In this document: positions 1 to 64,000 of the stretch, piece after piece
How positions within the stretch are numbered: the first letter of the stretch is position 1
Layout: each line of letters opens with the position of its first letter
Source of the DNA: Candidatus Eremiobacteria bacterium
GTDB taxonomy: Bacteria > Vulcanimicrobiota > Vulcanimicrobiia > Vulcanimicrobiales > Vulcanimicrobiaceae
Assembly (NCBI GenBank): GCA_963737065.1
Contig: CAVTRC010000001.1
Coordinates: 1,056,001-1,120,000, forward strand
DNA: 64,000 bases
Direction of reading: 5' to 3'
Program-made: the position numbers and the translations under genes
The notes under the pieces: generated by a model
What the model was told of the DNA's origin: nothing
Database searches by the model: none
What the model saw: only the letters and a program-made list of their open reading frames with translations

Positions 1-167
1 CCGCTCGCAATCGGGGGGGCCGTCGTCCTGTTGGCCGCCGTCCTGATCGTCGTACGCGACGAGCGCAAAGCGGCTGCAACGACGTCGATATAATTGGCTC
101 GTACCGGACTGCAAATTGGAGTAATCCACTAGCAAGGGATTCGCCGCTGAAGCGGAATGGCGCGCTC

Positions 168-2865
<2,698 letters not shown>

Positions 2866-2868
2866 GGA

Positions 2869-4455
2869 ATGAGTACAGCGTTGGAAGTTCACGTTCCGGA
2901 CATCGGTGATTTCAAGAACGTGCCGGTGATCGAAATACTTGTCAAGCCCGGCGATCGCGTGAAGAAAAACGATTCGCTCATTACGCTTGAAAGCGAAAAG
3001 GCGTCGATGGAGATTCCGTCCACGCAAGACGGTGTCGTCGAAACGGTTAACGTGAGCGTCGGCGATCGCGTTTCCGAAGGTACGCCGATCGTGACATTAG
3101 CCTCTAAGCCGGATGCGGGCGCCGCTGCCGCTGCGCCCGCATCTGCTGCTCCGACGGCAGCAACGCCGGCCGTAGAGCTTCGCGTTCCCGACATCGGCGG
3201 CTTCACGGACGTTCCGGTGATCGAAGTGTTCGTAAAACCGGGACAAACGGTCGAGAAAGAAGCGCCGCTCGTCACGCTCGAAAGCGAAAAAGCCGCGATG
3301 GACGTGCCCGCCGTGCAAGCTGGGACGATCGAAGACGTTCGGGTGAAGGTCGGCGACAAGGTGTCGCAAGGCACCGTCATCGCGACGCTGCGATCGAGCG
3401 AAGCCGTATCCGCACCGGAACGAAGCCGCACGCCCGCGACCATGCCGGCGGCGCAAACGCCGCCCGTGCAACAAGCCGCAGGGCAATCGATCGCAACGCA
3501 AACCGCGCCGCAACCGCGTAACGGTCTCGTGCACGCATCGCCCGCCATTCGGCGTTTCGCGCGCGAACTCGGCGTCGGACTGCACGCGGTGAACGGCAGC
3601 GGCCCTCACGGACGCATCACGCGCGAAGACGTGCAAGGATTCGTCAAGCGCGCATTGCGCGAGGGCGGCGCTCCGGCGGCATCGAGTGCGTCATCGTTCG
3701 CCGGACTACCGCCGTGGCCGAAGATCGACTTCGCGCGGTTCGGCGAGATCGAACACAAGCCGTTACCGCGCATCAAAAAGTTGGCGGGGCCGAATCTGCA
3801 CCGCAATTGGCTGCAGATTCCTCACATCACGAACTACGACGAAGCCGACGTAACGGATCTCGAGGCGTTCCGCAACGAACTCAATGCGGAACACGCAAGC
3901 GGCGGCGCTTCGACCGGCTCAGGAGCGGCGCCGAAGTTGACGATGCTTGCGTTCTTGATTCGCGCTTCGGTCGCAGCGCTGAAGAAATTCCCGGAATTCA
4001 ACAGCTCGCTCGACGGTGAAGAAATCGTTCTCAAACGCTACTACAACATCGGATTTGCAGCCGATACATCGAGCGGTCTGGTCGTGCCGGTGCTCAAGAA
4101 CGCGGATTCGAAAGGGTTGCTCGAGATCGCGCGCGAGACCGCAGAGCTTGCTGCGAGAGCGCGCGATGGGAGACTCGGCATGGCTGACATGCAGGGCAGC
4201 ACGTTTACGATCTCGTCGATCGGCGGCATCGGCGGCACGCAATTCACGCAAATCGTCAACGCGCCGGAAGTCGCGATTCTGGGTGCCACGCGCGCCGCGA
4301 TGAAACCGGTATGGAACGGATCGTCGTTCGTCGCGCGGCTCATGCTCCCGATCAGCGTAAGCTACGATCACCGCGTCATCGACGGCGCCGGCGCGGCGCG
4401 ATTCCTCGTCTATGTCGCATCGCTGCTGCACGATTTCCGCCGCGTCATGTTGTAA
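2869..4455 (+). CDS. aceF: Dihydrolipoyllysine acetyltransferase E2, two lipoyl domains
   Basis: Two ESEKA lipoyl motifs, HASPAIRRFARELG binding domain, SYDHRVIDG catalytic motif. Confidence 0.97.
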   Translation: MSTALEVHVPDIGDFKNVPVIEILVKPGDRVKKNDSLITLESEKASMEIPSTQDGVVETVNVSVGDRVSEGTPIVTLASKPDAGAAAAAPASAAPTAATPAVELRVPDIGGFTDVPVIEVFVKPGQTVEKEAPLVTLESEKAAMDVPAVQAGTIEDVRVKVGDKVSQGTVIATLRSSEAVSAPERSRTPATMPAAQTPPVQQAAGQSIATQTAPQPRNGLVHASPAIRRFARELGVGLHAVNGSGPHGRITREDVQGFVKRALREGGAPAASSASSFAGLPPWPKIDFARFGEIEHKPLPRIKKLAGPNLHRNWLQIPHITNYDEADVTDLEAFRNELNAEHASGGASTGSGAAPKLTMLAFLIRASVAALKKFPEFNSSLDGEEIVLKRYYNIGFAADTSSGLVVPVLKNADSKGLLEIARETAELAARARDGRLGMADMQGSTFTISSIGGIGGTQFTQIVNAPEVAILGATRAAMKPVWNGSSFVARLMLPISVSYDHRVIDGAGAARFLVYVASLLHDFRRVML

Positions 4456-4485
4456 GCGCGAGCGGAACGCACCGCACACGGGACG

Positions 4486-4512
4486 GGTACTCGCCGCGTC
4501 GCGGCGAGTACC
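4486..4512. terminator. Perfect GC-rich inverted repeat between convergent genes
   Basis: GGTACTCGCCGCG-T-CGCGGCGAGTACC; no clear U-tract. Confidence 0.5.
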
Positions 4513-4528
4513 GGCCCGAGCATAGATA

Positions 4529-5062
4529 CTAGTGAGGCGACGGCGTTTCGTACATCTGGCGACGCGGATTCGGCGGCAGATGTTTATTGCGCCACTTCGT
4601 TCCGTCCGCGAAGGTGACGCGCAGCGGCACGCACCGCGGAAGGCCGGTTTGAAGCGGAAAGACGTTCGGGCTGATTCCGAACTCGTGTTTGATCTCGACG
4701 CCGGGAGAGAACGTTCCGACGTCCTTGACTTCCTCGACGAGACGTCCGTTCGCGACGAGGCCGAACTCGATCTGCTTCATCACTTTGTTCGTCGTGTTCG
4801 TGTAGTCAATACCGAGCGTCGGATTCGACTGCACGTACGGCCGCTGCCAATAGCGGTATCCATACACGTCGTTCCAATAATACGGACCAACGGGGTAATA
4901 CGCCGGCGTCCACGCGGGCCCATATGCTGTCGCGTTTTGCCGCGGCTGGCACGTTGAGACCTTGACGGGATGATGCACCGGTGTGGTTTGGGCAAACGCG
5001 GGCATAGCCGATCCCGCGCAGAGAAGTGCGGCTATGAACAGCCGGGCGGCGATCTTTTTCAT
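4529..5062 (-). CDS. Hypothetical secreted protein
   Basis: N-terminal signal peptide (MKKIAARLFIAALL..AFA), coherent ORF. Confidence 0.75.
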   Translation of the reverse strand: MKKIAARLFIAALLCAGSAMPAFAQTTPVHHPVKVSTCQPRQNATAYGPAWTPAYYPVGPYYWNDVYGYRYWQRPYVQSNPTLGIDYTNTTNKVMKQIEFGLVANGRLVEEVKDVGTFSPGVEIKHEFGISPNVFPLQTGLPRCVPLRVTFADGTKWRNKHLPPNPRRQMYETPSPH

Positions 5063-5120
5063 GACGCGAGCGTTCGCGCTCCGCCGTGAGAAACCCGCGG
5101 CTCAAACGCGCGTTCGACGA

Positions 5121-6090
5121 TCACCCGCGTGGACCGGATAACGCGTGCGCGGATACCGAGTAACGGTCGATGACCTTTCGCGCGTGTTCGATGATGCGGT
5201 TGCGAAGGCCGTCGGGTTCGATCAGCACGATCGCATCGCCCCAACTGACGAGGGTGCTTACGGCGGCATCTTCACTCGGGAAAAGAACCCGAAAGCATTC
5301 GAAGCCGGCATCCGATACGGGCTCGGTGGGCCAATAGCCCATGATCATCGGCAAGGCTTCCGCGTCGATGCGGACCACGACGGCATAACGTCCTTGCGTC
5401 TCGTACAATTTGCTCGTCGTTTCTCGCCAGTGCGCATCGAGATCGAACGATCCGTCACGCTCGTAGCGCTCGTCGAGCTCGCGCAATTCACGAATGCGCT
5501 CGGCGCGAAAACTGCGAAAGCCCTTCGGGCGTCTTTGCAACCAAATACCAGACGCCGGCTTTGGAAACCAGCCCGTACGGATCGACGACGCGCGTCGTCT
5601 GCGCCCGCACGCGATCTTCGTACGCCAATTCAATGCGCCGATCGTCCCACACCGCACGGCGCAACAACGCAAGCTTTTCGGTCGGCGGATCGCTCTGATT
5701 CCAACGACGCTGGTCGATGTGAATGCGCCCGCGCGCCTTTTCGGCTGCGTGACGTTGCGCGTCCGACAGCCCGCCGCGCAGTTTTTCTAACGCACGGTCG
5801 AGGTTTGCGCCGAGTCCCAGATCGGCAAGCACGTTGCCGCCGCCGACGAAGATCGCGCGAATCTCTTCCTCGCCGAAATGCAAGAGCGCCTTACGATATC
5901 CGTCGGCGAGCGCGATGCCGCCGTCGGCGCCCCGTTCCGCGTACACGGGGATTCCCGAAGCGGAAAGCGCGTCGACGTCGCGATAGATCGTTCGCTCGGA
6001 GACTTCGAGTCGTTCCGCAAGGTCGCGCGCGGTCCGGCGATGCGCGGACTGCAGCAACAGCAGCAACGAAACGAGCCGGTCAGCCTTCAT
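5121..6090 (-). CDS. YafY-like HTH-WYL transcriptional regulator, frameshift near 5525
   Basis: MKADRLVSLLLLLQ..TARDLAERLEVSERTIYRD HTH; VDPYGLVSKAGVWYLVA WYL motif; C-terminal half (RSFRAERI..FDLDAHW) in the adjacent frame. Confidence 0.9.
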
Positions 6091-6124
6091 CGAACTAGAG
6101 CGTCGCAAAACGTGACACGGCGTG

Positions 6125-6463
6125 TCAAGTAGACTCAGTACGCTCCACGTCCTCGATGGCTCGTTTTGCGATGGGAAGAGCGGTGTTAGCCGTTGGCCAC
6201 CCAGAGTAAAAAGCAAGATGCGTGATTACTTCGATAATTTCGTCAGCCGTAACGCCATGTTGCAGCGCGAGCTTTACGTGAAACGGCAATTCGTTGATGC
6301 GGTAGAGCGAAATCAGACTCGCCACGGTGATGAGGCTGCGATCGCGTGCCGATAGCTGCGGGCGCTGCCAAACGTCACCGAAGAGCACGTCATCGGTGTA
6401 TTCAGCGAGCGCCGGAGCAATGTCTCCAAACGACTTGCGCGCGGCGGTTGGTTTGTCAGCCAT
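6125..6463 (-). CDS. Carboxymuconolactone decarboxylase family protein
   Basis: DDVLFGDVWQRPQLSARDRSLITVA..HLAFYSGWP. Confidence 0.9.
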   Translation of the reverse strand: MADKPTAARKSFGDIAPALAEYTDDVLFGDVWQRPQLSARDRSLITVASLISLYRINELPFHVKLALQHGVTADEIIEVITHLAFYSGWPTANTALPIAKRAIEDVERTEST

Positions 6464-6614
6464 TATTGTCAGCCATTAGATGAAGTCTCCATTTTTGGCA
6501 GCGCCGGCTATGGGCGCAGCAGGATCTTTATGGCGCGCCTATCCGTTGCGGCATATCCGTCAGCGACCTGTTCCAACGGGAGCGCGAGATCGAGTCAGTC
6601 AGCGCGCGCGTTCT

Positions 6615-7265
6615 TCAGGCGGCATTCGCGGCGCTGATGATGCGCTGCTTTTGAGACTGCACTATGATCCGGGATACGACGGCTCCGACGATGAACGCCG
6701 CAACAACCGCGTAGGTCGCGGCCCAGCCGAATTCAAAAAATATGGCGGGCGTCGCGATGCAACCGAGAACCAACGCGCCCCCGACGATCAAACCGCCCGC
6801 GCCGTGTGTAAAGCCCGTTAAGCGGTCTTCCGGCGAGAGAACGTGCCATCGGTCACGCGTCCCGATCGCAAACATGATCCCCACGCACAGCACCGCAATG
6901 CCAAAAGCCGACGCGTATCCGATGAACGCAATAGCGCGATCCATTTCACCAGGCACGCGCGAGAATACGCGAACGAAGTAGACCATCAGTCCCAGCATCG
7001 AGAGGAACACGAAGTTCACCGCCACGCAGAGCGGCGTCGGCACGAAGTAGGCGGCAAGCAACCGCTGGTGCCGCGTCCATAGAAACGCGATCAGCGCAAA
7101 CGTCACAATGTAGCTCGCGAGCCAAGCGGGATGCAGCATCAAAAAAAACGCGCGCGGCGGAATGAACAGCGTGAGTCCCAGGAGCGCCAGACTGAAGCCC
7201 ATCACTACGTCGGAAAGGGCTTCGATACGGCGCACCAGACGGATGGAGCGTTCCTCTTGCTCCAT
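6615..7265 (-). CDS. TMEM175/DUF1211 family membrane protein (putative K+ channel)
   Basis: RRIEALSDVVMGFSL (R-E-xSD signature), SY..TF..W..H, about 6 TM helices. Confidence 0.75.
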   Translation of the reverse strand: MEQEERSIRLVRRIEALSDVVMGFSLALLGLTLFIPPRAFFLMLHPAWLASYIVTFALIAFLWTRHQRLLAAYFVPTPLCVAVNFVFLSMLGLMVYFVRVFSRVPGEMDRAIAFIGYASAFGIAVLCVGIMFAIGTRDRWHVLSPEDRLTGFTHGAGGLIVGGALVLGCIATPAIFFEFGWAATYAVVAAFIVGAVVSRIIVQSQKQRIISAANAA

Positions 7266-7267
7266 CG

Positions 7268-10009
7268 TTACCGGCGCAGTTGCCGCAAGACGTATTGGAG
7301 GATGCCGCCATGGCGAAAGTATTCCGCCTCGTCAGGCGTATCGACGCGCACGAGTGCCGTGAATTGCAGCGATTTGCCGGAATCCGGATCGGTCGCCGTA
7401 ACGTTCGCGTGCATGCGCGGCGTGATACCCGATGCGATTCCGGCGACCTCGTAGAGTTCGTTGCCGGTGAGCGCGTAGGTCGAACGGTCGGCGCCGTCCA
7501 TGAACTGCAGCGGCAAAATGCCCATGCCGATCAAGTTGCTGCGGTGAATGCGCTCGAACGACTCGGCGATCACGGCCTTGATGCCGAGGAGATGCGGTCC
7601 TTTTGCCGCCCAATCGCGCGATGAACCGGAGCCGTATTCTTTGCCGGCAATCACGATGAGCGGCGTGCCGTCCGCTTTGTATTTCATCGCCGCATCGAAG
7701 ATCGACATCTGCTCGTTCGTCGGCAAATATCGCGTGACGCCGCCCTCAACGCCCGGCACCAGATGGTTGCGCAGACGCACGTTCGCAAACGTCCCGCGCA
7801 TCATGACTTCGTGATTTCCGCGCCGCGCTCCGTACGAATTGAAGTCCTTCGGTTCGACGCCGCGCTCCATCAGATAGTGGGCTGCCGGCGACGTCTTTGA
7901 AATGTTCCCCGCCGGAGAAATGTGGTCGGTCGTAATCGAGTCGCCGAAGACCGCGAGCACGCGCGCATTCTTGATGTCTGCGAGCGCAGCCGGATCGGTG
8001 GGCATGTTTTCGAAGTACGGCGGATTCTTCACATATTCCGATTTCGGGTCCCACGCGTACCGTTCGCTCTTCGCAACGTCGAGCTTCGCCCAGTTTTCGT
8101 CGCCTTTAAAAACGTCCGAGTAGCGCGCTTTGAACATGTCGTCGCTGACGCACTCGGTAACCGTCCTTGCGATCTCATCGTTGCTGGGCCAGATATCTTT
8201 CAAATAGACCGGCTTACCGTCGACGTCTTCACCGAGCGACTCGCTCGTGAGATCGACGTCCATTCGACCGGCGAGTGCATACGCGACCACGAGCGGCGGT
8301 GACGCGAGATAGTTCGCGCGCACTTGCGGATGGATGCGGCCTTCGAAATTGCGATTGCCGGAAAGCACCGCCGCGACGATTAAATCTTGATCCGCAATCG
8401 TCTCGGACACATCAGTCGGCAGCGGGCCGGAATTCCCGATGCACGTGGTGCATCCGTAGCCGACGATGTTGAAGCCGAGGGAATCGAGATATCGCTGCAG
8501 TCCCGCCTTCGCGAGATAATCTTTCACGACTTTCGATCCGGGCGCGAGCGAGGTCTTCACCCACGGCTTGCTTTTCAAGCCGCGCTGCACGGCGTTGCGC
8601 GCAAGCAATCCCGCCCCGATCAACACCGACGGGTTCGACGTGTTCGTGCAACTCGTAATCGACGCAATCACGATCGCGCCGTCGGAGACGTCTTTTTCGG
8701 TCAAGGCGATCGTCGCCGTACCGCCGCCGCCTTCGCCGGCGTAGCGCGCGGCCGCGCCGTTGTTTCCTTCGCGAGCGGCCATCCATTCTTGCATCGCGGC
8801 GTTGAACGACGACTTCACTTCGCCGAGGCTCACGCGATCCTGCGGGCGTCGTGGGCCGGCCACGTTCGGTTCGACGTGATCGAGATTGAGGTGCAACACT
8901 TCGGAGTATTGCGCATCCGGCATGTCGTCGGTGCGGAACATCCCTTGCGCTTTCGCGTACGCTTCGACGAGCGCAACGTGCGCTTCGGAACGTCCGGTCA
9001 AGCGCAAATACTCGAGCGTGCGATCGTCGATCGGAAAGATCGCACACGTCGAACCGAACTCGGGCGACATGTTTCCGATCGTCGTGCGATCCGCGACCGG
9101 CAATTTGCTCAATCCCTTCCCGAAGAACTCGACGAATTTGCCGACGACGCCCTTCTTGCGCAACATCTCGGTGATCTTCAGGACGAGATCCGTCGCGGTT
9201 ACGCCTTCGCGCAGTGCTCCGTCGAGACGGAAGCCGATCACTTCGGGAATCAGCATCGTGACCGGTTGACCGAGCATCGCGGCTTCCGCTTCGATACCGC
9301 CGACCCCCCACGCAAGCACGCCGAGGCCGTTGACCATCGTCGTGTGCGAATCGGTGCCGACCGCCGTATCCGGATACGCCATCGCACCGACTGCATCGAA
9401 TGCGATCCCGGCGCCACCCGCGCCGAAGACGACGCGTGCGAGATATTCGATGTTTACTTGATGAACGATGCCCGTGTCGGGCGGCACCGCGCGAAAACCG
9501 TCCAGCGCGGATTGGCCCCATTTCAAAAACGCGTACCGTTCGCGATTGCGCTCGAATTCAAGATCGGCGTTCTTCTGCAGCGCGTCGTTATTCCCGAAGT
9601 AATCGATCTGCACGGAGTGATCGATCACGAGTTCCACCGGTTGAAGCGGATTGATCCTTTTCGGATCGCCGCCGATCGCCGCCATCGCATCGCGCATCGC
9701 GGCTAGATCGACGACACACGGCACGCCGGTAAAGTCTTGCAGCAGCACGCGAGCCGGACGAAACGCGATTTCTTTTTCCGGGCCGGCGTTCGGATTCCAG
9801 CGCGCGAGCGCTTCGACGTCGGTCTTCGTTACCGAGCGGCCGTCTTCGAAACGAAGTAAATTTTCGAGCAAAACTTTCAGGCTGTACGGCAGACGGGTGA
9901 GTTTCGTAAAGCCCGCCTTCTCGACGGCATCGAGCCGGAAATATTTATACAAGCGGTCGCCGACGCCGAGCGTGTCGACCGCATTGAAGCTATCCGCGTG
10001 CTGATTCAT
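7268..10009 (-). CDS. acnA: Aconitate hydratase A
   Basis: [55 protein letters not shown]; start taken at ATG 10009. Confidence 0.98.
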
Positions 10010-11184
10010 GGCGTTAAGCGTATTTTGGGGTCGCCGTGCGCGTAGCCTTCGATGCCAAGGCGCAGTTCGCCGGACAAAAGTCGCCACAACGGCTCTGCAA
10101 CGAGCGCCATGCGCCAATGCGAGACGTCGAGCAGGTCATCGAACGCCTCTTGCGTTTGCGGAATCTCGCGCGCGATGCGTTCGAGCGTCGCACGCGGCAC
10201 GAGAAGGCTCTGCGGCAAATCATTGAAGCGAGCGATCTCGCCGACGACCACACCCATCATCGCCGCAAGCGTGTCGCGGCTTTGCCCCAGCGGCCGTTCC
10301 GGACGTTTGGGCAGTTCGTCCTCGGCAATCGCCTCACCGCGCTCGACCGCCTCAACGATCGCGCGCCCGAGTTGACGACGCGTCGCTGCGTCGACGCGAC
10401 GCAATTGTTCGAGATCCTCGACGCGTTTCGGCCGCAGCGTAGCAAGCCCGCCCACAACGTCGTCGGCGATGATGTACTTGAGGGGAAGGTCGCGTTCGCG
10501 CGCGACCCGATCGCGCAACTTTACGAGTTCGTTGAGAACGCCGAGTTCACGACGGTTCATGCGCATCGCCCCGGGAACGCGCAAGTACGCGCGCCGCTCG
10601 TCGGCGCGATACCGTTCGATGTCGCTCAAACCGGCGCACTCTTCCAATGCCCACGTCAACCGTCCCGCATCTTCCAAACGCCGCGTCAGTTTGTCGTACA
10701 TCGCAAGCAGATGCGCAACGTCGTCGACGAGATACTCGATTTGTCGCGCGCTGAACGGCCGGGAAGACCAGTCGCTGACCGTCTGCGATTTCGCGAGCCG
10801 AACGTGTTCGACATCGCGCACCAGGTCCGCAAGCGAAACTTGCATGCCGTAGCCTAAGAACGATGCGGCAACTTGGGTGTCGAAAACGCTCGGCGGTACC
10901 GCGTCGAATCGTTCGGCGAAAATCTTGAGATCGGATGCTAACGCGTGTCCGACCACGATCGTGTCCGAGAGCGCTCCGATCAGCGGTCGAAGATCCGGTA
11001 CCGCGAGCGGATCAACGATGACGGCGCCGTCGTCGAATGCCAGCTGTACGACCATCAGGCGCGGCGCGTACGTGCGCTCGGTATGAAACTCAGTATCGAG
11101 CGCGACGCGCGGCGCTTGACGCACCCGGCCGCACAGTTCGTCGAGTGCGTGCGGACTGTCGATCGCCCAAACGGTGCGCGTCAC
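10006..11184 (-). CDS. rnd: Ribonuclease D (DEDDy exonuclease plus HRDC)
   Basis: [28 protein letters not shown]-terminal HRDC-like region; GTG start overlaps the upstream stop. Confidence 0.9.
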
Positions 11185-11819
11185 GGCGTCGGAGTCGCTT
11201 TCGGATGGCGATGAAAGCGGAAATGTGGATGGTGTTGTTCGTAGTACACGCGTGCGCGGTGCTCTTGTTGATGAACGAAAACGGTTACGCGATCGCCGAA
11301 GATCGCGAGGACCGTGCAGATCGGGACGGCAATCACACACATCGTCCACACGTGAACCCATACCGGTATGCGAAATGCGGCCGCCGTTGCGGTTGCCATC
11401 GTACCGCCGAATCCGGGAATAACACGCACGCAGAGTAAGAAGAGCGGCGAACCGACGGGGAAGCGTTTCACCCAACGCGGCAAACGGCTGAGATACAGTT
11501 CAAGATCCATCAGGCTGGACGCATGCAAATTGATCGCGTATCCCAGCAATGCCGCGATGACGAGCCCTATTGCATTGATCAGCGACCCTTCCACCGGCCC
11601 GAAGATTGCTCCGTTCATGATCGCGAGCGCATCTGTCATGGAGAACGGCGCGGAGGCTACGACGGCGAAAATGGCGACGGCAAGCAGCACGGCGAACGGC
11701 CCGAGCGACCGCAAGAGGTGCTCGACGTAGGGCTGTTTCGCAATGACGAATCCCGCCAGTAAAAAAGATGCCGCTAGTAATGCCAGAGCGGCTAGGCGTC
11801 TGACGATCGGGTGGTTCAA
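11181..11819 (-). CDS. DedA/TVP38 (VTT domain) membrane protein; start approximate
   Basis: Hydrophobic; GAIFGPVEGSLIN..G, RVIPG motifs. Confidence 0.75.
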   Translation of the reverse strand: MNHPIVRRLAALALLAASFLLAGFVIAKQPYVEHLLRSLGPFAVLLAVAIFAVVASAPFSMTDALAIMNGAIFGPVEGSLINAIGLVIAALLGYAINLHASSLMDLELYLSRLPRWVKRFPVGSPLFLLCVRVIPGFGGTMATATAAAFRIPVWVHVWTMCVIAVPICTVLAIFGDRVTVFVHQQEHRARVYYEQHHPHFRFHRHPKATPTP

Positions 11820-11834
11820 GCGGAAGGAGGCGAA

Positions 11835-12230
11835 GTGCGCGTACTCATTACGGTGCTGTGCGGAGTTGGTCTCTACGCATCGCTTTTCATGCTTGCGAAG
11901 GACGCGAGGGCTGAGCGCGGCGAGTTGACGGAGCGCAGCGTCGTCCAAACCCCACGCGCGCGCCTCATCGGCGGCATCCCGAACGCCGCTCTTGGAATCG
12001 GCTACTATGTCGTCTTGGCAGCCGGCGTTTGGATCGCGCAGCGTCCCTGGGAGCTCGGCCTGCTGGTCGCCGCCTCGATCGCCGCGCTCGGCATGTCGGC
12101 GGTGTTGGGCTACTCGCTGCTCTTCGTGACCCGGATGCCCTGCTTGTACTGCTGGACCTCCCACGGAGTCAATGCAGCGCTCGCTACGATGACCATTCTC
12201 AACTTTTTCAAACTAACATATTGGCAGTGA
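11835..12230 (+). CDS. Vitamin K epoxide reductase (VKOR) family protein
   Basis: RBS AAGGAGG before GTG; GIPNAALG, CLYC redox motif, TM helices. Confidence 0.85.
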   Translation: MRVLITVLCGVGLYASLFMLAKDARAERGELTERSVVQTPRARLIGGIPNAALGIGYYVVLAAGVWIAQRPWELGLLVAASIAALGMSAVLGYSLLFVTRMPCLYCWTSHGVNAALATMTILNFFKLTYWQ

Positions 12231-12249
12231 CTCGCGGCTTTGCTATTAT
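12221..12249 (+). promoter_or_regulatory. Putative sigma70 promoter
   Basis: TTGGCA-N17-TATTAT; overlaps a perfect DnaA box TTATCCACA (12246-12254). Confidence 0.55.
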
Positions 12250-12254
12250 CCACA

Positions 12255-12385
12255 GTCTCCGGTATTGAAGGAGCGGTATTCCTCATCCACCGGGGGCACG
12301 AATGTCCGTCAGCAGCTATAGCCTGCGCCGGATCATCCGGCAGTCAAAAAAAAGGGGCCGCGCGAGTGCGTGGCCCTTCTGCTTT
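12255..12385 (+). ncRNA. Candidate structured small RNA, family not recognised
   Basis: Lies between the promoter and a terminator; stems GTCTCCGGT/ACCGGGGGC, AGGAG/TTCCT, GCAG/CTGC, CCGGA/TCCGG; no credible ORF. Confidence 0.45.
12346..12385. terminator. Bidirectional intrinsic terminator
   Basis: A8-GGGGCCGCGC-GAGT-GCGTGGCCCT-TCTGCTTT. Confidence 0.75.
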
Positions 12386-12392
12386 CGCGCGT

Positions 12393-13100
12393 TCGCGCAA
12401 AAGCAGAATCGTTTAACAGGCAGTCCGCGCGCTTCGCGCTCCCCGCCCCCTACGGGCAAAGCCCGCAGGGCTCCCCATTGGCGCGGTCGCGCAAAAGCAG
12501 AATCGTTTACCAGGCAGTCCGCGCGCTTCGCGCTCCCCGCCCACTACGGGCAAAGCCCGCAGGGCTCCCCATTGGCGCGGTCGCGCAAAAGCAGAATCGT
12601 TTACCAGGCAGTCCGCGCGCTTCGCGCTCCCCGCCCACTACGGGCAAAGCCCGCAGGGCTCCCCATTGGCGCGGTCGCGCAAAAGCAGAATCGTTTAACA
12701 GGAAGTCCGCGCGCTTCGCGCTCCCCGCCCACTACGGGCAAAGCCCGCAGGGCTCCCCATTGGCGCGGTCGCGCAAAAGCAGAATCGTTTAACAGGAAGT
12801 CCGCGCGCTTCGCGCTCCCCGCCCACTACGGGCAAAGCCCGCAGGGCTCCCCATTGGCGCGGTCGCGCAAAAGCAGAATCGTTTAACAGGAAGTCCGCGC
12901 GCTTCGCGCTCCCCGCCCACTACGGGCAAAGCCCGCAGGGCTCTCCGTTGGCGCGGTCGCGCAAAAGCAGAATCGTTTACCAGGCAGTCCGCGCGCTTCG
13001 CGCTCCCCGCCCACTACGGGCAAAGCCCGCAGGGCTCCCCATTGGCGCGTTGGCGCAAAAGCAGAATCGTTTAACAGGCAGTCCGCGCTTCGCGCGCCCC
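12393..13100. repeat. Tandem array of a 94-bp unit, 7 full copies plus a degenerate 8th
   Basis: GCAAAAGCAGAATCG recurs at 12397, 12491, 12585, 12679, 12773, 12867, 12961 and 13055. Confidence 0.97.
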
Positions 13101-13161
13101 GTTATGGGGGAGAGCCCGCGGCGTTCCATTAGCGCCCGCAGGCCCATTAGCACTGTTTTGA

Positions 13162-13779
13162 TTACATGCTGGTTGTTTTGAATCCGTACACGGTTGCGAG
13201 ATCGTGCATCGCTTGATTGAGAACGGCGTGGTAATCGGCGTCGGCGCCAAGACCATACTTTTTGTCGATGTCGGTCATGACTTGGTCGTGGATCGGGTGC
13301 GAGACCGCGCGATCGAGCATCACTTCGACGTTGTAGCCGTTGCCCGTTTGCCCCGCGCCCCAAAGGGCTTCCGCTAAGGCTTTACCGTCTTTGGGATCGG
13401 GATTCGGGGCGGACGGAAGAGCGATGTTCTTGTCTTTGACGATGCGCAACGAATCGGCAACGACGAAATCGAACACCTTGAGGAACGTTGCGACGTTGTC
13501 ATCGCCGAACTTTTGTTTCAGTGACGCAACTTCGGCGTCGGTCTTCGGGCCGGCCAGCGTCTTCACGAGCGTTAGGGTACTAAAGTCACTCGGTCCACCG
13601 CCGGCGACGATCATTGAAAGTGTTACGGGCAGCGCAGGCGCTCCGGTATACACGCAGCATGAACCGGAAAAGCGCGTCGGCTTGTCGACGACGTTCGGCA
13701 TCAAATCCATCGCGAGCGCAACCGCTGCGCACGTGCTGATCAATACGGCGGCAATTGCAGCCGTAAACGGACGTTTCAT
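13162..13779 (-). CDS. Hypothetical secreted protein
   Basis: Signal peptide, AAAGGAGG RBS, coherent ORF. Confidence 0.8.
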   Translation of the reverse strand: MKRPFTAAIAAVLISTCAAVALAMDLMPNVVDKPTRFSGSCCVYTGAPALPVTLSMIVAGGGPSDFSTLTLVKTLAGPKTDAEVASLKQKFGDDNVATFLKVFDFVVADSLRIVKDKNIALPSAPNPDPKDGKALAEALWGAGQTGNGYNVEVMLDRAVSHPIHDQVMTDIDKKYGLGADADYHAVLNQAMHDLATVYGFKTTSM

Positions 13780-13848
13780 CTGTGAGAAGTCCTCCTTTGC
13801 ACCCCATCAACGCACGGATCCCGCGGACGGATGTATTGAAGCGGATTT

Positions 13849-14283
13849 TCAGCGTTCGCGCAGCTGGTCGATCATTTCACGATCGCGTTCGTCGCTAGTC
13901 GGCTCGCCGGCGAGCCACGCTGCGAGAATCTCTTCGCCGACGATCGGTGTCGTGGCTCGCAACGAAAGGGCAAGAACGTTGGCGTCGTTCCAGGTTCGTG
14001 CTCCGGACGCGGTTGCGGCATCCGCACACAATGCCGCGCGAACGCCTTTCACTTTATTTGCCGCAATGCTGACGCCGGTGCCGGTCCAGCAGCAAACGAT
14101 GCCGGTTTCGCAACGGCCGCCGGCTACCGCTTCGCCGACGGCACGCCCCACCGACGGCCACGCATCGTCATCGCCGGGTGCGAGCGCACCGAAGCGCATC
14201 ACCGTGTGTCCGGCATGCTGCAATGCGCGTTCCAAAGCGGCAGGCAGTTCGCCGCGTTCATCGCTTCCGAGGGCGATTCGCAT
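13849..14283 (-). CDS. rpiB: RpiB/LacA/LacB family sugar-phosphate isomerase
   Basis: MRIALGSD, CWTGTGVSIAANKVKGVRAALC, WNDANVLAL. Confidence 0.9.
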   Translation of the reverse strand: MRIALGSDERGELPAALERALQHAGHTVMRFGALAPGDDDAWPSVGRAVGEAVAGGRCETGIVCCWTGTGVSIAANKVKGVRAALCADAATASGARTWNDANVLALSLRATTPIVGEEILAAWLAGEPTSDERDREMIDQLRER

Positions 14284-14310
14284 GGCGAACGCTTCACCGC
14301 CGCATGCGGA

Positions 14311-14709
14311 TTACCCGTGGATGATCGTGATTTCGTTTGCGTTGATCGAGCCGTCGGCATTGACCGTACCGATGACGTCAACGGTTTGCCCGTTGCCGAT
14401 CGTTTCGCCACGAGGATTGATGATCGTTCCTTGATGCAGGTGAATCTGTTTATACGTTTGCAGCGGCATCGCGATCTGCAAATCGTAACGCCGGAAATAC
14501 GTTACTTGTCCGCGCACGTGATTTGGATCGGCGCCGAGCGGTGCAACGATATCGCCCGTAACTTTATTGATGATTCCTTGCACCACGTTACCGACGCCCG
14601 GCGGAATCGACGGCGCGCTGATCGGCTGCGACGGCGGCGCGGGTGACGGGGACGGTGTCGCTCCGAGCAAGAGGACGCCCGCGATAACGGCGACAACTCG
14701 AGTTTTCAT
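14311..14709 (-). CDS. Hypothetical secreted protein, OB-fold-like
   Basis: Signal peptide and Pro-rich linker, IHLHQGTIINPRG. Confidence 0.7.
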   Translation of the reverse strand: MKTRVVAVIAGVLLLGATPSPSPAPPSQPISAPSIPPGVGNVVQGIINKVTGDIVAPLGADPNHVRGQVTYFRRYDLQIAMPLQTYKQIHLHQGTIINPRGETIGNGQTVDVIGTVNADGSINANEITIIHG

Positions 14710-14757
14710 ATTGGATGAACGGCTCACGATAAGCGATAGGTTCCGCATGGAGCGCAC

Positions 14758-15414
14758 ATGCGATTAGCGGCGACGGTCATGCTCCTGCGTGATTGCTCCG
14801 AGGGGATCGAGGTGCTCATGGTCCGGCGCAGCAGCCGAAGCGCGTTTGCGCCTGATGCGTTCGTCTTTCCGGGCGGCACGGTCGATCCCGGCGACTACGC
14901 CGCCGAAGCGAACGACCGCGCAGCGATCATTGCCGGTGAATTCCGCGCGCGAACACCGGATGCATTACCGACCACCGAGGAACCGGTCGGCGGAGCTCAT
15001 CCGGCTGCGCTCGTCGCCGCCGCCGTGCGCGAGTTGCGTGAAGAGGCCGCCGTCGGCATCGAAGCCGATCGTCTCGTCCTGTTCTCGCATTGGATTACCC
15101 CGCCCACCGAGCCGCGGCGTTACAACACGCACTTTTTTATTGCCGCGGACGACGAAGGAGCCGCGGCAAGCGCGGATGCCGTCGAAACGCATGACGCGCA
15201 GTGGATCGCGCCGGCTGTTGCGCTCGCGCGCTACGCGCGCGGCGAGATGCACCTGGTCTATCCGACGATGAAACATCTCGAACGGCTTGCAACGTTTCGC
15301 TGCGTTGCCGACGCGCTCGAGTATGCGCGGACGAAACCGATTTTGACGATCATGCCCGATCGCGCGCCCTCCGAAGGATTCGTCATGCCGGCCGAATTGG
15401 AAGGGGCGTGGTGA
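14758..15414 (+). CDS. NUDIX hydrolase (NUDT19-like)
   Basis: AATVMLLRD, FVFPGG, AAVRELREEA, HWITP..RRYNTHFF. Confidence 0.9.
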   Translation: MRLAATVMLLRDCSEGIEVLMVRRSSRSAFAPDAFVFPGGTVDPGDYAAEANDRAAIIAGEFRARTPDALPTTEEPVGGAHPAALVAAAVRELREEAAVGIEADRLVLFSHWITPPTEPRRYNTHFFIAADDEGAAASADAVETHDAQWIAPAVALARYARGEMHLVYPTMKHLERLATFRCVADALEYARTKPILTIMPDRAPSEGFVMPAELEGAW

Positions 15415-16328
15415 GCTGCATCGCGCTCGTCCGCGCACCAAACCCGTCGGCAATGACGCTGACCGGAACGAACTCGTACGTCATCGATGCCGGCGGCGGC
15501 GAAGCGCTCGTCATCGATCCGGGTCCGCTCCTTGAACGGCACGTCGATGCGCTGATCGACAACGCGCGCTCGCGCGGCTTGACGATCGCCGGGATTGCTC
15601 TCACGCACGGACATCCCGATCACGCGCCCGCGGCAGCGCTCCTCGCTCAACGTACGGCCGCAGGTGTTTACGCGCATCCGCATTCCGACGTTCAGCGCGA
15701 CGGTGACCTGCCGCTCGATGCCGATTGGCGCATCGGCGCACTGACGTTGCGCGTCATCGATGCGCCGGGACATACCTTCGAACATGTCGTCTTCTACGAG
15801 CCGCAAGAACGCGCGCTCTTTACCGGCGACGTGATTCTCGGTGAAGGCACCGTCGTTATCGCGCCGCCGGGCGGTGCAATGCGTCCGTACATGAAGACGC
15901 TCGCGCGACTGCGCGACGAGTTTTCGAACGCACGGCGCATTTACGGTGGGCACGGCCCGATCGTCGAGCGAGCGCGCGAAAAGATCGATGAATATATCGC
16001 GCACCGCGACATGCGGCAGAACGAGTTACTCGAGGCGCTGCGTGAAGGTCCGCAAACGATTCCCGAACTCGTGCAACGGATCTACGGTGATACGCGGCGC
16101 ATCCTGTGGCCGGCTGCCGCACGACAAATGCTCGCGTACTTGATACCGCTGACGGAAGAAGGCGTCGTTCACGCCGTGCGCCTCGATCGCCCGCTCGCAG
16201 CGGACGAAATGGCGATCCTCAATCCAGCGTGGGAATCGATCGTCGGCGCCGAACACGCCCCGGTCATCGAAGCGGAACTCGGCGCCATGCTGAGACTCGA
16301 TACAATTTACGAATACAGCTTGCGCTAG
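15411..16328 (+). CDS. MBL-fold metallo-hydrolase (LACTB2-like)
   Basis: APNPSAMTLTGTNSY, THGHPDH, APGHT, FTGD. Confidence 0.92.
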   Translation: MSCIALVRAPNPSAMTLTGTNSYVIDAGGGEALVIDPGPLLERHVDALIDNARSRGLTIAGIALTHGHPDHAPAAALLAQRTAAGVYAHPHSDVQRDGDLPLDADWRIGALTLRVIDAPGHTFEHVVFYEPQERALFTGDVILGEGTVVIAPPGGAMRPYMKTLARLRDEFSNARRIYGGHGPIVERAREKIDEYIAHRDMRQNELLEALREGPQTIPELVQRIYGDTRRILWPAAARQMLAYLIPLTEEGVVHAVRLDRPLAADEMAILNPAWESIVGAEHAPVIEAELGAMLRLDTIYEYSLR

Positions 16329-16329
16329 A

Positions 16330-17298
16330 CTAATCGATGCGCAGGACGATCTTTCCGAATTGCTCGGCGTTTGCCATGCGTTCGGCGGCGGCCGCCGCAT
16401 CGTTCATTTCCTCGACCCGATCGATCGCCGGACGCACGTCCGCTTCAAACATCCTCAGCATCGCGGCGAAATCGGCCGGACTCCCCATTGACGTTCCGCG
16501 GATGTCGATGTGATTCCAGAACACCGGAAAGAGACGCAGCGTCGCTTCCGGTCGCGTTCCGCCGTAGATCACGAGCCGGCCGCCGGGACGCAGCACCGAC
16601 ATTGCTTTCGAAAGCGTATCGCCGCCCGAGGAGTCGACGACGATGTCGACCTCACCGCGTTTGAGGCTCTTCTGCCACTCGGGCGTTTCGCGATAATTGA
16701 TCGCAAGGTCGGCGCCGAGCGCCTTCGCGCGTTGCAGTTTGTCGTTGTCGCCCGACGTAACGATCGTGCGCGCACCGGCGGCTTTCGCGAAAACGAGGAC
16801 AAACGTTTGTACGCCGCCGCCGACCCCTGGAATGAGGATCGTTTCGCCGGCTTTCAATCCGCCGCGCGTGAACGTCGCCCGATACGCGGTGAGTCCCGCA
16901 AGCGGTATTGCCGCAGCCTCTTCCATCGATAATGCGCGCGGCTTCGGATACACGTTCGCTTTAGGGACGCTGACGTATTGCGCGAACGTGCCGTCACGCG
17001 GCATGCCGAGGATCGAGGCGTCGGCTCGCCACACGTTCGGATCGCCGCCCCATCCGATCATCGGGTCGATGACGACCTCTTCACCCGTCGCTTCGAGGAT
17101 ACCGGCACCGTCCGAGCCCAGCGTGCGCGGCAGTTCGATGTTCGGATAGAGCCCTTGCGTGATGAAGACGTCGCGCCGATTCAACGCCGCCGCACGCACA
17201 CGCACGAGCACTTCATCTTCGCGCGGTACGGGACGTTCGATCTCTTCGATGCGCAGATTCTGCGGACCGCCGATTTGCTGCAGCCGAATCGCTTTCAT
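16330..17298 (-). CDS. MDR family NAD(P)H:quinone oxidoreductase-like protein
   Basis: AAALNRRD, GSDGAG, PGVGGGV, QFGKIVL. Confidence 0.9.
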   Translation of the reverse strand: MKAIRLQQIGGPQNLRIEEIERPVPREDEVLVRVRAAALNRRDVFITQGLYPNIELPRTLGSDGAGILEATGEEVVIDPMIGWGGDPNVWRADASILGMPRDGTFAQYVSVPKANVYPKPRALSMEEAAAIPLAGLTAYRATFTRGGLKAGETILIPGVGGGVQTFVLVFAKAAGARTIVTSGDNDKLQRAKALGADLAINYRETPEWQKSLKRGEVDIVVDSSGGDTLSKAMSVLRPGGRLVIYGGTRPEATLRLFPVFWNHIDIRGTSMGSPADFAAMLRMFEADVRPAIDRVEEMNDAAAAAERMANAEQFGKIVLRID

Positions 17299-17317
17299 CC
17301 GCCCATTGTAACCGAAA

Positions 17318-19630
17318 CTACGTTTTGAGCGTTACGATGAAACGCAAGCCGAACGGTTCGATGTTGTATCGGTCCGTCGGCAGCGGTACTCCGCCCAAAC
17401 CCAAGTACGGAACGCCGCCGCCGAATCTCGTGTAGCGCCCCGCGGCGTCGCTGAAGATGTTCGTTGCGCGCAAACTGACGTCGGTGAATTTATTGAGTCC
17501 TACACCCACCGTCGCATTGATTACCGTAAACGGCTGCTGATTCAGTTCGTTGTTGTTGCCGCGGAAGATCGCTTGCGTTCCGGCATGCCAGCCGTTTTGC
17601 GCCCAATCGATTTCCAGCGATCCTTGCTGCTGCGCAATCCCGGGAAACTGCGTGTTGTCGACGAGATTTGCGGCGGACGTCGGATTTGAAAAGTCCGCCG
17701 TGAGATCTTTCGGATACGCGACGTTCAGGCCGTACATCGCGGTCAAAAACAGATGCTGTGGAACGAAGCGCTGCACGAACCGGATTTCCGCACCTTGGTA
17801 CACGGCGTTCCCGACGTTGCTGTTGTACGAGATGCAGCCCGGTACCGGCGCGGAAGGCGTTTGCGACGCACATGCTCCGGACTGCGCAAGTTGGAGGGGA
17901 TAATAAATCTCGATCGGGTTGCGGAGATTCGTCTGGTAGAGCGATACGTCGAGCGTCGCCGATGGGAACTGATGCGAGACGCCCAGTTCGTATTCCGTCG
18001 CGCGCTCCGGCACTTCGTTTGGACTGCCTTGGCCGACGAAAACGCCGAGCGCGTCTTGCGCGAGTTGATCGAGCGGGAATTGGTAGCGTTCGATCAGGAG
18101 CGGCGCGCGGAATCCCGTCCCTAGCGAGAAACGGAACGCCGTAGACGGCGCGGAGTTGTAGATCAAGCCCAGCCGCGCGTCAAGGTTTGAACCGAACGTC
18201 GTGTATCGCGATTCGAAAAGCCCCGCGTCAACGCGGAGTTTCGGCGACGCCTGCAATCCACCGCGCGCGAAGAACACGTTCATCGTTTGTCCGAGCAGCG
18301 GCGCCGATCCGTCCGGCGCGACGAACGCGAGCGACTCGTAACGCGTATATCCGCCGATCGCGTACTCCGATGTACCGAACGCGCGAGTCCAGTTCAGTCC
18401 AAAATTGTAGCGCTTGTCGACGTGATCGACATCGTAAGCCGGATCGCTCGGCGGCCCGAACAACGCGATGTTGTTATTGCTCGCATACACATCGGTCGCA
18501 AGTTCGCCCGCGCCGAGCGGCGCCTGCGCGCGGACCTGATATGCGCGCACCGTTTGCGCGTACGATTGGCTTCCCGGTCCGATGAAGTAACCGTAGGTCG
18601 GGCTTGCGGAGTTCCCGTCGATCCCGTTGACGCCGCTGCTTTGGTCGTTGTTGTCGCCGAGCACGAAGACGCGTGCGGCGATATTGGCGCGCGGCGAGAA
18701 GTTCCAGGTCAGGTTTGCGAGCGCCGTATGCGCCGCGCTGCTCGATCCCAGAAATGCCGTCGTGCCGCAATTCTGCGGACATCCCGGCGTGACGCCGGCG
18801 GTGTAGAGCGTTTGCGATTGGTTGGCGTAGCCGGTTTGATTCTGATCGTCAAGCGCGAACGCATAGCCGAGTTTGCCGTGCGTTCCCGTACCGTTCAACC
18901 ATTGCTCGCTCTCGCCGAACGAGCCGACCGACTCTTGAAACGAAAAATGCGGTTGGAGCGTCGGACGCAACGACACCATATTGATCGAACCGCCAAAGGT
19001 GTTGCTGCCATTGGCATCTTCCGGTCCGAGGCCTTCGGTGACGTTGACGGACGAAAGCGCGGCAACGGGGAAATGCGCGAAGTTCAAGTCGCCGGTATTG
19101 CCGTCATTAAGCAGTTGTCCGTCAAGTGCATCGAGTGACTCCGAAGGGTCAGGGCCTCGAAGCGCGACGACCGCGATGGCGGCAGCGGAGCCGCCGTCGG
19201 GCCGCGCAAACACGGTCCCGGGAATCGCCGCAAGCGCTTGAACGATGCGGCTGTCGTTCATCCGGTCCATATCGGCGCGCGTAACGGTGACTGCAGGAAT
19301 CGCGCCGCGCACCGGCGTCAGCCGGCCGTCAACGGTCACTGAAGCAATCGTTCGCAGTGTCGGCGCATCGACGGGTTCGAGCGTTACGTCCACGGTTGTG
19401 TCCTGCCGGATCGCGAGATCGACCGACGCTCCGACGTATCCCTTTGCGGAAATATCCAGCTGGTGGCTTCCGGGAGAGACGACTAACGAAAACGTTCCGT
19501 CCGCGGCTGAAACACTCGAGCTACCGGAGGAGCGTTCGACGGCAATGCGAGCGTCTGCAACGGGTGTCCCGGATGCCGCGTGCACGTGTCCGCTAATGAC
19601 GCAGCAGACGGCGAGTAACAAGAAGCTCAT
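17318..19630 (-). CDS. TonB-dependent receptor with N-terminal carboxypeptidase-regulatory-like domain
   Basis: Signal peptide, plug-like LRG..DG..GGSIN, beta-barrel pattern, GFRAP, PERATEYELG, NIF. Confidence 0.85.
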   Translation of the reverse strand: MSFLLLAVCCVISGHVHAASGTPVADARIAVERSSGSSSVSAADGTFSLVVSPGSHQLDISAKGYVGASVDLAIRQDTTVDVTLEPVDAPTLRTIASVTVDGRLTPVRGAIPAVTVTRADMDRMNDSRIVQALAAIPGTVFARPDGGSAAAIAVVALRGPDPSESLDALDGQLLNDGNTGDLNFAHFPVAALSSVNVTEGLGPEDANGSNTFGGSINMVSLRPTLQPHFSFQESVGSFGESEQWLNGTGTHGKLGYAFALDDQNQTGYANQSQTLYTAGVTPGCPQNCGTTAFLGSSSAAHTALANLTWNFSPRANIAARVFVLGDNNDQSSGVNGIDGNSASPTYGYFIGPGSQSYAQTVRAYQVRAQAPLGAGELATDVYASNNNIALFGPPSDPAYDVDHVDKRYNFGLNWTRAFGTSEYAIGGYTRYESLAFVAPDGSAPLLGQTMNVFFARGGLQASPKLRVDAGLFESRYTTFGSNLDARLGLIYNSAPSTAFRFSLGTGFRAPLLIERYQFPLDQLAQDALGVFVGQGSPNEVPERATEYELGVSHQFPSATLDVSLYQTNLRNPIEIYYPLQLAQSGACASQTPSAPVPGCISYNSNVGNAVYQGAEIRFVQRFVPQHLFLTAMYGLNVAYPKDLTADFSNPTSAANLVDNTQFPGIAQQQGSLEIDWAQNGWHAGTQAIFRGNNNELNQQPFTVINATVGVGLNKFTDVSLRATNIFSDAAGRYTRFGGGVPYLGLGGVPLPTDRYNIEPFGLRFIVTLKT

Positions 19631-19709
19631 TGCGTCAACTTTTCTGGCGCAAACTTAAGGATCGCTGAGAACCGCAGGCGGTCTGACGTCATGCGCTAAA
19701 TCACGCGGG

Positions 19710-19964
19710 ATGGCTAAGCCAGGCAAAGTGGTCAAGGCGGTGTTCCGCGGCATCGCGCGGATGGAAGGGCAATATGCGATCGACGTCGGCCCGATCCGCG
19801 CAACCGGGATGCCCGCGATTTTCGTCGCGATTACGGGTGTCGTTCTGGCCGGCGGATTCGCTGCGATGCTCTCCAAGAACGCGGCGCGGCTTCCCGAAAC
19901 CTTGCGCGAGGCGCGCGGGTTGGCGGAGACGTTGCGCGGCGACCGGCGACGGCTCAACGCGTAG
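19710..19964 (+). CDS. Small hypothetical membrane protein
   Basis: One TM helix; directly upstream of bolA. Confidence 0.55.
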   Translation: MAKPGKVVKAVFRGIARMEGQYAIDVGPIRATGMPAIFVAITGVVLAGGFAAMLSKNAARLPETLREARGLAETLRGDRRRLNA

Positions 19965-19975
19965 AATATTGCTGT

Positions 19976-20212
19976 ATGATCGATAACGACTCGCTCACGG
20001 CGCTGATCCGCCGCAACCTGCCCGACGCCGACGTCGACATTTTCGACCGCACGGGTACGATGGATCACTTCAATATCACGGTTCGGTCGTCGGCGTTTGC
20101 GGGCAAAACGCTCATCGAACAGCATCAGTTGGTTTACGGCGCGCTCAAGGGAGCGCTTAACGACGGACGCGTCCACGCGGTCGAACTCACAACTCTCGTC
20201 AGCGCGAGTTAG
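19976..20212 (+). CDS. bolA: BolA family protein
   Basis: DHF..V.S..FAGKTLIEQHQLVY..L..VHAVEL. Confidence 0.92.
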   Translation: MIDNDSLTALIRRNLPDADVDIFDRTGTMDHFNITVRSSAFAGKTLIEQHQLVYGALKGALNDGRVHAVELTTLVSAS

Positions 20213-20221
20213 GAACAATCC

Positions 20222-20578
20222 ATGTCGGAACAACTCAAAGAAGAAATCGAGCGAGAAGTCGCAGCTAATAAAATCCTCGTGTACGGCAAAGGCACCAAAG
20301 CTATGCCGCGCTGTGGATTCACGCTCGAGACGGTCGAATTTTTTACGCACTTCGGCTATCCGTTCGAAGTGGTCGACGTACTCGAAAACATGCCCAAGCG
20401 CGAAGCGCTCTCCGAAATGACGAACTGGCCGACGTTGCCGAAGGTCTTCATCAACGGCAAATTCTACGGCGATACCGACATTCTCGGTCCGATGGCGGAA
20501 AACGGCGAGTTGCAAACGGTGTTGACGGAGACGTTCGGCAGCGAACCACAGCAGAAGACGACGATCAATCTTCGCTGA
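20222..20578 (+). CDS. grxD: Monothiol glutaredoxin (Grx4 family)
   Basis: KGT..PRCGFT, NWPTLPKVFING. Confidence 0.88.
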   Translation: MSEQLKEEIEREVAANKILVYGKGTKAMPRCGFTLETVEFFTHFGYPFEVVDVLENMPKREALSEMTNWPTLPKVFINGKFYGDTDILGPMAENGELQTVLTETFGSEPQQKTTINLR

Positions 20579-20579
20579 C

Positions 20580-21422
20580 GTGGCGTATACGACGCTGATC
20601 GAGGCGGAAACGCTCCGCGATCGCCTCGACGATCCGTCGTGGGTGATCGTCGATTGCCGGCACGCACTCGCCGATTTCTCGCTCGGGCGCAAACTCTACG
20701 AAGACTCGCATATTCCCGGCGCGTTCTTCGCGAATGTCGAAACCGACCTCGCCGGAGAGCAGACGGGAAACAACGGGCGTCATCCGCTCCCCGACCCGCA
20801 AGCGTTTGCGGCGTATCTCGAAGCGATCGGCGTGCACGATAAGACGCAGATCGTCAGCTATGACGGTGGCGGCGATATGTTCGCGGCGCGTTTGTGGTTG
20901 CTATGCCGTTGGATCGGCCACGATGCCGTCGCGGTGCTGGACGGCGGCTTTGCCGCCTGGACCGCGGCCGGATACGACGTTACTGCTGCGCCGTCCGCAG
21001 CACGCGGAGTCGGCAACGTGCGCGTGAAGCTCAACGACCGGCTCGTTGTCGACGCTGCGTACGTGCGCGATCATCTGAGCCATACGGGCATGCAGCTCGT
21101 CGACGCGCGGGGCGCCGATCGTTTCCGCGGAGAAAACGAGACAATCGACCCCGTTGCGGGCCACATTCCCGGCGCGCGAAACCGGCCGTTCCGAGAGAAT
21201 TTCGCGCCCGACGCACGATTCCGATCGTCCGACGAACTGCGCCGCGCGTTCGCCGTATTCGGCGAACCGGCGAACATCGTGCATCAATGCGGCTCGGGCG
21301 TCTCTGCGGCAGCAAACTTACTCGCAATGGAAATCGCGGGCCTCCAAGGGTCGCGGGTGTACGCGGGCTCGTGGAGCGAATGGGTCGCCGATCCGTCGCG
21401 GCCCGTTACGACGACCGAGTAG
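20580..21422 (+). CDS. sseA: Two-domain rhodanese / 3-mercaptopyruvate sulfurtransferase
   Basis: HIPGA twice, GRHPLP, CGSGVSA, YAGSWSEW. Confidence 0.92.
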   Translation: MAYTTLIEAETLRDRLDDPSWVIVDCRHALADFSLGRKLYEDSHIPGAFFANVETDLAGEQTGNNGRHPLPDPQAFAAYLEAIGVHDKTQIVSYDGGGDMFAARLWLLCRWIGHDAVAVLDGGFAAWTAAGYDVTAAPSAARGVGNVRVKLNDRLVVDAAYVRDHLSHTGMQLVDARGADRFRGENETIDPVAGHIPGARNRPFRENFAPDARFRSSDELRRAFAVFGEPANIVHQCGSGVSAAANLLAMEIAGLQGSRVYAGSWSEWVADPSRPVTTTE

Positions 21423-22683
21423 GGTGCCTCCACGTGACGATGAGGACGGCGGCTGCGACGACCACAATGATCAACAGTACGGCAAGCACCACCAGATTCG
21501 TCACCGAACGCACGTAGGTGCCCGCGCAATGCGCGTAGTGCTCGCCGAAGGCGATCTGCGCGCAGCGGTATGTCTGCCAGCGGTGCGTGGTGACGTCATT
21601 CATCATATAGCCCCAGACGTCGTACGCTTGCATCCAGCGGTCGCGCACAGCGGGATCGAACGCGATTCGTCGGCTTAACGCCTCGAGCTCCGGAGCGGTG
21701 AATGCGTTCACACCGAACATGGCGTCGAAACTCTGTTGCGGCAGCCATCCCAGATCGGGATCGTACGTATACGGAACGATGTTCCGCAGCGTGCGGCCGT
21801 CGATATCCAAACGGAAGAATGCCGGCTCGTTGCGGTAGACCGGCGAGAGCGATGAACCGACGAACATCGGTACGCCGCTCGGCACGCGGAAATCGTACCG
21901 ATGCGTATGCCCGGCGATTGCAAACGGCACGTTGTCGCGATGTTCGGCGAGTAACGTTCGCAACGCCGTGTCGAAGTGCGGTCGCAAATAGGGAACCGCG
22001 AGCAGGCGTTGCGCATCCGTCGTGCTTTCGGGATCGTATCCCGGCGGCATGTGCATGACGAGCACGTCGGCACCGCTCGAGAGCGTTTGCGCGAGCCATT
22101 GCATCTCTTTGCCGCCCGGATCACGCACGGTTGACTGGCACGAGCCTCGATAGAAAAACGACCAAAAGACGCTGTTGGCCACGACGCCGCGCAAGCCGTT
22201 CGGCAACGCGGCAGTGTAATATGCGCCGCGCGTATACGCGCCGATAAAGCCCGGTGATGCTCCGCGCCGGTTGACGAGCGGCTCGAATATGCGCGCGACC
22301 GCGGCGTTATACGTTCCGCCCGCTTCGCTTCGATAGTCACCGCACGGATCGTCGTTGTTTCCGACCGCAACGACGAACTGCGCGTTCGGGAATGCCTTGT
22401 CGAGCGTCGACGCGATCGTGCGAATCGTGTCAACGCCGGCCGCATACGGATCGCGATGCGCGCGGCGCGCGCGCGCCGGAAATGAGTGCGCGAGCAAATC
22501 GCCGGCGATAACGATGACCGAGGCGTCGGGAACGCGCCGCTTCATTTCGTCGACGCTCGAATCGAACAAGGCGATGTTCGTGTCCTCCGAGCGCCCCGCA
22601 GGCGGCCCGGCATCGTACGGATTCAAATGGATGTCGTTCAACACGAGCCAGTGCAGCATGACCGCCGCGAGCACTGCGATCAT
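21406..22683 (-). CDS. Calcineurin-like metallophosphoesterase (ASMase/SMPDL3-like) with C-terminal TM anchor
   Basis: NDIH, AGDLLAH, VGNND, MHMPP, AGHTH. Confidence 0.85.
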   Translation of the reverse strand: MIAVLAAVMLHWLVLNDIHLNPYDAGPPAGRSEDTNIALFDSSVDEMKRRVPDASVIVIAGDLLAHSFPARARRAHRDPYAAGVDTIRTIASTLDKAFPNAQFVVAVGNNDDPCGDYRSEAGGTYNAAVARIFEPLVNRRGASPGFIGAYTRGAYYTAALPNGLRGVVANSVFWSFFYRGSCQSTVRDPGGKEMQWLAQTLSSGADVLVMHMPPGYDPESTTDAQRLLAVPYLRPHFDTALRTLLAEHRDNVPFAIAGHTHRYDFRVPSGVPMFVGSSLSPVYRNEPAFFRLDIDGRTLRNIVPYTYDPDLGWLPQQSFDAMFGVNAFTAPELEALSRRIAFDPAVRDRWMQAYDVWGYMMNDVTTHRWQTYRCAQIAFGEHYAHCAGTYVRSVTNLVVLAVLLIIVVVAAAVLIVTWRHPTRSS

Positions 22684-24155
22684 GGTGTAGCCGTAGCTGC
22701 GGGCGTTGCAGACGGCGCCGACGTCGGTGTCGCAGCCGGCAACGCCGCCGGAGGCGCAGACGGATGCGTTCCCAGTTCAGGCTGCACCTGCGGTGACGCG
22801 CACGCGCCATACGCGGTCGCGCTCAACGCGACGTTCGCGCACCAGTATGCGTGCCACTGCGCATCCGGAATCAACGCGCGCCCGCTGCTGCCGTCGTAAA
22901 ACTCATCGAAACGCCGGCGAACCCGATCGTCGCCGAGGATTTGGTTTTGCACGCTTGCAAGGTGCGATGCATCGATCGTCCCGTGACCGAACACACTGTC
23001 GAAGTCATATTCGCGCCGCCAGTTTGCTGCGACGCGGCCGTTCTTTGCGAGCGCCGGCAAGTCGTCGAGCACGAACGCCTGCGCATCCTGTACGCTTGCG
23101 TTCGTATCATCGATGCGCAGGAGCGTGAACGAGGGATTGTTCGAATAAATCGGGCTGATCGACGGAACGACGAGCATCGGAACCGCCGGGCGGCTCGGGT
23201 CGGGTCCGATCACCCGAAAACTGTTCATATGCGTATGACCCGCGATCGCCATCATCGTATGCGGTGCGGAGAGCAGCGCGTTGACGAACACATCGTTATA
23301 GTGTGGAGTTAAAAACTGCACCGCGGAGCCGTTTGCGGCTCGCTGCGTGGCGTACGGATCGATGCCGGGCGGTATGTGCGCGATGATCCAGACGTTGCCG
23401 GACATCAACCCATGAAGCGTGCTCGTCAGCCATGCCGCTTCATCCCCGCCCGGATCACTCGTTGCCTGCCCACAGCTATTGCGATACTGCGCCGACCAAA
23501 ATACGTCGTTGACGACCACCGCATGCGCGTTCGCCGCGGGAAGCGGTACCGTGTAGTAGCCGCCGGTCGCAAACTGTGCGGCAAAAGCGTTCGGATTCGG
23601 TGCGCCGACGGAGCCGCCCCACGACGCAGCCATCGACGCGAGAAACCCGCTGCCCGGAGCGCCCTGATAATCACCGCAGTAACTGTCGTTGTTCCCGATC
23701 GCGGGCAATAGCCGCGCGCGCGGAAACGCAGTTTGGAATTCATTGGCGAGAAACCGGATCGTGTCGTCGACGAACGACGCGTAGCGCGCGTCGCCATGAT
23801 TACGCACGAGCCGGTCGAACTTCGCGCGAAAACCGTGCGCAAGAAAATCACCCGAAATAATGACGACCGGCGGGTCGTTCACGCGATTGCGCATTGCCTC
23901 GAGCGCCGATTCCAGAAGCGCAAAATTGGTATCAGCGCCGTAGTTTGCGTACGGCTGGGGACCTTGCGACGAGAAGATTTCGCGCCATCGAAGGGCGGGA
24001 GCCGATGCGAGCCGCTCGACGATACGCGGGTCGGCAAAGGGATCGAAATGAACGTCGCTGACGACCAGCCACTCTTGCGTTGCTGCGGCCGCGCGTTGCG
24101 TCATACCAACGAGGAGCAAGCAGGCAAGAAGCACGAACGCAATGCTACGCATCAT
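22680..24155 (-). CDS. Secreted calcineurin-like metallophosphoesterase (ASMase/SMPDL3-like)
   Basis: Signal peptide; SDVH, SGDFLAH, IGNND, AHIPP, AGHTH, PSISP..NNP. Confidence 0.88.
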   Translation of the reverse strand: MMRSIAFVLLACLLLVGMTQRAAAATQEWLVVSDVHFDPFADPRIVERLASAPALRWREIFSSQGPQPYANYGADTNFALLESALEAMRNRVNDPPVVIISGDFLAHGFRAKFDRLVRNHGDARYASFVDDTIRFLANEFQTAFPRARLLPAIGNNDSYCGDYQGAPGSGFLASMAASWGGSVGAPNPNAFAAQFATGGYYTVPLPAANAHAVVVNDVFWSAQYRNSCGQATSDPGGDEAAWLTSTLHGLMSGNVWIIAHIPPGIDPYATQRAANGSAVQFLTPHYNDVFVNALLSAPHTMMAIAGHTHMNSFRVIGPDPSRPAVPMLVVPSISPIYSNNPSFTLLRIDDTNASVQDAQAFVLDDLPALAKNGRVAANWRREYDFDSVFGHGTIDASHLASVQNQILGDDRVRRRFDEFYDGSSGRALIPDAQWHAYWCANVALSATAYGACASPQVQPELGTHPSAPPAALPAATPTSAPSATPAATATP

Positions 24156-24186
24156 TACCCAGCGCGCATTTTCGGAGGACGAGGCG

Positions 24187-24651
24187 ATGTCCCGCTATTG
24201 GCTATTCAAAAGCGAGCCGGACGGATACAGCTTCGAGCGGTTGTGCAACGATCGTACGACGCCATGGAGCGGTGTGCGGAACTTTCAAGCGCGCAATAAC
24301 ATGATGGAGATGCGCGTCGGAGATCTCGGCTTCTTCTATCATTCAAGCATCGCCGAACCGGCGGCGGTCGGCATCGTGCGCGTAGTAAAACGGGCGTATC
24401 CCGATTTTACCGCGTTTGAGAAGGACGGCGAATATTACGATCCGCGCAGCACGCCGGACAAACCAAAATGGATGATGGTCGACGTCGAATACGTCGAACC
24501 GCTCGAACATCCGGTAACGCTCGCGCGCATGCGCGAGGATTCGCGGTTGGTTGCGATGCCGTTACTGAAGCGCGGCCAGCGGTTGTCCGTCCAACCCGTC
24601 ATGCCGCACGAATGGAAGATCGTGCTCGAACTCTCGAAGACGGCGGAATAA
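24187..24651 (+). CDS. EVE domain protein
   Basis: YWLFKSEP, WSGVRNFQARN, FFYHS, RLSVQPV. Confidence 0.95.
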   Translation: MSRYWLFKSEPDGYSFERLCNDRTTPWSGVRNFQARNNMMEMRVGDLGFFYHSSIAEPAAVGIVRVVKRAYPDFTAFEKDGEYYDPRSTPDKPKWMMVDVEYVEPLEHPVTLARMREDSRLVAMPLLKRGQRLSVQPVMPHEWKIVLELSKTAE

Positions 24652-24701
24652 AAAGCCGGGACCGCCGTAGCGGATCCCGGTAACCATCAATCGCGCGTTG
24701 G

Positions 24702-27533
24702 CTAGATATGCATGTGCAAGAGAAATCGATACGTTGCCGGCCCGAGCACGTTGCCGGTCGTTGCCGCGAGCGCCGGCAAAGGACGGCCAAATGCATCCGT
24801 CCCGGGCGAGGCCGCGAGCGGGATTGCGATGCCGCCGCCGTAGATCGGCAGATAGCCGGGCCACGCGTTGAATATGTTATCGCCTGAGACTTGGAAATCG
24901 AGGCGCTTCGTCAGCGGAATCCGTAGCGTTGCATTTGCGATCGCGAATGCCGGTTCGTTGAGCGAATTGTTGTTTCCGAAGTACGTCTCGCCAAATGACG
25001 CATACATGCCACTCGGGAATTGGTAGTTGACCTCGGCATAGCCTTGCGAATACGGAATACGCATGTTGCCGTTGTAACTCAATCCGCTGATACCAACGGC
25101 AACTCCGTTCGTATTCTCACCCGAGATGACGTTCAGGTTTTGGTCCTCCGTACAATCCGGTCCCGGAATCGAACAATAGAAATGCGGCGGTAGATTGTAA
25201 TAGAATCCGCGCTGCAGCGCGCCCGAGAGCGTATACCCGAGTCCTACGGCCGGCGTACGATGAATCGACAGTTCTATCCCTTCGAATCGCGCGCTGCTGA
25301 TGTTCGTGTTGGTTTGATTCAAGATCTGCGTGCCGGGCGGCGCGCCGCCCGTGCATGCCACGCCGCTTCCGCAGACCTGCCCGGTGGTCACCGTTTGCCC
25401 GAAGAAGCGATTGTAGAGATTGGTAAGGTAAATGTCGCCCGACGCGATCGTGACGCCGTCTTTCAGCCGGACGTCCGCGCCGACGTCGTAACCGAACGCC
25501 GTTTCGGGACGGAGATTACCGTTGCTCTGCTGTTCGATCGCGAATCCGGACGACGCGTCGTACGACGGCGTCGAGGTAATTTGATTGAGCAGGCCTAGAA
25601 ACGGCGGCGCAATCGAACTGCCGACCGCAAGTCGTAAAGACGTACTGAGATTTGGACGATAAACGAAGCCGACGCGCGGATCGAAATGCGTGTATTTGGT
25701 CGTTTGGAACGCCACGCCGGTTCCGTAGATCGCAGAATCAGCAGTACAATTCCCGCTGGTATCGGTCGGACAATTCACGGGATACGTGCTGCTATACGTG
25801 TTCAAGTACAGGCCGACCGTACTCTCGAGGCGTGACCCCGTATAGAAGTGGCCGCGCAGCAGGTACGTGCTCAGGATTTGCGACGTGCCCGGCGGCAAGT
25901 TGAACCCCACGGAACCGTCCGCGTTGTAGACCCAGTCCGTGCTCTGCGAAAACGTCTTGTCGGCAGAAAACGTAATAAGATTGTCGCCGATCGGATGCTG
26001 ATACTGAATCGTGCCGCCGGACAACTTATCGAGTTCCGGTTCTTGGTAGAAGTCGTTGAAGCCGACTGCGGCCGGCGTTCCATTGAATGTCGAAGACCCG
26101 TTCGAGACACCGTAGAGCCGTACGTTGTTGTAATCGAGGATGTTCGAACTCGTGCCTTGATATTGGAAGCGTGAGATCGCCGCGTGATAATAGCGCGCCA
26201 GCACCGCGTCCTTCCCGATCGTCGTTCCAATTTCACCTTGGAAAATCGGCTCGTTGTTGAATTCGCCGGAGTACGCACCGGGGAAAATGCTCGCGACCTG
26301 TACGGCGCCGGGTTTCAGTGAGCCGCTATACGAGGGATCACCCGGCACGAACATGGCGTTCGTGAAGTCGGACGTGTTGCCGTTTTGGTCGCTCGTCGAC
26401 TGACCGCCCAAATAGCTGCCGGTGATGAACGTCGCGGGCGAAAACTGATATCGAACCTTCACGAGCTCGCCCGTTTGGTCCAGATTTCCGCTGAGCGTAT
26501 AGCAGCAGGCAAGCAACGAGTATTGATTTGTAATACGGCTCGCGGTCGGCGGCACGTAATTTTTCACGGTGTCGCTGGAAAGAGACGTACCGTTGAACGT
26601 CCCGCCGCTCGGGTCGTACAACACTTGCTTGCCGTTGAGCGCCGAAGGATTGTTTTGCGTTGCGACGTCGACGACGAAGCCCAACTTTCCGACGGTGTCC
26701 GAAATCGAAAGATTGGAATACGAACCGCCCCGGTTATCGAAGCCGAAGAGAAGATCGGGAACGGCGCTCGGCGTGGGGTCTTTCGTACGGAAGTTGGTCG
26801 TTCCACCGATCGCGTTATTGACAACCGGCGACTCGGCTCCCGGTCCCTTGATGACCTCGACGCTTCCGAACAGAAAACTATTGAGGAACGTCGTAACGTT
26901 GTCGCCGTACTGACCGACCGAGATCGGATGCCCGTCGATGAGCGAAGCGGTTTCATACGATGTTGCAGCGCGGATGTTGGGAACCGTGATCGCGCCGGGC
27001 GCGGCCGCGTTTGAGCTGTTCGAAGGAAACGATACCTGAACGCCCGGCACTTGACTCAAAACCCGCGTCACCTGCGGCTGTCCCTGATCGACGAAGTTTT
27101 GAGCGGTGACGACGTTCACCGACGCGGGGGATGTATTGATCGAGCCGGACCGGCCGACGCGGACGGTAGCGATCGTCCGCAACGATGAAAATGTCTGCCG
27201 TTCCAGACGGACTGCGACCGTTTGCGTCTGACCCGCGAGCACGACCACGTCGTTTTGGACGGCGGTATTGAAGCCGGCTCTCAACACGGAGATCGTATAG
27301 ACTCCGGGCCGGACGTTCGCGATATGAAAGTCGCCCTTGTCATCGGACACCGCGGTATACGTGGATTCCGCGCGTAAGTTGACGGATGCACCAGTAATCG
27401 GAGAACCGTCCATGTCGCTGACCGTACCCGTCACGGTGCCGGGCGCCGTTTGAGCGACGCATGAAAGCGGACTTGCCGCGGCAAAAGCGACTGCAGCGGC
27501 GAAAGCAAGCAGATATCGCAACGCAACCTCCAT
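24702..27533 (-). CDS. TonB-dependent receptor
   Basis: Signal peptide, carboxypeptidase-regulatory-like domain, VEVIKGPGA..IGGTTN plug, LRPETAFGYDVG. Confidence 0.88.
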   Translation of the reverse strand: MEVALRYLLAFAAAVAFAAASPLSCVAQTAPGTVTGTVSDMDGSPITGASVNLRAESTYTAVSDDKGDFHIANVRPGVYTISVLRAGFNTAVQNDVVVLAGQTQTVAVRLERQTFSSLRTIATVRVGRSGSINTSPASVNVVTAQNFVDQGQPQVTRVLSQVPGVQVSFPSNSSNAAAPGAITVPNIRAATSYETASLIDGHPISVGQYGDNVTTFLNSFLFGSVEVIKGPGAESPVVNNAIGGTTNFRTKDPTPSAVPDLLFGFDNRGGSYSNLSISDTVGKLGFVVDVATQNNPSALNGKQVLYDPSGGTFNGTSLSSDTVKNYVPPTASRITNQYSLLACCYTLSGNLDQTGELVKVRYQFSPATFITGSYLGGQSTSDQNGNTSDFTNAMFVPGDPSYSGSLKPGAVQVASIFPGAYSGEFNNEPIFQGEIGTTIGKDAVLARYYHAAISRFQYQGTSSNILDYNNVRLYGVSNGSSTFNGTPAAVGFNDFYQEPELDKLSGGTIQYQHPIGDNLITFSADKTFSQSTDWVYNADGSVGFNLPPGTSQILSTYLLRGHFYTGSRLESTVGLYLNTYSSTYPVNCPTDTSGNCTADSAIYGTGVAFQTTKYTHFDPRVGFVYRPNLSTSLRLAVGSSIAPPFLGLLNQITSTPSYDASSGFAIEQQSNGNLRPETAFGYDVGADVRLKDGVTIASGDIYLTNLYNRFFGQTVTTGQVCGSGVACTGGAPPGTQILNQTNTNISSARFEGIELSIHRTPAVGLGYTLSGALQRGFYYNLPPHFYCSIPGPDCTEDQNLNVISGENTNGVAVGISGLSYNGNMRIPYSQGYAEVNYQFPSGMYASFGETYFGNNNSLNEPAFAIANATLRIPLTKRLDFQVSGDNIFNAWPGYLPIYGGGIAIPLAASPGTDAFGRPLPALAATTGNVLGPATYRFLLHMHI

Positions 27534-27571
27534 CAGAGGACGTGAGATGATTGCGCGGTATTCGGTACGCG

Positions 27572-29154
27572 TTATCCGGATGACTGCGCCTGTTGCAAAA
27601 AGATCCGCTGAGCGTTGATGTGCATTTCGCCGTTTGCCGGCGTACGGCGCTGATAGGAACCGTTCGCCAGCAACACGCGAGCTTTTACGTTGTCCGACAA
27701 CAGCACGTTGAGAATTTGGCTGGTCAGCAACTCTGCGAGCACCGGATCCAGCACGGGTACCGCTAGCTCCACGCGGCGATCGAGATTGCGTCCCATCCAG
27801 TCCGCACTCGACATGTACACCTCGCGGTTGCCGCCGTTCTCGAACACGTAGATGCGCGAGTGTTCCAGGAAACGGCCCACGATGCTCGTCACGGTGATCG
27901 TGTCGCTGACCCCCGGTATGCCGGGGCGCAGCACGCACATGCCGCGAACGAGCAGATCGATCCGAACACCCGCCTGGGACGCGCGATACAGCGCGCGAAC
28001 GATGTCGGCGTCGGTCACTGAATTTAATTTTGCGCGAATTCCGGCCGGCCGGCCCTCGCGCGCGTGTTCCGTCTCGCGATCGATCATCGATAGCATCTCG
28101 CGACGTAGCGTCACCGGCGCAACGAGCAAGTCCTCGTAGTCCTTGACCTTCGAGAAGCCCGTCAACGCGTTGAAGAGCTGCGTGACGTCCTCACCGAGTT
28201 CGCGGCGGCACGTAAAGAGGCTCAAGTCCGTATACAGCCGCGCCGTCTTCTCGTTGTAATTTCCGGTACCGAAATGCATGTAGCGGCGAATGCCGTCATC
28301 TTCCTGACGCACGACGAGCAGCGTCTTCGCGTGCACTTTCTGTCCCGGGAATCCGTAGACGACGTGAACGCCCGCGCGCTCGAGCCGCTTTGCCCATTCG
28401 ATGTTGTTCTCTTCATCGAAGCGCGCCTTGAGTTCGATGACGACCGCGACTTGTTTCTCGTTCTCGGCTGCCTCGAGCAGCGCGCGAACGATCGGCGAAT
28501 TCTTGCCCGACGTTCGATAGAGCGTCGCTTTGATCGCGAGCACTTGATCGTCTTCGGCTGCCTGCTGCAAGAATTGCACGACCGGATCGAACGATTCATA
28601 GGGATGATGCAGCAGCAGATCCGCATCGCGAATTTGCGCAAACAGATCGGTTTTCCCACGAACCGTACGTGGAATCGCGGGCATGAACGGCGCGTCACGC
28701 AACGTTTCATAGTCCGGCAGACGCGGCGATTTGCCAAAGATCGGAGAGCGCCATCAAGCCGTCGACTTCATAGCAGTCGACGTCCGAGAGATCGAGCGCC
28801 TGCAATAAAAACTCGCGCATGTACTCGGGCATGCCGCGTTCGACTTCCAGCCGCACCGGCTCACCGAAACGCCGGCGCTGTAACTCGCTTTCGATCGCAC
28901 GCAACAGATCGTCCGCTTCATCTTCCTGCAGATCCAGATCGGCATCGCGCGTTACGCGGAAGAGATACGCTTCGCGCACGGCCATGCCGGGGAAGAGCGC
29001 ATCGAGGTGATGGGCGATGAGATCCTCCAGCAGCACAAACCACCGCTCACCGCTCGGAGCACTTTCAACGGGAACGAGCCTCGGAAGCGTCGGCGGAATT
29101 TTCACCCGCGCAAAATGCAGCTCGACTCCTTCCGACGACGGTTCCTGAGATCAA
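27572..29154 (-). pseudogene. ppk1: Polyphosphate kinase 1, 3' part (frameshift near 28725)
   Basis: ELHFARVKIP, FRVTRDAD, LLHHPYESF, IKATLYRTS, ELKARFDEENNI, HFGTGNYN, RFLEHSRI, SSADWMGRNLDRRVE. Confidence 0.95.
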
Positions 29155-30799
29155 TTGCTTCCGCAGCCTGGGCTGGCCTTTGCCGGTCAACGTGCTGTCC
29201 TCGGACCAACGGCCTCAAGCTGACCTCTGGCAAGATCAAGCCGAACAAGATACTGGCCGCGTGTCTGCACCGTGGCGTCACGGACATCATGGGCCTGGAA
29301 GAAAAGCAGGCCATGATCGAATCTACCCTATTCAAGCGGGAGTTTGATCCTGACGAGCGGCGGGCGATCCTGGATTACTGTGCTGGTGATGTACGCGCGC
29401 TGGCGCTGTTGCCGCGCATGGTGGACCAGATTCGACCTGTACAGAGCGCTCATTCGCGGACGCTATATGGGCGCCAGCTCGGCTATGGAGCAGACCGGTG
29501 TCAATGGACACGGAGCTCGCCGGCCTGTTGTCTGCCGTATGGCCGCGATTGGTTGAGGTCATTATCGGCGATGTGGATGGCGCCTATGGTGTGCATCGGT
29601 TCGACAAGAGCGGCGGGCATTTCAATGAGCGGCTATTCCTCGCGTGGTGTGCAGCGAACGGGATTTGCTCGCCCTTGCTGGAAAGTGGTGCGCCCGACCT
29701 GAAGCTGGAGACGTTTCGCGATAATGGCGCAGAGCCGTCCGGGCTTGTCGCAACTGCACCAGCTACGCGCCACGGTCGGGAAGATGCGCAAGCTGAAGCT
29801 TCAGATCGGCAGTGACGGGCAAAGCAGAGCGCTCCTGTCAGCCTTTCAGTCCGTCACGTCACGCAATCAGCCCAGCACCAATAAGTTTCTGTTCGGGCCG
29901 TCGCGCTGGATACGCGGGCTGATCAAACCGGCGCGGGACGAAGCGGTGGCATATCTTGATTGGTCATCGCAAGAGGTGGCGATCGCCGCCGGGCTGTCGG
30001 GCGACGCGCAGATGATTGAGGACTACGGGTCGGACATCTATCTCCGGTCGCACGGGGCCGGATTGGTGCCGGCGGATGCGACCAAGCAAACGCGCATCGC
30101 GAGGCGCGCGACCTGTCCAAGATACTGTTCCTGTTTCACCAGCTACGGATCATCCGCCAAGGGATTTTCAACGCGCTCAGGGCTCGATTTCGCCAAGGCC
30201 AAGGCCCTGATCGGTGTGCATCGGCGCCGCTACGCCCGGTTCTGGACGGTCGCTAGCCCGGCAGGACAGCGCCCTGCTGACCGGCGCGTATCGACTCGCA
30301 GAGCGGTTGGCAGATGTGGATCATGGCCGAGACCAGCGTCAACAGCCTGCTGAACTGGCCGATGCAGACGCACGGTGCGGACATGCTGCGGCTGGCCGTG
30401 ATCGCAGGCATCGACGAAGGGATCGAGATTTGCGCGCCGGTGCATGACGCCTTGCTGATCAAAGCGCCGGCAGAACGGATAGATGCCGACGTGGCGCATA
30501 TGCGCGAGTTAATGACGCAAGCCGGTCATGCTGTCTGCGGGATCCCGGTGCGGACGGACGCGACCGTGGTGCGCTGGCCCTATCGCTTTATGGACGAACG
30601 GGAAGGCTCGCGGGCGATGTGGGAACGGATAACGCAGCGGTTGCTACCGCAGGTGGAGGCGGAGTGTAGGCTGGTGTGCCTGGCTGAGCCAATGCGCGCA
30701 GGAATTGTCCCCGAAATTTGCAGATGGAAGTCACCAGGTTTTATGCTACCACCCCCTTCAAATTGCGGACCCTGTATAGTATTCCTTCCTAGGAACTAA
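29149..30799 (+). pseudogene. Family A DNA polymerase, 5'-truncated with multiple frameshifts
   Basis: EINCFRSLGWPLPVNVL and ILDYCAGDV (exo domain), RNQPS, motif A YLDWSSQE, motif B-like SYG, NWPMQTHGADMLR, motif C PVHDALL, spread over several frames. Confidence 0.88.
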
Positions 30800-30887
30800 C
30801 CTGGACAAACCAATGTAGCAGGACTGATCAAGGTAGGAACGAGGATCGATAAACGATAGCTTACAACCATATAGTGTGGAGCGGTAG

Positions 30888-31370
30888 ATGAACGACAAGC
30901 CGAACAGGTTTGCGAATTACGACGATGTAGCGTTGCCTCCAGAAATAATTCGATACTATCCTAAGCCGAAAAGAACACCAAAGAAGAAGCAAATACCTGG
31001 ATATTTTATGCCGCCTGTTTCATGTCATTTATTGTATTTGGCAACGCAAGCGGCTGGCATAAATGGTGGATTTATTTATTGGTTGATCCGTTTTTATTGG
31101 AATTTGCATAGAAATGGGCCGTTTGCTCGTGAATTCGCCACTGTGCCTACTGAAGATCGCGAGGCTTTGGGCATTTCGCCGGAGGTTTTTAGTCGCACGT
31201 TGGAAAAATTGGTGATTGGCGGGTTGGCAAGGGTCGATAGGGAAAACGGCAAGGCGGTCAGGATTATTTGGGTGGCGACGGAGGATGATCTTGAGCGTGC
31301 GAAGTCGGAAGGCGCGAGTAGCTCGCCCACCGATCTAGAACGTCCCGATCCCGCTCCGCCCGCAAGCTGA
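30888..31370 (+). CDS. Hypothetical protein, possible winged-HTH, low GC
   Basis: GGAG RBS; LGISPEVFSRTLEKLVIGGLARV resembles a wHTH. Confidence 0.6.
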   Translation: MNDKPNRFANYDDVALPPEIIRYYPKPKRTPKKKQIPGYFMPPVSCHLLYLATQAAGINGGFIYWLIRFYWNLHRNGPFAREFATVPTEDREALGISPEVFSRTLEKLVIGGLARVDRENGKAVRIIWVATEDDLERAKSEGASSSPTDLERPDPAPPAS

Positions 31371-31651
31371 TCACCGCCACCGCGTCATCTTCCGGGCCAT
31401 GGCACCAAGCCACGGCAAGGCCTAGCCGGGTCAGATCGGCGAGCAAGCGCTCGTCGTCGGCCCGGACCAGGATGTTGCCGGTCGTGTTCACGTTTCGTGC
31501 AGTATGAGCCGTAGAATTAAATTTCAAGATTTCGCGTGTTGGGAGGTTGATTTTCTCCTCTTTGGCGGTTTCGGGGCTTGATTTTTTCCGCAGTTGTGTC
31601 CCAAATAATCAGTTGATATCAGTTATTCAACGAATTTGGGAATATTTTCCG

Positions 31652-32041
31652 GTGCCAAATGGCGGTGCAAGGCCGGGTGCAGGGCGGCCGCTGGGCTCAG
31701 GCGGTGTGCAGGCCAAGGTGCGGCACAACGTGACCGTAGCGGAGCGTATCGCGCGTGCGACCGTGGCCGACAAGCTGTGCGGAACCGACCGCGATCCAAT
31801 GGAGGTCCTGGCCGAGATCGGTGCGGACAAAGCCGAACCGTCCGTGACGAGGATTTACGCGGCGAGTAAATTGCTGCCGTTCTGCTACGCGCCGGTGCCG
31901 GTCACCCAGGTCACTGTCGGCGTCCGTGTGAATGACGATGCCATGGTTGACGAGATTGTCGATCGCGTCCGCGCCCTCCGCCAGCGCAAAGAGACTGTCG
32001 TGATTGAGCACCGGCCGGCTGCTGCCGAGGGCGACGACTGA
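31652..32041 (+). CDS. Possible terminase small subunit-like protein
   Basis: N-terminal GGARPGAGRP motif, DPMEVL..RIYAASKLLPF; upstream of terL. Confidence 0.5.
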   Translation: MPNGGARPGAGRPLGSGGVQAKVRHNVTVAERIARATVADKLCGTDRDPMEVLAEIGADKAEPSVTRIYAASKLLPFCYAPVPVTQVTVGVRVNDDAMVDEIVDRVRALRQRKETVVIEHRPAAAEGDD

Positions 32042-32042
32042 A

Positions 32043-32114
32043 ATGCCCGATAAGTGCGCTTATCTTGCATTCTTGGCCAGACGTCAGGTTGACGTAACGA
32101 ATATTTGGCCGATT
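32043..32114. other. Two dif-like (11-6-11) tyrosine-recombinase core sites
   Basis: ATGCCCGATAA-GTGCGC-TTATCTTGCAT (32043-32070); minus strand AATCGGCCAAA-TATTCG-TTACGTCAACC (32087-32114). Confidence 0.4.
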
Positions 32115-32749
32115 TCCGTCGGTGTCGTTGCTGAATGCTGCGCGCCTCAGTTGCGTGCGGTGCAGGATGTTGGCCTGAATAACCACAGAATCGGCGCGTT
32201 TTCCGTTTCGCGCGGGACGTGCCGATGTCGGCTGCGGGGCTGGCGGGATCCGCGGCCTCGCAGCTTTTCACGAGATCGGCGTGCTGTGAAGGACACGTCG
32301 ATGGCCGGTGGCGGCGCGCGTTGCCAGCAAGCGTGCGCCCGCCGGCCTCAAAACCAACCGAATCGGGCGCGAGGTGGAAGCGCGTCCGCCTGTCGGCGGG
32401 CTGTTCCGGCCGGTTACGGTTCCCGGTATGCGAGCGCCCGCCGGCTTTTTTCTTGGATCGGCAGGCAGCCATGGGGCTTGCCGTTCGCGGGGCGCGGCGC
32501 TCTGCCCACCTCGGGTGCCGTGTCGGGGCCGGCTGGGCTGTTACCCTTCGCGGGCGCGGCCGGCCTCACCTCGCGTCCATGCCAAAACAGCCACAGGGAG
32601 GCCCCGTACAGGCCCTTGGGGCGTTCCCGGCACCCCAAGCCCGCGGACGTGCGGCGAGGGCTGCCACGCCTCAGCGCTGGCGAACCTCCGCTCAAAAGAT
32701 CGGAGGTCTGGGCGGGGCGGATCACTCCGTTTCCGGAGCTTGGTGAAGC

Positions 32750-32971
32750 ATGAACGAACGCCAGCACGAGGTTGAGCATCGGCGAGCGGCCTACCGGGTG
32801 GCATCTGCCCTCCGACGGCACCATCCCGGCAGGACGGCGCACGTCTTGAGCCGTTGGGCCGAGCTTTGCGCGCAGGCTGAGCGTCTGCCGGCTGGCGAGG
32901 CGCTGCGCCACCATTGGGCGCTGGCGCGGGACGAATTTGCCAGTTTGGACGACGAAGGGCACCGGGGATGA
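32750..32971 (+). CDS. Small hypothetical phage protein
   Basis: ATG start, stop coupled to the next ORF (ATGA). Confidence 0.45.
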   Translation: MNERQHEVEHRRAAYRVASALRRHHPGRTAHVLSRWAELCAQAERLPAGEALRHHWALARDEFASLDDEGHRG

Positions 32972-33223
32972 CGCACGCGGGCAGCATGACCGAGGCGCAA
33001 TGGAAAGCGGCGCGTGCCCGGCTCCGGGACGGCTCGCTGCCGGCAGGCGGCGTCACATCCGCGCCAGTTCCACGCCGCCCGCATCGACCAGCAGCACCAG
33101 CAGCGCGGCCCGTGCGCCGTCGCCGGCACCGATGCGAGGCAAGCCTGCCATGGGGACGCCGAGCAGTATGCAGCCGCGCGCAGGGCGATTGCGCGTGGTG
33201 AGCCGGCGCCGACTTCCTGACGA

Positions 33224-33451
33224 TGCTGGAAACCTGGGAAGCGGCCGAGAAGTGGCTGACTGAATCACGCCCTGCCGTGAAAATCCGCAAGTCATTGAAA
33301 TCGCTAGGCTTTTGGGGTAGGTGAGGCTTGATGGGAAGGCTAATGACACGGCTGATGCTTTGCTGGAGACGTGGGAAGCGGCCGAGAAGTGGCTGACTGA
33401 ATTCCGCCCTGCCGGAAAAAATCCGCAGATCGTTGACGTTGCTAGGCTTTT
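33224..33451 (+). repeat. Imperfect ~90-bp direct repeat (duplicated coding segment LETWEAAEKWLTE)
   Basis: TGCTGGA..GGGAAGCGGCCGAGAAGTGGCTGACTGAAT..GCTAGGCTTT starting at 33224 and 33361. Confidence 0.9.
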
Positions 33452-33523
33452 AAGGGGGCTGAAGGTCAGCAATGCTGCCAAACGGGCACCGGGGCCCGCT
33501 AATGCGAAACAGGAACGAAAGCC

Positions 33524-34125
33524 ATGACACCGGAATACGAACGCCTCATTGACCATGGTCTGCCTGCGCGTGCTCGCGAGGCGTACGAGGATGCGCACAA
33601 GCGTCGTGGTGAGACCGCGGAGCTGTTGCAGCGAGCCCGGCGCAAGGTGGCGATGCGCATTTGGCGAAGCGGGACCTCGTCGCGCACGAAGCCAGCGGCG
33701 CCAAGGTATCGGGCCAGCAGGCGGCTGCGGCCAAGCAGGCCATCGAAGATGTTGAGGCGCATGCTGAGCATCTTGAGCAGTTGCTAGCGGCGCTGGACAA
33801 GCAGCTTCCAGAGCTGGAGCAAGAGTTGCTGAAGGCGGAGGGGCAGAGCTACGTCCCGGTGCTGAATGCTGCGATCGACGAGCAGATTGCGATTGCGGCT
33901 AGGTTTGATGTGAAGAGTGCGGAGCTGGCTGCGATCGTGGCCGAAGGCAACGAGACGCGTGCTGTGATACAGGAGTGCCTGCTGCACAACTGCCCGTTGC
34001 CGGCGCATTTGCGGGCTGATTTTGGTGGCAAGCTGGGTAATTTGCCGGTTGCGATGCCGATGCAGGGCGAGGCGGCCGAGCGCGCCCTCTGGCGCAGACA
34101 TGCGGTGCGCGAGGCGGCGGAGTAG
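33524..34125 (+). CDS. Hypothetical coiled-coil protein, probably frameshifted (33524-33787 and 33661-34125)
   Basis: Overlapping helical ORFs within the element operon. Confidence 0.45.
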
Positions 34126-34133
34126 TTGCGGTC

Positions 34134-34445
34134 GTGGCCAAGGGCCGTGCGTCCATTCGGAAGCTGCGCAAGCAGGCGGAGCAGCGCAATCAGCGCGAGG
34201 TGGAGCGGCGCAGGGCGAAGGAAGCGCGGGACGCTGCCCGAAGGATCGCAATGACTGAGCTAGAGCCCGCCATTGCTGTTGAGCGTCAATGCCGGTGTTG
34301 CCGGAACTGGTCGGCGGACGACGACGGGGATGGGCGGGGTTGTTGCGTCTTTCTGCTCAACGACCGAGCGGCGCGCGGGTGGCGCACGTTGCCTGGTGAT
34401 ACGTGCGACGCGTGGCGGCCCGATAATGACGCCGCACGCGGGTGA
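34134..34445 (+). CDS. Hypothetical Cys-rich phage protein
   Basis: CRCCRNW..GCC..TCDAW; directly upstream of terL. Confidence 0.45.
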   Translation: MAKGRASIRKLRKQAEQRNQREVERRRAKEARDAARRIAMTELEPAIAVERQCRCCRNWSADDDGDGRGCCVFLLNDRAARGWRTLPGDTCDAWRPDNDAARG

Positions 34446-35777
34446 CATTGCCGACGAGCTTGCATCTCTGACCGATGATGAATTGCGTACGGTTTTTGGC
34501 GGCCTGACGCCGCAGCAGCGTGAGCATGTCAAGTATATCTGGCGCCTTTGGGCTCGGCCGGATCAGTTGCCGCCGGAGGGGAGTTGGCGTGTTCACCTAC
34601 TTCTTGGCGGGAGGGCATCCGGGAAGACCCGGGCTGCCTCTGAGTTCATCCGCAACGAGGCGGAGAGCGGACGGCACATCCAGATTGGCGTAATCGGGCC
34701 GACGATGGATGCGGTGAGGCGCGTTCAAATCGAGGGGCCGAGCGGCATTCTGGCCGTAGCGCCGCCGTGGTGCCGACCGGTTTACGAGCCATCGACCAGG
34801 CGCTTGGTTTGGCCGAACGGTGCGATCGCGCATTTGTTCAGCGGGGAGGAGCCGGAGCGTCTCAGGGGGCCAAATCTCTCTCTCATGTGGATCGATGAGC
34901 TGTGCGCGTGCGCTGTAGGCACACAAGAGACGTTATGGAACATGGCGATGATGGCGTTGCGGGTGAACGGGCCGAAGGGTGCGTTGCCCAGGTGCATTGT
35001 CAGCACGACGCCGAAGGCCACGAAGCTGCTCAGAGAAATAGTGGCGGCGCCGACGACGGTGGTGACGAAGAGCCGGACGCTGGACAATGCGCCTAACCTC
35101 GATGCGAGCACGCTCAAGTATCTGACTGACAAATACGCCAACACGACGCTGGGCCGGCAGGAGCTAGAGGCGGAAATTCTGGACGATGTTGAAGGTGCGT
35201 TGTGAATCGGGCGATGCTGGACGAGTGCCGTGTGCCGAAGGTTGATCTTTCGTTTCTACGTCGCGTTGTGGTGGCGGTGGACCCTGCTGGCGGGACGAGC
35301 AAGGGCAGTGCCGAGACAGGGATTGTAGTTGCCGGCGTCGGCGAGGACGGGCATTGCTACGTGCTGGCCGACATGAGCGGGCACTTCAGTCCGGACCGTT
35401 GGGCACGGCGCGCGATTGACGCTTATCACCAATACCGGGCAGACCGCATCGTCGCAGAAGCCAACTTCGGCGGCGAAATGGTGCGCGAGACCATCCGGGC
35501 GGCGGGTACTGCGGCGATACCGGTAACGCTGGTGAGCGCCAGCCGAGGCAAGCAATTGCGTGCGGAACCGGTGGTGGCCCTCTACGAACAGTCGCGCGCA
35601 CACCACGTTGGCAGCCCGCTGTCGGGATTAGAGGATCAGATGTGTCAGTGGTGCCCGACCGAGCCGGGACCGTCGCCCGATCGCGTCGATGCGCTGGTTT
35701 GGTCCGCGACCGAACTGATGCTGGCGGCGCAGGTCCGACCGGCGCGGTTTACCAACATCGATTGGATTCAGCGGTGA
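34426..35777 (+). CDS. terL: Phage terminase large subunit, frameshift near 35203
   Basis: ARPDQLPP, Walker A GGRASGKT, PERLRGP, Walker B WIDE, STTPK, LGRQELEAE; nuclease domain VAVDPA..ETGIVVAG..EANFGG..SPDRVDALVW; one missing base splits EGALWNR. Confidence 0.93.
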
Positions 35778-36950
35778 CGAAAAGCGCAGACGCACATTCG
35801 GACGTTTACGAGGCGGCCCTTGCGCTGTTGCGTGCGATCGCGGAAGACCCGATGCTGCGTCCGTCGCATCGCCTGCAGGCGCGGCAGCAGCTCCGAAAGT
35901 TGTTGCAGCCTAAACCTGACGACAGCGATGCGAGCGCGAGCGCGTGACGGACAGCCGCAGAAGGGCAGCTCCAGATTGATTACACTAGTTGTTGAGCGTC
36001 GGCATGCCCGCCATGCTGCCGTGGGCCTTTGACCACGGCATGGCGCAGCACATATCCCCGCCATCAGCAAATTCCTGGGGGCTGTCGATCGGAAGCGCCT
36101 TATCGGCGGGCGGCCCCCAGGTGACGCTTTGTGGTCAAAGAAAGCCAGCATTGCGCTGCCCGGCGATTGCGCCCGATGGTCGCATCCGACAAAGCCTCGC
36201 TCTGAGGTGATCGGCGCACGCCAAATTCTCTGTGAAGAATCACCCGGCTGGCATTGCGGCAACTCCATGAGATGTTCCATCCCCTCCGGACTTCTTGGCC
36301 GAGGTCCTGGTATGAAGCCGCAGTGTCCTCCCGACCAGAAACTATCGGAAGCGCAGCGTCGTGAGGCCGAGCGCGCACAGCGGCGTTTGGTCAGTCTCCA
36401 GACCGCGCTGGTCATCGCGCGTGGCCAGGAGATACTGGGGCGGGCGCGCGCAGTTTCGAGCGATGTGCGCCAGCACCTAAATCGGCTACAACAGCAAGGC
36501 TACCTGAACTGAATCCGGGCAGACCGGAACCGGATTGCCGGGCACGCCGCGCAGCGCCGGGGAAGACCCGCGACGCGTCCCGTGGCGTCCAAGCCCGGTT
36601 TTCGCAGAGCCAGCATTGCGCCCTGCGGTGATTGTGTCCGAACCCCGCCCCGCTAGATTCCCCGCATGTCCAAGCCTCCGCGTATCGTCACGGCCCGCCC
36701 GCCGAGCCGGATCAAGCGCCCGAAGGCCCAGGCCGCTGCTGTGGAGCCCAAGCCCGGGCAGTGGTGAGAGCCGGCCGGCGCTGTGATCGCGGCACTCACT
36801 CGCTTGTCCCGCTTCCGAAAGCTGTCTAACCGTTGGACATCTTGCGGAAACGCACTATGCGCAACCGTTTGCGGGAAGCGGGTCATCAGGGCGGCGGCCC
36901 CGCGCGAGCACATGTTCGCTCGGTCTCTGTCAAAGCGAGTGGGATTGCAG

Positions 36951-37931
36951 ATGCCTGTTCCTCGCCACACCAAAAATACCGATGCTGGACGGGCGGATGC
37001 CACTCGGAGATTGGACATTCCGGCGTCGGCCCGACCTTGCCGTTTGGCCTGGATCGACGCGACGGGGATTGGTGCGATCCACTTGATCGCACTGCTTGCG
37101 TTCGTGCCCTGGTTCTTTAGTTGGACCGGAGTAGTCCTGGCACTTCTGGGACTCTATGTATTCGGCACGCTCGGGATCAGCCTATGCTTTCATCGTATGC
37201 TGACCCACCGCAGCGTCGTCTGCCCAATATGGTTCGAACACTCCCTTGCCATCCTTGGTTTGTGCTGTGTCCAGGACACCCCGGCTCGCTGGGTCGGCAT
37301 ACACCGGCGGCATCACGAGCATGCCGATGAACAGCCGGACCCTCATAGTCCGCTTGCTGGCTTCCTTTGGGCGCATCTCGGTTGGATGATCTTCAGAAAC
37401 CGAGATATAACCCGCATCAGGTTGGTCACGCGCTATGCCAAGGACGTTATGCGGGACCCTTTCTACGCCAAGCTGGAGCAGAACTTCCGCTGGGTCCGGG
37501 TGGTACTGATCTCATGGTTGGGTTTCTTTGCCGGTGCGTTCCTCGTTGAACTGGTTCTAGGGAGCAGCGCGCTGGGCGCAATTCAATTCGGCCTCAGCGT
37601 GCTGATCTGGGGCGTATTCGTTCGCACGATTCTCGTTTGGCACATCACCTGGTCCGTCAATTCTGTGACGCATATGTGGGGCTATCGCAACTACGAAACC
37701 GGTGAATCCAGTCGCAACAATCTGATCATTGGCTTCCTCAGCAACGGCGAAGGCTGGCACAACAATCATCATGCCGCCCCGCGTTCGGCGCGCTTCGGTC
37801 ATCGGTGGTGGGAATTGGACACGACGTGGTTAACGATCCGACTTTTCTCTGCACTTGGCCTCGCGCGGAAGATCGTAACGCCATATCCTTCACTTGCAAT
37901 CACAAGGGACGTGGATCGGCATGGCGTTTAA
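36951..37931 (+). CDS. Delta-9 acyl-CoA/acyl-lipid desaturase (element cargo)
   Basis: His boxes HRMLTH, HRRHH, GEGWHNNHH; DPHSP, VNSVTH. Confidence 0.93.
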   Translation: MPVPRHTKNTDAGRADATRRLDIPASARPCRLAWIDATGIGAIHLIALLAFVPWFFSWTGVVLALLGLYVFGTLGISLCFHRMLTHRSVVCPIWFEHSLAILGLCCVQDTPARWVGIHRRHHEHADEQPDPHSPLAGFLWAHLGWMIFRNRDITRIRLVTRYAKDVMRDPFYAKLEQNFRWVRVVLISWLGFFAGAFLVELVLGSSALGAIQFGLSVLIWGVFVRTILVWHITWSVNSVTHMWGYRNYETGESSRNNLIIGFLSNGEGWHNNHHAAPRSARFGHRWWELDTTWLTIRLFSALGLARKIVTPYPSLAITRDVDRHGV

Positions 37932-38116
37932 CCCCCTACCGGCGTCCATTCTTTTTGCGTGATATGCATCAAACGTGGTAGCCCGCGCTGAAATCAAGAA
38001 TTAGTAGCAGGCGGTTTAACGTAGTTGATGATTGCCGCTCCGGCCGCTCGTGGCGTAGTGTTCCTCGCAACAATGCAAGAAGTGCCTTAGCGTCTACCCA
38101 GTCGAGGAGATTCAGC

Positions 38117-38620
38117 ATGCATAGTCACCTGAACGTTTGCGGCGTCGCGACCGCCGCTGTAGCGCTTTCGGTAATCTTGCCAGCCGCTTTGGCGCAAGGG
38201 AGCACTTTTACATCCACTTGTCAGGAGATACGTAGCGGCGCGCCCGGGCCGCGCGGAGATCGCGAAGGCGATTTGATCTCGGTTGAGCAGGATCGTTGTC
38301 ACGTTGATTCAGGCCCGCTGATCGGAGGCGTCTTGGTCGAAGCAATTATTTGGGAATGGGACAAGACGAAGACGAACGCCGTTCTGCTCTCAGGCAGCGG
38401 CGTCATCCGCAAACCGGGTTCAACGGTAGCCTTTCAGATCACAGAGGGGAAGCTCGCGGTGACGATCACCGACGGCAAAGTCACCGGCGCCACAAGTTCG
38501 GGTCGAGGCAACGACGGGGTAGCAACTGGCGGCGCCGCATCGCTGGCTGGCAAATCGTATACTTGGTCGACAAAGTCAACTGGAAGATTACAGTTTGTGC
38601 TCGATGTCGAGATGGAGTAG
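38117..38620 (+). CDS. Hypothetical secreted beta-rich protein
   Basis: GAGGAG RBS, signal peptide. Confidence 0.7.
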   Translation: MHSHLNVCGVATAAVALSVILPAALAQGSTFTSTCQEIRSGAPGPRGDREGDLISVEQDRCHVDSGPLIGGVLVEAIIWEWDKTKTNAVLLSGSGVIRKPGSTVAFQITEGKLAVTITDGKVTGATSSGRGNDGVATGGAASLAGKSYTWSTKSTGRLQFVLDVEME

Positions 38621-38699
38621 CGCGGGCGCGGCCGGCGTTCCGTCGAAACCGGTCGCCCATGCTGATTGCCGCGGCTGCATGCCCCGCCTTCTGAGATGC

Positions 38700-39771
38700 T
38701 CATCCTGATGCCGACCAGGGCAGGAGCACGATCTTGCCCCCGAGCCCTCCGGCATCAATGCGGGCATGGACCTCCTGCGCAGCAGTGAGCGGCAAGCGAT
38801 CAACGACGACAGGGTGGATGGCGCCACCCACGCAGCAAATCGAAGAGCGTGGCCATGTCGGCCTTGAACTCTTCTGGCTGCGACGAGCGCCTGTCGGTGA
38901 TGCTATACCATGTTGCGCGACGGCCACCCAACAGGGTGCCCAGTGCGCCCCAGAGTTTGAGACGAGCCAAACCCAGCCCGGCGGCAAGCAAGCCTTCTCG
39001 CCCGATTGCCATCGTTTGCGATCCATAGCCGACGAGTAAGCCGCCAGGTGCGAGACAAGCGAAAGAGCGGCCGAAGTGCGTCCCTCCGATCGCGTCAAAG
39101 GCGACATCGACGCCGTTTCCCCCCTCGCGCCCTGACGTGAGCCGGCGCACGGATGCGACGAAGTCGCCGGCCCGATAGTCAACCGCGGTAGCACCGAAGC
39201 GCTCGACCACAGACATGTTGATGGCCGAGCACGTCCCTATCGCCATGAGGCCAAGGTGCCGTGCAAGATCGAGTAGTGCGGTGCCGACCGTTCCCGATGC
39301 GCCGATCACGAGGATCATCGCTCCTGGCCGCAAGCGCTTGCAGCGGGTCAGCATCTGGAATGCGGTGAGATAGGCGAGCGGAATGCAAACCGCCTCAGCG
39401 GAATCCACGCTATCCGGAACCGGCACGAGAAAGCGCGCTGGGCGGATTGCATACTGTGCGTATCCGCCGGTAACGCAGAGATCGGCGACCAACTGACCTT
39501 CCGTCGGCGAAACAACGCCGGGGCCTGCTTTCTCGACGACGCCCACGAGTTCGCAGCCCGGCGTGAACGGCAGCGGTCCCTTGAAGTCCGGGTAACGGCC
39601 GCGGCGTATGAAACTATCGGTAAAGCCGGTTCCAGCGGCGATGACCTTGATGCGAACCTCGCCGGGACCTCATCCTCCCCTTCGGACCGGGGTCGGGAAT
39701 GCTCGGCTGTTCCGCCATCTCCAGGACCTCGGGACCCCGAACCGAGCGATACGAATGTGTTGCCACGACAT
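38700..39771 (-). pseudogene. MDR family oxidoreductase, several frameshifts
   Basis: GGPEVLE, PFTPG, GGYAQY, IGASGTVG, FDAIGG, GKIVL across frames. Confidence 0.85.
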
Positions 39772-40364
39772 GATCACACCATAAGAAGGATCGATCTTGG
39801 ACAGGTGATCGCCATTGCAGGCAGCTATTCGACCACGGACAAGCCGTCGATGAAAAGGTCATCGCCTGTGCAGAAATGGTTGGTTAATCCCCGATCAGGA
39901 CTGCACCGATGCGGTGAAATCTCGCCGCACAAACTGCCGGGTCCGCCGTGATTTCGCCTGGCCGCGATCCTGTGCGCCGCCATGATGGCGACGAGCGTTG
40001 AGAGCTAAGTCTCTGACAAACCAGTTAGAACTAAACCGATATGGCGGAAGGTATATCCGTCATCACCGAGATCGGCGCTGTCACTGCGGCGCCGTTTGCC
40101 GGCGGGCGGCGCGATCCGTTCATCGTATCCGTCGCGCGGCTGTTCCCGGACCGCGACACGGCAGTCGCCAGCAAGCGGGCCGGCACATGAGAATGCCAGC
40201 AGTTCTCGTGCTGGCGCTGGGCGTGGCTTCCATGGTGCTGCTGCTGGCGCCCGTGCTGTTCCTACAGACCGCGCTACCGGCCGCGCCAGAACTCGGCCAT
40301 CTTTTCCGCGCGCCGCACAGGGCGATCGCGTGCAGCAGCACACCAGCGACGAAAGGGCGGGCGG

Positions 40365-40742
40365 GTGAAGCCACATGATAGGCTTCGTGAGCTGATGGAG
40401 GATCGCGGGCTCACACAAGCCGAATTGGCACGCCTGGTCGGCACGACACGTCAGCAGATTTATAGGTTCGCCACCGGACAACTGCGGATCAGCCCAGAAT
40501 GGGCTGAGAAGATGGCGCCTCATCTCGGCGTTCGGTGGCAGGACATCTTTGATCGGGCGGCGAAGAAAGAGCCGGCCCGGCAGACGGTGCCCCACACTCG
40601 GCGCGTCGTGCAGATAGCGTCCGTCAAAGCGTCTTTTCTCGTCGCCCTGTGCGACGATGGCACGATTTGGTTCACGACCTCCCCGGACGGCCCATGGAAG
40701 CCGTTCTCCCTCCCGCCAGGAGCCAAGCCGTCCCATGAGTAG
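40365..40742 (+). CDS. XRE-family HTH protein
   Basis: RLRELMEDRGLTQAELARLVGTTRQQIYR. Confidence 0.85.
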   Translation: MKPHDRLRELMEDRGLTQAELARLVGTTRQQIYRFATGQLRISPEWAEKMAPHLGVRWQDIFDRAAKKEPARQTVPHTRRVVQIASVKASFLVALCDDGTIWFTTSPDGPWKPFSLPPGAKPSHE

Positions 40743-41154
40743 GGGCATCCGCCCATACGGCGGCCTGTTCGTCGGCCGCCGTCGCCCCCGCATCTACGGC
40801 GGCCTGTATCTGCGCCTGCCCGGCGGCGGCGCGCTCGGCATGAATTACCATGGCCGGGTGTGGTTCAAGCAGTCGTTCTGCCGCACCCGTGGCGGCTCCC
40901 GCACCACGCGCATCGTAGGCGCCGCCGTGCTAATGGCGATCCTGCTGGCGCTGCTGGCGGTGGCGCTTGCCCTCTCGGCGCCCGCTGCCGAGACGACCTG
41001 CTACGAGGCGACCTTGCCTGGCTCCGAGCCATACGAGGCGGCGCGCAATCAGGCCGAGCTGCCGGTGCAGCAGGACGAGCGCGAGGAGCGGGCGGCGGCG
41101 TTGTACTGGGCGTGCCGGGAGGGGCAGGGCGGGTGGGATTATCCGACAAAATAA
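40735..41154 (+). CDS. Hypothetical membrane protein
   Basis: Central TM segment; coupled to both XRE genes. Confidence 0.45.
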   Translation: MSRGIRPYGGLFVGRRRPRIYGGLYLRLPGGGALGMNYHGRVWFKQSFCRTRGGSRTTRIVGAAVLMAILLALLAVALALSAPAAETTCYEATLPGSEPYEAARNQAELPVQQDEREERAAALYWACREGQGGWDYPTK

Positions 41155-41468
41155 GGACCAGTCGAAACGCGGCCGGCCTCACGCAAAGGGAAGTTGCCAG
41201 GCAAATGCGGGTGTCGCCGAGCGCTGTGGCCCAGTGGGAGAGCGGCGACACTAAGCCTAAGATGACCACGCGGGCCGATTTGGCGCGGGTGCTTAGCGTT
41301 CATTTCCTGGATTTGCTCCCCGAAAGTGCTGAGGTCGGGGACGGGCTGCTTGTCCGAGGCAAAGAAGAACAAGCGTTGGTGCAGATGTTCAGGCGACTGC
41401 CTGAACAAGTGCGTTCGACAACCCTGGCGTTGCTCGCCGCGATCTTGGACGAGCTGAACTCCCGCTAG
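41133..41468 (+). CDS. XRE-family HTH repressor
   Basis: KIRTSRNAAGLTQREVARQMRVSPSAVAQWESG. Confidence 0.85.
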   Translation: MGLSDKIRTSRNAAGLTQREVARQMRVSPSAVAQWESGDTKPKMTTRADLARVLSVHFLDLLPESAEVGDGLLVRGKEEQALVQMFRRLPEQVRSTTLALLAAILDELNSR

Positions 41469-41884
41469 CGACCTCCCCGCCACCAGCGACGGAACCGACC
41501 GCGGCGACGAATGACCCGCCGTTCCGCCTCCAGGGTCTCGATCCTGGCCAGTAGTCGATCACGCTCGGCCCGCAGGTCAGTAACATGGCCCTCTAAAGCC
41601 TTGATCGTGGCCGATTGTCCGCTCCCGACATCGCGCCTGATATCGGGGCCGGCAGCATCCCCGGCGTCGCGCCCGGCATCATGGTTGACAACATCCCCGG
41701 CGTCGGCCCTGACGGCATCCAGGGCAGCTTGAGGCACGCCCACCCGGGCGCGGCCATCATTGCCCGGTTGTCGGGGCCAACGGGCACGGGCTGCCCTCCG
41801 ACGCACGCTGGCACCGCTGATCTTCAAAGCGGCGGCTGCATCATCGTACGTCATCCACCTGCGATCGACCCCGTCGTCATTCAT
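41465..41884 (-). CDS. Plasmid-type HTH plus coiled-coil protein
   Basis: WMTYDDAAAALKIS..VRRRA..WPRQPGNDG, C-terminal coiled coil ending RRWW. Confidence 0.65.
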   Translation of the reverse strand: MNDDGVDRRWMTYDDAAAALKISGASVRRRAARARWPRQPGNDGRARVGVPQAALDAVRADAGDVVNHDAGRDAGDAAGPDIRRDVGSGQSATIKALEGHVTDLRAERDRLLARIETLEAERRVIRRRGRFRRWWRGGR

Positions 41885-41934
41885 GTCGTCGGCGCCTGAC
41901 AGCTTGAATTGCGTCGGGGCAAGGCGGGACGTGC

Positions 41935-42261
41935 TCACGAAGGTGAGAGATGGGGCGCGATTTGAGCCAGATCAAGCCGGCTGGCGCCGGTGGGGAGGAT
42001 GGCGCAGCCAGTAAGTGGATAAACTTGCAGGATGGTTGCAATGCAGAAGCACCCAGCCGACACGGCGGCAAAGGTCGCGGCCCGCTTGTTAAGCCTCATA
42101 GAGGTGCCCAAGGCGGTGAAGAACGGGTGATCTGAAGGATAGTCGATAATGTAGGTCACGAAGGGCGGTAATCTGACCGCCGCAGACTGATACCACTTCC
42201 ACGCGGCGAGCCCCGCCGTCAGTGCACTGGCAAGATTTAGCAAGAAGATAAGCGTCGCCAT
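41935..42261 (-). CDS. Small hypothetical membrane protein
   Basis: Two hydrophobic segments. Confidence 0.5.
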   Translation of the reverse strand: MATLIFLLNLASALTAGLAAWKWYQSAAVRLPPFVTYIIDYPSDHPFFTALGTSMRLNKRAATFAAVSAGCFCIATILQVYPLTGCAILPTGASRLDLAQIAPHLSPS

Positions 42262-42279
42262 TCCAAACCGGGGGCAACG

Positions 42280-42756
42280 CTAGGCCGACTTCCGGAGCCG
42301 GCGGGCCTCGGCAAGATCGATCAGGTTCAGGGGTGGAGCAGCAGCCTGGGCGGTCTCGCGTTCCGGCCCGGCCAGACGGGTGCTGATCCGCGGATTGACC
42401 TTGAAGCGCGGAGGGTAGCCCGGCCGTTTCTCCCGCAAGAGGGCGTTGAGATCGATCAACTCTGTCCGGATGCGTGAGACCTCCCGCACGTTGATACCGG
42501 CCGCCGTGGCGAGGTCTTGCCGCTCGATGTGGACGTAGCCCTCACGGTCGCTGGCATCCAACAGCAGCGCCCAGATAACCGCGGCAGCCTTGGGGTAGCG
42601 GGAGTGCCGGGCGATCCACGCATGCACGGCAGCGTTCTGGGTCGTGTCTATCATTGAGAAACGCCACCGGGGGGTGATGCGCGGCGGTGATATCGTAAGG
42701 CCGGGCATTGTGGATATCCAGGCACAGTTTGCATCCCGAGTGTCCGGGGATTGCAT
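42280..42756 (-). CDS. Winged-HTH protein, RepL-like plasmid replication/maintenance candidate; start uncertain
   Basis: RQDLATAAGINVREVSRIRTEL HTH followed by FKVNP. Confidence 0.55.
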   Translation of the reverse strand: MQSPDTRDANCAWISTMPGLTISPPRITPRWRFSMIDTTQNAAVHAWIARHSRYPKAAAVIWALLLDASDREGYVHIERQDLATAAGINVREVSRIRTELIDLNALLREKRPGYPPRFKVNPRISTRLAGPERETAQAAAPPLNLIDLAEARRLRKSA

Positions 42757-43381
42757 TTATGCTGGCGAATTTCCGCCAAGTTGAGAAGACATAGAATTTC
42801 AGACAAGAGAAACCCCCTTTTGTAGTTTTCCCCCAAATCGGTGGGCAGTTCGGCATCGAATGACGACGCTGGCGACGCCGCAACACGCCTGCTACGGATT
42901 GTGGTGATGGCCGACCTCGCCCGACGCCCGCTGAAGGAAGCGGCAACCGCCCATAGCGGCCCCATCCCGCAATCCTTCCCTCCCGGTTTCATCGGCACGC
43001 TGCCGGAGGGCACACAGTGCACTTGCACCTGCTGTGGCGCATCACTGTGGTGGTTGGATCCACGGCGCGCGACCATCGTGAGATGCGTCGTGTGCTATCC
43101 GCCGCCAGCGGGTGTGGAATGGGTCGAGACCGCGGTGGCTCGGTAACGACGCACGGCGCTAGGGCTTCTTCCCACGCATCCGTTCCAACTGGTCCCACAC
43201 TTCCGCCCGGAGCTCCCCATCGGTGCATTTTTCGGCATCGGAAAAGCTGTTGGTGGCGACGCCGGCGCGTGCGCTATGAAGCGAAGGCGCGGCTAGGTCC
43301 GGCCGACCGAAACGCTCTGTCTCCTACCAGGGCTGCCGCGCCACCCTTCAGGTAGGAAGAAGCGCTGTAGGAGGCGCGCCA

Positions 43382-44074
43382 TTGGACCAAGAACGTCTTA
43401 ACGGCGCGGGCCCACTGCCCGAGACCGAACCTGCGCGGGCATCAGGGCAAGCCACAGCGACAGCCTACGCCAGGCTACGGCAGGCCCTCACCGATGCCCG
43501 GAGAGACTATCCGACCGACGATCAACGCCTGGTCCGCGCCGCGCTCAGCCTTCTGGCTGTCCTGAAATTCCTTGAGCACGATGCGACGATTGCCCCGGCA
43601 GGATTAGACCGCGAGCTATGGAACCTATTGGCGGCGGTGAAGGATATCGATGCGGGCGCCGGCTCGACTTGGCTGGATCCACATAAACCCCCACACAAGC
43701 CGCCACTTCGTGTGGCTCAGAAAAGTATCCGCGATACAGCAGCGATTGCCATGCACGAACTTATGGCCGGCGGCCTTCAAAAGGCTGCGGCAGCGCAAAA
43801 AGTTGCCAGATCGATGATTACCGGAAACTTGAAATTGACCAGCGACCGTAAAGGCGGCGTTACGCCTCTTTGGCATAGGGTCGCTGCCTGGCGCGACGAA
43901 CGGCCGCAGCCGCACACGCAAGAGACCGCGTGGCCGGAACTCAGGCTTTGGCGAGCGACCTATAAGCAGGAAACCGGCTGCGACGGGACGCCATCGGGGC
44001 GGGCGGAATATCTTTTGCGCATGTTGCAGGGGGGATTGGTTAAGAAACTGAAATCGAAAAAGACCCCGTCTTAA
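43382..44074 (+). CDS. Hypothetical protein
   Basis: AGGAGG RBS, 230-aa ORF upstream of the AlpA-like gene. Confidence 0.6.
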   Translation: MDQERLNGAGPLPETEPARASGQATATAYARLRQALTDARRDYPTDDQRLVRAALSLLAVLKFLEHDATIAPAGLDRELWNLLAAVKDIDAGAGSTWLDPHKPPHKPPLRVAQKSIRDTAAIAMHELMAGGLQKAAAAQKVARSMITGNLKLTSDRKGGVTPLWHRVAAWRDERPQPHTQETAWPELRLWRATYKQETGCDGTPSGRAEYLLRMLQGGLVKKLKSKKTPS

Positions 44075-44149
44075 TCCGACCGACCGCGCTCTAGCTGATT
44101 AGCCGCGACATGGCGGGGATTGTCCCGCCGCCTCGCGGAGCTCAGTTTC

Positions 44150-44380
44150 ATGTCAGACATCGCTCACGACCCGGACGTGGAGGGGCTGCTCACGTCCGAA
44201 CAGGTCCGCGCCCGGTTCGGCAACATCAGCGAGGTCACACTCGGCCGCTGGTTGAGGGACGCGCGGGTCGCGTTCCCGAGGCCCGACGTTGTCGTCCACT
44301 ACCGCAGGTTCTGGCGCCCGGAAACGATTAGGGCGTTCGAATTACGCTCTGCTCCGCCTCGTGGCGGGGAGGCGGCGTGA
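44150..44380 (+). CDS. AlpA/excisionase-like HTH protein
   Basis: LLTSEQVRARFGNISEVTLGRW..FPRP..RRFW. Confidence 0.8.
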   Translation: MSDIAHDPDVEGLLTSEQVRARFGNISEVTLGRWLRDARVAFPRPDVVVHYRRFWRPETIRAFELRSAPPRGGEAA

Positions 44381-44553
44381 AATGCGCTTGCCCTATATCC
44401 TCTTGGACCTGGCCGGGCGTGTTCGGGAATGCCACCCGCTAGCCGCTGAACAGTCGGCGCCGCTCAAGTTTTGCGGCCGCAACGATGTGCTCGCGCTACC
44501 TATCACGTACATCGAGGCGAACGCGCTAGCCGAGATTTCGGCGGAGGCCGACC

Positions 44554-44907
44554 GTGAGTAAAGCCTCGCGCGACAAGGGCCAACGCACCGAACGCGGCAT
44601 CGTCGCCAAACACCAAGAACTTGGCGTCACCTGCGAACGCGTCCCGCTCAGCGGTGGCACTCGATACCAAGGTAACGGTGGCGACATCGACATCGAGATC
44701 GCCGGGCGAACACTGCACGGCGAAATCAAGGCGCGCGGCAATGGCGGCGGGTTCGCCACTATCGAACGATGGCTCAGTGGCAATGACCTGTTGTTCCTGA
44801 AACGAGACCGCCAGGAGCCGCTAGTCGTGCTCGCGTGGCGCACTTGGCGAAGTCTCATGCAGGAATTCTCTCACTTCACATCACCAACACATGGAGACAA
44901 CCAGTGA
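44554..44907 (+). CDS. Hjc-type (PD-D/ExK) Holliday junction resolvase
   Basis: SRDKGQRTER, RVPLSG, GDI..EIKAR, DLLFLKRDR. Confidence 0.75.
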   Translation: MSKASRDKGQRTERGIVAKHQELGVTCERVPLSGGTRYQGNGGDIDIEIAGRTLHGEIKARGNGGGFATIERWLSGNDLLFLKRDRQEPLVVLAWRTWRSLMQEFSHFTSPTHGDNQ

Positions 44908-45423
44908 CGCTTTTCACAAAGCGCGCGCGCAGGCGGCCGTTCCTGACGTGCAACAGCAAGGCCAAGACGTTGTGCCACCAGGTGCCGGATTACGATACCG
45001 GCGGTTGGACCGATCAGGTTATCGAGCCGCCGTTCCGGTTCCTCTTTAACTACGGCAACGTCGAGCATGGCGGGACGGTATTCCAGCCGGCGTTCCAACG
45101 GGTGACGGGGCCGTGGTCAGAGCCGTCGATTGAGGGTCCGGACGGCGGGCAGGTACACGATCCTGGCCCCCGTGTATGCACCGGAACTCGGTTATTATGA
45201 TCTCCCGTTCACCGGCGGTTACGGGATCGGCGTCGCTGAGCGTCTGCTGAACGAAATCGAGGCGTCGCCCGAATGCGCCCGGGGCCTTGAGCCGGTAATC
45301 GATTTCACCGGATGGAGAGACAACTCGCCGAAGGGTGGGCCGGGCAAGGGTCAGGTATTCGGTTCGCTGATATTAGTGATCGTTGGCTGGATGCCGCGCC
45401 CACCATTCTTCGAGCCGCGATGA
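44904..45423 (+). CDS. Hypothetical phage protein, frameshifted near 45140
   Basis: Two overlapping ORFs (from GTG 44904 and 45130-45423) in operon context. Confidence 0.4.
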
Positions 45424-45590
45424 AATCCAGTTCCGAAGCCTATGCAAGCGTTGACGTTCTCCGGCGGCCAGTCGGCGATGGCGTTCAACGAGGCGTCGCT
45501 CGTGCTCGCAGCCGTGCCGTCGAAAGTGGCACCGAAGGGTGGCGGCGAGATCATTGATGACGTCTTGCCGTTCGGTCCGGAGGTGCGGCG

Positions 45591-45893
45591 ATGCCCGACT
45601 TCCTGTTCGAGACGCCACCAACCGAATTGCCGGACATCTTCGATACCTTGTTGAAGGCGTCCTACCGGCTGAGTGGACCGTCCGATGATCAGCAAATGCC
45701 GGGTTCCGAAGAATACCGGTTACTGGCAATGATCGCCGAGCAAGTCGATACCTGGCGGTGTGGCGGCAATTGGGAACAGTCCATTCACGGCGGCCCGTGG
45801 AAGCCTATAGCTGCTGCTTTCCTGCGCAACCTTGCCGAAACGCTAGGCTTGGCAGCCGACATGCTGGACGAAGTTACACCCCCAACCAGGTAA
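45591..45893 (+). CDS. Hypothetical protein
   Basis: GGAGG RBS, ATG start. Confidence 0.5.
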   Translation: MPDFLFETPPTELPDIFDTLLKASYRLSGPSDDQQMPGSEEYRLLAMIAEQVDTWRCGGNWEQSIHGGPWKPIAAAFLRNLAETLGLAADMLDEVTPPTR

Positions 45894-45941
45894 GCACTTG
45901 CAAAGAAATCCGGACGGTTGCCGCCGTCCGGAGTAAATTTG

Positions 45942-46586
45942 ATGGAGTTTATCGTGCTCGACTTGAACAACAGTAAAGACCCGCAGGAAGTCAAGCCTAC
46001 ACCCAACGGTGCAGACCCCGAGGAAGCCAGACCTACGCCTAAGACCAGCATCTTCGCAGACTATGACAAGATCAAGCTGCCGGTGGATGACGGCCCCGGA
46101 AGCGGGGTCGTCACGGGACTGGGCACCGTCCCGGTAACCAAGCCAGGCAAGGCGGATTGGGTCATGGTTCACCCGACCGAAAGCACACCGGTCTGCGGAC
46201 TATTCACTGACGGCGACAAGACCTGCTACTTTGTCCTGCCGGGAGTGTTCCCGGTCGTTGCGCAATACGCCTTACACGTAACTTTCCACAAGGCGGTCAC
46301 GGCGCAGCGCAAGGCTTTTATCTGGCCGGTGCCGGTCGTAACCACGGACAATGAGCGGGCGCAGAAGTGGTATCAGTCGCACCGCAATGCCATGGAACAC
46401 GCCAAGACATGCTGGACGCAAATGTATTCGGATCAGCAGATGGGCGGGTATCACTACCGGAAGGCGCCCGGCGATTTGGGACAGCCGTTCTGGCGTCCGG
46501 AAACCCTGCAAGAGATGTTGGAGATCGCCTTCCGCGATAAGATTATCGCCGACATCTCACATCCGATCAACCGCAAGCGAGAGTGA
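45942..46586 (+). CDS. Conserved phage replication-region protein (possible SSB-like); last codons come from host DNA
   Basis: [40 protein letters not shown]; reads across the right junction at 46565. Confidence 0.6.
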
Positions 46587-47103
46587 CAGATTCGAAATGT
46601 ACGGGAAAGGATGTCCGCTGTCGACGGCAAGCGGCGTCAGCACGGGAAAGAGACGGTCGTCGAACGTACGCTCGAGCGCCAGTTGCGTTTCTTCGTCGAG
46701 TTCGCCAACGCGCACCACGCGAATTCCGTGCGTTTCGAGTGCGGGCAGCAGTTCTTCGGAAAGCAGCGGCATTTGTTTTGCAAGCGACTGACGCAAGACG
46801 ATCGGAGATTGCGGCGAGATGCTCGGCCGGCATGCGGCCGTCTTCCGAGCGGCGCACCACCTGCGCTTCAATTTGTTGTTTGATCGCGGCGACGCGGATC
46901 ATGAAGAACTCGTCGAGATTCGTCCCAAAGATTGCGACGAACTTCAAGCGCTCGAAGAGCGGCGTACTCCGGTCGAGAGCTTCTTCCAGCACGCGATCGT
47001 TGAACTCGAGCCACGAAAGCTCCCGGCTGAAGAATAGCTGAGGGTCGTCGAGCGCGGGTGGCACCGCGGTCTGGGCAGCCAAAACATCGCGCTGGGTGAG
47101 CAT
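46565..47103 (-). pseudogene. ppk1: Polyphosphate kinase 1, 5' part (frameshift near 46796)
   Basis: [61 protein letters not shown]. Confidence 0.95.
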
Positions 47104-47142
47104 GCGATAAGATTCTCCGAGCCGGCGCGAAACACTAGCGCA

Positions 47143-47739
47143 ATGTGGCCAAGCATTCTGCAGCATGCCTGGCGCCATGCGGTCCTCAGCGTCGACGCAC
47201 TCGCGTCCGCTGCGGTGCTTGGGTGCGCGCTTGGGATTGCCGCGTGGTCGTGGTCGGCGGTGCGAGGATTGGCGCTCGGTGCGGCGGCGCTCGGACGAAC
47301 GATCCCCAGTATCGCTTTGCTGATGCTGTTGATCCCGGTGCTCGGTGTGGGCATTGCGCCCGCGATCGTGGCGCTCACGCTGCTCGCGCTTCCACCGATC
47401 GTCGTCAACGTTGACGTCGCTCTTCGCGAAGTTTCGCCGGCAGTACTCGATGCGGCATCCGGCCTCGGCATGACGCCGTTGCAGCGGTTCACGCGCGTTA
47501 GCGTGCCGCTCGCGCTTCCCGTCGCTATCTCCGGCGTTCGGACGGCGAGCGTTGAAGTTATCGGAAGCGCAACCCTCGCAACGTTTATCGGCGCGGGTGG
47601 GCTGGGTGACGACATCGTACGCGCGCTGCAAACAAGCGATGTCGAACTGCTTCTTGCGGCAACCGTAACGGTCGCCGCTTTGGCGTTCGCGGCGGAATTT
47701 CTTTTGGCGCGCGTGGCCGCACGCGCCGAGGTGCGCTAG
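47143..47739 (+). CDS. Osmoprotectant (QAT family) ABC permease
   Basis: [26 protein letters not shown] loop, IGAGGLG. Confidence 0.9.
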
Positions 47740-48615
47740 ATGATCGTTTCGCGCGCGCGCGCCCTCGCACTGCTCGGGTCGTCTGCGTTTTTGGCATCGT
47801 GCGGGTCGCGCGAGTCGGTCAACGTCGGTTCGAAGAATTTCACGGAATCGATCGTCATCGGAGAAATTTACGCGCAGGCGCTCGAACGCGCGGGATATCG
47901 CGTGCAGCGCCGCTTGAATCTCGGCTCGACCGAAATCATGCTCGCGGCGATGCACCGCGGCGACATCGATCTCTATCCGGAATACACGGGCACCGCGTTG
48001 ATCGACGTCCTTCATCATGCGCCGCTGGCGGATCCGCGCGCCATCTTCGAGATCGTGCAACGCGAGTTCGCGCAACGCTACGATCTACGATGGCTTCGCG
48101 CCTCACCGATGAACGACTCGCAAGCACTCGCGACAACGGCGCGGATTGCCGCGAATTACGATCTTCGCACGCTCTCGGATCTGGCGCCCCTTGCGAGCCG
48201 GCTGCGCCTCGCGACGATTCCTGAATTCGTAACGCGTCCAGACGGTCTGCCCGGATTGCAGCGCTTCTACGGCGGATTTCGTTTCGCGAACGTACGCACG
48301 TACGATATCGCGTTGAAATACCAGGCTTTGCTCGGCGGTGAGGCCGACGTGGCGACCGCGTTCACCACCGACGGCGCGATTCCGACCAACCATCTCGTCG
48401 TGCTGGAAGACGACAAGCATCTGTGGCCGCCGTATAACGTCGCGCCGGTGTTGCGCGCTGCCACGGCATCCGATGTAAAACTCGTCTCTGCACTCGACTC
48501 GGTCTCGCCGCATATAACGAGCGCCGCCGCAGCGCAGATGAACGCGCAGGTCGAGGATCGCCAGCAAGATCCGGCCGACGTCGCGGCGGCATTTCTGCGA
48601 AACGTGCGCGCGTGA
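47740..48615 (+). CDS. QAT family ABC substrate-binding lipoprotein
   Basis: Lipobox [30 protein letters not shown]. Confidence 0.92.
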
Positions 48616-49388
48616 GCGGTTCATCGATTCAGTTCAAACGCGTCGGCGCACGATACCCGCACGCCGACCGCGACGCCGTCAACGATATCAATCTCGAAAT
48701 AGACGCCGGAGAGTTCGTCACGCTCGTCGGTCCGTCGGGGTGCGGCAAAACGACGCTGCTGCGCACGGTGAACCGGCTCGTTCCGCTCACGACCGGCACG
48801 ATCTTACTCGACGGCACCGATATCGCGGCGCTCGATCCGATCGCCGTGCGACGGAGTATCGGGTACGCGATTCAGGCGACGGGTCTTTTCCCGCATATGA
48901 ATGTTGCGCAGAACATCGGCGTGGTTCCGTCGCTTCTGCGCTGGCCGCGTGCCGACGTCGACGCGCGCGTTGACGAGATGCTGGAACTCGTGCGTCTCGA
49001 TGCGTCGCGCTACCGCAGCCGTCGTCCACGCGAACTTTCGGGCGGCGAAGCGCAACGGGTCGGCGTCGCACGCGCGCTCGCCGCGCGCCCGCGAGCGCTG
49101 CTGATGGACGAGCCGTTCGGCGCGCTTGACGCGATCGTGCGGCGCGATCTGCAAACCGAGCTCTTGCGGATCGTCCGCGACGTCGGATCGACGACGATTT
49201 TCGTGACGCACGACGTGAACGAGTCGCTTCATCTCGCCGATCGCGTCGTCGTGCTCAATGGCGGACATATCGAGCAAGTCGCTACGCCGATCGGCATCTT
49301 GCGCGAGCCGGCGACGCCGTTCGTTGCGCAACTCTTTGCGCCGGACGACGTTATCGCGCGCCTTCGCAGCAATGCCGGCCGCGCGTGA
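48612..49388 (+). CDS. QAT family ABC ATPase
   Basis: GPSGCGKT, LSGGEAQR, LMDEPFGALD, VTHD. Confidence 0.95.
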   Translation: MSGSSIQFKRVGARYPHADRDAVNDINLEIDAGEFVTLVGPSGCGKTTLLRTVNRLVPLTTGTILLDGTDIAALDPIAVRRSIGYAIQATGLFPHMNVAQNIGVVPSLLRWPRADVDARVDEMLELVRLDASRYRSRRPRELSGGEAQRVGVARALAARPRALLMDEPFGALDAIVRRDLQTELLRIVRDVGSTTIFVTHDVNESLHLADRVVVLNGGHIEQVATPIGILREPATPFVAQLFAPDDVIARLRSNAGRA

Positions 49389-49999
49389 CCTATCTCCAAA
49401 CGCACGCCGCGCGCGTACTCTCTCTGCTCGGCGCACATGTCGAACTCGTTGCGGTCGCTCTGGTCGCCGCACTCGCCATCGCGCTGCCGCTCGGAATCCT
49501 TGCCGCGCGCGCAAAACGGCGCGCCTCGCTGCTGCTTGGAACGCTCGGCGCGATCTATACGATCCCGAGCCTCGCGCTGCTGGCGCTATTGGTCCAAGCC
49601 GTTGGCCTCGGTCCGCTGCCGATCTTCATTGCGCTCGTTGCCTATGCGCAGTTCATGCTCGTTCGCAACGTCGTCGCGGGGATCGACGGCGTCGATCCGG
49701 CGATCCGCGACGCGGCGCTCGGACTCGGCATGTCGCCGAGACAATCGCTCTTGCGCGTGGAATTGCCGCTCGCCGCGCCGGTGATGTTAGCCGGCGCACG
49801 CATTGCAGCGATCGCGATGGTTGCGCTTGCAACGCTGGGCGGCTATGTCGGCGGCGGTGGATTGGGCACGCTGATATTCACCGGCCTGGCACTGCATCAC
49901 AACGACGAAATCGTCGCGGGAAGCATCGCCGTCTCGGCGCTCGCCATCGCGATCGACCTCGCGCTGCGTGCGGTAGAGCGGCTATGGATGAAGATATGA
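49385..49999 (+). CDS. QAT family ABC permease
   Basis: YTIPSLAL, DAALGLGMS..VELPLA, GGGGLG. Confidence 0.92.
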   Translation: MTYLQTHAARVLSLLGAHVELVAVALVAALAIALPLGILAARAKRRASLLLGTLGAIYTIPSLALLALLVQAVGLGPLPIFIALVAYAQFMLVRNVVAGIDGVDPAIRDAALGLGMSPRQSLLRVELPLAAPVMLAGARIAAIAMVALATLGGYVGGGGLGTLIFTGLALHHNDEIVAGSIAVSALAIAIDLALRAVERLWMKI

Positions 50000-52036
50000 A
50001 TTCATCCAATCGGCCATGATATGCAGGCGTTCGACGCGGTGGATGGGGGCGCCGGTCCGGTTGAGGTCGTGCGTTTCACCGGGCACGTCGACGAAGGTGA
50101 TCTTTTGTCCGAGGATCTTGAGCAGTGTGAACCAGGTGATCGTTTGATCCGCGGGCGTGCGCGTGTCGAGTTCGGAGTGCAGGATCATCATCGGCGTATG
50201 CACGTTTTTGACGTAGTTGATCGGCGACATCGTCTGCCAGAGGCTCGTCATGTCCCATGGATTGCCCCACTGATAGAACCCGCCCAGACCGTTCTTGGAC
50301 GCGAAATCCGCGCCGTTGTTCTCGGTCACGAGATTATCGACGACGCGCTCGGCGATTGCGGTCTTATACCGATCCGTGTGAGAAACGACCCAAAGCGTCG
50401 CATACCCGCCATACGATCCGCCGGTCACGGCGAGGCGCGACGGATCGACTTCCGGCCGCTTCACCGCTTCGTCCATCACCGCTTGCACGTCGTCGAACAT
50501 CGCGTCACCGTAACTTTTTGTGAGCGCGGCTTCGAAGGGATAGCCGAAACCGACGCTTCCGCGCGGATCGGAAAAGACGACGTTGTATCCAAGTCCCGCC
50601 CAGTATTGAAACTCATGGAAGAACGTGTCGCCGAACTGGGTCTCCGGGCCGCCGTGAATGTCGAGCAGCGTGGGGTGCGGTGCTTTGCCGGTTAACGCGG
50701 GCATCAACCACGCATGAACGGTGAATCCGGCCGAATCTTTCACCGCGAACGCCTGCGGCACCGAAAGCGTTACGTCGCGCAAATATGCCTCGTTCACGCG
50801 CGTTAGCTGCCGCGGTGCGCCGCCGGGAATATCGACGACGTAGACGTCGGCGGGATGCATAAAATCGCTGTAGAGATACGCGGCGCGCTTGCCGTCGCTC
50901 GAGAGCGAACATGAGAACGCTTCACCGCGCGGCGGGGTAAGATCGCTCACCTGACCGTTCTCGAGATCGAGATATCGCAGATTCGAGTATCCCGGGCCAT
51001 CGGCGTTGATGACGGCGCGCTTTTCGTCGGGAAACAGGTCACCGCACGCGCCACCGCCTTCTTTCATATCGGCGAGCAATGCATCGCCGAACGAAAAGGC
51101 GTTAACGGGGACGAACTCGCGCATGCCCGAGCCGTCGAAATTTGCCCACCGCATCGCTTGATACTCCGCGGGATCCGTTACATCGCCCGCACCGTAAATC
51201 AACCGGTTCGTTCGCCGTGAAACAAACAGCAAGTTGTTCGACGGCTTGTCGGAGGGCATCTTCGATAACGCTCCGCCCTCGGCGGAAACCGTGTAAACGT
51301 CGTTCGGGCCGCCGTCGACCGCATCGTATCGCAACGAGTTGAACACAAGCGTTCGTCCGTCCGCAGACCACGCGTAATTGTTTTCCCCCCACTGCCCGTT
51401 GGTAATTTGACGAACGCCGGAGCCATCGGCGTTCATCGTCCAAATATGCGGATGTTTATCGTAGACGAAGCCTTCACCGTTGAATTCATAGAAGAGTTCA
51501 TTGATGGTGCGAATATCGCTCCTCTTCTCGTCTTTCGCCGGCGTAAATCCGGCTTTCGCGAAATCGATCCGTGCGTTCGGCGCCGGATCCGTGTCGACCA
51601 CGGTGAAGGCGATGTGTTTGCCGTCGCGCGAGGGAACCGGACCGCTCGCGCCGTTTTTTACGTTGCTGATCTTCGCGATTTTCGCCGTCGCAACGTCGTA
51701 GCGGAAGATCTGCGGTCGTTTCTTCGCGGGCGTCCGCACGAAATAGACGTACTTTGAATCCGGCGACCACGCGATGTCGCCGTCCGTCGTGCCTCGTGTC
51801 GCATCGATCGTCGTCGCACGCGCAACGTCGACCAACAGGATCGTCGAATCGTAGGTATCCTTGGGACCGTTCATTCGTCGCCGCACGACCGCGACATGCG
51901 CTCCATCGGGTGCAATGAGCGCCTGCTCCAACAGATTCAAATGAAAGAGATCTTCCGCAGCAACAGGGCGCGCGGCAGCCGCGACGGGCGCAGCAAAAAT
52001 CGCTGCGGCGACAGCGAGCGTCACAAAGCACTTCAT
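49982..52036 (-). CDS. Secreted S9 family peptidase
   Basis: Beta-propeller WSPD repeats, IHGGP, GGSYGG, D.RT, GETH. Confidence 0.93.
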   Translation of the reverse strand: MKCFVTLAVAAAIFAAPVAAAARPVAAEDLFHLNLLEQALIAPDGAHVAVVRRRMNGPKDTYDSTILLVDVARATTIDATRGTTDGDIAWSPDSKYVYFVRTPAKKRPQIFRYDVATAKIAKISNVKNGASGPVPSRDGKHIAFTVVDTDPAPNARIDFAKAGFTPAKDEKRSDIRTINELFYEFNGEGFVYDKHPHIWTMNADGSGVRQITNGQWGENNYAWSADGRTLVFNSLRYDAVDGGPNDVYTVSAEGGALSKMPSDKPSNNLLFVSRRTNRLIYGAGDVTDPAEYQAMRWANFDGSGMREFVPVNAFSFGDALLADMKEGGGACGDLFPDEKRAVINADGPGYSNLRYLDLENGQVSDLTPPRGEAFSCSLSSDGKRAAYLYSDFMHPADVYVVDIPGGAPRQLTRVNEAYLRDVTLSVPQAFAVKDSAGFTVHAWLMPALTGKAPHPTLLDIHGGPETQFGDTFFHEFQYWAGLGYNVVFSDPRGSVGFGYPFEAALTKSYGDAMFDDVQAVMDEAVKRPEVDPSRLAVTGGSYGGYATLWVVSHTDRYKTAIAERVVDNLVTENNGADFASKNGLGGFYQWGNPWDMTSLWQTMSPINYVKNVHTPMMILHSELDTRTPADQTITWFTLLKILGQKITFVDVPGETHDLNRTGAPIHRVERLHIMADWMNSYLHP

Positions 52037-52063
52037 CCTGCGCGCCTTCGCGCGCCGCCCGGG

Positions 52064-53068
52064 CTACCCTTTGACGAGCATGTGCAGGTTGAAGCGTTTC
52101 GCTTTATCGTGCCAAACATGTGACACGTTGAAGCCGGTTCCGGCTGCGAGAGCCGCGATATCGTTGTCGTCGAATTTATGCGATGATTCCGTGTGAATCG
52201 GTTCGCCTTGACGAAAGTGTACGATCGTTTTGAGCGCATCGATCGCGAAGTTTTGTTCGCGCAACGAGACGAGATATGAGTCGACCGCGCCGCGCTTGGC
52301 ATCGTACTGTGCGACATGCCGGAAGCATCGAAGATCAAAACCTCCGCCCAGTTCGCGATTTATGCGCCCGAGAATGTTTTTATTGAATGCCGAGGTCACG
52401 CCGGTCGGATCGTCATATGCGCGCTCCAATACCCGGGGATCTTTCTTACGATCCGTTCCAAGTACGAGCGCATCGCCCGGGCGTAGTGCGTCGGCGATGA
52501 GCGTTACGAGCGCTCGCGCTTCGGGCGGAGTGTAATTGCCGATGTTCGACCCCATCAGCATCGCTAGTACGCGGCGGCCGAACCGCAACACGCCGGATTT
52601 CAACACGGTGAAGTAATCACCGGCATATGCGCGCACGGAAAGCGCCGGGAAACTTTCCACCAACGCCGCCGACGATGCGCGCAATGCATCGACCGAAATG
52701 TCGATCGGACTGTACACGAGGCTCTTTTGCGCGCGCATCGCTTCGCCGATCAGCAGACGGGTTTTCACCGCGCTTCCGCTTCCCAACTCGAGAAAATCGA
52801 CCGGCTCACCGAGAACGCGTACGATCTCCCAGCCCCAGTCGCGCAGAATTTCAGTTTCGGCGGCAGTCAGGTAGTACTCGGGCAGATGCGTGATCGCTTC
52901 AAACAGCGATGACCCCAGATCGTCATAGAAATATTTCGCCGCCAGCCGCTTCGGCGATGCGCTCAAGCCCTCGAGCACGTCGTCGGCAAAGGTGTGGCCC
53001 GCCGCGGCACGAGGGAGCTCGACGATCTCGAACCGGTTCTTCGCGTTGGACGTGATTGGTCGGTACAT
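52064..53068 (-). CDS. egtD: L-histidine N-alpha-methyltransferase
   Basis: KYFYDDLGSSLFEAITHLPEYYLT, ELGSGSAVKT, GSNIGN, AYDDPTGVT.AFN.N, IHTESSHKF. Confidence 0.93.
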   Translation of the reverse strand: MYRPITSNAKNRFEIVELPRAAAGHTFADDVLEGLSASPKRLAAKYFYDDLGSSLFEAITHLPEYYLTAAETEILRDWGWEIVRVLGEPVDFLELGSGSAVKTRLLIGEAMRAQKSLVYSPIDISVDALRASSAALVESFPALSVRAYAGDYFTVLKSGVLRFGRRVLAMLMGSNIGNYTPPEARALVTLIADALRPGDALVLGTDRKKDPRVLERAYDDPTGVTSAFNKNILGRINRELGGGFDLRCFRHVAQYDAKRGAVDSYLVSLREQNFAIDALKTIVHFRQGEPIHTESSHKFDDNDIAALAAGTGFNVSHVWHDKAKRFNLHMLVKG

Positions 53069-53135
53069 ACACCCTCCGGGGAACGGTTTACCACCCCAAC
53101 GCCGCAAATCGCCGCCCGGTTTCAATCCTAGCCGG

Positions 53136-53600
53136 TTATTTGGGGCAAACGTTCCGGATAGCAGTTTCAGCAGCAGGATCGGCCGGAGAATGGAGAGGCC
53201 GGGCGTACATCGCCATGTACGTCTTACCCCGCACGTCGGTGGCGAGAAACTCAATTTCGGACGGCTGCGATGCAGCGTCATTATCGACCTTTGTTTCGCC
53301 TTGCAGTTCGACGAAGAGTGCATCTTGCGTCCCGTTGCAAACCTTGATTCGTTCTTTTTTCTGAAGGCGCGCATCGTTCAAATCGGCTTGCGTCAATGTT
53401 TTGTTCCAATCGATTTGCGCGGGCATCGAAATCAAAACGATATTGTTGTGCGGTGCGGCCGCCCACACTTGCATGAACGGTCCGAACGATGCCTTCGATC
53501 GAAACGACGGCGGAGCTTGAAAGGTTACCGCGTCGGTTGCGCTGCCGCATGCGGGCAACAACGCGACCGCACCGGCAAAGAATACGAGCCGTGCTTTCAT
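53136..53600 (-). CDS. Hypothetical lipoprotein
   Basis: Lipobox LPAC. Confidence 0.7.
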   Translation of the reverse strand: MKARLVFFAGAVALLPACGSATDAVTFQAPPSFRSKASFGPFMQVWAAAPHNNIVLISMPAQIDWNKTLTQADLNDARLQKKERIKVCNGTQDALFVELQGETKVDNDAASQPSEIEFLATDVRGKTYMAMYARPLHSPADPAAETAIRNVCPK

Positions 53601-53610
53601 GGCGCGACCT

Positions 53611-54328
53611 TCAACGGCCGGCGCGAAACTCTTGTTGCACGCGTTCGTATCCCGCAATACGCGCCCACCGCTCGAAAATCAACGCGACATACGCTTTGGT
53701 TTCTGCGTAGGGCGGAACGCCATGGTACTGCGCGACCGCGCCGGGACCCGCATTGTATGCCGCGAGCGCGGTTGCGAATGCATCGTCGTATTGCAAACGG
53801 TACTGCCGGTAATACGCACCGAGGAGACGCGCCGCTGCCGTCGATTGCATCGAACGGATCGAACGGGTCGACGCCGTACGAGTCGGCGGTTTCGATCGTA
53901 AATTGTGCGATCCCGGCCGCGCCGGCCGGTGAGAGCGCGCCGGGGTCGAATGCCGATTCTTGCAAAAGGGTAGCGGCGAGAAACTCGGGTGGTAGATCGT
54001 GGGCACGAGCCGCGCGCACGGTCGCATCCGAAAGTTCGAGCGCGCCGGCTGCCGTTATCCGCGGATTCGTCCGCATGACCCCGCGAGCGATCGCCAATTC
54101 CGGGTAAGAAATATGCGAGCCGTCCTCCACGAGCCGCGCGCCCATAAGCGCGTCGACGTGCGCCGGAGACGGCCAGCTTAGTGCGGTGTCAAGCACGCGG
54201 TCGAGTTGCGGAGTTGCAATAGTACGCGCGTGCACTGTACGGTCGAAGGTGGTTGAAACGCAGCCGCACAACATCGCGGCAGCAGCTACAACGCCGAATA
54301 CGGTCTTAGGACGAAGGAAACGCTTCAC
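53611..54328 (-). CDS. Lytic transglycosylase (SLT domain), frameshift near 53825
   Basis: QESAF, GAAGIAQF, then ALAAYNAGPG..ETKAYV in the adjacent frame. Confidence 0.88.
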
Positions 54329-54856
54329 ATGCATCTAGCGCTGGCGACGCTCATCGTACTTGTGGTAGGAGACTTTACATCGACGTTCTTCTATCACGTC
54401 CCGCAGCATCTTTGGTTCACGCTGCATCTGCGCACGCATCACGATCGCCGGCGCTCGTATTGGGATCACGCGGTGATCTCGCGCAGTCCTGAAGTTCTGC
54501 TCGACGGATTCCTCGGTGCCGTACCATACCTCGTCGTCGCAATTTTCGTTTGGCAAATCTCGTGGCCGGGCGCTCTTTTGGGCCTGGCACTCGGACAACT
54601 TCACGTCTGGTGGCGGCACACGACCGAATTAGGATGGCGCACTCCGGCCTGGATGCGCGCGATCGCGCGACCGCTGCAAATCGTATTGCCCGAGGACCAC
54701 GACGGCCATCACCGAAACCCGGATATCGAGTTTGGCGACATCTTCCGTTTTTACGACGCTCCGGCCCGGGCGCTGATTGCCAAGCTCGCCCCTACCAGCC
54801 GGCGTGTACGAAATGCAGCTCTCCGTCGCTCGAAACGCGCGCCGGTGCGGGCCTAG
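54329..54856 (+). CDS. Sterol desaturase / fatty-acid hydroxylase superfamily protein
   Basis: His boxes YHVPQH, HLRTHH, HVWWRH, HDGHH. Confidence 0.8.
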   Translation: MHLALATLIVLVVGDFTSTFFYHVPQHLWFTLHLRTHHDRRRSYWDHAVISRSPEVLLDGFLGAVPYLVVAIFVWQISWPGALLGLALGQLHVWWRHTTELGWRTPAWMRAIARPLQIVLPEDHDGHHRNPDIEFGDIFRFYDAPARALIAKLAPTSRRVRNAALRRSKRAPVRA

Positions 54857-54865
54857 GAGCCAATA

Positions 54866-56077
54866 TTGACCAAACGGGCACTCTTTTTGATTTCGGATAC
54901 CGGCGGCGGCCACCGAAGCGCCTCAAATGCGATCACGGCTGCGCTGGACGAGATCAAAGAGCCGTTTGCCTTCGAGCATCGCATCGAGGACGTCGCAGCG
55001 CATTGTTCGTTTCCGTTGACGCAGCTCGGCCTCGGATACAGCATGGCGCTGCGGTATGCGCCGCCGGTGTATGGAGCGCTGTACTACGCGACGAACGGGA
55101 GACGGCGATATCGGGCTCTCGTTCGTTTTTGCGAGCCGCTCTACCGCGAACGTCTTCGCGACCTCTTCCTCAGTTACAAGCCCGATGTGATCGTCTCCGT
55201 TCACCCGCTTCTCAACCACGCGGCTCTTCGCGCGCGCGCCGATGCCGGAATGGAAGACATTCCGATCGTTACGGTCATCACCGACCTCGGTAAAGTGCAC
55301 GAATCGTGGCTCATGCCCGATGCCAACGCCGTCGTCGTTCCGGCGCGGGAAGTCTACGAGCGCGCACTTTCGCGCGGCATCTCGCCTTCGCGCCTGCGTC
55401 TGCTCGGCCAGCCGATTCACCCGAAATTCGACGACGTCACGGGAACGAAGGAAGAGTTACGTGATGCGCTCGCGCTGCCGCAAAACCAACTGATCGTTAT
55501 GCTGATGGCGGGTGGTGAAGGCGGCGGCAAACTGCTGCCCACCACGCTCGCACTCGCGAAAGCAAATCTTCCGGTCCATTTGCTCGTCGTCTGCGGGCGC
55601 AACGAACCGCTCAAAGCAAAACTCGAAGAGCTGCAGCAATCGCTGCCGACGCCGATGACGGTCCTCGGCTTCACCGACAAGATTCCCGAGTATTTCCGGG
55701 CCGTCGATCTTCTCGTAACGAAAGCCGGACCCGGATCGCTTGCGGAAGCAAACGCCGCGCAACTACCCGTGGTCGTCTACGACTACGTTCCCGGACAGGA
55801 ACGCGGCAACGTCGATTTCGTGCGCAACAACGGATTGGGTGCAGTCGCGTTGCACGGAGCCGGACAAGTGACGCAGGCCGTCCGCATGCTCATTCGCACG
55901 CCGCATCGCTTGGATGAAATACGGCGCAATCAGGAGCGCGTGGCGCCCGTGCGCAGCTCGCGTCGCATCGCGGCGCTCATCGCGCAGATCGCGAATACCG
56001 GGACTTTACCCGCGCAGGACGAGGCGACCGTACGACACGTTTTCGCGGCGTCCGCGGCAGCGCGCGCGTCGGCGTAA
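54866..56077 (+). CDS. MGDG synthase/UgtP-like glycosyltransferase (GT28)
   Basis: SDTGGGH, PDVIVSVHP, TVITD, MAGGEG, VCGRN, KAGPG, PGQERGN. Confidence 0.9.
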   Translation: MTKRALFLISDTGGGHRSASNAITAALDEIKEPFAFEHRIEDVAAHCSFPLTQLGLGYSMALRYAPPVYGALYYATNGRRRYRALVRFCEPLYRERLRDLFLSYKPDVIVSVHPLLNHAALRARADAGMEDIPIVTVITDLGKVHESWLMPDANAVVVPAREVYERALSRGISPSRLRLLGQPIHPKFDDVTGTKEELRDALALPQNQLIVMLMAGGEGGGKLLPTTLALAKANLPVHLLVVCGRNEPLKAKLEELQQSLPTPMTVLGFTDKIPEYFRAVDLLVTKAGPGSLAEANAAQLPVVVYDYVPGQERGNVDFVRNNGLGAVALHGAGQVTQAVRMLIRTPHRLDEIRRNQERVAPVRSSRRIAALIAQIANTGTLPAQDEATVRHVFAASAAARASA

Positions 56078-56105
56078 TCGCGCCCGGCGTTACGATACGT
56101 ACAAG

Positions 56106-57089
56106 CTACGCGCCGATCGTCGTCAGTCCACCGCGAAACGCCATCGTTGCCGCGCCGACTTGACCGGCGTCGTTGCCGAGTTGCGCGACGATGATGCGCG
56201 TCGTGCCGCGTGGCACCATCGTCGTCAGCTCGTCGACGCGGCCGCGCACTGCGTCGAGCATAAAGTCCGCGGCGGTCGAGACGCCGCCGCCGAGCGCAAT
56301 GACCTCCGGGTTCACGAATGCGACGATGTTCGCAAGTCCGATCGAAAGATCGGATGTGAAGTTCTTCCATGCCGCGAGGGCGTGTTGATCGCCGGCCTGC
56401 GCCGCTTTGCGGATCTTCTTCGATCCTAGTTTATCGCGGTCGACGTCGAGCAGGCGGCTTCGCGGGAACGACGCCTGGACCGCGAACGCGTGTCGGATCA
56501 ATCCCGTTCCGGACGCCTGCGCTTCGAAACACCCGATCTTGCCGCAGTTGCAAATGAAACCGTCGGTCGGACGAATCTGATGGTGCCCGATTTCGCCCGC
56601 GCCGAAGCGGTTGCCGAGGACGAGATCGCCGTCGGAAATGATGCCGCCGCCGATTCCCGTGCCGAGCGTGAGCAACACGAAATTTTTCGTTCCGCGCCCC
56701 GTGCCGTAGGTGTATTCGCCGAGCGTCGCGCAACGCGCGTCGTTTCCTACATAGACCGGCAAATCGAAATGCGAGCGCAGCATTTCGCCGAGCGGCTCAT
56801 TCGTCCAATGGAAGTTTGGACTATAGAGCACCGCGCCGGACCGAGGCTCGATATTTCCCGGGGAACCCACGCCGATGCCGACGCAGTTCTTCGCGTCCGC
56901 GTCTTTGAGCGCGCACGTGATCGCGTCCACGAGCACTTTGCCGACACCATCGAATGCAAGATCGTCGAGATCGTGCTCGTGCTGCTGATGGATCGTTCCG
57001 TCGTCGCCGACGACGCCGGCCGTAACGTGGGATCCGCCAAGATCGACGCCGATTGCGGTGCGCACTTTTACCCTCCGTTCGATGGTCAT
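56106..57089 (-). CDS. ROK family sugar kinase (glucokinase-like)
   Basis: GVDLGG, NDARC, TLGTGIGGG, GEIGH, CNCGKIGCFE. Confidence 0.93.
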   Translation of the reverse strand: MTIERRVKVRTAIGVDLGGSHVTAGVVGDDGTIHQQHEHDLDDLAFDGVGKVLVDAITCALKDADAKNCVGIGVGSPGNIEPRSGAVLYSPNFHWTNEPLGEMLRSHFDLPVYVGNDARCATLGEYTYGTGRGTKNFVLLTLGTGIGGGIISDGDLVLGNRFGAGEIGHHQIRPTDGFICNCGKIGCFEAQASGTGLIRHAFAVQASFPRSRLLDVDRDKLGSKKIRKAAQAGDQHALAAWKNFTSDLSIGLANIVAFVNPEVIALGGGVSTAADFMLDAVRGRVDELTTMVPRGTTRIIVAQLGNDAGQVGAATMAFRGGLTTIGA

Positions 57090-57189
57090 GGAGTTCGCGC
57101 GAAACGCGCGAATCGGAGCAGGCGAGCTTGATTCTTAACTAAACCGCGAGGCCCTACCCGCAACGCATAGCGAAGTATGCGCTATCGCT

Positions 57190-57858
57190 ATGGAGACAAT
57201 CGACCTCATCGGCCTGCGCGATATTACCCGCCGCACCGGCCAGCCGACCCATCCCGAGCTCCTCGACATGCGCCCGATGGAGCATGTCAAAGAGATCGAA
57301 ATCACCGAAGAACACATCACGGTAAAATATAACGAAGCGACCACGCGTTACTACAACGCGAATGAAGTCACGCATCGAGAGTGGGTGTATAAATACAACG
57401 ACGATCCCGACTTCGTGCGCGCGATCGCAAAAGTGATCGAACTTGCGCGCAAGCACCTCAAAGACATGCCGGAGAACCTAACGTGTCCGCCGGGCTGTGC
57501 CGAGTGTTGCAGCGGATACGAGCCGTTTGTTAGCCGCGCCGACGTTCAACGTATCGCCGATCATCTCGGCATGACGTATCAGGACGTCATGGACGAATAC
57601 GTCGTCAAGCGTCCGTCCGCGGACGGTTTCCACGTCGGATGGTTGCGTAAAGTCACGGACGATCTCGCGGACAACTGCGTGTTCCTGATGGGCACGAAGA
57701 GCGGCCACTACTACTGCGGCATCTACGAAGCGCGACCGCACGATTGCGGCGATTTCACGCCGATCGGCTGCGAAGACGTCGACGCCGATCTCTCGCACGA
57801 CCGCGCGTTCAAAGTGGGCGCTCCGTTCCGCCCGAACCCTCGGCGGCGCAGACGTTAG
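57190..57858 (+). CDS. YkgJ family cysteine-cluster protein
   Basis: CPPGCAECC, CVFL, CGIYEARPHDC. Confidence 0.85.
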   Translation: METIDLIGLRDITRRTGQPTHPELLDMRPMEHVKEIEITEEHITVKYNEATTRYYNANEVTHREWVYKYNDDPDFVRAIAKVIELARKHLKDMPENLTCPPGCAECCSGYEPFVSRADVQRIADHLGMTYQDVMDEYVVKRPSADGFHVGWLRKVTDDLADNCVFLMGTKSGHYYCGIYEARPHDCGDFTPIGCEDVDADLSHDRAFKVGAPFRPNPRRRRR

Positions 57859-57903
57859 TCTTTTCATAAGGAAAGCGACGGCGCAACACGGTAGTAGAGC
57901 GGC

Positions 57904-60876
57904 ATGAAGAGATTGATGCCGCTTCGTCGTTTTTGTGCATTTGCGGCGCTCGCCGCATTGGCCGGCACGATGTTGCCGCTTCCGGCTCGCACGCAGACGA
58001 TCGCGCTATCGCAGTACGCAGGAATGCGCTGGCGGTTCATCGGCCCGCTGCGAGGCGGACGTACGAAAGCCGTCGCCGGCGTGCCGAATCAGCCGAACCG
58101 TTTTTACATCGGCGCGGTGAACGGCGGAATTTGGCGTACCGACGACGCGGGCCGGACGTGGGTTCCGCTCTTCGACAACGAACCGACCGGATCGATCGGT
58201 GCCATCGCCGTCGCGCAAAGCGACCCGAATATCATCTATGCGGGCAGCGGCGAGGGCGAACAACGCCCCGATCTCTCGGTCGGCAACGGCATCTATAAGT
58301 CGACGGACGGCGGCGCGACGTGGACGCATCTTGGTCTACGCGACGGTCAGCAAATTCCGCAAATGGCGGTCGATCCGAAGAACCCGGATCGTCTCTTCGT
58401 AGCGGTGCTCGGTCATCCGTTCGGACCTAATTCCGAGCGTGGCGTCTATCGTTCGCTCGACGGCGGCGCAACCTTCAAGCGCGTGCTGTATCGTGACGAG
58501 AACACCGGAGCAAACGACGTCGAAATCGATCCGTCGAATCCGAACGTCGTGTACGCGACGTTGTGGTCGGCGCGTGCGGCGCCATGGGAAGCGGGGCCGT
58601 TCCAACGCGCGGGCAGCGGCGTTTTCAAATCAACCGATGGCGGCGACACTTGGACGAAACTGACGAACGGTTTGCCGCCGCGCATCGGGCGTTCGGAACT
58701 CGGCATCGCGCCGTCGGACACGAACATCGTGTATGCGGGGGTTGACGCACCGACGGGTTGCGCAATCTACCGCAGCGACGACGCCGGACAACACTTCTCG
58801 CTTACGAGCAGCGACGATCGCGTCTGCGCACGTGCGGGCGATTTGCTCACGGTTACGGTCGATCCGAAAGATCCGCATACGGTGTACGCCACCAGTACGT
58901 CGCTGTACCGGTCGAGCGATAGCGGTAAAACGTTCACGCCGATAAAAGGCGCGCCGGGCGGTGACGATTATCAAGCCGTGTGGATCAATCCGAACGATCC
59001 GAACATCCTCGCACTGACGTCGGATCAAGGCGCGGAGATTTCGGTCGATCGCGGAAAGACGTGGAGCTCGTGGTACAACCAGCCGACCGGGCAAATGTAC
59101 CACGTCAATACCGATGACCGTCTTCCATATTGGGTCTGTGGTGGGCAACAAGATTCAGGGTCGGCTTGCGTTCTGAGCCGAGGCGATTGGGGGCAAGTCA
59201 ACCAGCGCGACTGGCATCCCGCCGGGGCTGAAGAGTACGGATACGTCGTTCCCGATCCGCTTCACGCGGGCAATTTTTACGGCGGCAAAGTCGAACATTT
59301 CGACGAGCATACGTCGCAGACGCAAGAAGTATCGCCGAACCCGATGCGCACGAAGCCGTATCGCGTCGTTCGGACCGAACCGATCGCGTTCGATCATTTC
59401 GACAAGCACGCGATGTATTTCGGCGCAAATCAGGTCTACGTCACACGCGACGGCGGCATGCATTGGAAAGCGATCAGCCCGGATCTAACGCGTGCGAAGT
59501 GGGCGATGCCCCGGGTCATCGAGTCGTTCGAGTCCGACGATCCCGAGAAAGGGGCACATCGCGGTGTCGTCTACGCGCTGGCACCGTCATATAGACATGC
59601 GGGCACGCTGTGGGCTGGAACCGATGACGGGTTGGTGTGGATCACGCGCGATCACGGCGCGCACTGGAAAAACGTTACGCCGCCCAACCTCGCGGCCTGG
59701 AGCAAGATCTCGCAAATCGATGCATCACGTATCGACGACGACACGGCCTACGTTGCCGTTAACCGCTTTCGTCTCGACGATCTGCGACCGTGGATCTTCC
59801 GCACGCACGACGGCGGTGTACATTGGACGTCGATCGGCGACGGCTTGCCCACGGACGAACCCGTCAACGCCGTCCGTCAAGATCCGCACGTGCGCGGATT
59901 GCTCTACGCGGCGACGGAAGGCAACGTCTACGTCTCGTTCGACGACGGCGCGCACTGGCAATCACTGCAGAACAATCTTCCGCACACGTCGATGCGCGAC
60001 ATCACCGTGCACGGCGACGACCTCATCGTGGCAACGCATGGTCGCGGATTCTGGATCCTCGACGACATCGAACCGCTTCGCGAACTTGCGCGCTCCGGTG
60101 CTTTCAACGGCACGCACCTGTTCACGCCGCAACTCACGTATCGCGTTCGGCGCAACACCAATACGGATACGCCGCTGCCGCCCGAGGAGCCGCACGGCCA
60201 GAATCCGCCCGCCGGTGCGATCGTCGATTATACGCTGAACGCTCCGGCGCAACGCGTCGTCATAACGATCCGCGACAGTAGAGGCAATGTCGTTCGCCGT
60301 TATGCGAGTGACGATCCCGAACCGCCCGCGGTACAATTCGATAAGCCTTCGTACTGGGAGCAGCCCTTCCAACGTCCGGACGCGAGCATCGGCATGCATC
60401 GGTTCGCGTGGGACTTGCACGAAACAGCGCCGCAATCGGTGACGGTCGATCTGCCGATGACGGCGAACGCGGGTGAGACGCCGCGCGTGCCGCAAGGCGC
60501 ACTCGTCGTTCCGGGACATTATACCGTCGAGCTGACCGTCGATGGCCGGTCGCAGTCGCGCCCGCTCGCACTCGTGATGGATCCGCGCATTCACATCAGT
60601 TCTGCGGATCTGCAACGGCAATACGACATGGCGCACGAGACGACGGCAATGATGAACGGCACGTATGCGGCGCTGCAAAACGCGAGACGGACGAGTCAAA
60701 CAAAGCGCGCGACGCAGCTGGGAACGCTCAATATGCGTTTGACCGGTTTGTTCGACCTGATTGACGGCGCGGACGCACCGATACCGGAGGGGACGCGGCG
60801 CGCCTTTTGCACGCTCCGCGAGCAATCGATAGCCGCAGGCGCTGCGTCACCGCGCCGCAACCCGTTCTGTCCCTAG
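57904..60876 (+). CDS. Secreted VPS10/BNR-repeat glycosyl hydrolase-like protein
   Basis: WRFIGPLRGGR, many S.DGG.TW Asp-box repeats, ATHGRGFWILDD. Confidence 0.9.
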   Translation: MKRLMPLRRFCAFAALAALAGTMLPLPARTQTIALSQYAGMRWRFIGPLRGGRTKAVAGVPNQPNRFYIGAVNGGIWRTDDAGRTWVPLFDNEPTGSIGAIAVAQSDPNIIYAGSGEGEQRPDLSVGNGIYKSTDGGATWTHLGLRDGQQIPQMAVDPKNPDRLFVAVLGHPFGPNSERGVYRSLDGGATFKRVLYRDENTGANDVEIDPSNPNVVYATLWSARAAPWEAGPFQRAGSGVFKSTDGGDTWTKLTNGLPPRIGRSELGIAPSDTNIVYAGVDAPTGCAIYRSDDAGQHFSLTSSDDRVCARAGDLLTVTVDPKDPHTVYATSTSLYRSSDSGKTFTPIKGAPGGDDYQAVWINPNDPNILALTSDQGAEISVDRGKTWSSWYNQPTGQMYHVNTDDRLPYWVCGGQQDSGSACVLSRGDWGQVNQRDWHPAGAEEYGYVVPDPLHAGNFYGGKVEHFDEHTSQTQEVSPNPMRTKPYRVVRTEPIAFDHFDKHAMYFGANQVYVTRDGGMHWKAISPDLTRAKWAMPRVIESFESDDPEKGAHRGVVYALAPSYRHAGTLWAGTDDGLVWITRDHGAHWKNVTPPNLAAWSKISQIDASRIDDDTAYVAVNRFRLDDLRPWIFRTHDGGVHWTSIGDGLPTDEPVNAVRQDPHVRGLLYAATEGNVYVSFDDGAHWQSLQNNLPHTSMRDITVHGDDLIVATHGRGFWILDDIEPLRELARSGAFNGTHLFTPQLTYRVRRNTNTDTPLPPEEPHGQNPPAGAIVDYTLNAPAQRVVITIRDSRGNVVRRYASDDPEPPAVQFDKPSYWEQPFQRPDASIGMHRFAWDLHETAPQSVTVDLPMTANAGETPRVPQGALVVPGHYTVELTVDGRSQSRPLALVMDPRIHISSADLQRQYDMAHETTAMMNGTYAALQNARRTSQTKRATQLGTLNMRLTGLFDLIDGADAPIPEGTRRAFCTLREQSIAAGAASPRRNPFCP

Positions 60877-60912
60877 CGAAGTACTGCTCGATGAAAGGAG
60901 CTCCATACTGCA

Positions 60913-61317
60913 ATGAATACTTTCCGTCTCGGAGCGCTCGCGCTCACCATGGCGGCGACGTCGTCCGCCGGCACGTTTGCCGCGTCCGACTCTCTAACGA
61001 TCCCGATGAAGGCGCTCAATGACAGCGGCGAAAGCGGCAGCGCGGTACTGACGCAGCAGGACGACGGCGTGCACGTCGCCGTCACGCTGCAAAACGCGCC
61101 GAAAGACACGCCGCAGCCGACGCACATCCACATCGGGACCTGCGGCAACATCAACAAGGCGCCGGAATACGCGCTCGTCAATACGGTTGACGGCAAAGGT
61201 GAATCGGTTGTCAAAGGCGTGAAGTTGAGCGATCTCATGGCCGCCAAGTACGCGATCAACGTGCACAAGCGCGGCGATGATCTCGGCACATACGTGTCCT
61301 GCGGCGACATCAAGTAA
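60913..61317 (+). CDS. Secreted CHRD-like protein
   Basis: Signal peptide, QPTHIH.GTC, AINVH..CGDI. Confidence 0.7.
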   Translation: MNTFRLGALALTMAATSSAGTFAASDSLTIPMKALNDSGESGSAVLTQQDDGVHVAVTLQNAPKDTPQPTHIHIGTCGNINKAPEYALVNTVDGKGESVVKGVKLSDLMAAKYAINVHKRGDDLGTYVSCGDIK

Positions 61318-61381
61318 CCCCGCAGAGTCGAGAAACGCGCGTGTAAGGTGAAGCGCGGGCGGGACGGCGAACGCAAGCATC

Positions 61382-61978
61382 ATGGACCGTCCTTCACCTG
61401 CTTCGCGGTTCGGCGAACCGCCCGAAGACGCGCTGCCCGGGGATATCCGGGAAATCTACGAGACGAATCGCGCAAAGATCGGATTCGTGCCCAACGTCTT
61501 TCGCGCGTACGCGCAGCGTCCCGAACACTTCCGCGCGTTCATGGCCTACCATGACGTGCTGATGAAGGGAACGAGCGGTCTCTCTCGTCCGGAGCGCGAG
61601 GCAATCGTGGTTGCGGTGAGCGCTGCGAATCGCTGCCAATATTGCATGACCGCGCATGGTGCAGCACTGCGCATCCTCGGCAAAGACCCAATCCTCGCGG
61701 AACAGATTGCAAACAACTGGCGTACGGCCGAACTATCACCGCGGTTGCGGACGATGCTGGAGTTTGCAACGAACGTAAACGAACCCGGATTCGCGGCGAG
61801 CGATGGCGACATCGAGGGGTTGCGCGCATCGGGGTTCACCGACGACGAGATCTGGGATATCGCCGCTATCGCGGCATTTTTCGGCTTTTCGAATCGAATG
61901 GCCGGGCTGATGGATATGCGTCCGAACGAAGAGTTTTATTCGATGGGGCGGAGTGTACCGGCTTCGGCGGCCAAGTGA
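61382..61978 (+). CDS. Peroxidase-related enzyme (AhpD/CMD family)
   Basis: GFVPNVF, NRCQYC..AHGA, SNRMA. Confidence 0.9.
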   Translation: MDRPSPASRFGEPPEDALPGDIREIYETNRAKIGFVPNVFRAYAQRPEHFRAFMAYHDVLMKGTSGLSRPEREAIVVAVSAANRCQYCMTAHGAALRILGKDPILAEQIANNWRTAELSPRLRTMLEFATNVNEPGFAASDGDIEGLRASGFTDDEIWDIAAIAAFFGFSNRMAGLMDMRPNEEFYSMGRSVPASAAK

Positions 61979-62079
61979 CGCGCATCACCGCTTTTTGCAA
62001 TGATGGGAGGGCGCGCAATACGGCACGCGTGCGTGGTGGGTACGAATTGTACGTAGCATGAAAGGAGGTCCCGGTAAAC

Positions 62080-62457
62080 TTGAATACCGTACACAATCGC
62101 GTTCCGTGGATCAATCTTGCGATCGGCATTATGACGATCATCTCACCGTACGCGCTTGGTACGTCGGACAACGCCGCGAGATGGAGCTTAACGATCACCG
62201 GCATCATCGTCGGTATCGTGGCAATCATCGAACTCGCAATGGATAGGCAAAACCGCGGCGTCGCGTATTGGCCCGTGATCAATCTGCTCGCCGGCATTTG
62301 GCTCATCATTTCGACGTCGCTTGCAGCCGGCAACACAGCCGTCGTCTGGAACGATATCATCCTCGGTGTAGCGGCGATCGTAACCGCGCTTGTGGCAATG
62401 TCTTACGAACGGATACACGCAAGCGCAGCCAATCCGAATCTGACCCATCGCGTCTAG
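62080..62457 (+). CDS. SPW-repeat membrane protein
   Basis: WINLAIG..ISPYALG repeat pattern, AAGGAGG RBS. Confidence 0.75.
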   Translation: MNTVHNRVPWINLAIGIMTIISPYALGTSDNAARWSLTITGIIVGIVAIIELAMDRQNRGVAYWPVINLLAGIWLIISTSLAAGNTAVVWNDIILGVAAIVTALVAMSYERIHASAANPNLTHRV

Positions 62458-62474
62458 TCCCGACCACCTAGAAT

Positions 62475-62508
62475 AAAAACACCGGCTCATTGACGAACCG
62501 GTGTTTTT
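62475..62508. terminator. Bidirectional intrinsic terminator
   Basis: AAAAACACCGG..CCGGTGTTTTT between convergent genes. Confidence 0.8.
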
Positions 62509-62566
62509 CGGCGGTGAATGGCGTTAGTTCAAGGACGTGAAACCATAACGTTACGGCTTCCTTCAA

Positions 62567-63520
62567 TTACGCGAGCAATGACGCGAAGCGGGCGCGGTCG
62601 ACGTTGCCGCCGCTAATGATTACGCCGACGCGTTTATGCTCTACCGGGATCTTGTGATTCAACAACGCCGCAAGGCCGGCTGCGCCGCTCGGCTCGATGA
62701 CCAGTTTCATTCGCTCGAACACGAAGCGCATCGCATCGACGAGTTCGTCGTCGCTCACCGTCACGACGCCGGCGGCGTGCTCGCGGAGCACGCCGAACGT
62801 AACGTCGCCGGGGGATTGCGTTTGCAATCCATCGGCAATCGTCTGCGGAACGCTGATAACGACGCGCTCGCCTTTTTCAAGCGACTGCTTCACGTCGTCG
62901 CCCGCAGCGGGTTCGACGCCCCAGACTTCGATCTTCGGATCGTGTCCGTGCGCGGCGAGTGCGGTTCCGGAAAGTAATCCGCCGCCACCGACGGGCGTCA
63001 CCATTACGTCAACATCGCCGGCGTCTTCCAGCAACTCTAGTGCCGCGGTTCCCGCGCCCGCCACAATACGCTCGTCGTCGTAGGGCGGAACGATCGTCGC
63101 GCGGCGCTCGTCGGCGATCCGTTGCGCGATCACCGCGCGGTTCTCTTCCGATCGTTCGTAGAGCGCAACGTCCGCACCGTATCCGCGGGTCGCCGCAAGT
63201 TTGCTCTCGGGTGCGTCGCGCGGCATCACGATGACGGCCGGCATGTCGAGGAGCTTCGCAGCCAGCGCCACGCCCTGTGCATGATTGCCGCTGGAGTAAG
63301 CGACGACCCCGCGGCCGCGCTCTTCCGGGCTCATCTGCACCATACGATTGTATGCGCCGCGAAACTTGAACGCGCCCATGCGCTGCAGGTTCTCACACTT
63401 CACGAACACGCGCGCACCGGTCGCTTCATCGAGCGTCGCCGACGTAACGACCGGCGTGCGATGAACGATGCCGTTTACGCGCTGCGCCGCTGCACGAACG
63501 TCGCCGTAGCTAACCGGCAT
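62567..63520 (-). CDS. PLP-dependent Ser/Thr dehydratase family (threo-3-hydroxyaspartate ammonia-lyase-like)
   Basis: KCENLQRMGAFKFRGA, SSGNHAQG, PVGGGGL, EPSGA, ISGGN. Confidence 0.93.
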   Translation of the reverse strand: MPVSYGDVRAAAQRVNGIVHRTPVVTSATLDEATGARVFVKCENLQRMGAFKFRGAYNRMVQMSPEERGRGVVAYSSGNHAQGVALAAKLLDMPAVIVMPRDAPESKLAATRGYGADVALYERSEENRAVIAQRIADERRATIVPPYDDERIVAGAGTAALELLEDAGDVDVMVTPVGGGGLLSGTALAAHGHDPKIEVWGVEPAAGDDVKQSLEKGERVVISVPQTIADGLQTQSPGDVTFGVLREHAAGVVTVSDDELVDAMRFVFERMKLVIEPSGAAGLAALLNHKIPVEHKRVGVIISGGNVDRARFASLLA

Positions 63521-63878
63521 TCGGCGCGGCGTGGAAGTACCAGTTTACGACCTTGCTTTGGTCGTCCAATTGGATCCACTCGTTGTACGTGCTCTTGTCG
63601 AACTTCACCGTCAAGCAGTGGTAGCCCGCGCGGTTGCACGGCGTCACCTCTTTGACCGAGTTCAACTTACCCTGCTCATCGAGCTCGTCCGCCCAATTCG
63701 CAACCTGCACGCGCGTCAAGTGCACGTTCGGCGCAAGGTCGTTCTTCACCGGCGCCATGTCGTTGTGCATGACGGCTTCCGTAATCTTCTGCGCTTCGCG
63801 CTCGTACTTGTTTTGGAACGAACAGCCGGCAAGCAGCGCGGCTATCGAAACGACGGCCACTAGCGGTCGAATCTTCAC
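63510..63878 (-). CDS. Hypothetical lipoprotein
   Basis: Lipobox LAGC. Confidence 0.7.
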   Translation of the reverse strand: MKIRPLVAVVSIAALLAGCSFQNKYEREAQKITEAVMHNDMAPVKNDLAPNVHLTRVQVANWADELDEQGKLNSVKEVTPCNRAGYHCLTVKFDKSTYNEWIQLDDQSKVVNWYFHAAPNAG

Positions 63879-64000
63879 GATGGGATCGTCTCCTCTGCGA
63901 TTTCGGCGACAAACGATGCGAACACGAGGCCGGGGTTCCATTCCTGCGCGAGCCGCACGCTCCATTCGCTCTCGAAGAGCGCGACCGGGCGGCCTTCCCA

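Follow-up and report, generated by a model that had tools for sequence, protein, structure and literature searches.

A foreign, phage-related block of about 17.4 kb (29149-46570) sits inside the polyphosphate kinase gene ppk1 of this Candidatus Eremiobacteria bacterium; coordinates are those of the window, the 64,000-nucleotide stretch of DNA that was analysed. The block is probably a fossil, left when a compact mobile element of phage derivation inserted once into the ppk1 coding sequence, and the state of its reading frames suggests a dead, decaying copy rather than a working mobile element. Four features define the site:

27575..29146, minus strand: 3' part of ppk1 (middle and C-terminal domains), from Pfam PP_kinase_C_1, PP_kinase_C and PP_kinase in two frames
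29149..29154, unstranded: GATCAA, left copy of a 6-bp direct repeat, from sequence reading and comparison with the intact ppk of L009-L011
46565..46570, unstranded: GATCAA, right copy of the repeat, on the same evidence
46567..48084, minus strand: 5' part of ppk1 (N-terminal domain and start of the middle domain), from Pfam PP_kinase_N and PP_kinase

The block is a real insertion, because the ppk genes of all three same-genus loci compared (L009-L011) show an unbroken alignment as far as 29146 that resumes at 46567, and GATCAA stands at both junctions; the extent given in the original prediction is thereby borne out. The ppk of genome G003 recovers the 3' part of the interrupted gene by tblastn as fragments at aa 291-432 and 433-813 and finds no second ppk1 in the genome, leaving the interrupted copy as the sole one. 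Each half also carries a 1-nt insertion, near 28720 in the 3' part (mapped against L009 and L010) and near 46795 in the 5' part, neither of them inside a long homopolymer run. All five relatives tested have an intact ppk, with open frames of 706-814 aa and no stops. An exact flanking repeat, combined with the lack of any recombinase of the block's own, would suit a passive segment moved in trans by a transposase or other recombinase, the GATCAA pair being its 6-bp target-site duplication. Such a history is very improbable: terminal inverted repeats are neither seen on reading the ends nor listed there among the 25 longest of 60 repeat pairs, blastn self-comparison finds no other copy of any block part in the genome, profile scans of the block show no transposase family, and its ends lie inside the coding sequence of a conserved gene pair. 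The members of that pair are:

29147..30667, plus strand: family-A DNA polymerase (PolA) pseudogene, from Pfam DNA_pol_A on two ORFs and tblastn of eight homologs
45894..46570, plus strand: PolA partner gene, member of a family of ~190-250 aa that may adopt an OB fold, from family matches, viral synteny and an AF2 model

The insertion junction separates PolA from this conserved upstream partner. In tblastn, PolA homology begins exactly at 29147, corresponding to homolog residue ~68-83, and the first ~67-83 residues are gone, including the ExoI motif 'DFEF', which is N-terminal in PolA homologs (alignment A2). The remaining sequence passes through frames 2>3>1>2>3>2, that is, at least five frame changes, with an in-frame stop at 29700-29702 and a garbled motif region around 30093-30245. 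At the other end, the partner ORF has lost its last ~6-8 residues and now terminates in ppk-derived codons. It has 1995 library matches; all 149 listed besides the window's own (P0121) are 163-340 aa long, and among these 149 the match stops about 5 aa short of the homolog C-termini. Its AF2 model has a pLDDT of 85, with a best structural Z of 3.9. In 15 of 24 viral loci, and in bacterial genome G144, a member of the family immediately precedes PolA; most of the other nine viral loci begin or end too near PolA for adjacency to be judged.

The two genes thus occupy opposite ends of the block, whereas in relatives they are adjacent, an arrangement that shows the block to be circularly permuted. 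Splitting of the conserved pair by the block ends points to a permuted circle or concatemer piece that entered by a non-att route. Roughly 220-310 nt, PolA exonuclease motif included, are missing between the partner gene and PolA. At the virtual circular junction, the right-end ORF runs in frame into the left-end PolA fragment, as would happen by coincidence one time in three; if the two are naturally fused, no loss of ~250 nt need be assumed, a point against the favoured history. The arrangement also bears on an ordinary full-length temperate phage that entered by its own integrase and later underwent internal deletions (portal-tail, lysis, int), with a rearrangement putting polA at the ends. 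The PolA module is also found in larger phages that have genes for tail and lysis (L123, a 24.9-kb contig; L119, a 60-kb contig), but integrase entry would leave att and int at the ends rather than the halves of the OB-like-PolA pair, and moving polA to both ends requires at least one extra rearrangement that keeps ppk1 collinear. This history is considered unlikely.

The packaging region consists of:

33224..33462, unstranded: tandem pair of ~138-nt units with 76-90% identity, lying 5' of the packaging genes (blastn self-match; repeat families D1/D2)
33613..34122, plus strand: Ala/Glu-rich coiled-coil ORF with positive coding potential and no family match
34134..34445, plus strand: small basic Cys-rich ORF directly upstream of TerL, in a TerS-like position, from its translation
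34438..35774, plus strand: large terminase TerL with Walker A GGRASGKT, from Pfam Terminase_6N (E 9e-16) and Terminase_6C (E 2.5e-15)

TerL is 63% and 60% identical to P0002 in two frames and is well preserved except for a 1-nt deletion, read from the DNA, in a TGG codon at about 35203; a lone lesion is what a younger gene, or one still partly maintained, would show, and an error of assembly could also account for it. At a threshold as loose as E<=0.5, no TerS family matches 33613-34122 or 34041-34442, and position upstream of TerL is all that suggests a TerS. No portal remnant was detected behind TerL. In L111, L112 and L115, one or two small ORFs separate TerL from a portal 0.7-1.6 kb downstream, and the absence of such a gene here could be a deletion from a full-length phage; against that history, no remnant of a portal, capsid or integrase was detected. 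Since PolA and terminase gene classes both fall within 17.4 kb, a live integrase-less, capsid-less satellite or phage-plasmid, replicating with its own PolA and packaging itself into helper proheads with its own terminase, has also been considered. This is extremely unlikely, given a frameshifted TerL and a PolA that is N-terminally truncated at the junction and further broken by its frame changes and stop.

Regulatory and replication-associated features cluster in the right-hand part of the block:

40365..40742, plus strand: XRE-family HTH regulator 1, from Pfam HTH_31 and HTH_3 and PHROG repressor families
40860..41468, plus strand: XRE-family HTH regulator 2, from Pfam HTH_3 (E 8e-12) and PHROG repressor and CII-like families
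41465..41938, minus strand: excisionase/AlpA-type HTH-like regulator with a coiled-coil tail, from phrog_66 (E 1.7e-5), with no Pfam match above cut-off
42280..42756, minus strand: winged-HTH protein with weak replication-initiator-like matches (HTH_36 E 0.013, Phage_rep_O E 0.17)
43286..43356, plus strand: int-alpA RNA motif RF02996, full length, from Rfam (43.4 bits against a gathering score of 35.8)
43382..44074, plus strand: hypothetical protein of 230 aa, 3' of the int-alpA RNA, with no family match and only unnamed clusters in the Atlas
44099..44377, plus strand: small phage DNA-binding protein-like ORF, from phrog_597 (E 5e-6)
44554..44907, plus strand: PD-(D/E)xK Holliday-junction-resolvase-like nuclease with a D...EIK motif, from phrog_244 (E 2.8e-9) and its translation

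The XRE pair falls within 40191-41465. A weak phrog_186 match (DnaD-like helicase loader, E 8e-4) at 42283-42756 is the sole replication-loader hint in the profile scans. The resolvase-like ORF scores 21.3 bits against PDDEXK_15, under the 27-bit Pfam cut-off, and is shorter than the profiles. The int-alpA RNA suggests a former int/alpA neighbourhood, in keeping with a full-length phage ancestor.

The remaining features are two apparent cargo genes and three further ORFs:

30888..31367, plus strand: hypothetical ORF of 160 aa with no family match
31508..32038, plus strand: phage ORF, from phrog_15261 (PHROG E 1.6e-8)
36783..37931, plus strand: membrane fatty-acid desaturase with three His boxes, apparently intact, from Pfam FA_desaturase (E 3.7e-19) and the NCBIfam DesA family
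38117..38620, plus strand: hypothetical protein of 167 aa with positive coding potential, matching only unnamed Pseudomonadota clusters
38703..39669, minus strand: Zn-ADH/quinone oxidoreductase pseudogene, from Pfam ADH_N, ADH_zinc_N and ADH_zinc_N_2 in two ORFs

The desaturase is foreign, with 42-49% identity to desaturases of relatives. The oxidoreductase matches TIGR02824 positions 27-240 of 325, and its C-terminal piece lies in a different frame. Deletion from a full-length phage leaves unexplained these 4.4 kb of desaturase and oxidoreductase in structural-gene position. Both genes and the int-alpA RNA were absent from the earlier gene list. A tRNA-Gly called by ARAGORN at 31818-31894 (minus strand), overlapping the phage ORF at 31508..32038, is probably false, being aberrant in sequence and having no Rfam tRNA match at E<=0.1.

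Integrase, transposase, portal, capsid, tail, primase and helicase gave no family match in scans with Pfam (E<=0.01; 173 six-frame ORFs of at least 70 aa that overlap 28500-47500, a span taking in the flanks, plus 124 of 40-69 aa inside 29101-46620), PHROGs (144 ORFs, E<=1e-3) or NCBIfam (86 ORFs). A genome-wide PF00589 search has no match inside the block, and 16 integrase, portal and capsid proteins of relatives hit the insert only at chance level (best E 0.024). A very divergent integrase could escape profiles in about 7 kb of unassigned sequence. The originally reported lack of these functions therefore holds as far as the profiles reach, with no capsid, portal or integrase emerging among the hypotheticals; the reported gene set also stands for PolA, TerL, the two XRE regulators, the resolvase-like nuclease, the AlpA-like HTH and the other HTH genes, though not for the TerS-like ORF.

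Apart from a conserved desaturase motif, the insert DNA was not found in 40 relatives. Its TerL type occurs in one of 347 other genomes of the family and two of 400 other genomes searched in the phylum, and its PolA in one of 384 other genomes of the class. In the flanks, by contrast with the broken genes, 40 ORFs were scanned, and the six large ones among them (693-1078 aa) each lie in one frame. Intact genes remain within the block, namely the desaturase, the XRE pair and several small ORFs, so parts of it may still be used.

Relatives sharing the OB-like-PolA pair are compact elements with the order integrase–OB-like–PolA–TerS–TerL, with or without portal and capsid, and the PolA relatives come largely from metagenomic and IMG/VR contigs that also encode int and TerS. 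One such relative is L117 (uncultivated, IMG/VR), a complete 8.3-kb circle without portal or capsid that, like the block, is compact and has the OB-like gene directly before PolA with the packaging module just downstream; it differs in having a tyrosine integrase, an HNH gene, a recognisable TerS, another TerL family (phrog_9), no cargo and intact genes. TerL, portal and a protease-capsid fusion occur together in L111 (a 9.9-kb contig), L112 and L115 (contigs of about 13 kb), the latter two also having an integrase. Their gene sets resemble those of cfPICI as described by de Sousa et al. 2023 (PMC10085698); the block shares TerL and a compact layout with these but lacks integrase, portal and capsid, and has a family-A polymerase with an OB-like partner instead of a primase-replicase. 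It resembles classical PICIs/SaPIs and P4-like satellites, as described there, in its small size, its HTH/AlpA-like regulatory gene and the lack of genes for tail or lysis; it lacks their integrase, primase-replicase, alpha primase, psu-delta-sid and capsid-morphogenesis genes, and it carries the TerL that PICIs are there described as lacking (PMC10085698).

A further comparison is with VEIMEs, marine virion-encapsidated integrative mobile elements that are described as having no major capsid gene, encoding a recombinase of the tyrosine or serine type and measuring from <5 to 16.8 kb, with small terminase and DNA polymerase genes in some module-6 members and TerL among the helper genes presumed to complement them (Eppley et al. 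2022, PMC9618062). Likenesses to the block are compactness, lack of a capsid gene and, in some, a DNA polymerase, the polymerases being compared by description only; unlike VEIMEs as so described, the block has no recombinase, reaches 17.4 kb and carries a large terminase. L117 and the capsid-less satellites with TerS and DNA polymerase described among VEIMEs (PMC9618062) lend some credit to a live satellite. Against it, the block has no integrase or other recombinase that could be found, occurs in none of the 40 relatives, has neither genes for plasmid replication or partition nor plasmid relatives that could be found, and the genome contains neither a PF05065 capsid nor another Terminase_6N gene, so that by these two profiles no resident helper of that type is present. 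The original proposal of a working self-packaging replicon is accordingly not upheld, nor is a phage-plasmid type. A new satellite type survives in part: a satellite-like ancestor, whose nature is inferred, is plausible but unproven, its kind would not be wholly new given the VEIMEs already described, and the present copy appears dead. The block also resembles cryptic prophage or satellite remnants, with which it shares phage replication, regulation and packaging genes, pseudogenes, the lack of structural genes and restriction to a single lineage; it departs from them in having no att/integrase ends and in its target, the ppk1 coding sequence. The remnant reading, which had been named as the simpler alternative, is supported by the broken PolA, TerL, oxidoreductase and ppk1.

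In the favoured history of a single insertion, the element would have combined a regulatory switch (two XRE genes and the Xis/AlpA-like HTH with the int-alpA RNA), a replication module (resolvase-like nuclease, OB-like protein and family-A polymerase), a packaging module (TerL, possibly TerS) and a cargo of desaturase and quinone oxidoreductase. Because its ends are permuted and four genes at the locus are broken, the copy is likely dead and would have entered other than through the normal attP/integrase reaction. The incoming DNA may have been a circle or a unit-length concatemer piece that was cut within the 5' portion of the polA it carried. Its joining to ppk1 would have used 6 bp of sequence, through one crossover at GATCAA or through end-joining where a break was staggered. 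Because 6-bp repeats are also left behind by transposases and by recombinases with a 6-bp overlap, more than one route of entry fits. After entry, ppk1 and most of the insert would have been free of selection, both gaining frameshifts. Today the block would be incapable of excision by its own recombinase, replication by its own polymerase or DNA packaging; at present it would deprive the cell of ppk1, and the intact desaturase and regulators may still be expressed.

Judged by its sequence, the block at 29149-46570 is a dead copy, permuted and lacking an integrase, of a compact element that combined PolA with a terminase, and its entry destroyed ppk1. The genome consists of two contigs (2.50 and 0.58 Mb, 60.5% G+C), the window being positions 1056001-1120000 of the larger, and comparison of six-frame ORFs with Pfam shows that the block interrupts the minus-strand polyphosphate kinase gene, the parts of which lie on either side of it.

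Parts of ppk1 flanking the block (Pfam)
27575-29150, minus strand: C-terminal domain and most of the middle domain
46560-48084, minus strand: N-terminal domain and the first ~40 positions of the middle domain

The gene is a single open frame of 706-814 aa in all five relatives tested. At each of the three same-genus ppk loci, the alignment is unbroken to window position 29146 and resumes at 46567, with a gap of 5 nt in the relatives. An exact 6-bp direct repeat is present at the junctions (...CCTGA[GATCAA]TTGCTT... and ...CATCC[GATCAA]CCGCAAG...), and no terminal inverted repeats are seen where the block ends are read directly. In the ppk frame, the AAC of the right junction gives a synonymous Val codon and the ATC replaces a conserved Glu with Asp, so that GATCAA may already have been part of ppk1 or may derive partly from the element. 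None of the 40 relatives searched, a tally that takes in the unpublished genomes G014 and G036, has DNA of the block beyond a short conserved desaturase motif; the rest of the host genome contains neither a second copy of any part of the block nor another ppk1. The broken gene persists as four fragments, with further damage in the form of two 1-nt insertions near 28720 and 46795. For the host, the one ppk1 gene that it has is destroyed; polyphosphate synthesis by PPK1 is presumably lost, and a foreign desaturase may have been gained.

Genes of the insert are decaying too. PolA homology passes through frames 2>3>1>2>3>2, with an in-frame stop at 29700-29702 and a garbled stretch at ~30093-30245. 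TerL, otherwise well conserved (63% and 60% identical to its best relative in its two frames), has an intact Walker A motif, but a TGG codon at ~35203 is one base short. The oxidoreductase covers only positions 27-240 of a 325-position profile, its C-terminal piece lying in a different frame. Sequencing error is judged an unlikely cause of the frameshifts: the large flanking genes are intact, and the lesions seem to cluster in ppk1 and the insert, a pattern that speaks against a general error. Among 40 flanking ORFs scanned, the six large ones (693-1078 aa) each occupy one frame, and the flanks consist of ordinary housekeeping genes.

The gene content of the block was defined by a Pfam scan of 173 ORFs (at least 70 aa) that overlap 28500-47500, a range taking in the flanks, and of 124 shorter ORFs (40-69 aa) inside the insert, and by further scans of 144 ORFs against PHROGs and 86 against NCBIfam. 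These identify fragments of PolA, TerL spread over two frames and a phage ORF whose function is unknown. They also recognise a fatty-acid desaturase that has three His boxes, a quinone oxidoreductase that is truncated, a pair of XRE regulators, an HTH protein of excisionase/regulator-like type (phrog_66, E 1.7e-5, at 41465-41938 on the minus strand), a weak winged-HTH match, a small DNA-binding ORF and a PD-(D/E)xK resolvase-like nuclease. In Rfam, the stretch at 43286-43356 matches the int-alpA RNA over its full length; there is no Pfam AlpA match among the six-frame ORFs of the block. The original prediction had listed PolA, TerL, a resolvase, an XRE pair and HTH genes, all of which the profile scans recover, together with a TerS-like ORF, which they do not: the ORFs 5′ of TerL match no TerS family even at E<=0.5, and position alone hints at TerS. 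An ARAGORN call of a 77-nt tRNA-Gly(GCC) at 31818-31894 (minus strand) lies within the phage ORF, is unlike the other Gly tRNAs of the genome and finds no support in Rfam. The call is probably false, and its candidacy as a former att site was rejected. Because no TerS family is matched and this tRNA is probably false, the initial observation stands with two caveats. A ~138-nt unit occurs at 33224-33462 in two tandem copies, 76-90% identical, ~150 nt upstream of a coiled-coil ORF and the packaging genes; it could be a pac/cos or a regulatory repeat.

The predicted lack of integrase, transposase, portal, capsid, tail, primase and helicase genes is borne out, as none of these families is found in the block by the Pfam, PHROGs or NCBIfam scans. 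No six-frame ORF of at least 40 aa in the block matches PF00589, a resolvase or a recombinase, and the six PF00589 sites in the genome all lie outside it. With the threshold relaxed to E<=5, the region 3′ of TerL gave scattered noise only and no portal remnant. The search for a capsid, portal or integrase among the hypothetical proteins, which the original prediction had proposed, was likewise empty, both with profiles and with the relatives' own proteins: 16 tblastn queries with their integrases, portals and capsids gave a best E of 0.024, and because the matching pieces are not collinear they are taken as chance matches. Plasmid Par/Rep families are absent from the block by Pfam, and an Atlas look-up of two hypothetical ORFs returned unnamed clusters only.

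The ends of the block carry the clearest record of its history. At the right end, an ORF spanning 45894-46583 belongs to a family of 1995 library hits, members of which are 163-340 aa long (all 149 listed, besides the window's own protein), and its alignment reaches ~5 residues from the family C-termini. This partner gene stands directly upstream of PolA in 15 of 24 viral loci on contigs found through PolA, most of the other nine starting or stopping too near PolA to judge, and the same pair occurs in the bacterial genome G144, which comes from the family of the host. The PolA homology of the window begins exactly at the left junction, where EINCFRSLGWPLPVNVL aligns with homolog residues ~68-99. 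Since the two genes are adjacent in relatives and lie at opposite ends here, the block ends were ancestral neighbours, and this gene order makes the block a circular permutation. Between the two ends some 220-310 nt have been lost: ~6-8 codons from the end of the partner and ~67-83 from the start of PolA, where homologs have the ExoI 'DFEF' motif. The right-end ORF was also considered as the exonuclease domain of a fused PolA; this was rejected because the listed members of the family are too short to contain a polymerase domain and because the PolA homologs have their own N-terminal ExoI motif. Neither the ORF nor its homolog L021 is identified by Pfam at E<=1, and the family, A3, consists of ~190-250-aa proteins with no Pfam family, encoded beside this type of PolA. 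A confident AF2 model of the partner protein (pLDDT 85) has no Foldseek match at E<=0.001, and its best VIA score (Z 3.9, weak) is to OB-fold/SSB-type chains, so that the OB-fold/SSB reading is only a lead; the protein may be a polymerase accessory or ssDNA-binding protein.

An integrase reaction at attP would not produce the block ends observed. One possible route is a circle crossing over with ppk1 at the 6-bp identity; alternatively, end-joining at a staggered break could have taken in a linearised circle or a unit-length piece of a concatemer. The locus clearly shows a phage-type genome that resides in a chromosome without its integrase, with ends within its own polymerase region, and such ends document illegitimate capture of a circle or concatemer.

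PHROG scans of PolA-bearing loci reveal a recurrent compact order of integrase, a few small genes, OB-like gene (the partner), PolA, one to three small genes, (HNH) TerS and TerL, to which some loci add a portal and a protease-capsid fusion after TerL. Two IMG/VR loci of ~13 kb, L112 and L115, carry the OB-like gene, PolA, a gpA-type TerL, portal, protease-capsid and integrase; a third, L111 (9.9 kb; range of the three, 9.9-13.5 kb), has the same set with no integrase in the contig. L103 and L114 hold the OB-like gene, PolA, TerS and TerL, L107 and L110 a serine integrase, the OB-like gene, PolA, portal and TerL, and L119 and L123 belong to larger phages that have tail or lysis genes. The IMG/VR contig L117 (8418 nt) has a 127-nt terminal repeat and forms a circle of 8291 nt in which the TerL ORF is completed across the junction. 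Nothing is encoded beyond a tyrosine integrase, the OB-like protein, PolA, HNH, TerS, TerL and three small ORFs, which leave no space for a portal or capsid; by this content the element is complete and capsid-less and brings both a full terminase and a polymerase of its own. In G144, a ~21-kb island (C7:77300-98240; loci L138 and L139) contains an integrase, the OB-like gene, a PolA split by TGA, the nuclease domain of a gpA-type TerL and a second, split integrase; no capsid is recognised in it, and the 20-kb L138, in which most of the island lies, has 56% G+C, vs 61% in the adjoining L139. The layout of the block fits the family order, with PolA 3.7 kb upstream of TerL and, once circularised, regulatory genes preceding the OB-like gene. 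It differs in having no integrase, portal or capsid and, in their place, 4.4 kb of desaturase, hypothetical gene and oxidoreductase.

Its distribution marks the element as foreign to the lineage of the host. Its TerL type is found in one of 347 other genomes of the family and two of 400 other genomes of the phylum, and this PolA in one of 384 other genomes of the class. The best TerL relatives are at most 64% identical, and the few named ones are alphaproteobacterial. Alignment of TerL against genome contigs places it in a clade common to 80 genome loci, 37 of which have titles naming Rhodobacterales or Paracoccaceae taxa; the rest of the insert matches nothing in these loci at E<=1e-4 except the oxidoreductase in one, so that this broad clade, sharing nothing more with the block, is uninformative on the element. 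The host genome contains no PF05065 capsid and no second Terminase_6N gene. Searches of the whole-block DNA against phage and plasmid collections gave no match, and a single-protein locus search with TerL against viral contigs gave nothing. Plasmid matches to TerL are at most 46.5% identical, seven of the 12 listed records being replicons of 0.4-4.6 Mb, and no plasmid relative of the block was found.

A phage-plasmid is an extrachromosomal replicon with plasmid replication and partition genes and a full set of phage structural genes. The original prediction had offered this as one identity for the element, and it is contradicted by a chromosomal block, integrated in a 2.5-Mb contig, that has no Par/Rep genes, structural genes or plasmid relative. 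RcGTA-type clusters are conserved in the chromosome and place portal, protease, capsid and tail genes after TerL; the block shares only the TerL clade and has no portal remnant. As in a defective prophage or mobile-element remnant, it has pseudogenised, lineage-specific genes of phage origin and lacks functions that a full cycle requires. A deleted remnant had been named as the simpler alternative, rightly so, with the qualification that an ordinary prophage trimmed in place is the less likely ancestor; a compact satellite-like element or defective genome, illegitimately captured, is the more likely one.

Among satellites, the criterion used for capsid-forming PICIs (cfPICIs) joins an integrase to packaging and head genes (large terminase, portal, capsid). 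Features given for them by de Sousa et al. (2023; PMC10085698) are an integrase, capsid, TerL and small terminase, whereas the block has a frameshifted TerL and no integrase, portal or capsid was found. The same source defines PICIs by an integrase, regulator (an alpA, merR or stl homolog), primase-replicase, capsid-morphogenesis gene and TerS, and P4-like elements by an integrase, psu-delta-sid operon, alpA, epsilon and alpha primase. The block lacks the PICI integrase and has a PolA pseudogene instead of a primase-replicase, and profile scans find none of the P4-like genes; neither the integrase nor the replication genes of either kind are present in the block. L111, L112 and L115 resemble cfPICIs, but a family-A polymerase replaces the primase-replicase. 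Marine VEIMEs, as described by Eppley et al. (2022; PMC9618062), have no major capsid gene, measure <5 to 16.8 kb, carry tyrosine or serine recombinases and are packaged as concatemers in helper-phage virions, some module-6 members having TerS and DNA polymerase genes. Likened by description rather than by polymerase family, these are the closest described kind to the OB-like-PolA relatives. The block shares with them the lack of a capsid and the presence of a (now broken) PolA; it differs in having no tyrosine or serine recombinase, and no TerS match was obtained at E<=0.5.

It is possible, if on balance doubtful, that the entrant was a ~17.7-kb capsid-less, integrase-less circle or concatemer unit of an under-described, helper-phage-dependent class defined by OB-like, family-A polymerase and TerS-TerL genes, with or without HNH. 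L117 would be its minimal intact member, L111, L112 and L115 capsid-forming members, and the window copy a cargo-carrying one. The helper would supply tails only to members bearing portal and capsid, and proheads and tails to the others; because the window copy would have lost its integrase, illegitimate recombination would have captured it. If this is correct, satellites with a complete terminase holoenzyme and a replicative polymerase and no capsid are a genuine and widespread type, one that today's satellite finders would overlook. No description of capsid-less satellites that have the whole TerS, TerL and HNH set is known to us, which is no claim that they are unpublished. The main lead is to be found beyond the window, in the compact, terminase-bearing elements that the OB-like-PolA module marks. 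At least one of these (L117) is complete and capsid-less, and as possible satellites they merit systematic survey.

Other decayed genes are present elsewhere on the host contig. A second desaturase homolog, at C1:2125772-2126557, is spread over three open frames and is another pseudogene. Tyrosine-integrase fragments at C1:1160665-1161194, ~58 kb past the right end of the insert, and at C1:2347292-2347420, which contains a TGA, suggest other decayed mobile elements. Within the window, an HTH_11 and WYL regulator at 5491-6225 (minus strand) adjoins a carboxymuconolactone decarboxylase-family gene amid housekeeping genes.
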